A stretch of DNA of 64,000 bases. Source: Glaucostegus cemiculus (taxonomy: Eukaryota). Shown here piece after piece: positions 1-64,000 of this stretch. The stretch's first letter is position 1, and each line of letters starts with the position of its first letter. The notes under the pieces are model-generated. The model was not told the origin of the DNA. It was given only the letters and a program-made list of their open reading frames with translations, and searched no databases. Location of the stretch: assembly GCA_976551045.1 (NCBI GenBank), contig CDPCPM010000107.1, forward strand, positions 3,162,001 to 3,226,000. The letters are read 5' to 3'. Made by a program: the position numbers and the translations under genes.

Positions 1-631
1 GCTTCTTGTTACACAAGAAGCCACAATTTTTATAACATTCTATTGGGAATTTAGATTCTGGAAAAGACCATAGTCTTTCTGAAGACGCCTGTAAATTACA
101 ATATGATATTTTTGGCACAAACAAATGAAGCCTGATAACTATTAATAACTACCTTTGTTTGATCTTCGCTCTAGGATTGATTTATGTAATTTATTTGGAA
201 CCTGGAGTATTATTCCTTAACCTACAAAAACAGCTGCAGAATCAATATGGAACGTCAATGACTTCTGTGCTGCAGGATCTCTTCCCCCCTCAATTCAGCA
301 CTAACTCGGATAAGATTCTGCACTGTACATTTAACACATAACAAACAATCTGCATCATTTACTCAGTGTGAAGACATTATTCTGAGCAAGTTCATTTACC
401 TAGCTGGATTGGAAGGTTAACCAGCTAACCGAGGGAAAAGGCATAAAAATGGATGAAGGAACAGCTTTGATACAAAAAATTTAAATGAGCACTTTTCTTT
501 CTTTTGATATTCATTAGTTTATTATAAATTAAAAAAAAGGCAGTCTTGAATTTTTAAGCATTTATCTGTAGAAGATGGTTGTACATCTGTCACCAAAGTG
601 GTCCACAAAGAAAAGAATAATTTTGACTTAC

Positions 632-753
632 CCATGTTGCTGAGGGAGTAGCTTGGGGAGGGAGCGAAGACTTGGGCTGCAAAATCTTCAAATGGCATGA
701 TCTCTTTGTGTTGCTGAACTATTGCTTCAACATACTGAGCTCTTTCTTCATAA
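632..753 (-). CDS. RALGAPA2: RALGAPA2 next coding exon (122 bp), near the C-terminus
   Basis: The first T completes the Phe codon from the previous exon, then [40 protein letters not shown] plus G. Acceptor ACACAG|T at 754/753; donor G|GTAAGT at 632/631. Phase matches the upstream exon (QS-F-YEER). The terminal exon was not identified in the window. Confidence 0.95.
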
Positions 754-2319
754 CTGTGTAATTGGTTAAAGAAATATCCAAAAACAAGTGGAAGTGAACA
801 TAACAAAAATCTCGTGCGATGCATAAAATGCCAGTTCTAACACCTGTATTTTTCTAACTGCCAAGCAGCAGAATATTTATACAACTGCAAGACTTTCTGT
901 TGAAGACTCTGTTCTCATCAAAATTTCACAACTTCTTAATAATTCTAAACGTAACAAGAAATTTAAAAAATAATTAACTGCATTCTGAAAACTTTTCATC
1001 ATGAATTTTGTGTTGACAATAGAAAGTCATCAATTTTAGTTACTGCCAGTGTCTCATCCAGTATAATGTGTTTTTGTACATTTAAATAGAAATAAATAAT
1101 TCATTCAGTTGAAGGAACAAACTCCGTAATAATGACAGATGGTGGAACAAAATTTACAAATTTTAAATTGCAATCTATTTGCCATTGTACCCTTTCACAG
1201 AAGTTAACCTATTTAAAAACATTCACCAGAATGCACAGGGAAATGGAACAAGCAAATTAAGGCAGAGAGCACAAAGCTCTGATATTGTTATTCTTTTATT
1301 ATACGTGATTATTGTGTAAGCAGTGCAGACCCAGGTGCAGAAATGTTCAGTAAGTCCTAGCCATACAATTTGAACAGAACTCTCACTGCAACATGCTATA
1401 AAACTTGGGATCAATCAAAACCATTTAAAATTAATTTAACATAAACACTTTGGAATACATCACTTTACTGCCGAACAGTTTTCAATTTCAGTGTGTCATA
1501 GTTAATAATCAGCACGTGCCAGACCTGCCACAAAATATTACTTAAGACTGGGAGCTTCAAGAACAAACTAAAAAACCCACACAAGAAATACACTCTGTCA
1601 AAAATCTGATTACATTATCTGCAATAAAACACCACTAAATTGCTTCCCTATGACCAGGGTAAAACTTGCAACTGCTGCAGTAATCAAAAACCAGTCAGCA
1701 ATAACTTAAAAGCGTGACAGAGTTCAACAACCTTCCAGCTGCCCTAATAGGACCCCTGCTTGTAGCTGCTTTTCATGACACACTGTGGAGAGCTTTAATT
1801 TTCTTCTTTGTGTAAAGTTTCACACTCTACAAAAGAGGTTGAAAACACAGTTATAAATCACATACAAAACGCAGGCCCTTGTAAAATTTGATGTTATCTT
1901 TAACACTCCTTAGAAAGTCAAGTTGATGTACCAATTTGGGAGTCCAAATGCAAATGCATAGAAGTACAGCATAAGAATAACCTGAAATGGAAAAAATAGT
2001 CAACTGTTACTTTTGGAAGTTTTAGTATAGCTTTCTGGCAAAATTAGATAAAGTACTGTTTAGATACATTAAAGTTTTCTTCAGGGATTGGGCTGGGAAG
2101 GGTGGGTGCTGCTTATAAAATCTAAAGTTATGTGTTTTCTGGAATAATGGAAGATAACAAGAAAGATTTAAACATAATAGAGTAAAAAAATAAGTTTACA
2201 AATTACTTAATCATATAGTGATGCTCTTTAAATGTAAAATTATTTTGCATGCTCACTATTTAGTCTGGAGTTGAAATATGGACCCTATGAGATTTATTGA
2301 TGGCCTTTCTACACAGACT

Positions 2320-3020
2320 CAAATTCTGATGACCCTAGTTAATGAATAGCCTGCTTAATTTGGTAAGACCAGAGGCACACATTTCTGTCAATTCTTTAGG
2401 GACCAACTGATGCCATTCACAAGTCATTAGATGTCGTCTTTTTCTGAAATGCATGCAGGCTGTTGCTGGGTCTTTCCACTCCATATTGCCACAGCAAGCC
2501 ACTGGCCTCGTCAACAGCAGGCTGTTGGGCTGGTGTGTCCTTCTGGCGAACAGGCGCTTTGACACTAAGCTGGCACGTGCTGGCGCAGCAGGAGCAGGCT
2601 TGGGCGTGACAAATTGTTGAAAGAGCTGAGCTAAAGTTGAGGCCGTGAGCCACCTGAGCCTCAGGCCCTCTATGGGCCTGTCATCAGTTGCCAATTCATT
2701 GCTTGGCCAATAGGCTGTAGTCAGCTTCTGGGCTCAGTTTAAACAAGGCAGAAACAATATATAGCTCTTTCAGGCGATGGCTAATAACACCCTGCTGTTT
2801 AATGAAAGGCCCTGCATAACTAACACATAAGAATACAATGCAGCACACAACAGCTAACAAAACAGAGACATTCACTAAATAATGTATGCAAAGACAGTAA
2901 GACCAGGGACTCCAAATTAACGTAGACCCAAATGATCTAGTACAATAGCCAGTTCGCTCATGAAGGCAGGCAGGCAGGCAGTAATGTGGACCGTGACAAC
3001 ATGCATCAAATCTGGAAGGA
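2320..3020. promoter_or_regulatory. Candidate conserved non-coding element / enhancer
   Basis: Repeat-free block, more GC-rich than its flanks and retaining CpGs. Contains several TGACA/TGTCA (TALE-homeodomain) sites, a palindromic GCACGTGC E-box, CCAAT and TAAT motifs. Conservation not tested. Confidence 0.45.
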
Positions 3021-4394
3021 AAAAGCAGGAACAATGATAGCATACTGCACATATATTAGGACTTTGCCCCAATGTATATTTTAACCCTTAACATGGCCAC
3101 TGCACTGTTTTTAATATAGCATTTTGTTGTTTATTCAAAATACCTTGGTACAAAACAGTAGCACAGTAAGTTTAATGCCCATGTTTGCAGATCTTATGTT
3201 GTGAGGCTGCAAATTAAAAAAACTAAATAAGCTGAAATCTAAATAAAGATTGGTTGCTTAAGACCAAAACTGCTGCTTCATTTATTAATAACATTGTCAG
3301 AAGTTGTGACATTTCCAATGTACATATTAAAACGATAACAAAAGGCCTTGATATTTATTAGTCTTTTAAAATTTTACACATAATTGCATCATGGTGTTTC
3401 TGTGGTTCGGCTTACTGTTTCTCCAGTATTGATTGTCTACATTAAACACAAATAGCTTTTTAAAAAGAGGAGACAGATTATCACAATCAAAGAGGAAGCA
3501 TAATTAACCAGTTAATGTTCACAATCATATGTAATGACTATATTTCAAGATGCTGCAGACATTTAGACACTAAATGTTTAGAATATTAATGATATTTGAT
3601 ATGTTAATTATCTTTCCTTATGATACTTAAATGAATTATAAATAAACAATAATTATCAAATAATGGATGAAAAAATTCCTTTACAATTCAATTAATTCCT
3701 TATGTTGCAGCTCGTAGGATAACAGGAATGGAAAAAGCACATCAAGTCCTTGTTGTCATAGTAACTGATGTCACTAAGAATGAGTCACTTTGAGAGCAAG
3801 TACATTAGCAAAGACCATAAACACACAGCCATGCAAAAAAAAAGCCACCGTAAGAAATACATCAAAAATATTACCTCAGCAAAGTGAAAAAGTACAGTTG
3901 TGGAAGCCATTAGGAACAGGATTTCTCTCCAGTCTCATTAAAAATTGAGTTCTCTCAAAAATGAGGCTACACAATAAAATAAATTAGGAAAGGACAAAAG
4001 GTAAATAAAGCCATATGGTCCCCCATTATCATAAATGCAGATAATTTCTACATGGTTGCTACTGAGATTGCTTGCCTAAATATTGACTAAAGTAAGAGCA
4101 GACATGATTTCCGTAGATAGGATACACCTACGCAGCAAAATTGTTTGCTTTAAGCCGAACAGTCTGCAACATTACTAACTAAGTAACAGTGAATAAATGT
4201 AACTGAAACAATACACACTGAAATGCAGTTTTTAAATAGTGTATTTGCCCAGCTGTTCCACAGAAAGCTACACCAAAAATATTTTCAACTTACTGACCTT
4301 TGTTTCTCAAGTAAATCAGAAAAGTAACTCTATTATGAGAACCCGACACTTTGCTATTCTACCTTCAATGATTCCAAATTGTATATCGGATGCT

Positions 4395-4640
4395 TTAACA
4401 CAGAAAGCATCAGGTTCAATTCCTGTTCCGTATTATATTGTCACAGCTGAGGTGGCCAAAAGGTTGCTATATATCAGATAGGAAGGGAAAAAACTAATCA
4501 GGCCTCATATTTGCTATGAAGTGACAAAGGACTCCTGCCTATTCTCTGCATGAGATGTTAGGTTTCAATCCATTAAGACACAAGATACTGATACAGAAAT
4601 TGGCAAAGGCTGGATAATATCAAAATCGCTTGGTTGAAAA
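4395..4640 (+). mobile_element. Old tRNA-derived SINE remnant
   Basis: B-box-like GGTTCAATTCC near 4412 in a tRNA-head-like context; the body is too decayed to assign. Confidence 0.3.
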
Positions 4641-5559
4641 CCAAGATTTATTATTGTGAACAAACTGCAACTAGGTAATTTCCACAGAAGCCATTCTCGT
4701 ACAGGACAGTTGACTTGCTGTGGACTTTATTATTTTATGAATGCGTAGCTGAATTATACTTTTTCCCCATATGTTATATGCTTTTTATCACGTCATTAAA
4801 CATAAAATGTAATAGCTTTGTGCTAGCAAAAACATTGAACTATGCTGAAGGCTTGTCAATCAAAGAACATTTGATATTGTAGTTAATACTCCACTTAATC
4901 TGGCAATTGATTACTGCAATAAAGACAAAATTCTGGACAATTTTCCAGCATCTGTAATCTTTTTTAATTTTCATGCATTTGCTGAAAACAGGATTACAGT
5001 AAATTTCAGGGCAATCTATCATTGTTATGGGAAATATAACTTCTGGATCAGAGGAATAAGGTCTGCTTATAGCATCCACTGTTAAACTATCAAAGAGCAA
5101 AAAGAGAAAATGAATATATACACAAAAAAAATCTAAACCTTTAATACCCTGCAAAGAATGGGTGCTCGGAAGAGGTACTTGAGGATACCTAGGCTATGCA
5201 GCAGCTGAGGCCTTCAGTGTAAGAGATTTGGAGGAAAAGGAGAAAAATAAACAAAAATAGTGCCTACCTATCATTTCCCAACTATCTAAAATTAGTATTC
5301 TTATTTTCCTATTAGCAGTCTGAAAATATGGTATTACCTCGAGTATTCAAAAATGTGCCTCAAAACATTTTAATTAGTTTTGAAATGTAGTCACTGTTAG
5401 ACCACAGGAAACATAGCAACCAGCTAAACCCCAGCCAGCTCTTACAAATAATAATGTGATAATGATCAGTCAATCTGTTGATTCTGGAATAAAAATTGAC
5501 CAGGATGCCAAGGATCCCATCCTTGATCTTCTTCAAATCGTCCTGTGTGGAAATTAACA

Positions 5560-5912
5560 GGTGGGCAGAGAAAAAAAAATTCAAGCATGTGTTCAAAACT
5601 TCTTTGAAGTGTAACATCTCCACTCACTCCTGGCAATCTCTGCCCTGTGACAACTCAGTAGGAGGAGGAACACTTGGGAGGGCGTGGAGAACCTCAAGGC
5701 CGTGCATCAGGACCCCACAGAAGTCATACATGGGCGGCAGGAGAAGTGCACCACCTTACAAACTCCCTACCTGCCTATGCTGTCAGCCACCTCCTGCCCC
5801 ATCTGTGAAAGAGCCTGTTTTGGCCACAGCAGCTTCCTCAACAACCCCCCCACCCCTCAAAAATTACAGTGAAAGTAAATCATCCTCAAACCCAAGAAAC
5901 TGCCTCATAGAA
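5560..5912 (+). mobile_element. RTE-clade LINE, 5'-truncated 3' end
   Basis: Translates (K)KKFKHVFKTSLK-CNISTHSWQSL..., later SCPICERAC, resembling the RTE ORF C-terminus (RKRFKDxLKxSLK...CxxC). Ends in GTGAAAGTAAATCATCCTC...AACTGCCT, shared with the copy ending at ~10608. Confidence 0.7.
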
Positions 5913-6194
5913 TTAGGAGACTCACCAAGAAGTTCCTACAAATAACATAACGATGATCAGATGATCAGTTGATTCAGGAATAAACATCGACTAGGATGCC
6001 AAGGATCCTACCATAATCATTTTCAGAACTGCGCTCACATAAGCAGCCAGCTGCTACATTTCCCACCCACCCCCACCCCTCCTTTAGGATATAAATGGTT
6101 CACCTACCAGCCAAATGTTACGTTAGTGATAACCTGAAGTCCCTGGAACCCAGCACTGTATCATGCACAAAATGATAAATACCTTGAGTGATGT

Positions 6195-6300
6195 AGACTA
6201 GGCCTAATGTTGCATCTGAAAGATGGTAACCTCAGTGTAGAAGTTCTTTAGAACTGCATTGGATGTCAACCAGAAATTTGAAACTGATAAATCGAACACC
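6195..6300 (-). mobile_element. Deu-domain SINE remnant (SacSINE1/AmnSINE1-like)
   Basis: CATCTGAAAGATGGTAAC...CAGTGTAG...ACTGCATTGGATGTCAACCAGA resembles the antisense Deu core as I recall it (CATCCGAAAGACGGCACC...CAGTGCAG...ACTGCACTGGAGTGTCAGCCTAGA). Confidence 0.45.
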
Positions 6301-9300
6301 AATAACGCTGAGATAAAGATAGTTCAGAAAACTATAGCAATGTATGCTTTTCCCATTTCGGTCTAATTTCACATTATGTAATTAAGCTTGAGACGGCTAA
6401 TGAATCTAATTCAGGCAAATTTGATATAACTATGACATAAAAATATATATTTCCTACTCAAAAGCTTTAACTGGGAAGGGTCATGGAATTTTCCTTGCCA
6501 TTAGCTAGCATTTTCACAACCAGTTGAGTCCCAGCTTCCAACTGGGGCATAGCAAATATTCTGCAATGATGCCCTTCGATAGGGACTGTTAACCAGTGCT
6601 ATTTGTTTGCATCTTTGATTAAATGGTTGCATAGCAATGTGCTAAATGCCAGTTTTCTTGTTCAATGAGTTCCAAATGGAGAATGAGAGGGTAAATTAAA
6701 ATCATCTATAAAATAGCCCTCATTTTGTGCTTTTATCAAATTTAGAAGAAGTGAATCAATAAGGTCTGTGATGTTACTGAATAATGAATTGCCAGCTAAT
6801 TTTAAAAAAGGCACTGATATTCTATTTATATCATCATCTACTGTTTCAAAATGTTTTGATATATCAAGGTAGTTTAGACTATTCATGGGCAGAGGTGATT
6901 CACTCAATTCTGTTTTACCTTTTTCTTCTTTTTCCACTGATGGCCTTAACAGCAAAATATAATTGAATGTTTGACAAAGCCTAATTTAAATATTTAGTTT
7001 CATATCATTTGGTGCATTGATATTTGAACCTTAACCATTAAGCTTTCAGTATCCTCTGAAAACAGTTTTAAACTACTGGAGCGACATCAAAATCCTCAAA
7101 AGGTTACAGGCAGGTCTTATAACTTTTAGAAATTTAGAGTCAGATGTTGTAGTCTGGCAGGGAGAATAGGAGCTGTGATGATGCAGGAGCGAGCACTCAT
7201 ATCAGTTAGACCCATTTGCAAACAAGTTCTTCAGAAATACATTTGTTTCCTTATGTACCACATCTGCTTAAATAAAGCCATATACACCTATTCAGAGTAG
7301 GTAAGGAAGAAACTCTTAACTGTCCATTTATTGCTGATATGGATTTTTAATAGTGAGAACAAACAAATGCACTAATCTTAATAAAGGACTTCGTCATTTT
7401 GCTTCTTCAATGTTATCGAAAGATCTCCTTAAATGCATGCTTCAGTTGGGACTTTCATTAAGAAATGCCCTCAAATTTGAAGACAGGGCAGTTCTTCCAT
7501 AATTTAGTATTTTTTAATGATATCAATTTTTCCAGCATTATAATTTTGGTAACAAAGAAAACATTTTTTTCATTTAAATGTATAACAGTATGATCTTTTG
7601 CTACATGTAAATATTAAACAATTGCATAATTGTAGAGGAAATACTTGTTTGTTAAACATTTAGCCTGGTAATTCACTAAACTGTCCTTTGAATATCAAAC
7701 CAAAATTGCTTTATAGATGCAGAGAACTTCCTTTGGAACACGTTAAAAACATACTTGGTCAACCCACTTTGTTTTGCACATTTAACTTTACAGCTTCTAA
7801 CAGCTGTAATTTTATTAATATACAGAAATGGAGAAGGCAGCAGCATTAACTCAGCTGCAACAAGCTCTATTAAAGACTGAACTGCTGGCACAGGTATATC
7901 CCAGGAACCATAGCTCATTAACTTGTGGAGTTTCTACAGCTGTCAGTTGGAATGCCAGTGAAGTTCAGAAGTGTAGAACCTTGGGATTCTGCTCAAGTAA
8001 TACAGGCTCTCAGGTTCAACTTGAGTGAACTCAGATTGGAAATTCTTTGGGAGTTACTTTCTGCTTCTTCCACTTCTAGGTTTTCCTGTAGTAAGTCATG
8101 GGAGATGTAAAGTATGTCTACTCATATCTGGAGAGATGTGTTGTATTAAATTGCTTAAACAAATCAATCAACATTACTTTCCGCTGTTTGCGCAATGTAA
8201 TAATAGATATCACAGATGTCCAACACTGTTTTTGGTGGCCATTAGACAAGTTATATTAACTTGCAATTACTTTATTACTTAGCCTGCAGAACTTCACACA
8301 GTTTCAAAAGAACTATCAAGTACTTTGGGGAGAAATACATCATCCTGCACCTCCACTAGGTGGGCAGCTCAGAAGGCGGCAAAACAACCTTCTGGAAAAT
8401 GGCCTGGATTTTCAATTTGTAAAAGCAAATAACAAAGCTGTCAGTGTTCACTGACATTATACCATCAGATTGTCTGTAACTACTGGATGATTAGCATGTG
8501 TAGTCAAAGATAGTAGTCAGAAGATACTGTTAGTGATTCCCTGCTCCTTCACAGATTACATTGTTTGCTAGCCTTCTCCAATAGTAATCCTGAGAATTTA
8601 CATATATTTAACAATTATTCTCCCTTAAAATACACAGAATATGTTATGTTTGTTAATTGTTATGCCATAGAAATAGAATTTTATTTCTCTTTGGAGCTAA
8701 AAGAAATGTGTGTGTATATATTATACACACACACACAGGATTATAATTCTCTCAGACAAGTACAGAAGTTTAAAAATCTTCATGATATTTCACCTACTAC
8801 ACTTATATTAACCTACAAGTTCAATCCACATTTTGCATTTGGTTAAAAACATATTTTAGTTCCCAATTTGTCATGTCTGTGAACTATGACATTTCGTCAA
8901 AATGACTGGCAGCTCGGATAGTTTGATGACATGGTTGGTAGACAACAGAGATCCCCTAGAATTTATATTTGACATCAAATAATGTTGGAAAAGGGGAAAT
9001 CCACACAACATTGTTGGATCTTTGCGGGCAGCTTTCTTTGAGATTAGATTGAGCACACTGACCTCATGGTTGACTAAAATCCAAGCTATAACTTTCAGAT
9101 CTTGGCTCATAAAGCTGTAGTGGCCAAGAGCATCTTCTTGCGACAGAAGGGCATACAGTTCTACTACAGGATCTTCTTTTCAGCACTAAGCATGCAATTT
9201 TATGAAGATTCAAGTTGCCAGATAGCAGGGATTTGTACTTGATAATGATTATTTAGGGACCTACTTTTTCAAAGACTGATAGCAGTTTGTTGTCCAGCCT

Positions 9301-9559
9301 TGATTGAGAGTTGTCAGTTTCATGCTTTTCAATGCTATCTTTATGTTTGTGAATTTAAAGATCAGCATTATATTCAGCTAATCATATGTTCTAATATATT
9401 TAAAAAACAAGTGTAATACTGATAGAAAATTAAATGCGAGGGCAAACAGATGAATTGAGGATGATGATAAAGAAGAAATGGGAGGATATGGAGAAAAGGG
9501 CAAGTGAGCTAAATAATGCTTAGTATTTTAGGTGAGGTATGTGGACTGCAACCCTGAAA

Positions 9560-10140
9560 ACAGTGGAAATCAGTTTGGGAAGTGGCACTGACCTGAGGCA
9601 GTGTGGGCATGGGTTTTACTCCAAATATCTAAAGGTCAGTCGACTGCAGAGGAATGGGGCAGTAGAGGTTGGATGTTAGTTCCAATTAGACCCCAAAGAA
9701 GACAGTTGATGCAAAGGCACAATGAAATGACTGGTGCATTGAGAGGCCCGTGTTCAGTATCAAGGTACATGGAAAGTTGTGCAGGAATTTACGTAAAAGT
9801 TGATGCTCTCCCTGTTCCACATTCACTCACTGGCAGATCCAAATGAAATGAAGGGTCTTATTGCTGATATCATCACTCCCACTGCAGCACAGGAACACCC
9901 AATATCTCCATGCTGCAATAGAAGCGCAGACTGATGCCATGCTGGCTGCACCTCACACCATCTTGAAGGTGGATTACAGCAATGCAAAAGCAGCTTGCAG
10001 CGTGTCATAACATTCCAAAAATTTGCCCTCTGATAGAGCATCAGGATTGTTGAGGCATCACACAGCAGCAATGATCCCATGACATACAGACCAGTTGTTC
10101 TCTCTCAGTAACTGCAAAATGGTGAAAAATCAGAGGTCAT
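9560..10140 (+). mobile_element. Possible decayed PIF/Harbinger fragment
   Basis: ORF 9601-9846 contains GWMLVPIRP...QRHNE, weakly similar to the Harbinger transposase WLMTPLRxP...RYNEAH segment. Otherwise highly degenerate. Confidence 0.3.
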
Positions 10141-10607
10141 GTCAGATTTCATCCCCACTTAATTTGAACCTGCTGCAAGGTTTGCGAGTTATATATGTTC
10201 ACATAGTTTAATCATTTCCAATTCCATCAACCTAAACATGAAAAGTACTTTGACTCCTAATGCTTCTGTATATTTACCTTGGAATACTGCATACTATTAG
10301 GCAAAAAAATTCTGCTGATCCAAGTTTGATCATAATCAGAACTTGGCACAACATACCATCTCCACATCCGTGACCTCTTGCCTGGTTTATATACTAGATA
10401 GCTCTTCTCTATTATTGTTAAAGCTATGAATGCTACAATATGATGTTCTTTATAACCTATCAGCGCCTTTCAAATAAAGCTGACATTCAAAAATCAAGGG
10501 AAACTGTTTAATTTTGACCTGCGTTGTTTTCTCCTAATAAACTCATTAACACATCTGGAACTCCTAATCCAGAGTATAATAACAACAAATATAATAGATA
10601 CTGCATA

Positions 10608-11610
10608 CTTAGGGAGTCACTCAGAGTAACCTATGACTTACTTCCACTCCAGTTCGAAAGGGTCTAAATGTCTAATGAGGCCACTGTGAGACCCACAGAT
10701 TCTGCCAGAGGTGGAGTAGGTGCTTAACTGGGTGGGAGGGTTGGTCTTTTGAGAGGTGATGTTCTCTTCCACTGGGCTTTTTTTACTCCTGAAGGGATTT
10801 CCTGAATGTTTCTTCTCCATTTTGAACAGTCGTGAGCCAGAAATTCATGAGTTACTGGGGATGGTGCATTCTTTTCCAAGGCAGTTTTGAGATTATCCTT
10901 GAATACTTTCCTCTGTTGATAAGACAGTGGGATGCAGTAGGGATAGGTCAGTAGAGGACTTTGTTTTGCAGATGTCTGGTGCAAACTCGATTCTTCTATA
11001 TGCTTCCACAGATGAGTTGACAATGATATGGAGCTTGGTCTCTGAACATGCAGCTACACACGCAGCATTTGCATTCTTCAGCTCAATGACTGAGGTTGGA
11101 GTGACCCTTGCTTCTGAAGTAGAGGGAATGTAGGTTTGAACAGTTTCATATTGTTCCATCAACAAGTTCCACACCAGCATGAACCTTGTCGGAGGCAAAG
11201 TGCAGTATATCTGGCCTTGAATGAGCTCTGATTAGAATGTCTTTTGCAGGAGTCTGGTATCAGTCATACAAATGATGTGGCATCTACATTGGAGCTGGTT
11301 TGGAGTACTTAAAGTCTTGATGTTGGGTTGAGGGAGGATTCTGACATTGGTTCACTTACCTTGCCAGTGGATTTGGAGGATTTTTGCTTTGGGATGCCTG
11401 CTGCACAACTCTAAAGGATTCTGAAGGGTTGGAATCAATGGTGCTGACATACCATGAACTTTTAACCACGTTTGAGATTGCGATCTTCAAACACTTATTT
11501 CCTTAGATGACCAAAGGCTGTGCTCGTGCACTGAAGGCGATGATGAATTTTATCATCAATGAGCAGTGGCTCCTGAGATATGGAGTGATCCATGATTTCC
11601 AGGAATCTTC
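10608..11610 (-). mobile_element. RTE-clade LINE remnant (RT core, C-terminal domain and 3' end; internally rearranged)
   Basis: Minus-strand peptides: DDKIHHRLQCTSTAFGHLRK, KILQIHWQ, TPTSVIELKNANAAC (decayed ELQYADDAC), QRKVFKDNLK...LAHDCSKWRR and GRICGSHSGLIRHL. 3' terminus GGAGTGGAAGTAAGTCAT...GACTCCCTAAG. Confidence 0.8.
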
Positions 11611-11649
11611 CTCAGAAATTCATCTCAATCCTACATCAGTTACACGTTG

Positions 11650-12077
11650 GCACGCAAGCCATGATTTTCGCCAACAGATTAAAAAAAAGAAACATGAAGA
11701 TTGGTGTCAGGCAAAACTTTCAGTAACGCTGCACCTCACCACCAACAAATTTCTCACTGCAGTAGAGCTCACTGACAGGCAGGATGGGAAACTGTTCGGA
11801 GAGCATCATCTCCGCTTCAGAACCAAAGCCCCTCCAACCTCAGTCACTGAGCTGCAGGACAAAGACAACATTTCTCTCCTTGCACATTCAGAGTTGCAAG
11901 TTATCATCAACTTGTTCACTGAAGAATACAGCAGAACTACCAATCCACCCACACTACACATCGCAGTCCATTGCAATTGAAGTCCTATTGTGGGACTCTG
12001 GAAAATAGTTACCAGATCCCGTAAGCCACCTCTCAGTGAAGGCATACATCACTGATGAAATTCAGCAATGCCTTTCC
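11650..12077 (+). mobile_element. RTE-clade LINE RT segment, inverted relative to the adjacent copy
   Basis: Peptide VELTDRQDGKLF...RTKAPPTSVTELQDKDNISLLAHSELQVIINLFTEEY (RT core with decayed YADD), followed by LEN...HLSVKAYITDEIQQCL. Confidence 0.75.
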
Positions 12078-13554
12078 TTCTTATTAGAGTATAGATAATG
12101 ACTAATTATACATAAAAGGGCAATGGAGTACAGAGCTTACATTTTTAGATTGGCACTTAAATAATGAAGTCCCTGAAGTTAACTTCAAAAATGTTCCACT
12201 AAGATCACTGCATTATTGACCATAGTGGTCAGTAGAATAGTATAATGAATGCTTGATAATAATGCTCCTATTAAAATGTATTACGACCAAGTAATAATAC
12301 TGCAGCTGGATCAAAAAAAAGTGGTTTATAATGTCAACCTTTGTGCTAAAACATCATTGCAAGTTGGCTTCACTTGCTCTGCAACATTTCTTCTAATTGG
12401 ATGGAAACTGGTCACTAGTGTTAACTAATGGATTATGTTAAAGCTATTAAAATGGTTAAAGGAGCTCGAAACATTATTTCTGATGGTTTTATGTGGGAGT
12501 TTAAATGTTGCGTGGCTGATATGTAACCAATTCAGGCCATAAAACTCAAGCAATTCAGTTCATTTTTGCATTTATATTTCTTACTTAGTGGTTTGTCTTG
12601 TTGATAACTACAGTCCTGGAGGTTGGGAGGTTATTCTTTATTTATTCCTTAAGTGGGCAAATCCCAAATCAAAATAAAAATTTTTATGCAGCAGCAGCTA
12701 TTGATATATATATATATAAGTTAATAGGAACATTAATCAACATTTTATTTGGAGACCAACACAGCTCTATGTTATGTAATAACTTATCGTATTTTGAATA
12801 ATAAAGGTAAGGATGTTCGTTAGGTTCAGACTCTTCCCTGACTAAAGTATTTCTGCAAAAGGAAAAAGGAGGATACTGCAATTAAACTTGATGACAAAAT
12901 CATTACCCTTTTTAGGTAACCAGCTAAATTGAAAATATATTTTCAATTATTTCGTTAAGTTTTTCCAATTATTGGCATAACAGACAGTTCTAAGATTTTG
13001 TAAAGCAATTAATCAATCCATCATCAAATGTCCACACCTGATACACACCCTCAGAATCTCATGAAATTCTAGGGGAATTCTGATCAGTTTAATGGCAATA
13101 AACAGAACACTTCAAAATGCAGAAGCAAGCATTTTTTGTACAAATTATTCAGATCGGTCAGGATCTCCCCCATTATTTCTTTGTTTTTTGTTATTCATTT
13201 GTACTTTCATACTCATTAAGAAAAGCAAAGAATGTTTCGGGTGAGGGGAGAGGTCAACATTTCCAATGCTGCCCATAGCATGAATAGTGTTGTATTTGAC
13301 TACTTGGAAACAAATACTGTAAAAAGTACCTTACATAAACTCAAATTATTAATTTCTTTTGAGGGGCTTTTCAGTGGAAGGATTTCTGCATTAAGCACAA
13401 TAAGGATTAGTATAATTTAGGACTGGAAAGCACAGTTTGTTGAATTATTTTGGTCTATAGTCTGACAAAATAAAAGTAGTAGACTTTTATACAGCCAATA
13501 CCCTCACCAAATTTGCAATTTGCAGCTATGTAGAAGTGAACAATTGGTTAATTT

Positions 13555-13790
13555 AAATTGATAAATTGATTTATTATAGTCACATGTAATGAGGTACAGT
13601 GAGAAACATTGTATTGCATGCCATCCATAAAGCTCATTTCATCACATCAGTGTATTGAGGTAGTACATGGAAAAACAATAATAGGATGCAGAATAAAGCG
13701 TTACAGTTACAGAGAAAGTGCGGTGCAGGCAGACAATAAGGTGTAAGGCAATAACTAGGTAGATTGTGAGGTCAGGAGTCCATCTTATCA
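13555..13790 (-). mobile_element. LINE 3' UTR/tail (probably Rex/Babar clade)
   Basis: Collinear with 18600-18820 (GTCACATGTA..GAGGTACAGTGA...CAGAGAAAGTGC.GTGCAGG...TGTGAGGTCA.GAGTCCA). The clade assignment is inference. Confidence 0.7.
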
Positions 13791-14159
13791 TATGATAACG
13801 CTAAATATTTCATTGAATTTACTTTGAATCTTTTACTTGCTCTAAGATATATTTTTCATTTACTCTGCCTACATTCACCCTACCACAAGTTGCTCTTTTT
13901 TGTACGTTTTCTCCCATTCCTTTAAGCACAATCTAATCTGTACATTATAATCCCTTATTATTTCCATGAATGTATATTTTAGAGTTAAGGGTCTATCTAT
14001 AAGCATTTCATTAATGTTTAACTATTGCTTGCCTACATTGTCTGGACATTGAAATTGATGTCACCCAAGTCTCCCTGTGCAAGTTTGTTATATGACATTC
14101 TTAAGCCCAAATATTTTTTGACCAATTTGCACAACTCACGCTTGTCAATGTCAAACTAA

Positions 14160-14245
14160 TATATTTATCTTTATTAGTCACATGTACATTGAAACAAAGT
14201 GAAATGCATCTTTTTTTGCGTAGTGTTCTGGGGGCAGCCCACAAG
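14160..14245 (-). mobile_element. 5'-truncated SINE, tail only (tail type B)
   Basis: TTTATTAGTCACATGTACATTGAAAC...TTTTGCGTAG...GGGGGCAGCCC matches the 3' ends of the SINEs at 24602 and 28766. Confidence 0.8.
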
Positions 14246-16849
14246 AGCAATTGAATAAACCAACCAAATCTTTACCAATTATCAATTGCATCAATTGTTT
14301 TTATTGCTCTTGCTTTTTCTGTCTTCCATCAAATCTGACATTCTTACAATTAGCTTTGATATTCAGATCAGTTATGCAGATTAGGAACAGCACGAATCCA
14401 AGAAGGACCTCATTATTTCCACCTAAGGCCTCTCCTAGTCTGAAATAACACCTCTCATAATTAGTCTGATTTCCACTTTTTTAAAAAAAAACTCCAATTT
14501 GAATTTTGTTTTGGATAACTCAAGATACCATAACTTAATAAAGTGTATTGTCACAGGAATGAGAAATATTTAAAAAGTGAAAGACTTCCAAAATAATTAT
14601 GAAAAATGATCAATTATAAACTAGCCAACAGATGCAAATATTCATAGAGTGGTTGAAATATTATCAACTGGCAAAATGAGAAAAAGCATTTTCAAGTATT
14701 TTTTTGCCAGCCCAGCCAACAGTGAGTACAGTCTGCTACTCATCAAGGTCCAGTAAGCCTAGTGAAATGAATGAAATGAGGAAGCTCCTGTTAATTGCTC
14801 CTGTTCTTGTTTCACTGAAACCAATATGATTGCCCTATTTTCCAAGGTTACCAATGGCTACTGCACACAAAAAAATTACAGTCCTTATCTCTCAACCAAC
14901 TATTTTGCAGAATACACATCATTCAGACATGAATGATATAAACATTCTATAACAGTCAACTATGGGGTGAAGAGTTACCACAAATGTATTCTTGTTATAA
15001 CACTAAACATCTAAACAGATGCATGACAATATAATTCTCCCTGCAAATGGGAAATATCTAAAAATATGTTTTAAGCTTCTCTTCTGTAGTAACTAATAGC
15101 ACCTTTAAATGTACCCTTACTGTGATACAAGAATCATAAACAGTACAAAAACGCACACGCAGTAACAAACCCTTTAATGTTTTCTTGCCCATATGGAAGG
15201 GCATAAGGAGTATTAAAATAAATTTTATATGAATTAAAGATAATGAAGAACACCAAAAACAAAAGTTAGTTTTACTGTCATCTTCTCCAGTTGAGTGTGG
15301 ATATATGGATTTACTCAGTTACCTTAGAATTCTAACACAGGAAATAAAATAGTTGCCTTTTTATTATGATCAGCATTGTTAACATTTCCAGATATACTCA
15401 GTTAAATAGAATTTCTTTATTCGTAATAACAGAATCTATTTGGAATATTGGCACTGCCTTTTATATTAAAGAGTGGAAAAAGATTCCTTTAAAATATTTA
15501 GGACACACATATTTGCATGAGAGGCATTTTGCACTAGAGTAGAACGCTGCATCCATTTTAAAACAGTGAGTAGTGAATATACTCACAACTATTACTTTAG
15601 CTAGCCTTTGACATTGGAACAAATAATCCTACAAATTACAATTTCTTTTCTCCTGCCGCTCTTAATTATGTTTGAAGAAATTCCATTGAGACATGTCTGT
15701 GAATTGAAGGTTTCAGTGTGCTTAATTACCATTTTAAAATGTGCAAAAGGACTCTGCTTCTCTCACAATGCATTTCTGAACACTGGATGTAATACATCAT
15801 TGCAACCCTGCAGATTTTTCAGTCCATGCTTGCAGTAACCTTTATAAACTAGCTGTCAGACATGCTTCATACAGGGATCTTGTTTCCTCCACAGTGCTTT
15901 GGGTGTATAATGTCACTTGCTGTCTTGACTACAGATTTCAATCAGATTGCATAAAATTAGATCCTAAGGCGTGCATTGCTCCTGAGTTTTTAGTTTAACA
16001 GATATCAAAAAACCATATTTATATATTAAATAATACTTGGCTACAAATAACATTTTTATCAACTAATGCTAACGTGTCAAAGTAGAAGCCTAGCATAAAC
16101 AGTGACCGGAACGCACCACTTCTTGAACTGTCCACTCTGCCAAGCACCTCCTGTCCCATCCAAAGCAAAACCTTTGAGTCACACATTAGTACCTCAGAAC
16201 CCGCAGAAATGAAGAGAAAGCAAGTCATCCATGATCCCAAGATACTGCCTTAGAAGAAGATATCAACTACTGATGTGAAAGTAAATTGAAAATGCCAAAT
16301 TATTATCCAAATATGGCCATGGTATAATTTTAGTAATTAACTCATTTTTGCCATTGAAGCCAATACCTAAACTTGATCCTTTTCCAATTACCATATTACA
16401 CAGTTACTACCTTATATATTGTAGTACCAGCAGCTAAATGAAAGGACATTAAATATAAATCAGTTGAACACTCTTACCCCAAAGTGTTTATAATTATGCA
16501 GAAAACAACCTTAAAGCCATGAGTGTACTACAGTACTTGAAAGATCCTTTTGCACATAGGATAATATGATGGAATAGGTTAGCTAAACATACCCTAAACA
16601 TGCTGTGAGGTTAGTGTCTTCAGGAGGAAGACCCAGAATTTTCTGTAAGACATTTGACATACTTCTACCTATTAATGCATTATTTTGGGATTTTGAGAAC
16701 AATTATGCCATGTTGTCCTGCTCATACTGTATGTCGGTCAATTTCAGTTTCATTATTTGAGAATTCAGTGCAAGCATGGCATTGGATGGATTCTGGAGCT
16801 GACTACACAACACAAGTCAGTCAGAAAATGAATTGCAGATGACAAGATT

Positions 16850-18420
16850 GTTTTGGGACTCAATGATAGTCTCTGGATATTATGGTAGGAATGAGAAGGA
16901 GCTGCAAGAACCTCACATTCTTGCTGATGAGAAGCTGTGGCTGGAGATAGCTATATAAATATTCTCCCTGCTCCTGAATAAGGCAGTCTAATGAATTCAT
17001 TAGCTGAGGAGAGATGAGCAAAGTTCCACATTCATCTGCATCACAAGATGATCACTATGCAAAACTCTTGCAATGCCTTTAGTTGACTCAAGGACATCAA
17101 TCCTCAAACCCTGAATGTGCACTAACCCCTCTGTCTGTTTCCTCATGTCCTCATCGGTTCAGTTAGCACTGTTACTTAACCTCACAATGTGTAATTACAC
17201 ACCTCTCCTGCACAGTCACCATTAACAAGGGCCTTGCATCAAACTATGCCATGCTTCATGCTCGTGGATCTCTCTATCTTTGCAGGAGAAACAATTACTC
17301 ACAACTAAAGACAGGCACAGGATTAAAAATGACCTTCTCTCTATCACACAATTCACATCTACAGAGGAGGCATCCCAGGAGATAATTGGCATGTATATTT
17401 ATTGGTGAAGGAATAACACAGGCGCCTGGGGACAGAACACTCCTATTTAGCCCCATTTCATACAGCATTCCCCTTACATGTAAAATTATCAGGTATATAA
17501 TGACTGCTCCAATTCACAGCTTTAATCTTCCATAAAGTCTTCATCCCCCCCAAGAAGTTGTACAACTGGATGACAAATCAGTCTGAGGACACAATGTCAC
17601 ATGACTCATGCCTACCATATGCCAGGTCAGACGTCAATATGCTCAATAAGGGAGATAGCTGGGTTTTCACCTGGAGACTCACACATACATTGAGCAAAAA
17701 GAGACAAGGATAGAAGTGAAATGTCCTTCAGAGGGCACTCCAAGTTCAGCTCAGCTGAATACAGATGCTGCACCTCACAAGCCATTGGTAGAGTAAACTT
17801 CAGATGCAGGAGCAAGAATGAGCACTGAACCGGCAGATGTCCTGCACTGCAAACAATCAGAGATCAGAGGAGTCCTCAAACATGAACGACACAAGGTTGT
17901 ATCTTTGTGATGCTAATCTTATCCTTACTAGAAGTGGCCAGTTACCCAAAACAATAAATACAACAATTATACAAGTGTCCTCACTGAAGGGGCAATGTTT
18001 CATGGCAAATTAAACTACTAACCTAGATGTATTTGGGATGTCGGAGGAAACCACAACACCCAGAGGAAACCCAAGTTGTCACAAAGAGAACCTGCAAACT
18101 CCACACAGATAGCACTGGAGATCAGGATGAAACATGGGCTGGTGGATCTGTGAAGCAGGAGTTCTATTAGCTACAGCAGTGTGGTGCCCCAAAGTGTGTC
18201 AGGGTACTGCACATCTCACCTGGTGCATCCCACAACATAGCCATCCTCATCGAGCAGCACTCCACAAATTACCTCACTATCCCACCAATCTCAATGGCCA
18301 GTCAGATGCAGTCAGAGTAAGCTATCATAGAGCACTTACTGGCTTCGTACTCAGGGTACAGCCAAGAGCACCTTACCCATCATGGGATAGATGCAAGCAG
18401 CTGCCTCTAGGTCTTCCAAA
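16850..18420 (+). mobile_element. Decayed Myb/SANT-like partner gene region of a PIF/Harbinger element
   Basis: Non-coding but composition-shifted block. It has a TTGCAG|GAGAAA...CACAAC junction near 17285, like the spliced Myb-like ORF of fish/shark Harbingers as I recall it, and converges on a transposase remnant at 19100-19310. Confidence 0.4.
18020..18190 (-). mobile_element. Older tRNA-derived V-SINE
   Basis: TTTGGGATGTCGGAGGAAACC...CACCCAGAGGAAACCCA...AGAACCTGCAAACTCCACACAGA is the antisense V-domain, homologous to the other SINE copies in the window. Confidence 0.75.
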
Positions 18421-18599
18421 GCCGCAGCGGTTACGCCATGTTAGGTCTAGCAAAACAAAATGTCAAGGTTTGTAATGGCTCAAGTGCATGCATAGAAGTG
18501 TTTGACACATTGTTCGAGCTTCAGTTCTCCAATACACAAAACACCACTTTTTGGTCAGGAACATGGCAAAAAAAAACATGTGTGGAATAGTGAGACATG

Positions 18600-18820
18600 A
18601 ATGGAATTGGAATATTATTGTCACATGTACCGAGGTACAGTGAAAAACTTGTCTTGCATACTGATCATACAGATCAATTCATTACACAGTGCATCAAGGT
18701 AGTACAAGGTAAAGCAATAACAGAATGCAGAACAAAGTGAAATATCTACAGAGAAAGTGCAGTGCAGGTAAACAATAAGGTGCAAGGTCATAAGAAAGTA
18801 GTTTGTGAGGTCAAGAGTCC
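18600..18820 (-). mobile_element. LINE 3' UTR/tail (probably Rex/Babar clade)
   Basis: Minus strand ends CAAGTTTTTCACTGTACCTCGGTACATGTGACAATAAT followed by an ATTCCA-type repeat. Homologous to 13555-13790 and 46270-46335. Confidence 0.75.
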
Positions 18821-18864
18821 AGAATGTTGTTGAACAGCAGGGGTTAGGCAAAGCACACAATGCT

Positions 18865-18927
18865 AATTTTCATGACATTGTGTGCTCATGTATGTATGCC
18901 TGTATCACCAATAAACTTGAACTTGAC
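18865..18927 (+). mobile_element. Short LINE 3' tail fragment
   Basis: Ends CAATAAACTTGAACTTGA, like the terminus of the minus-strand element at 47925-48220. Confidence 0.45.
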
Positions 18928-19099
18928 ATGGGTTGAGGAAAGGATCTGGCAATTCAATATCAGATAGATGGATGAAGGGATTGTCTGAGCTAACAGATCA
19001 CTGCTGTGAAGGGTTCCTAGGCAGCACTGTGGATCCCTTGTTCACTTCTGGAACCTTCTTCCTTTTTCTCCTTGCTTGCTTATTCTTCAGCCTCTTGGA

Positions 19100-19310
19100 G
19101 ATGTGAAATATTCTGTCGAGCACAATAGATCACTGCTATTGTGGTCCATTATAGGGGGAAACCATATTTACAAAGGCACGTTGAGCACTCTCATGTGCTT
19201 CCTCAATTGCATTCTTGCTGATGACTGGCTTTTGTCCCTCATGGGTGCCAGCAGCCGCCTTTCTTTTTAGGGTTAACCCTCAACTTCATGCAGTCATCAA
19301 GCAAATCTGC
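19100..19310 (-). pseudogene. PIF/Harbinger DDE transposase remnant
   Basis: Minus strand reads *LHEVEG*P*KERRLLAPMRD...EEAHESA...IAVIYCARQNI. This is collinear with the Harbinger/HARBI1 motifs WLLGDxGYPL..WLLTPLR...NEAH...IVVxCCALHN, with stops at the W, Y and L codons. Confidence 0.65.
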
Positions 19311-21269
19311 ATGGAAGTGCAACAAGATCAATGGAGTTAGACTGATGCAACAAGAATGCTTTATGGCAGTTTCCAAGAAACCTTTCACTCACAGAAAGAT
19401 GGCAAGTAGTTGCAGAAGAATGGATCAAGTTCGACTGGAACCCATTTATACACACTAAGTTGATCAATTTCTTCAATGCTGCATAAAATCACGCAGTGCA
19501 CATGCAACGTCAGACATGTCACATTGATCTTCGACTCAATTGGCTAAAGCACTAACCAACATTTGAAAGAGAAGATATAGATTTCACACACCGTAAACAT
19601 ATATTTGATTATTTAGTGTTAATTATGAGATACAAAGCACGTCACTTCAATGGAAGATGCATTACTTACAAGGAAACATCTGACAGCAAACCTTATTCCA
19701 GTGCTAAACTTCCTCAATTTCTAATCAGTTGCTCCCAAATTTAGTTTTGAAATACCTGTTTATTTTCACATTGCAATTCAGCTCTTTCTGCAAAAATCTT
19801 ATTGTACTTCAATTTCCAGTTAGCAAGGCTTTTCCTCCAAACAGAAAGGTAATCGCTAACCAAAATAAAGAGTTAATGTACAGAATGAACCATGCCAGTG
19901 TGAAAGCATTAATAGACATACCACAGATGCCCACATCCTGCATGGAATGTGTCCCTCCAAGTCATTAGAATGCTGTAAACATCTAATTAATTTCATCAGC
20001 TCACAAGCCCTAACGAAGTGTTAACAGCCATTGCAGTGGGAAGAGGCATATGGCGCTGCATTCATGTATAGTAAAATAATCCAATTTCCTTTCTAAATCT
20101 TTGCCCAACAGGTATTCAACAATACAGTACTGTCTTTCCATATGGCCACATTATCTTTCATTTAACATTTGATTCCCAATACAATACTCTAACTCAAAAC
20201 ATTCAGCAAGACTGCACAGAATAATGAAAATATGATGTACATTTCTATCTCAAAAGCTGATATGATTTAAAAATGTTCATTCACAAGGTATATATTCTTC
20301 TATCATCAGCTATTAGGATATTCTTCAATTGACAACCAATTTTGAAGATGCCTCACATTTCATCAGTTACTGTCTGACTTAAGCTACATTTATTAATGCC
20401 ATAAGGTTAGCCTTTTTTCTTATCTTAAGCAGAAAATAATGTGGTGAATTAGGAAACAGGTGATAATGAATTTGGACTGTAAAAGCTTGAAAGGAATAAT
20501 GGAATGAAAGGCGGAGGTGGACAAGGTCTTGGGCTCTTAGGAAAGAATGATTTAATGTACACACACTAAAAGTGTTATGTTATAGCACATGTGGCTTATT
20601 TTATGATGCATTGTACTGAAGGAACTGAGCAATTTAATTTCAATGATTAGTCATAATACCTTTCCCAGAAGGTAGCATATTTTCACTTCTCACAAGATGT
20701 TAGGTGTGCAAGCAGCAGATATGATAACCTTCTCCAATGGAACTTTACTTAGTGTTAATGCTGAAACTGAAGAGTCAGCTATCATGCATGCAGAGGAATT
20801 TACAAACTGAGATTATCAGAATGCATTAGAACAACCTGGAATATTATCTAAAACTTGAAAACATGTGAAGTATGTTTAAAACTAAAATTGGTTATTGTAT
20901 GTCACAAGCTTTCTCTGGACTATCTGTGAATATAACTGGAATCTTTCCAGAGTGTGTGTTGGCAACATTGTAGCTGGTCTATAAGGGCCAACATCCAAAA
21001 TCATGATAAATAAGAACCCTATTAAAAACATATGTCTATTATTTTTTAGTACTCTGATTCACAAATTTTTCCTCAGTTTAAGCCACTTTTCTGCCCGATT
21101 TGAATCCTCAAATGCATTCCATAGATGCAGCTATATGGTTTTTATATGGCCTTTCCAATGTGATCAACCCAATCCTCTCTTATTTCTCTACCTTAACAAA
21201 TTTTTGTTCTCTTCAGTCATTTAGAGTACTAAAGCATATGATCAGTCTAAAGTCAATCCAGAGGTACTA

Positions 21270-21560
21270 GATACCAAGAGTTACAGACACTTTATTAAGA
21301 GCTCTGACACAGCAAAAAAAACATTACCAGCACAGAGGAAATAATTCAAAGATATCTCAAAGCCTCCTTGAAAAAATGGTGACATCCTCACTGACTCATC
21401 GTAATCTCTGGCCCATAACTTCTCAAAATGGATGAGGAGAATGCTGCATTGCATCTAGAGAACCTAGAGATCTTTCGTTAAGAACGTGCTGAAGTGCAAA
21501 GAAAACAGAAGGACTATCTCTAATACTTGCACCTTTTATGCTGGGAATGCTAAAAACACA
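21270..21560 (+). mobile_element. RTE-clade LINE C-terminal fragment
   Basis: AQRK*FKDI..ASLKK..DILTDSS*SLAHNFSKW (with frameshifts) is homologous to the RTE pieces at 5560 and 10830-10920. Confidence 0.7.
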
Positions 21561-22839
21561 GCTTACTGCTTTTGACCAGGCCATGGGATACATGCTAAAG
21601 TGATATTGGGAGAAAGAGTAAAAGTGAATTTAATGAACATCCATACTGATGTACATTTTATAAACTGTACCTTTGCCTTCCTGATCATCTGATTTGTCTA
21701 GAAAAATAAAAGTAGTTGCAAATTTCAGATGATGACCTATACTACTTACAATAGTTAATGTATTATTGGTTTTCTGGCTGCTGAAGACCAATACTTGGCA
21801 TAGTACTTCCTTTGCAGTCAACTTTTTATATTAGTTCCAAATTTTTCAGTTGACGCCATTTATCATAGGCAAGGCCACCCCAGCCTTTGTACGTGACTTT
21901 GCTCCCCAACCAAAAGCCTCACCATGCCCCAAGTCGATGAATGTGATACAGAAAGGGAGAGTGTGAGGGAAGAAATTGAAGGCAGAGATCCAGAGGGAAA
22001 AAATAGAATTCTAAGAGCATGAGGCCAAGAGAGAAAGAATGCTGGTGTGTGAGATGGGTTGGGAGGCAGGGGCCATGGTGGGAAGGAAGGGGAAGAGAGA
22101 GAATCCAATTTAAAAAGTATCCGAATGATTGCAAAGGACTAAAACCCCTTTTCATTAATGGAAAATCCATGAGAAAATATTCCTTCCAGTGGCCTTGCAT
22201 GATGTAATGCTGAAAATCGGCAAAATGCTTTATAAAATGCAAGTTCTGAAAGAAATAAACAACGAGCTTGCTAAAGATAGTGTATTTGCGAGCATTCAAT
22301 TCCTTCACAAAGCCCACCAATAAGAACATGTATAATCTAGTGCTGATTTACTGTGAACACTCGGAACATAATCTTTTGATATGTAAACTATTTACTGATT
22401 CTTTATGTCAACTATCTCAAGCTTGATATGGATATTGAGGTATACGATTCATGTAACAGCTAGACTAATTAATTGGGATGACAAAAAGGCGTGGTAGTCA
22501 GGAAAATTATTCACAAAGAAGAAAGCTGTCCTCTTTGTAAATGAGGCAAAAGCAAATGGTTGATGATGGATTACACTCTCTGAAGAAATACAGGAATCAT
22601 TTAATCTAAGATGAAAGAATTAAAATATACTGCATATTTACAGGCAACATAATCAGATTTAAATGAATATTGAAGTTTTAACACTTTTCTGACTGATGTA
22701 CAACTTATTCAAATTTCACAAACATCCAAACTGAATATCTTAGTTTTCCTTACAAATGAAAGTTCTGAATAGGGGTATATATGCCTTCAGCACAGTGAAT
22801 AAAAGCTTAGTAATGACTTGGTCTTACATTATGAAAGGT

Positions 22840-23810
22840 GATCAAAAAGCACCAAATGAGGTGGTTTTATGCCTTGTTTTAAATGAAGTTGGAGGGGTAA
22901 AAATGTAAGAAAGTTAAGGGAAGAAATTTCAATATTTACGAAGCATAATCACCAATGGAAAGATTAAAGGAAATCTGTAATGCAAAAAGATAAGTGGAAG
23001 AGAACAGAGATTTTGGAGATTTACAAGCATAGAGATAAAAACAAATAAAGGGGGAAGCAAAGTCATTTGTGATATTAAGTGTAAGATTAAGAATATTAAA
23101 TTTGTGGCATTGCTAAACTGCAAGCCAATGCAAGTGCCCAAGAAATGATGGACGAGCAAGTACTGGTGCAAGTCATAACTGTGCACAAGAGATCTGAATG
23201 AGTCCATGTTAACAGCATGGGAGACGGATCAGTGCACATGTGGAATCTGCCAATTTTTTTTTCAAAATACATTACTGAGGTGCAGTATGTAGATGAGATA
23301 CTGAGGGATTCCAGGAGAAGGCATGGAATTGGGAAGATAAACCATTGCAAGATAGTTTTCTGTATGACTAGCTAAATAAAAGTGGAATTGAGCAAGCCTG
23401 GGCCCACTTGGCTGGACAATGGTGCCAAGGGTACAGTGGTGGATGGCGTCGACAACTATGTCAAGGTCTGTGGGCAGGTTGGCAAGGACGTGTGAATACA
23501 GTGTACTAAAATCACAGTCACTAAGGTTGTCATTGGTCAGGTACTGTTCCAGCAGTGAATACCTGATTGGAGATCCAAAAGAGATGGGCAATTAGAGCTG
23601 ACAACACATTTGGGAATTTTGAAAAGAAAAGGGAGGTTGAAGATGGGGCATTAATTTGCAAGGATGGAAGTTATAAGGTTTTTCTCTGAGCATGGCATGA
23701 AGGTGGCATGTTTCAAATTTGGGAAGACTGAGAAAGATAAAATGAAATAGATAATAATTCTAGCTAGAGCAGATGCCAAGGGAAGCTGGGTGGTCAGTAG
23801 TTTTGCAAGA
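22840..23810 (-). mobile_element. L2-clade LINE remnant (RT region)
   Basis: ORF 23262-23591 contains LANLPTDLDIVVDAIHH..LGTIVQPSGPRLAQFHFYL, a decayed LLDLSAAFDTVDH..LL..L...GTALAWFHSYL of L2 RT. Confidence 0.6.
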
Positions 23811-24601
23811 ATAGCTAACCAGCAAACATCATCCTGATGTTAGCAATACCCGAAAAATATTTGTGCCAATCAGGGACAGGTTACATTAGCTTGTTAACAG
23901 ATGATCTTTATTAAAAATGGCAAAGATTATTGAAGGGGAGCACTGAATTTTTCCATGTAATGTGCACATTGCAAATCCTCGTATTAAAAAAAATAAGAAA
24001 ATTCAATAACTCCAGCATTTGCATCTCAGGGCAAACAATTAATAGCATCAAAGGAACCGTATCACCTTTAACTTTGTTTATTCTTTTAGTCAAAAAGCCA
24101 TTACAGCACGAGATGTTTAATCCCATTGAGTCCATGCTGACTCTGTTGAGCATTCTAACAGTCTTCCCTACCAATCTATTCCTATGGTTTTTTAATTTAT
24201 TTCCCTCCAGTATCCATTTAATTCCCTTTTGAAATCACTGCTGGTCCCTGCTTCCACCATTCCAGGAGATCAATACCTCTCACTGCACTAGGAAGTTCTT
24301 CCTCACATCCTTCTGTAACTCTTGCCTAAAAATTAATATCTGTGCTTCCTTTGCCTTGTACCATCAGCAAATGGGAGCAGGATCTCTTTGTCTACCTAAT
24401 GTTAACTAATAATCAAGTACACCTCTATCAAATCTCCCTTCAACCTCCTTAGCTTGTAGGCGAACAACTCCAGACATCTCATTTAATGTGGTAATGAAAA
24501 TCTCATTCCCAGAACTATTCTGGTAAATCCCCACTGTATCCTCTCAAGGATTTAAAGTATGGTTTTCAGAACTATATGTAATACTGGCTTAAACAAAGTT
24601 C

Positions 24602-24896
24602 AAGATAAGATGAGACATTTATTAGTCACATGTACATTGAAACACACGGTGAAATGTGTCTTTTTTGCATTACTGAGAATCTGCAAGTGTCGCCACTCTT
24701 CCGGTGCCAACATAGCATGCCCACAGCTCCTAACTGTACGTCTTTGAAATGTGGGAGGAAACCGGAGCACTTGGAGGAAATCCATGCAGACACATGGGGA
24801 GAACGTACAAACTCTTTGCAGACAACAGTGGGAATTGAACCTGGGCCACTGCCGCTCATATAGCATTATGCTAACCGCTACGCTATCATGCTGCCC
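24602..24896 (-). mobile_element. Full-length tRNA-derived V-SINE, tail type B
   Basis: Head GGGCAGCATGATAGCGTAGCGG (A box) and GGTTCAATTCC (B box); V-domain GTTTGTACGTTCTCCCC...CTCCGGTTTCCTCCCACA; tail TTTCACCGTG...GTACATGTGACTAATAAA plus a TCTTA-type repeat. Confidence 0.9.
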
Positions 24897-25784
24897 ATTA
24901 TGTCGCCTGTAATGTTCAGCATAACATCCCTGGTTTTCTATTCAATGCCTCTATTTGGAAAGCTCAAGATTTCATTTATTTCTTTAACCACTCTCTCAAT
25001 ACACCCCACCACCCTCAAAGATCTCTGCGCACAACCTCCATATCCTTTTGACCCTGCACAGTCTACATCCTTTCTGCCAAAATGCATCATATCTACGGTA
25101 AATTCTATCTGCAACTAGTTTCCATCCAGCAGCTGGTTTGTGTTCTGTGGCAGTCGACTTGCATCACCCTCCGTTTATCACATATCCAAATTTAGTATCA
25201 TCAACAAATTTTGAAGCTTAGTAATCTTCCATTTTTGTATAATCAAAACCAACCAGTGGGGAAGACCACCGTTTATCATCCTCCTGTCTGAAAGACAAAT
25301 ATTTTTTATAATGATTTGCTGTTTTACATTAAATCATTTTTCTTATCCAAGCTGATACTGATCCCCTTACATCTTGATGCTCAATTTTTCCCCAGGTTCT
25401 TTGCAAATATTTCCCTAACATCCATGTAGACAGCATCCACTGCATTCCACACATCAATATTCTGTAACTGCAAACAAATCTTTGAATGAAGTAAGTCACT
25501 ATTTGCCTTACATAGATTTGTGCAGGCTCTCGTTCATTATCTCAAGCTTCTCTGAGCATGCAAGAATATTTTTCGTCCCGTTTATAATTTCAATAACCTT
25601 ATTCACCACTGATGTTAAACTATTTTGCCTGCAATTATTAGGAATTTCTTTAAACCCTTTCCTGAATGTAAGCTGCCGCTGGCTCTCCATTTTTATAGAA
25701 GATTATGGCAATCAATCTGAGATACAAACCATGAGATCAGGTAACTTGTCCACTCTAAAGCATGGCCAGTTTTTCCAGTACATC

Positions 25785-26751
25785 ATTGAACATAGAACAG
25801 TACAACATAATACAGGCCCTTCGGCCCACAATGTTGTGCTGACCTTTAAACCTTGCCTAAGACTACCTAACCCCTTCCTCCCACATATCCACTGTCCACT
25901 CCATCTATTCCTCCTAATATTTTGTACACCTTTATCATGTCTCCTCTCATCCTCCTTCTCTCCAAAGAGTAAAGCCCTAGCTCCCTTAGTCTCTCCTCAT
26001 AATCCATACTCTCTAAACCAGGCAGCATCCTAGTAAATCTCCTATGCACCCTTTCCAACACTTCCACATCCTTCCTATAATGAGGTGACCAGAACTGGAC
26101 ACAGTACTCTAAGTGTGGTCTAACCAGAGTTTTATAGAGCTGCAGCATTACCTCACGACTCTTAAACTCGATCCTTCGACTTATGAAAGCTAACACCCCA
26201 TAAGCTTTCTTAACTACCCTATCCATCTGTGAGCTAACTTTCAGGGCTCTGTGGATGTGAACCCCCAGATCCCTCTGCTCCTTCACGCTGCCAAGAATCT
26301 TGCCAGTAACTTTGTACTCTGCCTTGAAGTTTGTCCTTCCAAAGTGTACTGCCTCAAACTTCTCCTGATTGAACTCCATCTGCCACTCTCAGCCTAGCTC
26401 TGCATCCTATCAATGTCCCTCTGCAATCTTCGACAATCCTCCACACTATCCACAACACCACACCAACCTTTGTGCCACCTGCAAACTATCCAACCCACCC
26501 TTCTACCCCCTCATTCAAGTCATTAATAAAAGTCAAGAAAAGCAGAGGTCACAGGACCAATCCTTGTGGGACACCACTAGTCACAGCCCTCCAATCTGAA
26601 TACACTCCCTCCACCACAACCCTCTGCTTTCTACAGGAAAACCAATTCTGAATCCACATGGCCAAGCTTCACTGGATCCCATGCCCTCTGAACTTCTGAA
26701 GAAACCTACCCCGTGGAACCTTGTCAAATGCCTTACTAAAATCCATGTAGC
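25785..26751 (-). mobile_element. Younger CR1 LINE, 5'-truncated (RT C-terminus and 3' tail), nested in the old CR1
   Basis: ORF 25867-26379 MEFNQEK...EQRDLGV...LYKTLVRPHLEYCVQFWSP...LERRRMRGD is a classic CR1 ORF2 C-terminus. Tail GTGGGCCGAAGGGCCTGT...TTCTATG. Flanking TACATC at 25779-25784 and 26752-26757 is a candidate target-site duplication (TSD). Confidence 0.95.
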
Positions 26752-28765
26752 TACATCCTGCTTATCATTTTTCACCCCACCCATTACATCCTAAGCCCAG
26801 CTTTTACTGATACTGAACACCAATACTAAATACTCATCAAGCATTCTAGCCTCATCCTGTACATGTAATCATACCTTTGTCTGCAACAAATCCTACTCTG
26901 CCTCATGCTATCTATTCATTATTTACATGGTGGTGAAAAATCTTTGGGTTCCCTTTAACTGTCATTCCACTCTCAAGTTCTCTCTTTACAAGTCTTACTC
27001 TCTTCTTCATTGCCATTCTCAATTGAGTTTGATCTGGCTTTTGCTTGATAAATTCCCTGACACACATGAAACACTTTTTTCCTTCATTATATCGTCTATT
27101 TCTCCTCAGCATCCAAGGAACCCTGACTTTGGTTCTTCCAGCTGTTCCTCATGAAATGTTTTCAGCCTATACCTGAGACACCTCCTTCCATTCCAGCTTT
27201 TTTGATCTCATTTTACTGTGGCTAAATCCTCCCTCAGCCCACTGAAATAAGCCCTCCTTCAGTTTAGAAATTCTCCTTTTAAGTTGTTCCTTGTTCTCAC
27301 CGATGTTAATCTAAGCATGAATGATCCCTTTTATCCAAGTGTTTTTCCATAGAAACTTGGCCAAACTCATATCCACCACTGATCCACCACCGCCCCCTAT
27401 GTTGGTGGTCAATGAAATTATGAACAGATTTTGGAAATTCTTCCCCATGTTTCCCATAGTTACACAAATATCATTTTGGAATAAAAGTCCCCTTATATGG
27501 CCACTCTAGACTTCTTCTACATCTCTACAACTTGCCTACAGATTTATACCTATAACTTTGTCTTACTATTTGAAGGCCAATAAAATATCCCCAAATAGCA
27601 TGATCAAATCTCTTTGGCTTCTCAACCGTAACTCAATGGATTCTGTCCTTGTTCCCACAATACACCCTCTTTCCAACGCTGCAAACTCTTCCCTAATCAG
27701 GACTGCCACCTCACCACCCCTTCTTCTGTTTTTAATCTTTTCTGGGTGCACTGAATCCATGAACGCCTACCACCCATTTTTGTATCATAATCTCACAGGG
27801 CTATCCATACCTGCAGCTCATCAACCTGATTTATTTGTGCATTTATTTACTTGTCCTTTGACAGAATCAGTGAATAAACTTACAATATGTTTTTTACTGC
27901 ATGCAGAATAATCTTAAAATTTAACTTGCCTGCTCCACTGATCAACTTTGCTCCATTCTGTGGAGATGATTATCAACACTTTTTTTCCCCCTTTTAGTTC
28001 CTCCTGTCCCATTTGGATCTGGTGACCTTCTAAGCAACTATATGAATTCCTTACTCTTCCCTTTCCTCTATTGACTCACAGAGAAAAATGTAAATAAACT
28101 TTCAGTAATTTCTTTTAATCATTTTTATAGTTAATTATTTTCCTTCATTCCATTTTAGCTTGGGCACAAATATTTCCCAGTTTATTGCTTTTAGTAAAGG
28201 TATTCTGAACTATTTACCATCTAAGTTACAAATAACCATCTTAAACTAGATGACAGTGGCTTAGATAAATATTCTTATGTCTAACAGTTATCTGCTATGA
28301 GCTAAATCATCAAATATTGGCAGGCAATATTTTAAAACATTGATACTGGAATAAATGAACAATATTACAAATCAAGATACAAAATGCAAGAAAAGGCCAT
28401 GCGCTCTCCAAAGCCTATAAATACCTCTGCTGGACCTATTACATCTATTTGGTTCCTCAGCATCTGAAACAAGAATAGCACCAACAATATTTGTCATAGG
28501 TTGCTTGGTTAACGTACCCAAAACTCACAGTAGCACAGGGAATTCTAAGAGTTCAACTGACTCTCAAGTCAGGCTGTGTTAAGGGAGTTATCCAAGAGAC
28601 CTACAAGGTACAACTACTTAGCAAGAGGAGGCTACACCAACTGAATCCATCTGTTGGCACTAGCAAGCATCTTCAAAGATAGAGGAGAGGCATTTTCCAA
28701 TAGATTCTGTAAACTCTCAATGCCATTAACAAAAGTATTCCCCATAACTTGCTGGTAAGTGAAGT

Positions 28766-29027
28766 AGATAAGATCTTTATTAGTCACATGTACATCAAAA
28801 CACAGTGAAATACACCTTTTTGCGTAGTAGTTTTTGGGGGGGGCAGCCCGCAAGTGTCGCCACGCTTCCTGCGCCAACATAGCACGCCCACAACTTCCTA
28901 ACCTGTACGTCTTTGGAATGTGGGAGGAAACCGGAGTACCAGGAGGAAACCCACACAGACACGGGGAGAACGTACAAACTTCTTACAGGCAGTGGCCGAA
29001 TTTGAACCCGGGTCGCTGGCGCTGTAA
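28766..29027 (-). mobile_element. tRNA-derived V-SINE, slightly 5'-truncated, tail type B
   Basis: CAGCGACCCGGGTTCAAATTC (B box), V-domain, and tail TTTCACTGTG...GTACATGTGACTAATAAAGATCTTATCT. Many CpGs are intact, so it is probably young. Confidence 0.9.
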
Positions 29028-30949
29028 ATTACCACTGAGTGTAGCTTACTGGCAAAAGAATCGAAGGGGAATTGATGAGCATATCGAAAGAGATTATTTT
29101 GCAGGAGAGCAAGGAAGGAAGGAAGGAGAAAGGGAATAGGACTTACTGAGATTGCTCAGTAAGCTGATATGGCCTCCTCATGTATTGCTATGAGGGAATA
29201 GAACAAATGGCTTGCTGTTTGACCTCAACTGAAATCATGCAGTTTCAAAAAGTGTTAACTCCTACATCAGTTTCAACATCAGCAGAGTCTATAACAATTT
29301 CAATTGATATGCAGGATTTTTTTTTTTGATTTATCAAGGGAACTTCCACAACTAAAATAAAAAACAAAAATGCTGAAATAGTGTGTCAACATCTGAAAAC
29401 AGTAAAGATAGCATTACTATTTTTGGTGAAATTCCTTTCCCAAGCATTAAAAGGTGGGATAGCAGCTTATCTTTTATGTTGCCTCAGATAAGATTCTGGC
29501 TGCTGTGTAAAGATCATTTTTGATTGATCTACTTCCTGAACTGTCTGAAAGAGGGGTTGAAATTGCCAGAACAAATCTGGGTCAATGAATATGTCTTGGG
29601 GTCAAAGCTTTCAGACTTTCAATCATCTTTTGTTGTTGCTTTTAACATTCTCATCCAAATTGCCATATTGGCACTGTTGCTTCTCCTTCAGAAGTATGGT
29701 TGTGTTCGGATCATATACAAACTGACCAATAAAACCTTCAGAGCAAACTTCAAATAGGTTATCACCCATTCAGGATTTATCCCCTTTTCTGCAGAAAAGG
29801 AAGAATTCAAACAGTAGAATTCAGATGAAGTTCCATTTGTTATCTGTCAGAACATCTGATCAGCCTATCTCTTTCACCATCTCTTCTACAATCTCTAGTC
29901 CCATGGCATTAAACATTCACGGTATAATTCTGGACATTCCTAATACAGCCAACTTCTCTCATAAAAATTTATTTTCTTCCAGATATGAATACACTTGCAT
30001 TTATTTGGTGCCTCACATGATTTCAAGATGTCTCAAATGTTTATTGGCCAATGAGATACTTTTTATGTTATGTTACTAATGTATCCTAGGAAATGATGTT
30101 GTCAAATTGCAAATGCCAATAACAGGAACGAGTTTTTTTTAAAAGAGAGGTTTCACTTGAAGGAGACATGCTGACGAAGACATTTGAAAAACACTTCTTC
30201 ATACTACATACTGATGTTTGGGGTCCATGTAACCAATATGGCTTGTTTTTTTTGGCTTTATCCCTAGTCCCCCAAGTTATGTGTGTGTTTTTTTGGCTTT
30301 ATTTATTTGTTTTAAAAATAAATTGATTACAACTTCAAAACTTAAATTAAGACACTGTCCTCTGCATTCACCGTGATCTATATGGTTACATTGCTCTAAT
30401 GACACAGTCACCCACTGGCTCCCTCACTTTCCCACAATGACCAATGATGCTGACTGAATTGTTTGAGGAATGAGAAACCCTGTAGAGCAGGAATCTCCAA
30501 TAAGTGAAGCAAAATTAAATTTGCAAACCTCTCTTGTAGTAGTTTGAAGATTTGTTAACATAATCAATTTGACATCATCTGAAGACATAATAAAATAAAA
30601 TGTCTGTGTGTCCCACACATTAGTCAGCAATGAAACAAGTGAGAAATCAGAACTTCAGCATGTAGTTTACACTCTTGGTTTTTTCCTTAAAGTCCTCATG
30701 GGAGGCCTCCCCCATAGCCCAAAGGGGGCCTAATTTCCCCCAATAAAAACCAATATATGTGAACACATTTGACAGGTGATCCATCTGTGAGAGATTTTGT
30801 TTGCTTTGGACTTATTCAGTTTAGGAAATGGGGAAAATAAACATGAAGACTCAACAGGAATGATTTGGACAAAAAAACTTGGGCCAAATTGCTACATCAC
30901 TTTGTGATCTGATGTAAGCCTATTTCCCCAAATGCCACTCAACACTATT

Positions 30950-31475
30950 TGAATTACCAATGGTTGGGTGAAAGGGCAATTTTAGAACAAAATGATGCAG
31001 CACAGGCCATGAATAACGACCTTCTTTCAAAGCTTCCTGGACACCTTGCACAATGTAAACCTATTGACAGTGTGACAGACATTGATGAGGCTGTACATTT
31101 TCCTGTTGAACTTTTAAACTCCCTGTCACCACCTGGTGTGCCATCACATAATATTGAATTAAAAGGAGTTCCAATCAAGCTACTCAGCAATCCTATACAA
31201 CAGCACAAGATAATTAGTTCAAAAATTACCAGCACATACATTCGAGGTTATAACAGTAATGCTGTTGGGGAAAACATCTTCATCCCTCACATACCAATTC
31301 CCCCATCTGATCTACCTTTTCATTTCAAGTGAATTCAGTTCCCTGTTCAATGTAGTTCTGCCATGAGCATTAACAAGGTGCAAGGACAATCTCTAGAGGT
31401 TGTTGACCTTGATCTCGAAACTCAATGCTTTTCCCATGGTCAAGTTATATGTTGCTTCTACCAGAGTTGGAGATA
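30950..31475 (+). mobile_element. Helitron RepHel PIF1-family helicase C-terminal fragment (pseudogenised)
   Basis: DEAVHFPVELLNSLSPPGVPSHNIELK-GVPIKLL...GENIFIPHIPIPPSDLPFHFK*IQFPV...AMSINKVQGQSL...DL...CFSHGQ/LYVAS-RVG covers PIF1 helicase motifs V-VI of Helitrons. It has no introns, an in-frame TGA at 31330-31332 and frameshifts. Confidence 0.9.
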
Positions 31476-32019
31476 AAAATAATCTTTATATTTTTATATC
31501 AAATTTGAAAGAAAGTATAGAAAATATTCTGAAGCACTTCAACACTGAAGTCAAGTAGATTTACACAATGTACATAGCTACAAATGTATTTAAAGAGAAC
31601 TATACTAAATGTAGTTTCTGTATACATATTTATTTTCAGTGTGTAGTTTTTATTGGTAACTTTAGTTAAATTACATAATTTTGACCCCCTAAAAATATTT
31701 ATGGAATATTGTTATTTATATATTTAAGTTAGATTTTACTTCATTTACAAGGAGTGTTATAACACCTGATTACATGGAAATAAAATGCAAAATTCACGAT
31801 GGCCAGCATAATAACCCAAGCAATAAAAATCAAAATTCAGAATATAAACATGATTTTCAATTACAAATAAGTCACAGATTTGAGAATTGGTAAATTCAAG
31901 TTTTTAGAAACAACCAAAGCACTAGTTTTCCTATTGTACATCTAAATTAAAGGAAACATGAACGGTACTTAACAGTTTCTTGACTATCTGCTTCATTTTT
32001 TTTAAATTGCTTGTTTCAC

Positions 32020-32540
32020 TTCACAATTGATAAAGCACAGACTGTCAGCAGAGCTCAGGTACCTGAAAGCTATTTGCGCAAGGAGAGCAGGTGCTGACTG
32101 GCAATTGTCAAGCATGTGTGAAAAGGACTTGTTGTCACGCACAGCCTTCCTGAAAAGCTCATTCCACTGGAAAGATCAGGCTAAAAGCACTTGCTTCGTA
32201 CCATGATTACGAGAGGCAAATCCCTAGGTTGGCCTTCCATTGAGATCAGTGTAACAATGTAACTGTCCCATTTTATCAGTGTACATGGAGGTGCCGATGG
32301 TCATTTGTCTAATTATCTGGCATGTTCTACGAATGAAGCATGCACCAGGGGAAAGAAACTAGGAAAAAAAGGCCACATGTAACCGTGCAACACAAGTCCC
32401 AAAGCGCTTTATTACAGTTTTTAATCTGTTAAATTGCTGACGAGATATACCTAGACCCAATATTTAATGAGCCTTCTCTCTCAAGCTTTTTTGGCAACAG
32501 AGCGACCGTAGATTAATTGAACCTCTGGGATTTTGTTTTG
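32020..32540. promoter_or_regulatory. Candidate conserved non-coding element / enhancer
   Basis: Repeat-free block with retained CpGs and clustered TGTCA, GATAA/TTATC, CAGGTG/CATGTG and TAATT motifs between very AT-rich flanks. Confidence 0.45.
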
Positions 32541-34204
32541 TGTTATATAAGCCACTTTGGAGTCCCTCATTTTGCATGGCAAAATGGATAAAAATCATAA
32601 GACATTGTCCACTTTCTTTGAAAAAAAATCATAATATAATCAACTTGTACTGAAATAAGATATTCAACAAGGTATTTACAAAGATTTTAATTATTTTTCG
32701 TTACTTAATTGGAGGATGATTCTTTTGGGTTTTATGTGCATTCAAATAATTTCAAATCATTCATTATCTTGTTCATGCACCATAGTGAGGGAATTTATCT
32801 GATCAAAGATAAAGCATCTGTACATTACATTGGCAGGAATTGATGATAAGGCCATCTGTGTCAAATGCAATTAATGTACTGGTAATATTACAAATACAAA
32901 ATCAAAAACATCAAATTAGTTGAGTAAAACAACAAAATAAACCACATACTCTCTATACGTAGGAAGACTGATTCAATTTATTTTAGACAGAACATTTGTC
33001 CTTACTTATAACAACATCCTAACATTATCAATCAATGGCACTACAATGCCTGCAGTTAAGTACTAATGATTCTAATCCCTCTCTATTACTTGATATAACC
33101 ACAAATCTAGAAAAATGTGTCTAATTCATATTAGCATCTGCCAATAATGTTCCTACAGGCGGGTTTCTTCACAACCCATGTGTTAATGCAAAGCTTTAGA
33201 AAGAGGCAAATCTATTTCAAGTTCACTCAGTGCTCTGGACAGCTCCTATTTCTGCACAGGCACTATTTTAGTGCTCTTTTACTGATATCAAAACATGATA
33301 GAAGCATCTTGAAAACATGACATTTGTCTTGCTCATGACCCAACATGCTTCTACACAATCTGTTGCTGCTTCCTATGTGATTTAAGACTGTTACTCAGCT
33401 ACATTTGCAAACAGATTGTCTAACATCTGCGCCACGTCAGCATTACTGTTTAATAACATTTTCTAAACTCAAAGCTGATGCAATCAGACTGGGCAACCAT
33501 CTACAATCTTCATCGGCTGACAAAAAAAAAAGTTTAAGAAAATCCTGTGGTTTATTCTATACAAGAATTCTGTCACAGGAGTATTTGTCCAATCTTGCAA
33601 AACAAGAATGAAATAATTGTTGTTGGTGTCACAGCCATGTTTTTCACATACACAGAATTATTGCGCATGATACAGTCCTTCAAAGTATATCAGCTAAACC
33701 ACTAGGAGTGTTTTTGCAATTCTGTTCAACCCTTCTCTCTTGATTTGCAAGACAGCACCCTGAAATTGATGATAACTATTTCATTGCGCTTTGAGGAAAC
33801 ATCTTACAGTATAGCATGAAAACAACAACCACTCTGACAAAATTAAATCAATTCCACATACTATTGTCTTAAAATAAAACCCAAATTAAATGAATTAACC
33901 ATCAATTTTGAGAGGTGTATGTTATTCCCTTATACCAATGAAGGGGCTGTATAAATTCCAGTCATTAAGATGTGTGCAAAATAGATGTAGGTGAAACAAA
34001 CACAAGGGTTAAAAATAATTTGCAACTTCTTATAATCTAGAACATGCAGTTTTGGTGCAGAAAGATATTTGAATGTACAGAGAAGAGGATCACATTTTTC
34101 AATGACGTGTGAATAGTTAGCATGGCATCAAGTAATGCTACCCACCATCACCTTGTTTTTCTATTATTATATTTATATTATATATTATTATATTTTATTA
34201 TTAT

Positions 34205-34448
34205 GGGCGGCACGATAGCGTAGCGGTTAGTGCGACGCTGTTACAGCGCCAGTGATCGCGTTCGATTCCCGTTGCTGACTGTAAGGAATTTGTACATTCT
34301 TCCGTGTCTGCGTGGGTTTCCTCCGGGTGCTCCGGTTTCCTCCCACATTCTAGACGTACGGGTAGGTTAATTTGGGCGTTTAAAATGGGCGGCGCAGACT
34401 CGTTGGGCCGAAAGGGCTTGTTACCACACTGTAAGTAAAAATTTTAAG
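34205..34448 (+). mobile_element. Full-length tRNA-derived V-SINE (HE1-like), tail type A
   Basis: GGGCGGCACGATAGCGTAGCGG (A box), GTTCGATTCCC (B box), V-domain, and tail TTGGGCCGAAAGGGCTTGTT. Candidate TSD TTTTATTATTA at 34193-34203 and 34449-34459. Confidence 0.92.
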
Positions 34449-35025
34449 TTTTATTATTACTTTCATGCCTGCATCACGTCACCAAGTAGCAAAAGCAAAA
34501 AGATTATATACCATAAGAAAATCAGACGCTACTAGACTAAAATCTGAGTGTTGTTGTTGATATCTACAACCCTGTTTGAGCTTTAGAATTATGTTTAAAA
34601 TGTCATCAGAACTTTTCAGCTGAATTACTAGCAGCCACCTGTTCTATTTTCAATTTAAGAAGGCTCCTATTATTATATAGGAAGAATAGTTCTGTCATTC
34701 TGTGGAACATTCCAGTGCAGGCTACTAATTCTATTTGCTGCAGTTTAAAAGGAAGCTGTAATTGAATTTCAATGTCAAAGTAAAAACTATGGAAGTTGAG
34801 ATGCGTTAGTTAAAATTAAGTCAACTTTTTCCAGCATCAACATAACTGAGCAGTGTATTTATTTGTCTATTGTTCTTTTACACTGAATGATCAGGACGCA
34901 GGATCAGGACAAGAGAGCCCACATGGGTTCTTAAGATTTTATGAGGAACATTACCAAATTAAATCTAAATGTTAAAGTGAGACAATACAAACATGAAAAT
35001 TTTGTAGTATTGTAGAACGAATCAT

Positions 35026-35123
35026 GGGGAAGGGAGTAGTGGGGAAGGGAGTAGTGGGGAAGGGAGTAGTGGGGAAGGGAGTAGTGGGGAAGGGAGTAGT
35101 GGGGAAGGGAGTAGTGGGGAAGG
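35026..35123 (+). repeat. Perfect 15-bp minisatellite (GGGGAAGGGAGTAGT) x6.5
   Basis: Six identical units plus an 8-bp partial unit, read directly from the sequence. Confidence 0.98.
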
Positions 35124-36079
35124 AAAGTTAAAGTTCACTTTGTAATTAGAAATGCAATTACAGAGCACCTGTAAAGAGATGATAATGCATCTAAAATCAG
35201 CACCAAGTACAGCTCCTTTGATAAATGCCTCACAGCAAAACGCTACAATCAAAAATCAACTTAGGTAACAGCAGCTGGAGGTAGTTGTTGCTGTGGTGAT
35301 GAGGAACATGGGACTGGTAATGATGCAAAAGCTGCCATAAGGGAAAATAAGTGAAACAAAGACAAAGATTCATTCTGATTCTCAAATACAAAATTTTTTT
35401 AAAGTAATAAAAGACCAATTTTATTTTTCAAATAAGTTATAACTGAAATTCCCTATTAATTAGTTTACAAATCTTGCCATTATTCTGTTAAATCATAATT
35501 AAGGGAAAGACAACAAAACTTTTGAAAAAATCTGCACATTTATACCACATCCAAACATAGTGGAAACTCCTGACCTTGTTTTGTACGCTATTAAACAAGA
35601 CAGATTCCCAGCAAGTCTTCCCCTGGCAGATGCTTTATTCAATGTTTACTCTTATAATTAGCAGAATGTTAGTTTGTAAATAATGAACATTAAAATAGCC
35701 CCAACACCCCCATTTCCCCCCACATGGTATAATTTATTTATTGATGCACTGTACTTCACTTTATTTCAACACCAAACCCAACACTAGTGCATTGTCTAAG
35801 TGTTTAAACCAAGGGTCTAAAACACAAAGAATGCTTTCTTTGTATAAAAGTAAAGTTTCTGTTATAACTGATATTTCTGGACTACTGATAAGACTCTCAT
35901 TTGGCATTTTTCCATACCATACTAGACAGCAAAATCTACCCCCTTTTTTTTCAGCAAACCAATCGCTCTACCATTAATTCCAAACTGGAACAAAAAGTTC
36001 AGAATTAGTCATAAAGAGGCCATGCGGTGCAGGCTCAACTACAATGAAATCACATTTACAATTAAACAATTTCAAAATG

Positions 36080-36760
36080 TGCAATGAAATGACAAAGCAA
36101 CACCAAACTACACCAGACCTCAATTTCAATCAGGACAACTAGTAATCACATCTTGCAACAGAACCAAATAAGGAGATAGTTCGACAAAGGCTTGATCTAA
36201 AATATCCATTTCAATGTGCATCTTAAAAGAAGAGGTAGAGGCAGAATTCCAGAGCTTGGAATCTAAGCAGCTGACGATATAGCAGAGCAAAGATAACCTA
36301 GGGTGGGTGGGAGAGAGCAGGAGGAATGGAGACTTCTCAGGAGAATATAGAGCTGGTGGTTATGGATGAAGGGAGGGGGTGGGACCTTGAAAAAAAAATG
36401 AAAATCATAAGAAATTTGAAATTAAAGCATTGCTCACCCAGGTGCCAATATCAGTGAAGAACCATAGAGGCAATCAGAGAATGAACATGCTATGCATACA
36501 GAACAGGTACCACCATTTTGAACAAATTTGTTTACAAAGGATGGAGGGTAAGGTCCTGACTGGGAAAGCACTGAAATGATTTGGTCTATTGGGAACGAAA
36601 GGATGGTTCAGGAATTCAACTTCAAATGTGGAGAAAGGGCAGAACCAGGTGGTCTTGGTGATGCACAGGATGTTGGCTTGGAAGCTCAGTTAAAAGTCAT
36701 GTATAGAACTATGACAGCAAATAGTTCAGCCCAAGAGTTAAGGTTAGACTGAACTCATTT
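36080..36760 (-). mobile_element. L2-clade LINE 3' region remnant
   Basis: GACAAAGGCTTGATC...GAGGTAGAGGCAGAATTCCAGAGCTTGG..CTAAGCAGCTGA resembles the antisense 3' region of elasmobranch L2 elements. A similar piece lies at 59940-60050. Confidence 0.55.
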
Positions 36761-37349
36761 CAAGCATCGATGGAGTCTATACCAAAGGCAACCATCACTT
36801 ATTCTAACTTCACAATTGGGAACATGCTAAAATTGTAAGATTGGAAAAGGGATGTAGAAGAACTGATTCTTTACAATGGCACGAATACCAATGGACTCAC
36901 TGTTTCATTTGTCAAAAACAGTAACTATTAGTAAAAACAATGGCTGCTCCATGGAGGTATTTTGCGAATGCCCTAGAATAGAACCTGCAATCCTCTGGCA
37001 GAAAAATATGGCTCCTACACGTCTCGAATGTATCCTACTGAAGAAAGGAAGGAAAATTAACTCCACTACTTAATTTCTCAACTTCTATTGTTACCGATTA
37101 AATTAATGGACTTGTTTGATGGAAATTGTATAATTTATTGCACAAATAGTTCATCCCGCAGATATCATCTAAGTCATGCTGTCTCAGAAGGCTCAGAAAT
37201 AAGCCTTAAAAGGATGTAGCATTAGTTTTGACAATTTGTATTCTCAGCTCAGATTGGTGCATTCAGCAACTCTCCACAGCTATATTAAAGCTAGTAAGAT
37301 AACTATCTTAAAAGGAAAAAATCAAGTTCAAAACAGTCAAATGGTTTTT

Positions 37350-37445
37350 GTAACTTACAGCAATTTTTATGTCTTGCATTGTACTGCTGCCACAAAACAA
37401 CAAATTTCACGACATGTCAGTGATAATAAACCTGATTCTGATTCA
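37350..37445 (+). mobile_element. LINE 3' tail fragment
   Basis: TGTACTGCTGCCACAAAACAACAAATTTCACGACATGTCAGTGATAATAAAC ending in (CTGATT)n, a typical AATAAA plus microsatellite LINE terminus. Confidence 0.6.
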
Positions 37446-38149
37446 AGTTATGCACAAATCACTGAAGGACAAAAATTCAGATTTTGAAACTGCAGTCCTT
37501 TAAGACTTCACCTGATGAGTTTTTCTACCTATTTTTCACAAGGGATAGTCTATGAATTTGGACTTCTTTTCAGGTAAATCTGACTTTATTGGATTAATGT
37601 GAAAATCATAGAACCACTTCCAAAATGATGTTTCCATTTATTATTTCAATGGTTCATAAGAGGCTTTTCTGTAAACTGGCAAATACTTGGTAATCAGCCA
37701 TGTACAGAGGCAGCATTTTCTGGGAAGAAACTTCTTGTTCAAAGCCACTACTTGCTTCACTTCTCTCAAAGAACATGAAGAGTCCTGCTCTGAATGAAAT
37801 ATTCCTCACACTTTACAAAGTTGAACAAGGCTCAGATGAAATTTTGTTACAATGTTCTCTGTTGTAGAGTACCTCACTGCTGATGTCATGTCCAAATGGA
37901 CAATAGGTTATGTTCCAGTGACCACTTGTGGAATGGTACCTTGACCGGGACTCAAATATTTTTGGCAAAGGGGGAAAATCTTTGGAAGAAAACATTGTGC
38001 AGGGCTTGTAATCCTTTATACTTGCTCTGTTTGCCCAAGATGTGAAGAAATGAACCATTAATGTTTACCTCTTAGTCAAAAAATTGACCTTAAATACCCT
38101 TACAGCTATAGTTGCCTTCCAGCAAATTAAGAACTATATTTCACAGAAC

Positions 38150-38590
38150 TACATCAAAGGAACATCAAATAGTTCTTGTCAATGTTTATTTTCCATTCTA
38201 ATTATCCTTCTCTACCCCATCTCTGTAATCTTCTACCCTCTTCTTGCTCATATCTGCTTCAAGGCACCTTTGTTATGGAGACTTGCTTAGCTGCCCAGGT
38301 GACAATAATCTCCATATTCTCACCACTATAGTGCAAAGAAATTTCTTGTAAACTTGATCTATTAGCTCTTATCTTTTAACAATGTCCCCTTGGTCTAAAG
38401 TCACCCCTAAGTGGAAGCAGCATTTCAACACCACTCTATCAAACCCCTTCAAAACATAATGACATCTATTATGTCTCAATTTAAGCTTTCTACCCAGAAA
38501 TAAACCTCAATTTGCTCAATCTGCACTGATGGTGGCATCCACTCAATCCTTGTAGCATGCTGTACATCTTTAAGGCTTTTGCCCAGTGCT
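38150..38590 (-). mobile_element. Old CR1-like 3' fragment
   Basis: TCTCCATATTCTCACCACT...GCAAAGAAATTTCTT...CTCTATCAAACCCCTTCA resembles the antisense CR1 3' pieces at 24200-24450 and 50300-50500. Confidence 0.5.
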
Positions 38591-40339
38591 TCAGCATTTA
38601 CTTTTCAGAAGGCAGTAGCATAATTATAAGCAGGTTTTTTGTTAAAATAATTTTCTTCACTGTTTCAATAATACAGGATGTCTTAACTGACAACTTATAG
38701 ACACGAGTACAGAATATTGAAGAAATTCTAGAAAGGAACTTCCAACCAATTGAAATTGACAATTTGTTCATGTTCACTTTTAATTTAAAATAAATGATAA
38801 AAGCATCTCCCTTCCATTGTCTGAAGACTGGCACATCATTTAATACATTTGGATATTGTATCCAACACAACCAGTAATGCAATAAGCACCAGAGCAATAC
38901 AGCTAGTAGTATTCGCTTCATACACAATCATCCAAACAGAATTTTCAGATTATTCACAAAAGAGATCTGCTTCCTTTATTGTATACATGTAACAATGGTA
39001 TAGCTGTCAGAGGGGTGCAGTAATTAGCAGATGGGATCTGCAATCAACTTTGTATGAACTGTTCAATCAGGGATAATTAGAGTAAAATGCCAGGACTTTA
39101 TTGCCTCATGTTGAAATCAAAAGGGCGTATGATATATGGAAGATTTGGAAGTATCACATTATACCTGAACTGACTATAGTGGCACACATGAGCAAAATAA
39201 AAAGGACGGAAGGAATGAAAGGCAACTTGCACATTTGCAACAGCCTTCTAATCCTTGCCCCAAGCCATACTGTGCAGTCAGGCTGTCTATTACAAGGCAA
39301 CAATTAGGCGGCCTAAGCAGAACACCTGGTACTCACAATCCTGAGCCTTCTGTGGCAGCTGACTGCAAACAACTCCCTGCAAGTGGTTGTGGCTCTCAAC
39401 ACTTGCTTGCCAGTCTGGAGATGATAAAGACCATTTTTCCTGCTCATGCTGCTTATAAAGCTATTTATCATATACACAATTTAAAAAAATCTTTTTTTCT
39501 CCCAGATTTACAAAAATTTCCTTCATGCAACTACCTAACAAAATGTATTCTCATATCTTTGTAATGAAGCATGTACCAATGTTTGTTTTGGAACAAACTT
39601 TAACAAAATCTGATTGTTAGAAGTGGACATCAAAGGAGTATTTGTGTTAAAATGATGATCATATTTTCACAGCAAACTTAAAGAACCTTGCTGTTACATT
39701 TCCAACTCTGGTGGAAGCTTTTACCTTCAACTACTTTGTATCTTCAAATTGCAAAGGGGTGTATCCCAGATGCTTATGCCATGATATTTATGTTGAGTCA
39801 CTGTTATCTCAGCCTATGAATTTACAATTTCTATTATGGATAACTTTTTACAACCTGCACAAACAGTAACCAATGTTGCTGCCATTTTCACAATTATATG
39901 CTATGTTTTTTTAAATATATACAATGGTTATAAATCATTGCATTCTTTACTCTGTTTTCTCTTCAGTCATATATTTTAATAGAGGTTAACCAAATTGCCT
40001 CAGCATGTTATACTAACTGATGAACTGTAAAATCAGTCCAGAATGTCCAATGAAAAATCCTCCCCATGTGCAGCTAGCACTTTTCTGTACCTCAAAATAA
40101 TAGGCAGTATTTCTGAATGGGAAAAAAGAGAAAGGGAAGATATCATTAGCACTTCAAAGCCCATCTTCCTGTAAGGTTAAAAAATGCATGATGCAGACTT
40201 TAATCTTTCTGAAAATCTATGCACAGATTGAGCAGAAATGCATTTTTCACATGAATGCTAATACATTCTAAGAGGACAGCCTTTTTACTGCAGAAGGCAG
40301 GGAATGTGATAGAGACCAAACACATTATCATGGCCTTTG

Positions 40340-40790
40340 AACTGTTTAAAATTGTATCAAAGTGAAAATGATAAATAATTAACTGCTGCTGTATCTTATC
40401 ACACAATGGCTTCAGACACATTCTTTTGAGTAGATTTCACATTAAAAAGTCTAGGAACTGAGAGAACGTGGGATTTTGGTAATTAACACAGCTGCATGAC
40501 TAACCAAAAAAAGCACAAATCGTTGTGTAGAGAAAAGACAGCGTGCAAAACCTATGTAGTGCTCTGAAAACAGACTGCTAGAGGCAATGCAATAGATGTG
40601 TAAAAGTTCATTAATTAAACTGTTCTCCTGAAACAGATGGAACTGGCTAGCTGGACTCTAATTACTCGTAGCAGGAGCAGAGGCTTGCAGTTCTTAATGA
40701 GGTTCAATAAAACAGCTAATTGCACATCAATCACAATTAAAAGAACCCTGTAAGAAGAGTTGAGTCATCCTGCAACAGGTCAGGAAATTT
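40340..40790. promoter_or_regulatory. Candidate conserved non-coding element / enhancer
   Basis: Dense TAATTA/TAATTG homeodomain sites with CAGCTG and CAGATG E-boxes and GATA sites in repeat-free sequence. Confidence 0.5.
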
Positions 40791-43469
40791 GATAAGAAAC
40801 CAACAGGCATAGCAAAACACAATAAAGATGCTTACACACATAATTTTATGCTGCAAAAGATCAAAATAATTAAATGTGTAATATATTGTAAAATATCACA
40901 ATGCATTCAATTTGTTCAGAATTAATATTTTTATGTTGACAATGTTCATCAACTTGCACTCAAGAGATAAATCCAACCCAAACTACCTAACCAGACTATA
41001 CAGCAAGCATCTGTAATCTGCAGAAAGAAATGCAATGATTTGCAAGCAAAATCATGAGAACCTGCAATAGTTGGTTAAGCGGTTATTTCTCCCTAGCAGC
41101 CAGGAAATAATGAATTATTTAGGAGAACCAAAACCGAAAAGAACCTCAGGTTTGAGAAGTTTAAATGGAGCAACAAATATTCTGCTGGATGAACAGAGTA
41201 GGTCGAGGTCTTTAAATGGAGGCCTTCCTCGTGTATATTGAAAAAAAAATTTGCATTCTCTTAGACAGGAATCCATTGGGACATAATCTTCACAATACAT
41301 ACTGCTGAAACATGACATGAACTTAAAAGTCTGCATGCAGGTTTTATTAGTAATCAAATGAAATGAGTCAAATTTTGTGTCAGTGATTGAAGAATACTTT
41401 TGCATTTTGTATGAAGCTAGACACCATATGCCATGCGGAGACTCCATTACTTTATTCTATGCTATCACTGTGAACCAGACACATTGGTAATCCCAATGGA
41501 AACACTGTCTCCTCACTGAGGTGAACAGCAAAATCTTGGGGATCTGTGAACATTAGATATTGTAACAATCCAGAGGCACAGCTGGTCAGCTGGTAGGAAG
41601 TGTCAAAGGTCAAAAAAGATATACTATTTCTGCATTTTGATTAATATTAACAGAGAATGGGAAATAAATGTAAAAAAATCAACTCTCTCAAGATCACAAG
41701 AACAAAATAGTGTGAAATATTATTGAAGGCAGCCAAAATGAGGTTTATCCTGATTCAGGAGGAAAGTTCAGGCTTTCAAAATCAATTACTTGCCACAATG
41801 GATCTCTTATATATAAACAGATGCAACGTGGTTTGCAAATGACCACCAATGCATGGACTTGAATGAACTTGTGATTGCTAGGGCTTTTACAGTCTCGGCC
41901 GAAATGGATTTGACTAAAATGTATCCATCTCTAAGGCAAAAATAAATTTGACTTTCCAATAAATGGAAGGCCTATATTGAACACTCTATTTTACATTATA
42001 CCAAGCTCTATTTTGTTTTAGAAATGAATATTTTGTTCTGGAAAAGTTCAGTTTGAATGATTTTAATGTGTTGTTTTTAAAACAGTATGTGTATATCCAA
42101 AAATTAACTACACAAATTTACCCAAAAAGATTGCAGTGCAATATCATTAAGATCCTCTACTTTAAATACAGGATATCCAAGGACATAATTAGTTATAAAA
42201 CACACATCTTTATGGGGTATTTCAAATATGGCATGCTATGTCTAAAGAACTCTTATTTTTTTCCATTACGGATGTGAAAGACAGATGTATTAGCAGAGGT
42301 AGTCACAATATAGTTGCTATTTATACTTCAGAACATTCTATCTTTAGAATGAAATGTACCTGACTTGAATCAGAGATCAGATTTTTAGGGTATGATAAAT
42401 TCTGAATCCGATTGGATTTCCAATTGGCAAGAATATTTTTCAAGGAGTCAACAACCTAGAAATAGCTGATCAAATGCTGGTTGCAGTAGGCACAGTAATT
42501 TGGATTTTAACCTCATCCTCCAGAAAATATTTGTGGTTGGAAGGGCAACTGGGGATTTGGGACCTTCTGAACATGAAGTTTGATTATCTCACCCCAATGA
42601 AATTTAAAGGATAAAAGAAACCTGATTTAAAACAAAAGGAATTATGGAAAAGCATTGGATGAATTACGGCTCAGTTAGATAGAATAAACAACCAGCAATA
42701 GGAAATGACAGGCAGGAGAAAGGTGATGATTAAAACAAAAGAATCAGAAGAAATAAGAAAAACTGATTTGAAATTTGCACAAAAAAGTGGCATTTCTATG
42801 CAGAACTTCCAGTTTTTACCTCCATAACCAGCTGGGACTCTCATGCACACATGCATAAATGCAGAATTTTAGAATTTCTATGTAGCTGATCAAAATTGTC
42901 ATTCCAAAAAAAAACTCACATTAGATTAGACCTGATGCATGTTGAAGAAATCCGTTCATCTCTATGGAGAGGAATGGCTGTGAGGGAGATAGGCAAGTTT
43001 CAACTAAATTACATAGTGTGATTAAACTATATTAATTTAATTGTTGGCATTTGTGTGTGTATCCTTATGTATTAGTTTTTTTCAATAATTTCTTTGATTT
43101 CTTAACAAATTAACTTTTTTTATACACTTAATCTTTCACAAGCATTCAAAAGGAATTCATGTAAAAAGACATGCATAACTGTGCATCTGGGAGATCCTAG
43201 AGTGCCACAATTTCATAGTGTATAATTTCAATCATGGGCTGGAATACCCTCCATTCTTTGAAAACCAGCAAGCTAGATACCAAATATAATTTACATTTAA
43301 GTAAAATCTGATGAAGAACAACATAGGACTATGTACATGCTAACAATGGAAGCCTTGTGCTAGAGAGTATTTGTACAAGAGATCATTAAAATTCTGAAGT
43401 CCTATCAGGTCTAATTGGAATGACAGTGAATAATTAAGGAACTCATACATTGTTGTACTTAGTCATGGT

Positions 43470-43950
43470 GACATATCAGATATGGGAGGAGCAATTTGCA
43501 TGAAAATTCCCTTCTTCAAATGAGAGAGTCCAGAAAATATGCATTAAAAAAGACTGAAGTGTCTGCAACCATCTTCTACCAGCTGTTCATCTCAGTCTCC
43601 TCCAAGGTTCCCACAAGCACAGATGTCTATCTACAAGATATAATACCAAGAAACAGCTGCATGTACAGGAAAGAGAAGTCTGCATGCCTTGACAATATCC
43701 TGGCTGTGGTGTTTAAGACTAGTGCTTCCAGTAGGTTGTTCCAGTACAAATACAACACTGTGATGAAACTAGCATCATGGAAATCCATATTGAATTTCTT
43801 GCTGATCCTCCAGCTTCCCTAAAAAATCTGCTATGTCACAATGACTAAAATCAACAATGTATCAGGACCAGATGGCATCCCAGTGGAGACTGTCATAGCG
43901 AGTGGAACAGCCCGAATGCAAAACTTCATCAACTTGTCAAAACAAGAGTT
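43470..43950. mobile_element. Possible RTE-like LINE remnant
   Basis: Plus-strand KINNVSGPDGIPVE near 43847-43890 resembles K..KAxGxDGIPAE at the start of the RT domain. The remainder is unclear. Confidence 0.35.
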
Positions 43951-44089
43951 AGAGGAAATTCAATAGCACCTAAAGAAGAAAAGCATTACTAATATCACCA
44001 AAATGAATATTGACTATTGAGCTTCATGTTGCACAATAAATCCAGGGGAAGTACCAAAGCAAAAGAAATAGTAGGAAATCATTTGGCCC

Positions 44090-45250
44090 CTAAAGTGTGT
44101 TCCATCATTCAATACATTCATAGGTAATCTTTTAATCACGTTACCACTTTCCTGCACCAATCGCACATCTCTCAGTTCCCCTATCTTTTGATTTTTCAGT
44201 GACAAAGCTTCCATAGCTTTCTTGGAAAAAGAATTCCTTCTGGGTGAAGAAATACCGTGACAACTAATTTGAAATGGTGATCTCTTACTTTGAGACTGTA
44301 AGCCTGGTTCTTGCCCTCCAGCTAAGAGGAGCACTGACCTTGCACCTACACTGTCGCGCCCTGAGAGAATTTTACACATTTCAATAAAATCAACTCTCAT
44401 TCTTTTTTTAAGTCTCCCTACTTGCTTAATCTCTTCCTGCATAACATCTCTCCCAATACAGGAGAGAGTCTCCGAACCGTTGTTGTACTCCCATCACAAA
44501 TATGTTTTTCCTTAGGTGAGAAAACCAGGCCTGTACACATTAGTCCACATGCTATCACACCAGGGTGTTGTATAATTCCAATAAGAGTTATCTGCTCTTG
44601 CACTTAAATTCTCTTACAATAATGGCCAGCATACCATTCATCTTCCCCACTGAATGCTGTACCTGCATTTTAACTTTAAGTGATTCATTTACAAGGATAC
44701 ACACCTTTCAATCTCTCACCATATAAAAAATAGTCTGCTTTTTTATTTGTTTTACCAAAATACTACCAATCTTGAGTTTTTCAACATTATATTCCATCTG
44801 CCACATCTTTACCTATTCACTTAGCTTGTCCATACTCACTGAAGCTTCTCTGCATCCTCCTCACAACCCACAGTGCCACCCAGCTTCAGCAAATATTATA
44901 TATAATATATATACACAGATTGTGAACAGGTGGAGCCCCAGCACCAATCCCTCTGACACCCCACCAGTCACAGACCCTCCAATCTGAAAATGACTGGTTT
45001 ATTCATACAAATTTCTGCCCATTGATCAACCCTCAATCCATGTCAGTAATTTTCTCCTAAGCCAATGTGCCCTATTGACTGCTTGTACACCACCTTTGCA
45101 AAGACCTCCTGAAAGCCCAAATACACAACCCTCACTTGTTTCCCCCCTTATCTAATCTGCTAATTCATAATCTCAAAAGGTTTGTGCAGATTTTTCAGAT
45201 ACTTTCACAAGTTCACGTCACTCCATTTAATCCTGTTATTATTGACCAAG
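44090..45250 (-). mobile_element. Old CR1 LINE RT/3' fragment
   Basis: ORF 44014-44442 has LKKRMRVDFIEMCKILSG.D (decayed RRMRGDLIEVYKIL.G.D). Antisense of VTGGVSEGLVLG (GVPQGSVLG) near 44940-44975. Confidence 0.8.
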
Positions 45251-45574
45251 TGCCATGCTACCAGTTCCTGGAACAAGTAATCTTCAACTACTTCATTAAC
45301 CTTTCCTTGTAATGTCAGAAGTGGGGACATCACTGAGGTTATCAAGCCGTTCAGATCTATTTGCATTTCCTAATAAACTGAAACAGCTCATATCTACACA
45401 TTACAGGACTTGGGCAATAATCAAGCATATCAAGGGACATACAATGTGCCAGGAAAAGCCTAACCAGGGAAGTACTATTGATATTTATTTGACAATCAAC
45501 AGTTTTGGGATCAACTCTGGTCAGCAAGTTCAGGGCACCAGCCAAATCAATGCCAAAACTACTAGGGCAAATAT

Positions 45575-45990
45575 CAGGACAGTTGGCGTTTTCTGTTGAG
45601 ATCCTTCATGTGGACTTGACCCACAAGGTCGACTGTCCATGTCCCCTCCACAGATTTAAATTAAATTAAATTTTATTTACAGCATAGTATCAGGCCCTTC
45701 TGGCCAATGAGTCCGCGCTGCCCATTTAAAACCCAAATTAACTTACCCGTACGTCTTTGAAATGTGGGAGGAAACCAGAGCACCCGAAGGAAACCCACGT
45801 AGACACGGAAGAACGTACAAACTCCTTACAGATAGTGGTGGCAATTGAACCCCAATCGCTGGCACTGTAATAGTGTCGCGCTAACCACTACGCTACTGTG
45901 CCGCTCACAGATGCTGCCTGACCCACTGAGTTCCTCCACTGCTTTTTGTGTTGCTCCAGATTCCAGCATCTGTATTCTCATGTCTCCAGA
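45575..45990. mobile_element. Short dispersed repeat (Penelope-associated type), split by a SINE
   Basis: GACCCACAAGGTCGACTGTCCATGTCCCCTCCACAGAT rejoins GCTGCCTGACCCACTGAGTTCCTCC...AGATTCCAGCATCTG once the SINE is removed. The family assignment is from memory. Confidence 0.55.
45656..45905 (-). mobile_element. Full-length tRNA-derived V-SINE (HE1-like), tail type A
   Basis: Collinear with 34205-34448. Tail TTGGCCAGAAGGGCCTGAT...AATAAAA(TTTAA)n; TSD CACAGAT at 45649-45655 and 45906-45912. Confidence 0.93.
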
Positions 45991-46269
45991 GCAAATCACA
46001 GGGTACATATCCTGCAGTTAATAGCTCATCACCAAACTTCACAAAGCTTCTCTACCACCAACTAGGTGCAACTAGTGAAGAACATGAAAATTAAATTTCA
46101 AAACTGAGAAATGCATGCTACTACTTTTGCTTTTGGAACTGAATCTTTTGCCTTGATATTGTAGTTTTTTAAAATATATCAATTATACTTTAGATACTCA
46201 TCTCCAAACAATTTTGGTGATTAGAAACAAAGATCTAAGGAAATGATACTTCTGAATAAGACCTGTACG

Positions 46270-46335
46270 ATTGGTTTGTAAGATAAGCTTTTCACTGGAC
46301 CTCGGTACGAGTGACAATAATATACCAATACCAAT
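46270..46335 (+). mobile_element. Extreme 3' tail of the LINE seen at 18600 and 13555
   Basis: AAGCTTTTCACTGGACCTCGGTACGAGTGACAATAATA(TACCAA)n. Confidence 0.7.
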
Positions 46336-46519
46336 CAACTTGCAAATTATTACGTGCTCATTCTTGCAATTTAAATGAAATTTATAGTCAACTTTCAGCT
46401 TCTATTTCAGATCCAATTAAGTCTATTTTTCTACTACCTAATAGTTTTTCTTCACAATGTTATTTTGATGTAATATTTTATTCTTATTCATGAGGACACT
46501 GGAAATGAGAAATGGCAAC

Positions 46520-47130
46520 TAACTCCAATAACAAAAAAATGGCAAATGCAGAGTTAGTGGAGCTGATGAATTGTTAGCCAGGCAAATGGCCAAAAGAGAG
46601 TTAAAGGATCTAGGAGAATTTGACACGCTCCCCCTTTCCCCCCTCCAAACCAAAGCAAGAAAGTTGATGGTCAGGATGAAGTTTAAAAAAGTAGGCTGTG
46701 ACTGAGTACAAATTTTGTTAATAACTGAAACCTTTGGGCTGGTGAGGTTGTCAATGTCAAAAGGCAGCTGTGTATAGTATGAGATTAAAAGCTGGAGGGG
46801 CACCAGGAAAGCTTAAGTGAAGAATTAAGTCTTATAAGATTTAAAGTTAATCAATACATAGCCTAAACATTGGCCACTTTTGAGGTGAGATTGCGTGAAT
46901 GAGGAAAAGGTGCTAAGCGTGACAAGAACTTAGTAATGAAGTCTATATAGTTATCATGTTTGTTTTACGTGGAATCAATCACCTCGTAGAAATTGGTTCA
47001 TGTTGAATTGGTTTACTAGGCAGCATACGATTAGAAACAAATGCACCTTGGAGTAAATCATGTTTGTGACCAGTGATGTAATTTGATCATGAATTTAATT
47101 TCTGCATCAAACACTTACAGGTTGTCATGT
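46520..47130. promoter_or_regulatory. Candidate conserved non-coding element
   Basis: Repeat-free. Tandem TGTCAATGTCA, CAGCTG, AATCAAT (ONECUT/PBX-like) and CACGT motifs with retained CpGs. Confidence 0.35.
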
Positions 47131-47479
47131 CCTGTGTACAGCTCCTTTTTAGAGTTGTGTAGGGGAACTTGGATCACATCGACCCAGCGCACTGGGTTGT
47201 AGGATACCATAAAAATTGTCATACCTGTGTAATGAAGTAAAAGTGCAAAATCCCTGGGCTCCTCCATGCCCCTGCTACATTATCATCCTCTGGCTGCATC
47301 CACCACAATCCACTGCCACCCACTTCCCCAGTGTATAGCTAACCTCCCACAGCCCTAATTCTCAAAGTACAGCAGATCCTTTATTCATTCTTCCTCTACA
47401 AATGCTACAGCTCCCTACTGGCCACCCAGATTTTGCCATCCTGCTAAATAGTGCACTGGAATTTCAAGGCAATAGTGGA

Positions 47480-47790
47480 ATGAATAGATGGGAAATTTAA
47501 AACAAAATCTGTGTCCAAGAATTTTCAGATGCTGGACCTGAACAGTCTCATTCAGGCTGTACTGAAGGAGATAGCTCACAGAGATTACTCTCAGTGGACA
47601 AGATAAAAGGATAATTATTGTAAGAAGTATGGGAAAGGCTGATCACATTGGTAGTTTGATAACTCACCAGCAGGTATAATGGTTGGCTTGGTACATGATT
47701 AAAATCTGAATCCAGAAGAAACTTAAGTATCAGATCAAGGAAGTGAAGTGTCTCGTCACAGAAAAGGAGGTGAAAATGCAGGACTATATT
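47480..47790 (+). mobile_element. Possible Gypsy LTR-retrotransposon RT remnant
   Basis: Allowing frameshifts, 47700-47760 reads LK-LNPEKLKYQIKEVKCL(G)H, like the LKLNxxKCxFxxxEVxYLGH RT C-terminal motif. Confidence 0.35.
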
Positions 47791-47924
47791 TGAGTGGATG
47801 TGGAAAGCAATAGGATTTGAAGGTCATGTGATATGCATGAGTTAAGGCACCCAGACCCAGATTTTTCAGCATTGAGCCATAACTCCAGATAAACTGCAGA
47901 AACACACTGCTGTACTTTGTTAGT

Positions 47925-48220
47925 TTCAAACTTCAAAGTCAAGTCTATTGTCATATGCAAAAGAACATGCATGTACAGGTGCAATGGAAAACTTACCTGC
48001 AGCAGCATTACAGGCACATAGTATTATATAAGCAGCATTCACAAGAAAATATAAATTAAAAGGTAAATTATGCACAATTTTTACCAAAAAAACCACAATT
48101 AGAACAAAAAATAAGTCTATTTTAGTACATACTGATCAGAGTGGTCATAGTGTTGCTAAATTGTAGTGGCGATTAGGATTTTCCCAGTTGATTCAAGAAC
48201 TGAATGGTTGTGTAGAAGTC
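47925..48220 (-). mobile_element. LINE 3' UTR/tail (second subfamily)
   Basis: Minus strand ends GCTGCTGCAGGTAAGTTTTCCATTGCACCTGTACATGCATG...GCATATGACAATAGACTTGACTTTGA, a LINE-type terminus. Confidence 0.6.
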
Positions 48221-50119
48221 TGTTAGGTAGAAGTGTCCCCAGCACTCTTGTACTTCATGTGTAAAAGTCAAAATGAATCATTTTGATTAGAAACATGCAA
48301 ATTTTCTAATAATCTTAAAAGGATTATCATTCTCACATTGCTGAGAGTCCTACAAGGCAGCCAGGTCTTTTGACCATCACACACAGCAGTGTCAATGCTA
48401 AAGCTTAGAAAGAAACCGCAGTTCTATTCTGCGATCTCATTTATCAGAAGGGTTGCAATAGAAATGGTGCAACATTAAACAAGGAACAAAAGAAAAAAAA
48501 AATCATAACTGGCAAAAACACCCATTATGTATACAAAAAAGATAGACAAAAGAATATCATGGTCAGTAGCCTGGGTGAAAAATAGAATATAGAATGAAAA
48601 TCCACAACATGGCTTCAAGTCCACAAAGCTGACTAACTGCCTCCATAAAACCATGTAATATCACCTAAAAGCTCTGCCTTGCGTGACTTATTACAGAAAA
48701 GAACAGATTAAAGCTATTGATTCTTGCCTGGAGATGGGTCTCAGCATCAGAACATGGGTAAACAGCACAAGCAGCTTGCTAAACTATTGATCCTTCTTGG
48801 CAGGGAACCAGCACTTCAAAAATGAAGGTCAGCACACTTTTATTAAAGTATTACTGGCTGGTGGAGTGCTCACTGGGGTGTACCAAAAGAAGTGTGAACC
48901 AAGACAGCCTCAGCTCTTGCCTAAAACTCCAGCAACCAACTTGTTAGGTACTGGTTTACAACATTTGACCCTGCAAGTGTATATGTCATGCTAAATCTTG
49001 AACTTTTCAATGGACAAGCAAACAAAGATACTGGGGATGGCAGCATAAGTCAAAATTATTGATTGTACTGCTTCTACCAATGAGTTAAAATGTCACAAAC
49101 TGCATATGGTGTAATCCTCTATTGGATCAGTTTCATACCTGGAATGTAATTGTTTCAGTCAGTGTCAGTTTTTATTTTAGTACACTGATTATCTGTCGGA
49201 ACACTCTATTTTAAAACCTAACAGTGTGATTGGCTTGATGTAGTAAAGTTAATAAAAATTTGGAAAAACTGTGCACCCCATGGTGAGGGTTTTGCACTGC
49301 TAGATGCTCAATCAAGCAACAGCACTGTCATCTATTCATGTTCTAGACATCATGTTCCCATTATTGTTTTAGTGCATGTTCCAAATATGAAACAACCAAA
49401 ATCAAAAGTATTATTATTTTTCTTTTTTATTAGCTGTGTTTCCTTTCTGAAAATTGTCCTCATCACTTCTGTAATGGAATCATGAAAGCGTTCATGCTCC
49501 CAACTATGATGGAGCAAAATTGCCCTCAATAATTGCCTACATTAAACCAGAGTGGTCAGTAACTGTGATGCTTTAAACTATTTACAATAATGCAGTGCTA
49601 TTACACTGCAAGGTCCTGATGATTCCTTTCATCAAGTACCAGCCATAATGTTGTCTGCATTCACTATGTAATATAAATAACAACTTCTATATAGTATCTT
49701 ACCATATTTCTCATATATTCTAAAGTACTAGTATGTAAAGTCTTTTTCCATTTTAAAATTTATTTCAGGGTCTTAAAAAATATCAATCATAGAAGACCAA
49801 GACCCATGCTGAACTGAATCCATCCTAAAAATCAACACTAAAACCACACTAAAAACCAGATAAGGCAAAGTTTTCTCAGACTGCTGGGAAAACTTAACAA
49901 TTCCATTTATACAGATCACAGTAGAAAATGTGAAACAAATTACAAATGAATTTCTGCAGTATGTTGGGACATTAATTTAGTTGGAGTATGGTAAGTGTGC
50001 CATTAACAACTGACTTAGATTCAATCAAAATTAAATTTACATTTATTGAAGATTTTATAGAATAGGGTTGGGACTGAACAATCCATAGTAAATGGTTAGG
50101 ATTGAATATTGAGGGTTCG

Positions 50120-50520
50120 AGTGTCAGAGAGTCAGAGTCACATTGCATAGAAACAGGCCCTTTAGCTTACCAGGTCCCTTCAGACCATCATGTATCATTT
50201 TATATGAATCCCATTTACCAGTACATGGCTCATAGCCTTTTATGCCTTGATGACTCAAGTGCTTATCCAGGTACTTTTCAAATGTTGTGAGAGTACCTGG
50301 CTCTGCCATCCAAGCAGTGCATTCCAGATTACAACAAAACTCAGATTGCAAAAGCTGCTTCTCAGATTTCCTCAGAACCTCATGCCGCTTACCCCAACTG
50401 TATGCTCTGTAGTTTTAGACATTGCTGCGATGGGGAAAAGTTTCATGATATCTATCCTATCTCTGCCCCTCATGATTTTGTATACCTCTTAGATCTCAGC
50501 CTCCTCTGGTCCAAGGGGAA
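50120..50520 (-). mobile_element. CR1 LINE 3' end fragment
   Basis: ORF 50124-50351 has AEPGTLTTFEKYLDKHL...GIKGY (CR1 ORF2 end: EAxTLxxFKxxLD), followed by a GGGCCTGTTTCTATGC tail. Confidence 0.8.
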
Positions 50521-50974
50521 AAATTCAGGGAATATGAAAGATGACATATTAGCCACTCCAATCAAATAAATGGTCCACTTGATCCCACATTCTGATAGTC
50601 TTCAAGAGTTATACATTAGCAGTGTAAGCAATGTGCCACCTAAAACAGGCATACAGCTGCTTTAATAAGCAAACCAGCTTCCCATCAACAATTGTAAGGA
50701 ATCTACTGCAAAGATTGAGCCCCAATTAGTTGAAGCTTGTGCCTTGCTTTCTTCCCATAGTAGAGGGACCTTAGTTGCTCTAACCAGTAATCCTTAGAGT
50801 TATCATAAAATACTGCTCAGAAGAGTTATGTTTTAGTGGAGTACGTCCTGCCCTTGAATAATGTGGGTTGGTGTTGGCTTCTGCTCTCCCACAGCCAGCA
50901 CCCTCACATTCAACTTCTCCTCCCATCACTGAGCTTTGCCCAAGGTCTCTATCCATCACACTGGTACCTCACTC

Positions 50975-51320
50975 CAGTGGGATAGTGCAGCTAGCAGAGC
51001 TGCTGCCTCCTAGCACCAGTGACCTGGATTCAATCCTGATCTCAGGTTCTGTCTGCATGGAGTTTTCATTTTCTCTGCACAACCATGCGGGTATCATCCA
51101 GATATTCAGGTTTCCTCTTACATCCCAAAGATGTGCAGGTTGGTGGGTCAATTGCCAAATCTAAACAGCCCTAAGTGTAGAGGTAAATGGTAGAATCTGA
51201 GAGGAGTCCATGTAAATGCAGAGAGAATAGGTTACAGGAAAGATGATTGGGAGAATGGGATTGCTCTGTGAGCTGGCATGGACTCAATGGGATGAATGAC
51301 CTTTTTCTATGTTGTAAGAA
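50975..51320 (+). mobile_element. Older tRNA-derived V-SINE with CR1-like tail
   Basis: TAGTGCAGCTAG (A box), GGATTCAATCCTGA (B box), GTCTGCATGGAGTTT...GGTTTCCTCTTACATCCCAAAGA (V-domain), and tail GACTCAATGGGATGAATGACCT..TTCTATGTTGTAA. Confidence 0.75.
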
Positions 51321-51469
51321 AACATGGAAAGTTGCACCAACTTTCCATTTGTCACATACAGTTTAACACTTTACACTCAAATTAAGCTTAATGCTGAATT
51401 TGGCTTGAGGCTCAGGCACTAATCAGTTTTGGCCACAAGTCAATTTTTAGCTGCAACAGTTCAAAAATG

Positions 51470-52340
51470 TGAAATCAGAATCTTTCGAAAAAGCTGTAAA
51501 CTATTGCTGAATGAACATAAATCATGATGTTTGCAGCATAATGTGGAATGCTTTCTGTGACTAACCAAGAAAAAAAAGACAAGCAGATGCCCACTGAGAT
51601 GAATAAGTAAGAAAAAAAATGGAAAACTACCTTGCCTGGCTTTCCATACTATTCTCTGAATTGTACCACTCATAACATTCAAACAAAGCTGAACAAAATC
51701 AATAGGCCAAGAACACAGTGACATGTGCTTGATCACAAACATTTGCATCTCATGACAATGCTTCTTCCAAGATGGCACACGTGATCACACCTTACTGAAC
51801 TCATCCCTATATTGCTCCTCCTTTTTTCTCTGTGGAGTGCTGCACTGCATTTCACTTTGGGATACATATCACTGTTGCCCATAAAATTCACTACCAGGTA
51901 TATGCACCTACTGACTTCAACATGTTTAAAGACTTGAGTCAGACCTACTCCAAGTCTACAACTCACCACTGTATCTAAATCCCAAGGCACAAACTTCATC
52001 TTCATGAACTATGAACATGTATATCATTCTTTCTGTTATTCTCTAGATCTAAATTTTTCTTTTTGTAATGTACAAATCAAAGAATATTATGGCCTCAGCA
52101 AAGTCTTATATAACACTGCTATTGTGGATTTACTTTTATATTGATCAATTATGACCATATAACCTGGAATGCTACTCTTTGACCACAGCTGCCTTACAAT
52201 GGCCACTCCCAAGCCTCTCTTCATCCCTGCCACCTTTAAATTGCATATAACCAAACTTTATGCCCTGGGTACAAAACAGACAGTATCTGCAATATAAGAT
52301 ATTTGGAAGTCTTTCATTTTGTTTTTAATTATTAAATCTG
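51470..52340 (+). mobile_element. Decayed L2-like LINE region
   Basis: Pyrimidine-rich degenerate sequence with fragments resembling L2 3' coding/UTR. The assignment is tentative. Confidence 0.35.
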
Positions 52341-54759
52341 CTAAGATCCATCTGTGATCTGCCTTCTTCTACAGCCCCGATTCTACCACACAGTTTCTTG
52401 TCACATGAATTAGTCTATGCCCTGCACCAAATGCTGTTAACTCCACTGGAATGTAGTATTTACGATACATTTCATCAATGGAATCTTTGGCCAATTTGCA
52501 CCATTTCTTACAATATCCCTCTTGATACCATGGAATGCAATTTCAGCACAGTTCCCTTTTAGTTGAAACCCAAAGAGTGGCATCAACAAGATCTCTCCAA
52601 TCTATTGCTTTAGCAACTTCAAAAAAATCTGGATTGTACATTATCCAAAGCTGTGCTGAGTTTTCAATATCAAGCACAAGCAGTCTAAAGTAATCTTCAG
52701 TAGCATCCATGCTTTACAATCATTTCCCAAAATAGAATGAATTTAGTCCTGGTGTTTTTATAACAGCTTTTATTTGATAGAACAACTTCTGCTTGAGCTG
52801 AGGAATATGTTTAAGCAGATAGGAAGGGGTATGAAGAACGTAAGCTCAAGGTTAGGGTTCCTCACACCCATGTGAGGAGTCATGTCATGCCCACATGAGT
52901 ACCTTAAGTCTTACTGGTGCTTCTCTCAAATTCAAAGTGTCTTGAAACTGCTTGATAATAATGTAGTCATTTTAAGAAAAAGAAATATCTATCACACAAG
53001 TTAAAAATCAAATCATGAAGTTTAATGTCTGCCTAAAATGCCAAAAAAATTATTGCTCTCAGATTCAGACTTGCTGGCAGGTTATCAATAACTCAAGCTT
53101 CTGAACATGAAAGTACAGAGGTATACATTATGCACATTCCAATATGCAGAGGAATGTGTGTGCCAGCAAGAAAACATCTTGACGTCTCCCTATAATTTTT
53201 TTTCTGAATTCCAGATTTGGATATAAAGAAAGGCAAATTATGCATAAATGTCACAGATAAAAATCATACAGGATGAAGTACATCTTCCAACAGCAGGTCA
53301 AACTAATTGGACAATCTTTGTTAAATATTTAAATATTTTCTGTCCAGATTCAAATTTCATGACATTAGGTATAAATGCTTTCAGTTAGGTTAATGTATTA
53401 TCAAATTAAAAATGCCAATGCTAAAAAAATGGTGCGACTACAAAATAAGGCAACTTATTCATTCAAACTGGAAGGAATTTATGCCTTTAGCTATGAATTT
53501 ATTTCAATGAACACATAAAAAGAATTCCCAAATCAATTTTAGGCTCCACTTTATGTACATAAAAATGTGCAAATCCTTCTATTACTGTTTTTTCACACTG
53601 AGGGAGCAGGTGATTTGCTACTCATCTTTTACCACTGATAAGCAGCAGGAGTTGAACAACAAGGACCACGTGGTAATGATTTATCCAATTTCTTCCTACC
53701 TTTCCCTGAAAGGGAAAATAGTACATTACATTTCTTCCAGTATTATGCAATTGAAAATTTACTCCCCACGCCTTCCCACCACCACACCCCCCGCTCCAAC
53801 CAATCCCACTCTGCTAAATGTGAAGTACAATAATGACCATTTCCAGGTCGATTCACGTATTCCACAAAATTTGATCAGACAATTCCCATGTCAGTTATTA
53901 CTGTGATCCTGGCATGATTTCCACATCAGAGACAAGGGGAAGACATCATTCTATGCTCCTTTGGCTCCCATTACGCGAGCAAATTACTTGCATTCAACCT
54001 TTGGGCACTTCTTCCACACTGAACTTATTCTGCCCAAATCTTCAGGCTTCTGCCCAACCCCACAAACCACCCCAATAAAAAGTGCCAGTCTGTCTAAGCC
54101 TTGTATTCCCCCATGTGGTTGCCTTCCCATTCCGTCCACTCCAGAAACCACATGCCAATCTTCTCACAATCCAGCCTCATTTCCAAACACCAACTTCTGG
54201 TCTTCTGATCCCAATTACTGTACCAAACCCCCAACTAAATATTGGGCTCCGATACTTCCCACATATCATGCCTGGCCATAAAACAATCTCAAGTGGGTCT
54301 GTGGCCAATGCCTACATGAACCTGGCCTCAGGAGCACCAAGAGTACCATGCAGCAAATTTTCAGTGAAGGTAACTCAAGTTTTCAGTAAACCAATAATGA
54401 CCAAAATGATTGCTGCCAGTTTGCTGCCATTTCATTCTAGTGCATCCCAATTTCTAGGTAATAGCATTTTCTATGTAGATAGGTTAACATTAAAAGTACA
54501 TTTCAAGTTAAGTAGATAAAATTTTATGATATTAATCAGTTGCAGGCCATCCCCACGTTACATACACCCCTACATACAAGTGAGTTCCCATAACATTAAA
54601 TTCAAAAGTCTGCGTATGTACATATGTTCATTCCTACAAACTGCAGGTATCTTTCTCTCTTTCTACCCCCCTACTTTTAGTAATTATTCTTTCTTATTAG
54701 TTTTATATGCTTTTGATGCCATTCATTACAATACTGTGGAGGTATGGTTACCAAAGAAT

Positions 54760-55200
54760 GAATTTTGTGCATTTTCCAACTTACGCACAAAATCGACTTA
54801 GGGACATCTGTAAATAATGGAACCCGTTCGTTCCCGGAGGTAGCCTGCAACCGGATTATCCAAAATGGATACAGATTGTGTGTTCTGGCTCTTCTGTGGG
54901 ACTGGCTGCAGAATTTAATGTTTTCCGATGGTTGTTGCCAAACACTGCACCTACTTTCCTACTATAATCGTTCAGACGCATAAGTATTGCCCCTGGGGAT
55001 TGAATCTCAAGCCTTTGCTTCAGGAACAAAGGGAGATGCATTCCCTGATGGACCTTGCTCTCTGATGGCAGTACATAGTAAATGCCGTTCAGCAGACTGT
55101 GACAGCATGTGGCTGCACTTGTGTCTGTTGTGGGACCTGTAACTGGAATTTGCTAATGCTATTTCTTTCACAGCAGCTTTATTCTAATTCATATCTTTGT
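54760..55200. promoter_or_regulatory. Candidate conserved non-coding element
   Basis: Local CpG excess, CATCTG E-box next to TGTAAATA (forkhead), and TGACAG and CACTTG (NKX2-type) motifs; no repeat similarity recognised. Confidence 0.4.
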
Positions 55201-56479
55201 GTATGGCTGAAGAGAGGGTCACAACATGAAAGTTCAAAAGTGAAGTCTAATTAGATGAGATTGAACAAAAGTAGCAACATTGATTCCATCTTAACTTTTA
55301 TATAAAAAGGTGTTATCTCAAACAAGCTAAAATGAACTTTTCTGAAAAACAAACTTAATGGTAACAGTCTCACTGGTATACTAATCATACTGTAAGTCAA
55401 ATGACATGCTACTTCTAAACCTTTCTAAATACAGCCTGTGTTAATTGAAAGATCATATTGTAAGCTATAACAATAAAATATGTCAAAGAACAATTCCAGA
55501 TGAAAAATGAAACTCCTTCAATTACAAGTGAGCTAGAACATATTTTGTGTAGGATGTTCCAGTAAATGCTTTAGATTTCTATTTTACTACTTTAATTTCT
55601 TTGTCTTTTGTTGTTTTTACAGCACATTTCTACTTCCACAGAACCTTGAAAAAGCAGATGAATTCAATATAACCATTCAATCTAGTACGAATATTTCAAG
55701 AACTATTGATGGATTAATGTTTCTCCCCATTCTAGGATACAAGGAGCAATTCTTTTATATTGCAGCTCATCAATGGTAGAATCATTCTATTACTGATTCT
55801 ACTGCCAATGTTATAAACTTGGCACAGCAGATTTTTAAAGTTTCTTTTATGCCATAATTGTGGTAAATTACAGAAGGTTGAAAATGTAACAGAGACATCT
55901 GCACTGGATGCAAAATTTAAACTGGAAAAGATATTGCACAAGTAAACAGGTGATTTAGTGGCACTCTGGCAGTGTACAGCCCATAAAAATATATTATTTT
56001 TGAAAGGCCAACACATGCACATATAGACATAAAGCTGCCAATCAACTTCAAGTGATTAAAAAGAAAAGACAATTATCTCAGTTCTATGCAAATCATTAAA
56101 AATAAATGTCACTATGATTATCTAGAATGTGGAGTTATACCTTATTCAGAGTAGTATAAAAGGGGAAATAAAGAACATTACAATTTCTGCACAGAAAGTC
56201 CTATCTTCTTGATACTGTTGTGATGCTAATTATTGAAATGGATTAGTTGGGAGATGTTGTCAATAATGTTCATTGTACATGAAGACTTGTGTTTCCCTCC
56301 CCCCCCCATAAGACAACTATTTTTATTGCCAGGAAGAGAATCAAAGTTCAAACTTGTACACAGACATATTCAAATGGTACATCAAATAACAAGTTATTTC
56401 TTTTACAAGAAGATTATATTTAATACAACTTAGTAAAATATTACATTGATTTAGCCACTGCAAATCTAAATGTGCATTC

Positions 56480-56930
56480 TCCGCTCAATTCCTTTTTACA
56501 AATGAATCCTTCTGGTGTTAGCCTCGACAATAAACAGAAAACAGATCGCTTTGCCCATAATTTTAACAGTGGTAGACTTTTTGCCCAAATGACTGCAATG
56601 CATACTCTAGGCTAAACAAAGAGCAGTGAACATTTAAGTTGCTGTGGTAACACATCCTTCGATATTGTCCTTCACTCAGCTGTAGTATTCATTGTAGGCT
56701 TTGTGTCTTATCAGATTTCTTCTGCAACCTGCTGGCTGCAGAGTCTAACCTTTTTTCTTCTACCTCTCTCCAATTGAGATGCAAATTAATCTCCTCTGTT
56801 GATTAAATTCTCCTTAATCTAACTGTCAAGTGCAGATGTAATCAGAGTTTACAGTTCTTGCAATAAGAACTGTCACAACGAGGGAGTGTTTTTTGTTTGC
56901 AGATGAATTATGAAAAGGGCAAGATAGGCA
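56480..56930. promoter_or_regulatory. Candidate conserved non-coding element about 1 kb from the U12 donor
   Basis: Contains ATGCAAATTAAT (octamer plus homeodomain), TGTCAAGTG (TALE plus NKX2), CAGATG twice, TAAACA forkhead sites and CTTATC. Confidence 0.45.
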
Positions 56931-57651
56931 TTTTCCTCAACTTTACAGTATCTACAGCTTATGTAACATGCAAAAAATTGTCCTATAAATATAGTGTACA
57001 GGTATTATTTAATTTGCTGAGCTAAAGTTCTTAATTTGGAATTTTAATAGGCAGAATGAGCATAAATTATTGCTTCTTCATACTCTGCACTGAAAACACA
57101 CTAAATAAAGTAGCCAGCGGGATGTTCAAGAAAAACTGTGCAGCAATGCAACAGTGCTTCATAGTACCAACATGTAAAATTACCTTTATCTTTTAACAAA
57201 GGCAGTTCACTAACTCCCATTCATTAACAAGGAAATGAAATTCATTGAAACTCAGGAGAACACAATGAAAGTTGACCTCAACAAAATAATGCAAACTTCG
57301 GCCATTTCTTCCACTACGAATACCACCTCAGGATGATTTCCCATTCAAATCAGCAAACAGAGCTAACAAATGCAAACTTTACAATACCAAACACAAGCTC
57401 CTCTTATATTTGTCCCCTTCTTAGAGCCATCATGGGATGCAAGGTATTGTTGCTAAGCTATACGTTTCTGAATATGCCATACTTAACATGAGAATTAAAT
57501 CCAAAATCTATTCAAGTCCCAACAGAACAGTTCACATATAATGAACGAATATTGACAGGAACATGACATTACTCAACCAATAAGTTTACAGAAATCAAAA
57601 CAAACCTTAACGAAGTCCACACCACATTGTATTAGAAGAAAAAAAGGATAC

Positions 57652-57779
57652 AAGCTCTGGTAGAGGGGTATGAGACATTTCACAGCTCGACTAGCATTGA
57701 TGCCTGTGGCACGGACGAGACTTGGCAGAAGTTTTTCATTTACAATGGCTCCATCAAAGAGGGGACCAAAAAATGGGAC
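57652..57779 (-). CDS. RALGAPA2: RALGAPA2 internal coding exon (128 bp), C-terminal end of the Rap/Ral-GAP domain
   Basis: Translates [42 protein letters not shown] plus 2 nt (TT). This matches the RalGAP alpha C-terminus, and [18 protein letters not shown] is the alpha-2 rather than alpha-1 pattern as I recall it. Acceptor TTTCAG|GTC at 57780/57779; donor TT|GTATCCTTT at 57652/57651. Confidence 0.95.
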
Positions 57780-58559
57780 CTGAAACATATCAAGAACATT
57801 TATGGTTAAGGGCTTCCATGTAGTTCTTAACTGGATGCAGAACATATAGTTTTTAAATACGTGTTATGCGCGCCCACATATAAACACATAACTGCACAAC
57901 AATTAACCCTCATTCATTTTATATAAAATCTTTCATATAGGTCATACTATTATACAATTAATAAACTTTGAAAAGACAAATATTACTTAACAGCTAAGCA
58001 TTATCTTCGGCAATGATGCCTCATCGCTCACTTTAAGGATGAATGCTTCCACAGATTTAGGACTATTTCTGGAACCACAAAATTGCCAGAAGGTACAAGC
58101 ATTTTCTCATAGGTCAGCTGCCTGTTAGCAGGAATTCTTAAAAAGGCTTTAATATTAACCCAGTCCCTGATCCAAAATGTGCTAATGTGACATTAATGTT
58201 CTCCGGATGCCACTACTTTTATGGAGGCAAGTTTCACAGTGCTGAATACCTTTTAATTACATTTAAATTGTCTCCCTTTCACTGCTGGAAGCCCAAGAGC
58301 TGCCAGCTTCAGAAATTGCTTCCATTCCCAGCACTCTTAGCAAGACAAGAGCAGGGCTCCTTTCCACCCATCCCTCAATGAAGCTCTTAGCTTCACACCT
58401 GCAAATCACAGCCTCCCTGCACCTCCCTCCCAACTGCCAACTTACGCAGACCACAATCTCTTTTCACTATCGGGAATACAAGAAACATCACAGAAATAAT
58501 CTAAACAGGGAATCGTAAGGAAAGGAAGAACGCAGAAAAACTGATTTCACTAGTGAGTG

Positions 58560-59590
58560 GTACTGTGAAAACAGTTGGATTTGCAAGTTGACAAACCTCT
58601 GGGCCCTGAAGGACTTCATCTTAAGGTCTTATAAGTAGCTGGTGGGACAGTTGACACACTTAAATTTCCAAAAATCTCTCTATTTCTGAAAGGTTTAACT
58701 GGATTGAAAACTAATAAATCCAACTCCTTTATCAAATAAGACATGGAAACAGAAAGAAAGTCTGTTAGTTTAATATCTGTCATTGGGAAAAGGTTAGAAA
58801 TTATTATCAAGGATGTTATGGCAAGGTTCTTAAAAGAAATCAAAATAATCAGGGAAAGTCAAACATGGTTTTGGGAAAGAAAAATCTGAAGTGGAATTAT
58901 ACCAGATTTACAGAAGGTATTTAATAAGGTGTCATGTCAAAAGTTATCACAGGGACAACGAAAGCTCATTGTGCAGGAGGTAACATATTGGCATGGAAAG
59001 ATTAGCTGACTTGCCATAAGTAGGTCTATTTCTGGTTGACAAGATGTATCAATGGATTGGAGCTGGTTTCAACATTTTAAAATTTAAGTAACTTGAAGGT
59101 ACTGAAAATATGGTTACTAAATTTGCTGATGTCACAAAGATAGGTAGGAAAGAAAGTTGTGAAGATAGATATATGAAGTTCCTAAGGGACAGTTTAAATG
59201 AGTGAGTGAAAATCTGGAGAAAAATGTGAAATTATTTATTTTGACCGGGAACATAAAAGAATCAGAGTATCTGGATGGTGAAAAATTAGAGAATTCTGAG
59301 AATGCAGAGGGATCTGGGAGTCTATGCAGGTAAAGCAAGTAATTAGGAAAGATAACAAAATGTTATCTTGCATCGTTATGAGAATTGTTCTAGTTGCAAG
59401 ACTTGGAACTCTTTCACAAAGGACAATGGAGTCTTTGAATATTCTTTAAGGCAGAGATAAATAGGTACTCGATAAAAAGGGTTATCAAAGATACACAGGA
59501 GTGCAGAATTGAGGTCACATTCAGATTAGCCAATATGTTATGAGCAGACTTGAATGTAAGCGGCCCACTCACGCTCCTGATACATATGCA
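58560..59590 (+). mobile_element. Old CR1 LINE remnant
   Basis: Plus-strand pieces read SLISVIGKRLEIIIKD, KFADVT (decayed KFADDT) and QRDLGV, in the order expected for CR1 ORF2. Confidence 0.75.
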
Positions 59591-60049
59591 TTTCCAACAC
59601 CCTGCCTGCTTTAGCAACATCCAATTCCCTTGATCCAGCATCACAATATCTGAGCCTTTTTACTCAACCAAAGTGATGCCAAACCCCATACCGTTAATGA
59701 TGCTCCCTCTCCCAACCACACAAACCACATTTTGATTTTCCACTCACCTTTGTTCCTTATCTAAACCTCCCCCCATCCTACGAAAGGTATCCAAGCACTG
59801 ATCCCAGACCCTCAATCCCTCAATTGCAGGGCACCAAGATTTGTCTACGGGAAAAGAAGACCCATGTTCAGGTTTGACAATCTTTTCCTTGCTGTGTTCT
59901 TCACTCTTTTTGGTCTCCTTGTGCATTTTTATCAAAATCTGACATGTAAAGAGATAGGAAGACTGCTGACCAAAAGCTTGATCAAACAGCTATTTCTTAA
60001 GTGTCAAAGGATTCAAGAAAAGCTCGGTGAAGCAAGCTAAAGCAAGAGC

Positions 60050-60590
60050 AGGTCAGAGGCTGGTATCCTTGCAGGAAGTGAATTCTTTGCAGCATCCTAT
60101 CCAGAGAATGATGGACCATGCCCCACCTACGTGGATGACTGCAGCTCTAATGACAACCAAGAAGTTCACTATCATCAGGATAAAAGAGCTTGCTTGAATG
60201 CTGCACCATGTACCACCCCTAACATTAGTTCCGTCCACCAACATTACACTGTGGCTTCAGAATCTGCCATCTACAAAATGCATTGCAGTTACTTGCCAAG
60301 ACTCTTTGATTGCACTTCCTAAACTCATGATTTTTACCACCAAGAAGGATAAAGGCAACTGGCACATGGGAACACCACTTTCCGATCCTTCACTAAGTCG
60401 CACACCATCCTGAAAAGGAATTACATTGCTGGTTTTTCTTTCTCTCTGTCGAAATCTTGCAATTCACAACCCAGCAGTGCTGTAACAAATCGCTCACCAG
60501 AGGCTTACAGCAGTTCAAGGAAGCAGCTCACCATCAAGGGCAATAAATTCTGGCCACCAATGTCTGCATTCCATAAAACGAATAATAAAC
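60050..60590 (+). mobile_element. L2/CR1-group LINE 3' end
   Basis: QDKRACL..PCTTPNISSVHQHYTVASESAIYKMHCSYLPRL resembles QDKAARLI..PSTT.NIHSLHHR.TVAAVCTIYKMHC. The end has GGGCAATAAAT..TGGCC. Confidence 0.7.
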
Positions 60591-62389
60591 TGATGCAAGC
60601 TCTTTCTTTTAACATTATTCAATTGTTTACTGGTCCCTGAACAAATTCCACCTACAATGAATGTTTTGTAGTAAAATGATAAGATACTCTCAGAAGTCCT
60701 GCATAGACTAACTATGCTTCTGGGTAACAGTCGCACAGATTTCTGAAACCTTATGAAATGTTATTCACCACCTAGCAGAGTTGTGTAGCATAGCCTTGGC
60801 TTGACCCCATAAGGAGCAGAACTCCATAGTCAAGCCAAACCAGTTTTAGAAGGTACTAGTTCAGCTTTACTAAGCACTTTTTAAACAGAGTTCCTTGGAG
60901 AGAGACCACATTATCCCCCCTGTACTCTCAGCATATTAAGTAGTTTAACAGCTGGGGAGGGGACTCTGCAAATCTGTAAATTCTGTATTGGCTAGGAGAA
61001 TTCTAATCTGATCTAGGCAATACAAATGACTCCATGATGGTCCAATACTCTCCTTGATTTTCCACAATTACTGCTTAATTACAGCACAAGAAACCTGCGC
61101 TATTTTAACTGAATGTTTTCTGGAGGGTAAGCAGCAATGCAGTGGTGGCACAATCATGGAAAACAAGATTAAAACTAATATAGTGGACAATGACAGAAGC
61201 GCCTATGTTACTGGGAACATTTGTTGCACTGAATTGATTTAAAGGTACATATCTTCCAACATGCATCTCTGACTTTAGGATCCAACTCGTGCCATTGGAT
61301 CACAGTGAAGTGAGAGAAAAATGTAGTATTTTACAAGAAACAGCAACTCCTGCCACAGTTGCTTTGTTTGGCATGGCATCTGCAAAACTCCAGGGGGAAA
61401 AAAAAAGTCTATATAATGCAAGGAGTCTACTGACAATTATCAGTATTTCAAACCACAATTTTTTCCATCTGGACATGGACTTATTGAACAAATAAATGCC
61501 ACTTATTATTCTCCTGTCATGCAATTACTACCGGATGACTGAGACAGTCATTGAATAAGCAGACAAAAGGAATAAAAAAAAACCTCTTGCGCTCAGGGAA
61601 TTCCTCTAATTAGAGTTGGCAGCAAATTTCAATAGGAATTTCATTTTATTTAACATCTGCATCTGACAGCTGTCTTTCCAAGTAATTCTCATCAATATAA
61701 TTCAGGTTGAATATCTTGACTGGAACTAGCAAATTCTGATCAAATTAAAAAGTGTGTCTAAAATGCACATTGTAACTTCCTTTCATGCAGCTTCACAGTT
61801 GCCTTCCAACAAGTTCATAACAATAGTTGTAAGAGGGTCTCTGAGGTTTCAGCTTATACTCAGACTCCCTTATGAATACCATACAGTGGAACATCAACTA
61901 AATTGCTGCACAGCAAAAGAGAGTTCAGGGGCAGTTCTTTCCAGTTGATATCACAGAATCTAAGGTCACATTTTGAATGGAACAAAACAAAATCTGTGCA
62001 CGCATCTATTCCCACTTCTTATACAAGAGGCCGCATGCTCTTTTTTTTTGCTGTGAATAGATTTGAGCCCAGGTCTTTTATACCACACAATGAGAATCCT
62101 TCTTGTCAATTATATACAGCAGTATTTGCTCCTGATCTTTGGGGAATTTGTGACACATCATCATTTTAATAAATGCATTCCAGTTATAAATGGCAAAATA
62201 ATCTGATGACAATTAAAATTCACTGAATAATATAAATAGTTAACAAATGATATTTTGTGGGTTGAGGGAGAAAAAAAACCATCTTTAATACAGAATAAGG
62301 TACATACCAATTTTATTTTCAAGGATGCAGGTTCTCCACCAACTTCCCCCTACCCCCACCCCCACCCCCCAATGGACTTATCTGGGCAT

Positions 62390-62900
62390 CAACTTAGAGT
62401 TAATCCATTATGATCTTATTTTTGTACGAGGTACCAGCGAAGGACATGTGCCTTGCTTATATCTTATGTAAAAGGGTTTTGTGCGTACAAATTCTGTACT
62501 ATAATTATTTTAGGTAGAAGTCTGATAATATTGACCAAATGGGGTCTGAGTAAGCTTAAACTTGATACCAAATGGCTGAGCATTAATTACACTTCACTAA
62601 CTGCAAACTAAATGGCATTGTGTCCAGGGGAACCCGTAGTATGTCCCTAGTGGCATTTGCAGTGAACTAAGCTTGTACAACGTTCTTGGTCCCATTCTGT
62701 AAGCAGCTTTTGCAGTTATTGTTTTCAGTATCCTCCATACATCTGTGACGCGTGTTGTATTGGCAGACTTTCTATTCTTCTTGAAAAAGGTTTTGTTTGA
62801 GGAAGGATTGTGTTGCAGTTCATGATAATTGCATCACTTAATTAATGAAGACAAAAAAATGTGCAAATCAATGCATGGTTGCCAAGCACTGAATAAAGAC
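62390..62900. promoter_or_regulatory. Candidate conserved non-coding element in the upstream intron
   Basis: Repeat-free with retained CpGs and ATTAATTA, TTAATTAA, CATCTG and AAATCAAT motifs. Confidence 0.35.
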
Positions 62901-63504
62901 AAGAAAGGCAGACATTAGTAACAAAAGTAAAAGCTATTTTATCAGATAACTTATCTGATGTTAATATGCTTAATTTTAAAAAGACATTTCACTTTAACAT
63001 TTGTCCATGCATATCTCATATGTCAACAGACATCAGTTAAACAAATAAGCAGCATGTTTGAAACTCTGTCCACAGCTATGCCTGTTTCCATGGATTCTGT
63101 AACCTGATAAAGGAAACCATTTGGTTAAGAAACACAATTAAATGATGGAGTCCACAAGAAAGACAATATGTACAATTCTTTCTCAATATGTACTATTCTT
63201 AACCATTCTCTTCCTTTCATCTTAATGTAAACCTGGGACCAAATCTTTTAACACTGAAGGATAAATGCAATAAATGCATGTGGAAGCTCAGTACAGAGCA
63301 ACATTTTCTATGTTTTGCTTTGGTGTACAAAAAGTTCAACTCATGGCTAGTCTGTTCATCCTCTTGATCTGAATAAACCATTACAGAACAATTTTTTTTG
63401 GAAAATAAGGTCTGACATTATGACATTAAACTCATTACATATTAGAGTACTGAAAACTTACCTAGTTCAGCCAACTGACAGAAAATGCATATTTTCAAAA
63501 AAGG

Positions 63505-64000
63505 ACAATGGCAGATGGCGCCACCCTGACCCTATACTCATCTCTGGAACATCTGGACAGTAAAGATTAGGCTATTGTTTATTGACTACAGCTTCACCAT
63601 CAATACTATAATTCCGAGCAAACTCATCTCCAAACACCTAGACCTGGGACTCAATACCTCCCTTTGCAGCTGGATCTTTGACTACCTGACCAACAGACCG
63701 CAATCAGTAAGGATAGGCAGCAACATCTCTGCCACGATTATCCTCAGCACTAGTGTCCCACAAGGCTGCTTCCTCAGCCTACTACTTTACTCCCTTAACA
63801 CTCACGACTGCATGGCCAGATTCTGTTCTAACTCCATCCACAAGTTTTCATATGACACCAAGTAGTGGGCCAAATCTCAAGTAATGATGAGTTGGAGCAC
63901 AGGAAGGAGATAGGGAGCCTAGTGGCAATGGCGTCAAGACAACAATCTATCACTTTGTGTTGCAAAACAAGATGGCTCATCATTGACTACAGGGAGGCAA
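63505..64000 (+). mobile_element. Rex1/Babar-clade LINE reverse transcriptase fragment (runs off the window)
   Basis: [17 protein letters not shown]...[19 protein letters not shown]...[19 protein letters not shown]...IHKFSYDT matches Rex1 RT (FIDYSSAFNTI...PQGCVLSPLLY...KFADDT). Catalytic residues are mutated. Confidence 0.9.

Follow-up and report, generated by a model that had tools for sequence, protein, structure and literature searches.

U12/U2 twintrons, such as those of prospero, SRSF10 and NCBP2 (reviewed in PMC8329584), carry a U2-type donor and acceptor nested within a U12-type intron, and splicing by the major route leads to a truncated or unproductive product. RALGAPA2 is absent from the 18 human U12/U2 twintrons in Table 1 of PMC3564746. 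Its minor intron is catalogued as U12 in human (hg19 chr20:20392793-20453472, 60,680 bp; PMC6800510 Table S3; PMC6717393) and is also catalogued in mouse (54,435 bp; PMC6800510 Table S3; PMC6717393 additional files). We found no literature on RALGAPA2 as a minor-intron gene; subscription journals and supplements may describe it as one. Genomic regulatory blocks with bystander genes offer a second comparison: they are marked by depletion of repeats, by conserved synteny with a gene for a developmental regulator and by conserved non-coding elements that act as enhancers.

Here, we analysed 64,000 nucleotides of Glaucostegus cemiculus DNA (hereafter the window) containing the corresponding RALGAPA2 intron. 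As in the known twintrons, a U2 donor and acceptors lie inside a U12 intron, and the major route is predicted to give a truncated or unproductive product; unlike in those twintrons, the nested acceptors lie 17–27 kb inside and vary between species. The exons flanking the batoid intron are joined directly in the main mRNA, and the nested donor likely enables bypass by the major spliceosome.

A long U12-type intron in RALGAPA2

The intron and its flanking exons were placed as follows.

754..57651, minus strand: RALGAPA2 U12-type GT-AG intron, 56,898 bp
57643..57651, minus strand: U12 5' splice site GTATCCTTT, first intron base 57651
765..773, minus strand: U12 branch site TTCTTTAAC, one mismatch to TTCCTTAAC
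754..756, minus strand: 3' splice site CAG, without a pyrimidine tract
57652..57779, minus strand: upstream RALGAPA2 exon, 128 nt, ending in phase 2
632..753, minus strand: downstream RALGAPA2 (YEER) exon, 122 nt, with a U2 donor at 631

No longer intron was found within the coding part of RALGAPA2; intron 1 measures 54,207 bp. Its donor coincides exactly with the homology-defined exon end. Across the whole window, the minus strand has a single exact RTATCCTTT, at 57651; the GTATCCTTT motif by itself is not rare (17 occurrences in 1.73 Mb, both strands). In the branch site, the second A is 12 nt away from the CAG that ends at 754. Under a U2 matrix built from the other introns of RALGAPA2, the donor reached −2.5 bits; the acceptor obtained 1.5 bits and ranked 910th among 3,622 intronic AGs.

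A spliced RNA contig of 10,421 nt (X1), from a run whose source organism may be a close relative, joins 57652 directly to 753. It enters 753-720 straight from the exon, with loose-end letters matching at 30 of 30 positions. Owing to this direct join, there is no constitutive exon within the intron. With the donor motif, a branch site 10–20 nt from the 3' end and the mRNA join all present, assignment to the U12 class is virtually certain, and excision is most likely carried out by the minor spliceosome. The sequence-only reading had named the gene, class and coordinates correctly. Its donor, its branch site about 12 nt from a tract-less CAG and the junction that it proposed seeking in RNA were all recovered, and its in-frame QSF/YEER join is the same in orthologous proteins. 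Matches to U12 recursive sites (two weak AG/RTATC and two AG/GTRAG) were not above expectation. Rfam at gathering scores gave no match in the window. Tandem repeats consist of two small arrays only.

Orthologous and paralogous introns

Among nine orthologues tested, the RALGAPA2 protein is nearest to that of sawfish (90.9% versus 84.6–88.5% for the rest). The human and mouse introns occupy the same position in the same gene (after LYQS), are U12 GT-AG introns and have similar lengths, so the cross-vertebrate comparison suggested by the earlier reading agrees in position and class. The ray intron is therefore the orthologue, in a batoid, of an already known long RALGAPA2 U12 intron, and is neither new nor uniquely long: of 846 U12 introns in human, 8 exceed that of RALGAPA2 in length. 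The human intron also shows higher retention in patients with RNU4ATAC disease than in controls, which supports its removal by the minor spliceosome. The donors differ, the batoid one being the full consensus GTATCCTTT and the mammalian one GTATCTTTT, which is weakened, scoring 75–81 against 96–97 in RALGAPA1.

In the paralog RALGAPA1, the equivalent position also holds a U12 donor. Its minor intron, of the same class, is the longest found in that gene here and adjoins INSM2. It differs in size, measuring 16,759 bp (16.8 kb) here, 21,382 bp (21.4 kb) in human and 27.8 kb in mouse, and the batoid branch site is degenerate, unlike that of RALGAPA2. Comparison of the two paralogous introns revealed no shared non-coding blocks; only exons matched, and we rejected the idea of paralogous non-coding elements.

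Nested U2-type splice sites

The sequence-only reading overlooked a donor and two acceptors of the U2 type inside the intron.

57600..57608, minus strand: nested U2-type donor AAG/GTTTGT, whose intron starts at 57605, 46 nt into the U12 intron
40035..40133, minus strand: internal U2-type acceptor with a single-copy segment, AG ending at 40113, 8.9 bits
30389..30500, minus strand: second internal U2-type acceptor with its segment, AG ending at 30480, 4.7 bits

For reference, the leave-one-out medians of the gene's own U2 sites are about 7.2 bits (donor) and 7.3 bits (acceptor). The donor at 57605 scores 7.2 bits, the top GT within the first 400 nt and rank 66 of 3,253 in the intron. This strength places it within the top 2% of GTs in the intron, so that finding such a donor close to the 5' end does not greatly exceed chance expectation. 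Two stingray isoform models, both computed RefSeq gene models, imply a donor homologous to it. Isoform X2 of Hemitrygon akajei has a terminal exon homologous to the first acceptor segment, and the terminal exon of Hypanus sabinus isoform X2 is the homologue of the second. When the tails of these isoforms (XP_072907480.1 and XP_059842260.1) were compared with 864 kb, each matched best within this intron, on the right strand. Both matches begin one base past an AG, with scores of 46.9 and 32.9 bits compared with shuffled maxima of 31.2 and 29.9 (40 shuffles each). Positions 40035-40111 are well conserved with a stingray. The stingrays differ in the acceptor used and the frame is off by one base relative to the window; therefore there is no conserved product.

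The 73 chondrichthyan proteins listed divide into 60 with the canonical join, 2 with the nested route and 11 ending earlier. In this species, nested-route reads were absent among the loose ends listed for donor-side RNA contigs. A search of full-length cluster representatives for the Hemitrygon tail gave no candidate, a result of little weight since isoforms sit inside clusters. In RNA run X11, the RNA strand of bin 57463-57613 had a depth of 0.3, as either five reads that stop at the nested donor or a single unspliced one would give, and we do not treat it as evidence. We consider that the nested route is probably in use at some level in this species.

Predicted bypass in other vertebrates

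The donor is shared among batoids; tetrapod gene models bypass the U12 donor at other offsets, with different acceptors and products. Turtle, wrentit and bat models have in common a read-through of 23–25 codons and then enter different exons, implying a donor about 66–73 nt into the intron, while a bullfrog model departs after 5 codons. The nested donor lies at +46 in batoids, about +70 in amniotes and about +14 in the frog. A conserved read-through peptide was considered and rejected, as the tails differ between lineages. The mouse intron likewise holds an intronic alternative exon, a cryptic exon supported by RNA-seq with an index of 0.68 in testis, 0.34 in heart and 0.32 in thymus. In the table listing this event, no human RALGAPA2 event passed the filter and RALGAPA1 is absent, with no alternative event in either mouse or human.

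Predicted consequence for the GAP domain

The upstream exon encodes the last strands and helix D of the RapGAP-type domain. A structure model built with a 60-sequence alignment (pLDDT 89.5) places two predicted helices, 272-287 and 293-301, in the YEER exon; a first model was discarded at pLDDT 34. Against 9QWP, the model aligned up to residue 1863 (Z 31.9, rmsd 6.5, 265 aligned). An arginine of the YEER exon is invariant in all 130 of 130 aligned homologues. The nested route would, according to the model, remove these two conserved helices and the invariant arginine from the GAP domain. This arginine may correspond to TSC2 R1743, a link that fits the alignment end points only. The TSC preprint makes no mention of the R1743 link.

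A repeat-poor interval towards INSM1

Repeats cover 8.9% of the U12 intron, 26.2% of intron 1 and 27.8% of the rest of RALGAPA2, all lower bounds because the library was local (864 kb). The intron was earlier described as full of repeats, which these values contradict. Its cover is below that of all 350 overlapping same-size windows upstream (Mann–Whitney p 0.0005, 11 versus 49 bins). The repeat-poor block extends from the intron to the neighbouring INSM1, which begins 62 kb past the window end, and the depletion is specific to the intron and the INSM1 side.

An INSM1 super-enhancer was reported within a RALGAPA2 intron, >180 kb from INSM1 (bioRxiv 10.1101/2021.04.14.439685). Synteny with INSM1 or INSM2 at both paralogs, together with the repeat depletion, resembles a genomic regulatory block; whereas described blocks have conserved enhancers, the ray intron is a candidate block from synteny and repeat cover. 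On balance, we lean towards the intron carrying INSM1 regulatory content. Judging by the position of INSM1, the published super-enhancer probably lies in another RALGAPA2 intron.

Discussion

We propose that when U11 fails to take its donor, U1 would take 57605 and pair it with 40113 or 30480. Past the nested junction, the reading frame would end after 22 or 39 residues that are not conserved, and the transcripts would give a truncated, probably inactive protein or undergo NMD. The length of the intron may reflect its place in a repeat-poor block likely to hold INSM1 regulatory DNA, rather than a role of length in controlling splicing. Most likely, the bypass is a leak that recurs and differs in level from tissue to tissue; that it is a selected regulatory switch appears rather unlikely.

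One alternative is an ordinary constitutive U12 intron, with nested sites due to chance, isoform models that are noise or artefacts, and a length that follows genome size. The canonical join in 60 of the 62 chondrichthyan proteins reaching the junction fits this account, as do the near-equal length of intron 1, the correlation of U12 intron length with genome size and a second human study in which retention of the RALGAPA2 intron was 0 in controls (0.017 in patients; U12 intron mean 27.5%). However, mouse reads back an intronic exon in three tissues, two independent stingray models have the same donor, and the repeat depletion is confined to the intron and the INSM1 side. We regard this alternative as unlikely.

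Alternatively, selection keeps the nested donor as a conserved U12/U2 competition switch, analogous to SRSF10 or NCBP2, in which minor-spliceosome activity sets how much active RalGAP alpha-2 each tissue has. Five vertebrate groups have bypass models, and the closely spaced donors implied in turtle, bird and bat, the strong tissue differences in mouse, the weakened mammalian U12 donor and the segment conserved with a stingray also point in this direction. Yet the donor offset is unequal across batoids, amniotes and frog, acceptors and products are not common, and no human event passed the filter. Moreover, the alternative events seen most often around minor introns involve cryptic 5' and 3' sites, and longer introns have more of them. 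Such a switch is doubtful. Equally doubtful is its broadest form, an undescribed vertebrate-wide switch in an intron held at 55–60 kb since the shark–mammal split by INSM1 enhancers. In that form, a major-spliceosome donor just inside the minor donor would send transcripts either into intronic exons or beyond the YEER exon, and minor-spliceosome activity would thereby tune the amount of active RalGAP tumour suppressor by tissue.

Finally, the sequence-only reading had proposed the intron as a candidate control point for full-length versus truncated protein, its sheer length slowing U12 removal so that retention or intronic termination truncates the protein. Read-through into the intron meets a stop after 26 codons and then AATAAA/ATTAAA hexamers, several database models terminate in read-through, and the human retention index in blood cells is 0.11–0.14 in three controls (versus 0.23–1.0 in three Roifman patients with RNU4ATAC disease). 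Against this, longer minor introns are less retained, not more (PMC6717393), control retention is at or below that study's median of 14–16%, such hexamers are common in AT-rich DNA and intronic read depth is near zero in three raw RNA runs, making slow removal highly improbable. The idea of a choice between full-length and truncated protein nevertheless gains some ground, with a competing U2 donor 46 nt downstream of the U12 donor as its likely mechanism.

By itself, the intron is ordinary, a catalogued minor intron in one more vertebrate. [quoted passage not shown] With its similar length in ray, mouse and human and its repeat depletion towards INSM1, the intron is a place to seek old INSM1 enhancers.

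A directly spliced minor intron in RALGAPA2

The RALGAPA2 U12 intron spans 56,898 bp (57651 to 754) between two exons that, by translation, both encode the C-terminal end of RalGAP alpha-2. Its landmarks are:

57651 onwards, minus strand: U12 5' splice site GTATCCTTT; the preceding exon ends at 57652
773-765, minus strand: U12 branch site TTCTTTAAC, from sequence
754, minus strand: end of the 3' splice site CAG, from sequence
753-632, minus strand: downstream (YEER) exon, from translation

The sequence-only reading had assigned these sites to the minor spliceosome. The sequence bears this out, as do the poor scores of the intron ends as U2 sites, -2.5 bits (donor) and 1.5 bits (acceptor), on a matrix built from 26 other introns of RALGAPA2, one of them with a misplaced boundary. 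The proposed in-frame join was confirmed: the joined exons restore QSF/YEER, as in orthologous proteins (nearest among the nine compared to this batoid is the sawfish protein). An RNA contig, X1 (10,421 nt), whose source may be a close relative, the exon being identical letter for letter, spans the upstream exon; at one end it enters 753-720, at the other the exon before. The direct join therefore exists, with no constitutive exon inside the intron.

Orthologues of the batoid intron are already listed in minor-intron catalogues, at 60,680 bp in human (Cologne 2019, PMC6800510, Table S3) and 54,435 bp in mouse (Olthof 2019, PMC6717393). Counted by eye, 8 of the 846 entries in the human table are longer (CCDC171, DIAPH2, EIF4G3, FHIT, KIAA1328, SLC9A9, STXBP5L and UBE2H). 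In this genome a U12 donor occupies the equivalent position in the paralog RALGAPA1 (intron of 16,759 bp; 21,382 bp in human, PMC6800510; about 27,825-27,828 bp in mouse, PMC6717393), from which we infer that the intron predates the RALGAPA1/RALGAPA2 duplication. Tabulated values from two human studies both indicate U4atac dependence of the RALGAPA2 intron but differ in effect size, with retention going from 0 to 0.017 (PMC6800510) and an index from 0.11-0.14 to 0.23-1.0 (Olthof 2021, PMC8034651). Our literature search returned nothing on this intron beyond table rows.

The RALGAPA1 intron (acceptor C120:8016587, locus L006) keeps a consensus donor and has a degenerate branch site (ATACTTAAT). 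Elsewhere in RALGAPA2, a U12-like donor, GTATCTTAT, is paired with a U2-like acceptor (L034, C107:3321843, minus strand). For mouse Ralgapa2 a second minor intron is catalogued, 25,708 bp long (PMC6717393).

A nested U2 route in stingray models

Among the 73 chondrichthyan RALGAPA2 proteins listed (one cluster represented by 15 of its 25 members), the canonical join is present in 60, 11 stop before reaching it and two continue past the U12 donor. The latter two, isoform X2 in RefSeq for both Hemitrygon akajei and Hypanus sabinus, have their first 16 read-through residues in common, matching 57631-57605, and then differ. Within 864 kb, the tails match best at 40111-40035 (H. akajei, 46.9 bits versus a shuffled maximum of 31.2) and, more weakly, at 30478-30389 (H. 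sabinus, 32.9 versus 29.9), each one base after an AG. The corresponding sites, scored with the U2 matrix, are:

57605, minus strand: nested U2-type donor, 46 nt inside the U12 intron; 7.2 bits, the top score within its first 400 nt
40113, minus strand: internal U2-type acceptor, 8.9 bits
30480, minus strand: internal U2-type acceptor, 4.7 bits

In the window the frame is one base off the stingray models, with a stop after 22 or 39 residues, and the product of this route is therefore not conserved. No nested-route reads from Glaucostegus cemiculus were seen in the RNA data examined.

Another acceptor-like site, with a TTTAAC motif near an AG, lies 56 nt upstream of acceptor 40113 (40183-40169, minus strand); it scores 7.8 bits as U2 and fails a one-mismatch U12 branch filter. 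In the preceding intron, 63103-63023 (minus strand) encodes 26 codons and then a stop, with 74% identity to the X2 model tails of two sharks, Cetorhinus and Carcharodon (E 2e-17). This may be a conserved alternative exon of the poison or terminal kind, which would cut the GAP domain earlier.

Bypass forms in other vertebrates

A targeted search for read-through forms, in a sample chosen on purpose and so yielding no frequency, returned computed gene models with the same pattern elsewhere. Those of two turtles, a wrentit and several bats have 23-25 read-through codons in common before diverging, and some skip the YEER exon, splicing to the stop exon or the last exon; a bullfrog model and one further protein depart after 5 codons. 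At read level, a cryptic exon is tabulated for the mouse intron (index: testis 0.68, heart 0.34, thymus 0.32), passing the filter in 3 of 11 tissues; this category also takes in intronic first or last exons, and the table holds neither a human RALGAPA2 event nor a paralog event (PMC6717393).

Both RALGAPA2 C-termini are found across vertebrates: a 40-nt stop exon (DLNI; L016, C107:3143026) and a last exon, read as coding sequence once the stop exon is skipped (L019, C107:3117275), both on the minus strand here.

Repeat content and INSM1

The sequence-only observation held except in describing the intron as full of repeats. Repeat cover, a lower bound from a local 864-kb library, is 8.9% in the U12 intron versus 26.2% in intron 1 (54 kb) and 27.8% in the rest of RALGAPA2; it is higher in all 350 overlapping upstream windows of the same size (five-kb bins, 11 versus 49, p 0.0005). 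From the U12 intron toward INSM1, which starts 62 kb beyond the window edge, cover is 10.4%. INSM2 adjoins RALGAPA1; blocks common to the two U12 introns were sought by comparing them, and none was found. We infer that the U12 intron may carry INSM1 regulatory content. In human, a super-enhancer of INSM1 has been reported >180 kb from that gene, within an intron of RALGAPA2 (bioRxiv 10.1101/2021.04.14.439685) that is probably not the U12 intron. U12 intron length tracks genome size (Moyer 2020, PMC7367187), which weakens any argument from length alone.

Two single-exon frames with SNAG-type starts run convergent with RALGAPA2 (442 aa, L021:7932, plus strand) and RALGAPA1 (483 aa, L008:9674, minus strand). 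From that motif and synteny, we take them to be INSM1-like and INSM2-like. The biggest repeat in the RALGAPA2 U12 intron (25774-26759) contains a 170-codon frame that looks like a LINE reverse-transcriptase fragment, and at 35025-35123 a G-rich 15-bp unit is repeated perfectly in tandem, for 6.6 copies.

Predicted consequences of losing the YEER exon

Pfam Rap_GAP extends six residues beyond the U12 junction, 115 of 150 distant homologues align for at least 20 residues past it, and all 130 homologues covering the YEER arginine have it. In a structure model with pLDDT 89.5 the exon forms two helices, and the alignment of this model reaches residue 1863 in the cryo-EM chain of human RalGAP2 and 1755-1762 in TSC2. 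The catalytic asparagine is located upstream of the junction (PMC12311180) and an isolated TSC2 GAP structure aligns only as far as the junction region; the core can therefore fold without these helices. The bypass product would likely lose activity.

A probable recurrent leak in a known class

U2 introns nested inside U12 introns have been described as a class (review PMC8329584). Table 1 of PMC3564746, with its 18 human twintrons, does not include RALGAPA2, nor does the main text of PMC12956336 mention it. Slow removal of the long intron had been proposed as a control mechanism; published data argue against it, since longer minor introns show less retention and more cryptic-site events, and around minor introns no alternative event is commoner than use of a cryptic site (PMC6717393). 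By the same pattern, the bypass is better read as a recurrent leak than as a selected switch. What is new here is a U2 bypass of twintron-like form, its coordinates defined, which is supported in relatives and putative in this species.
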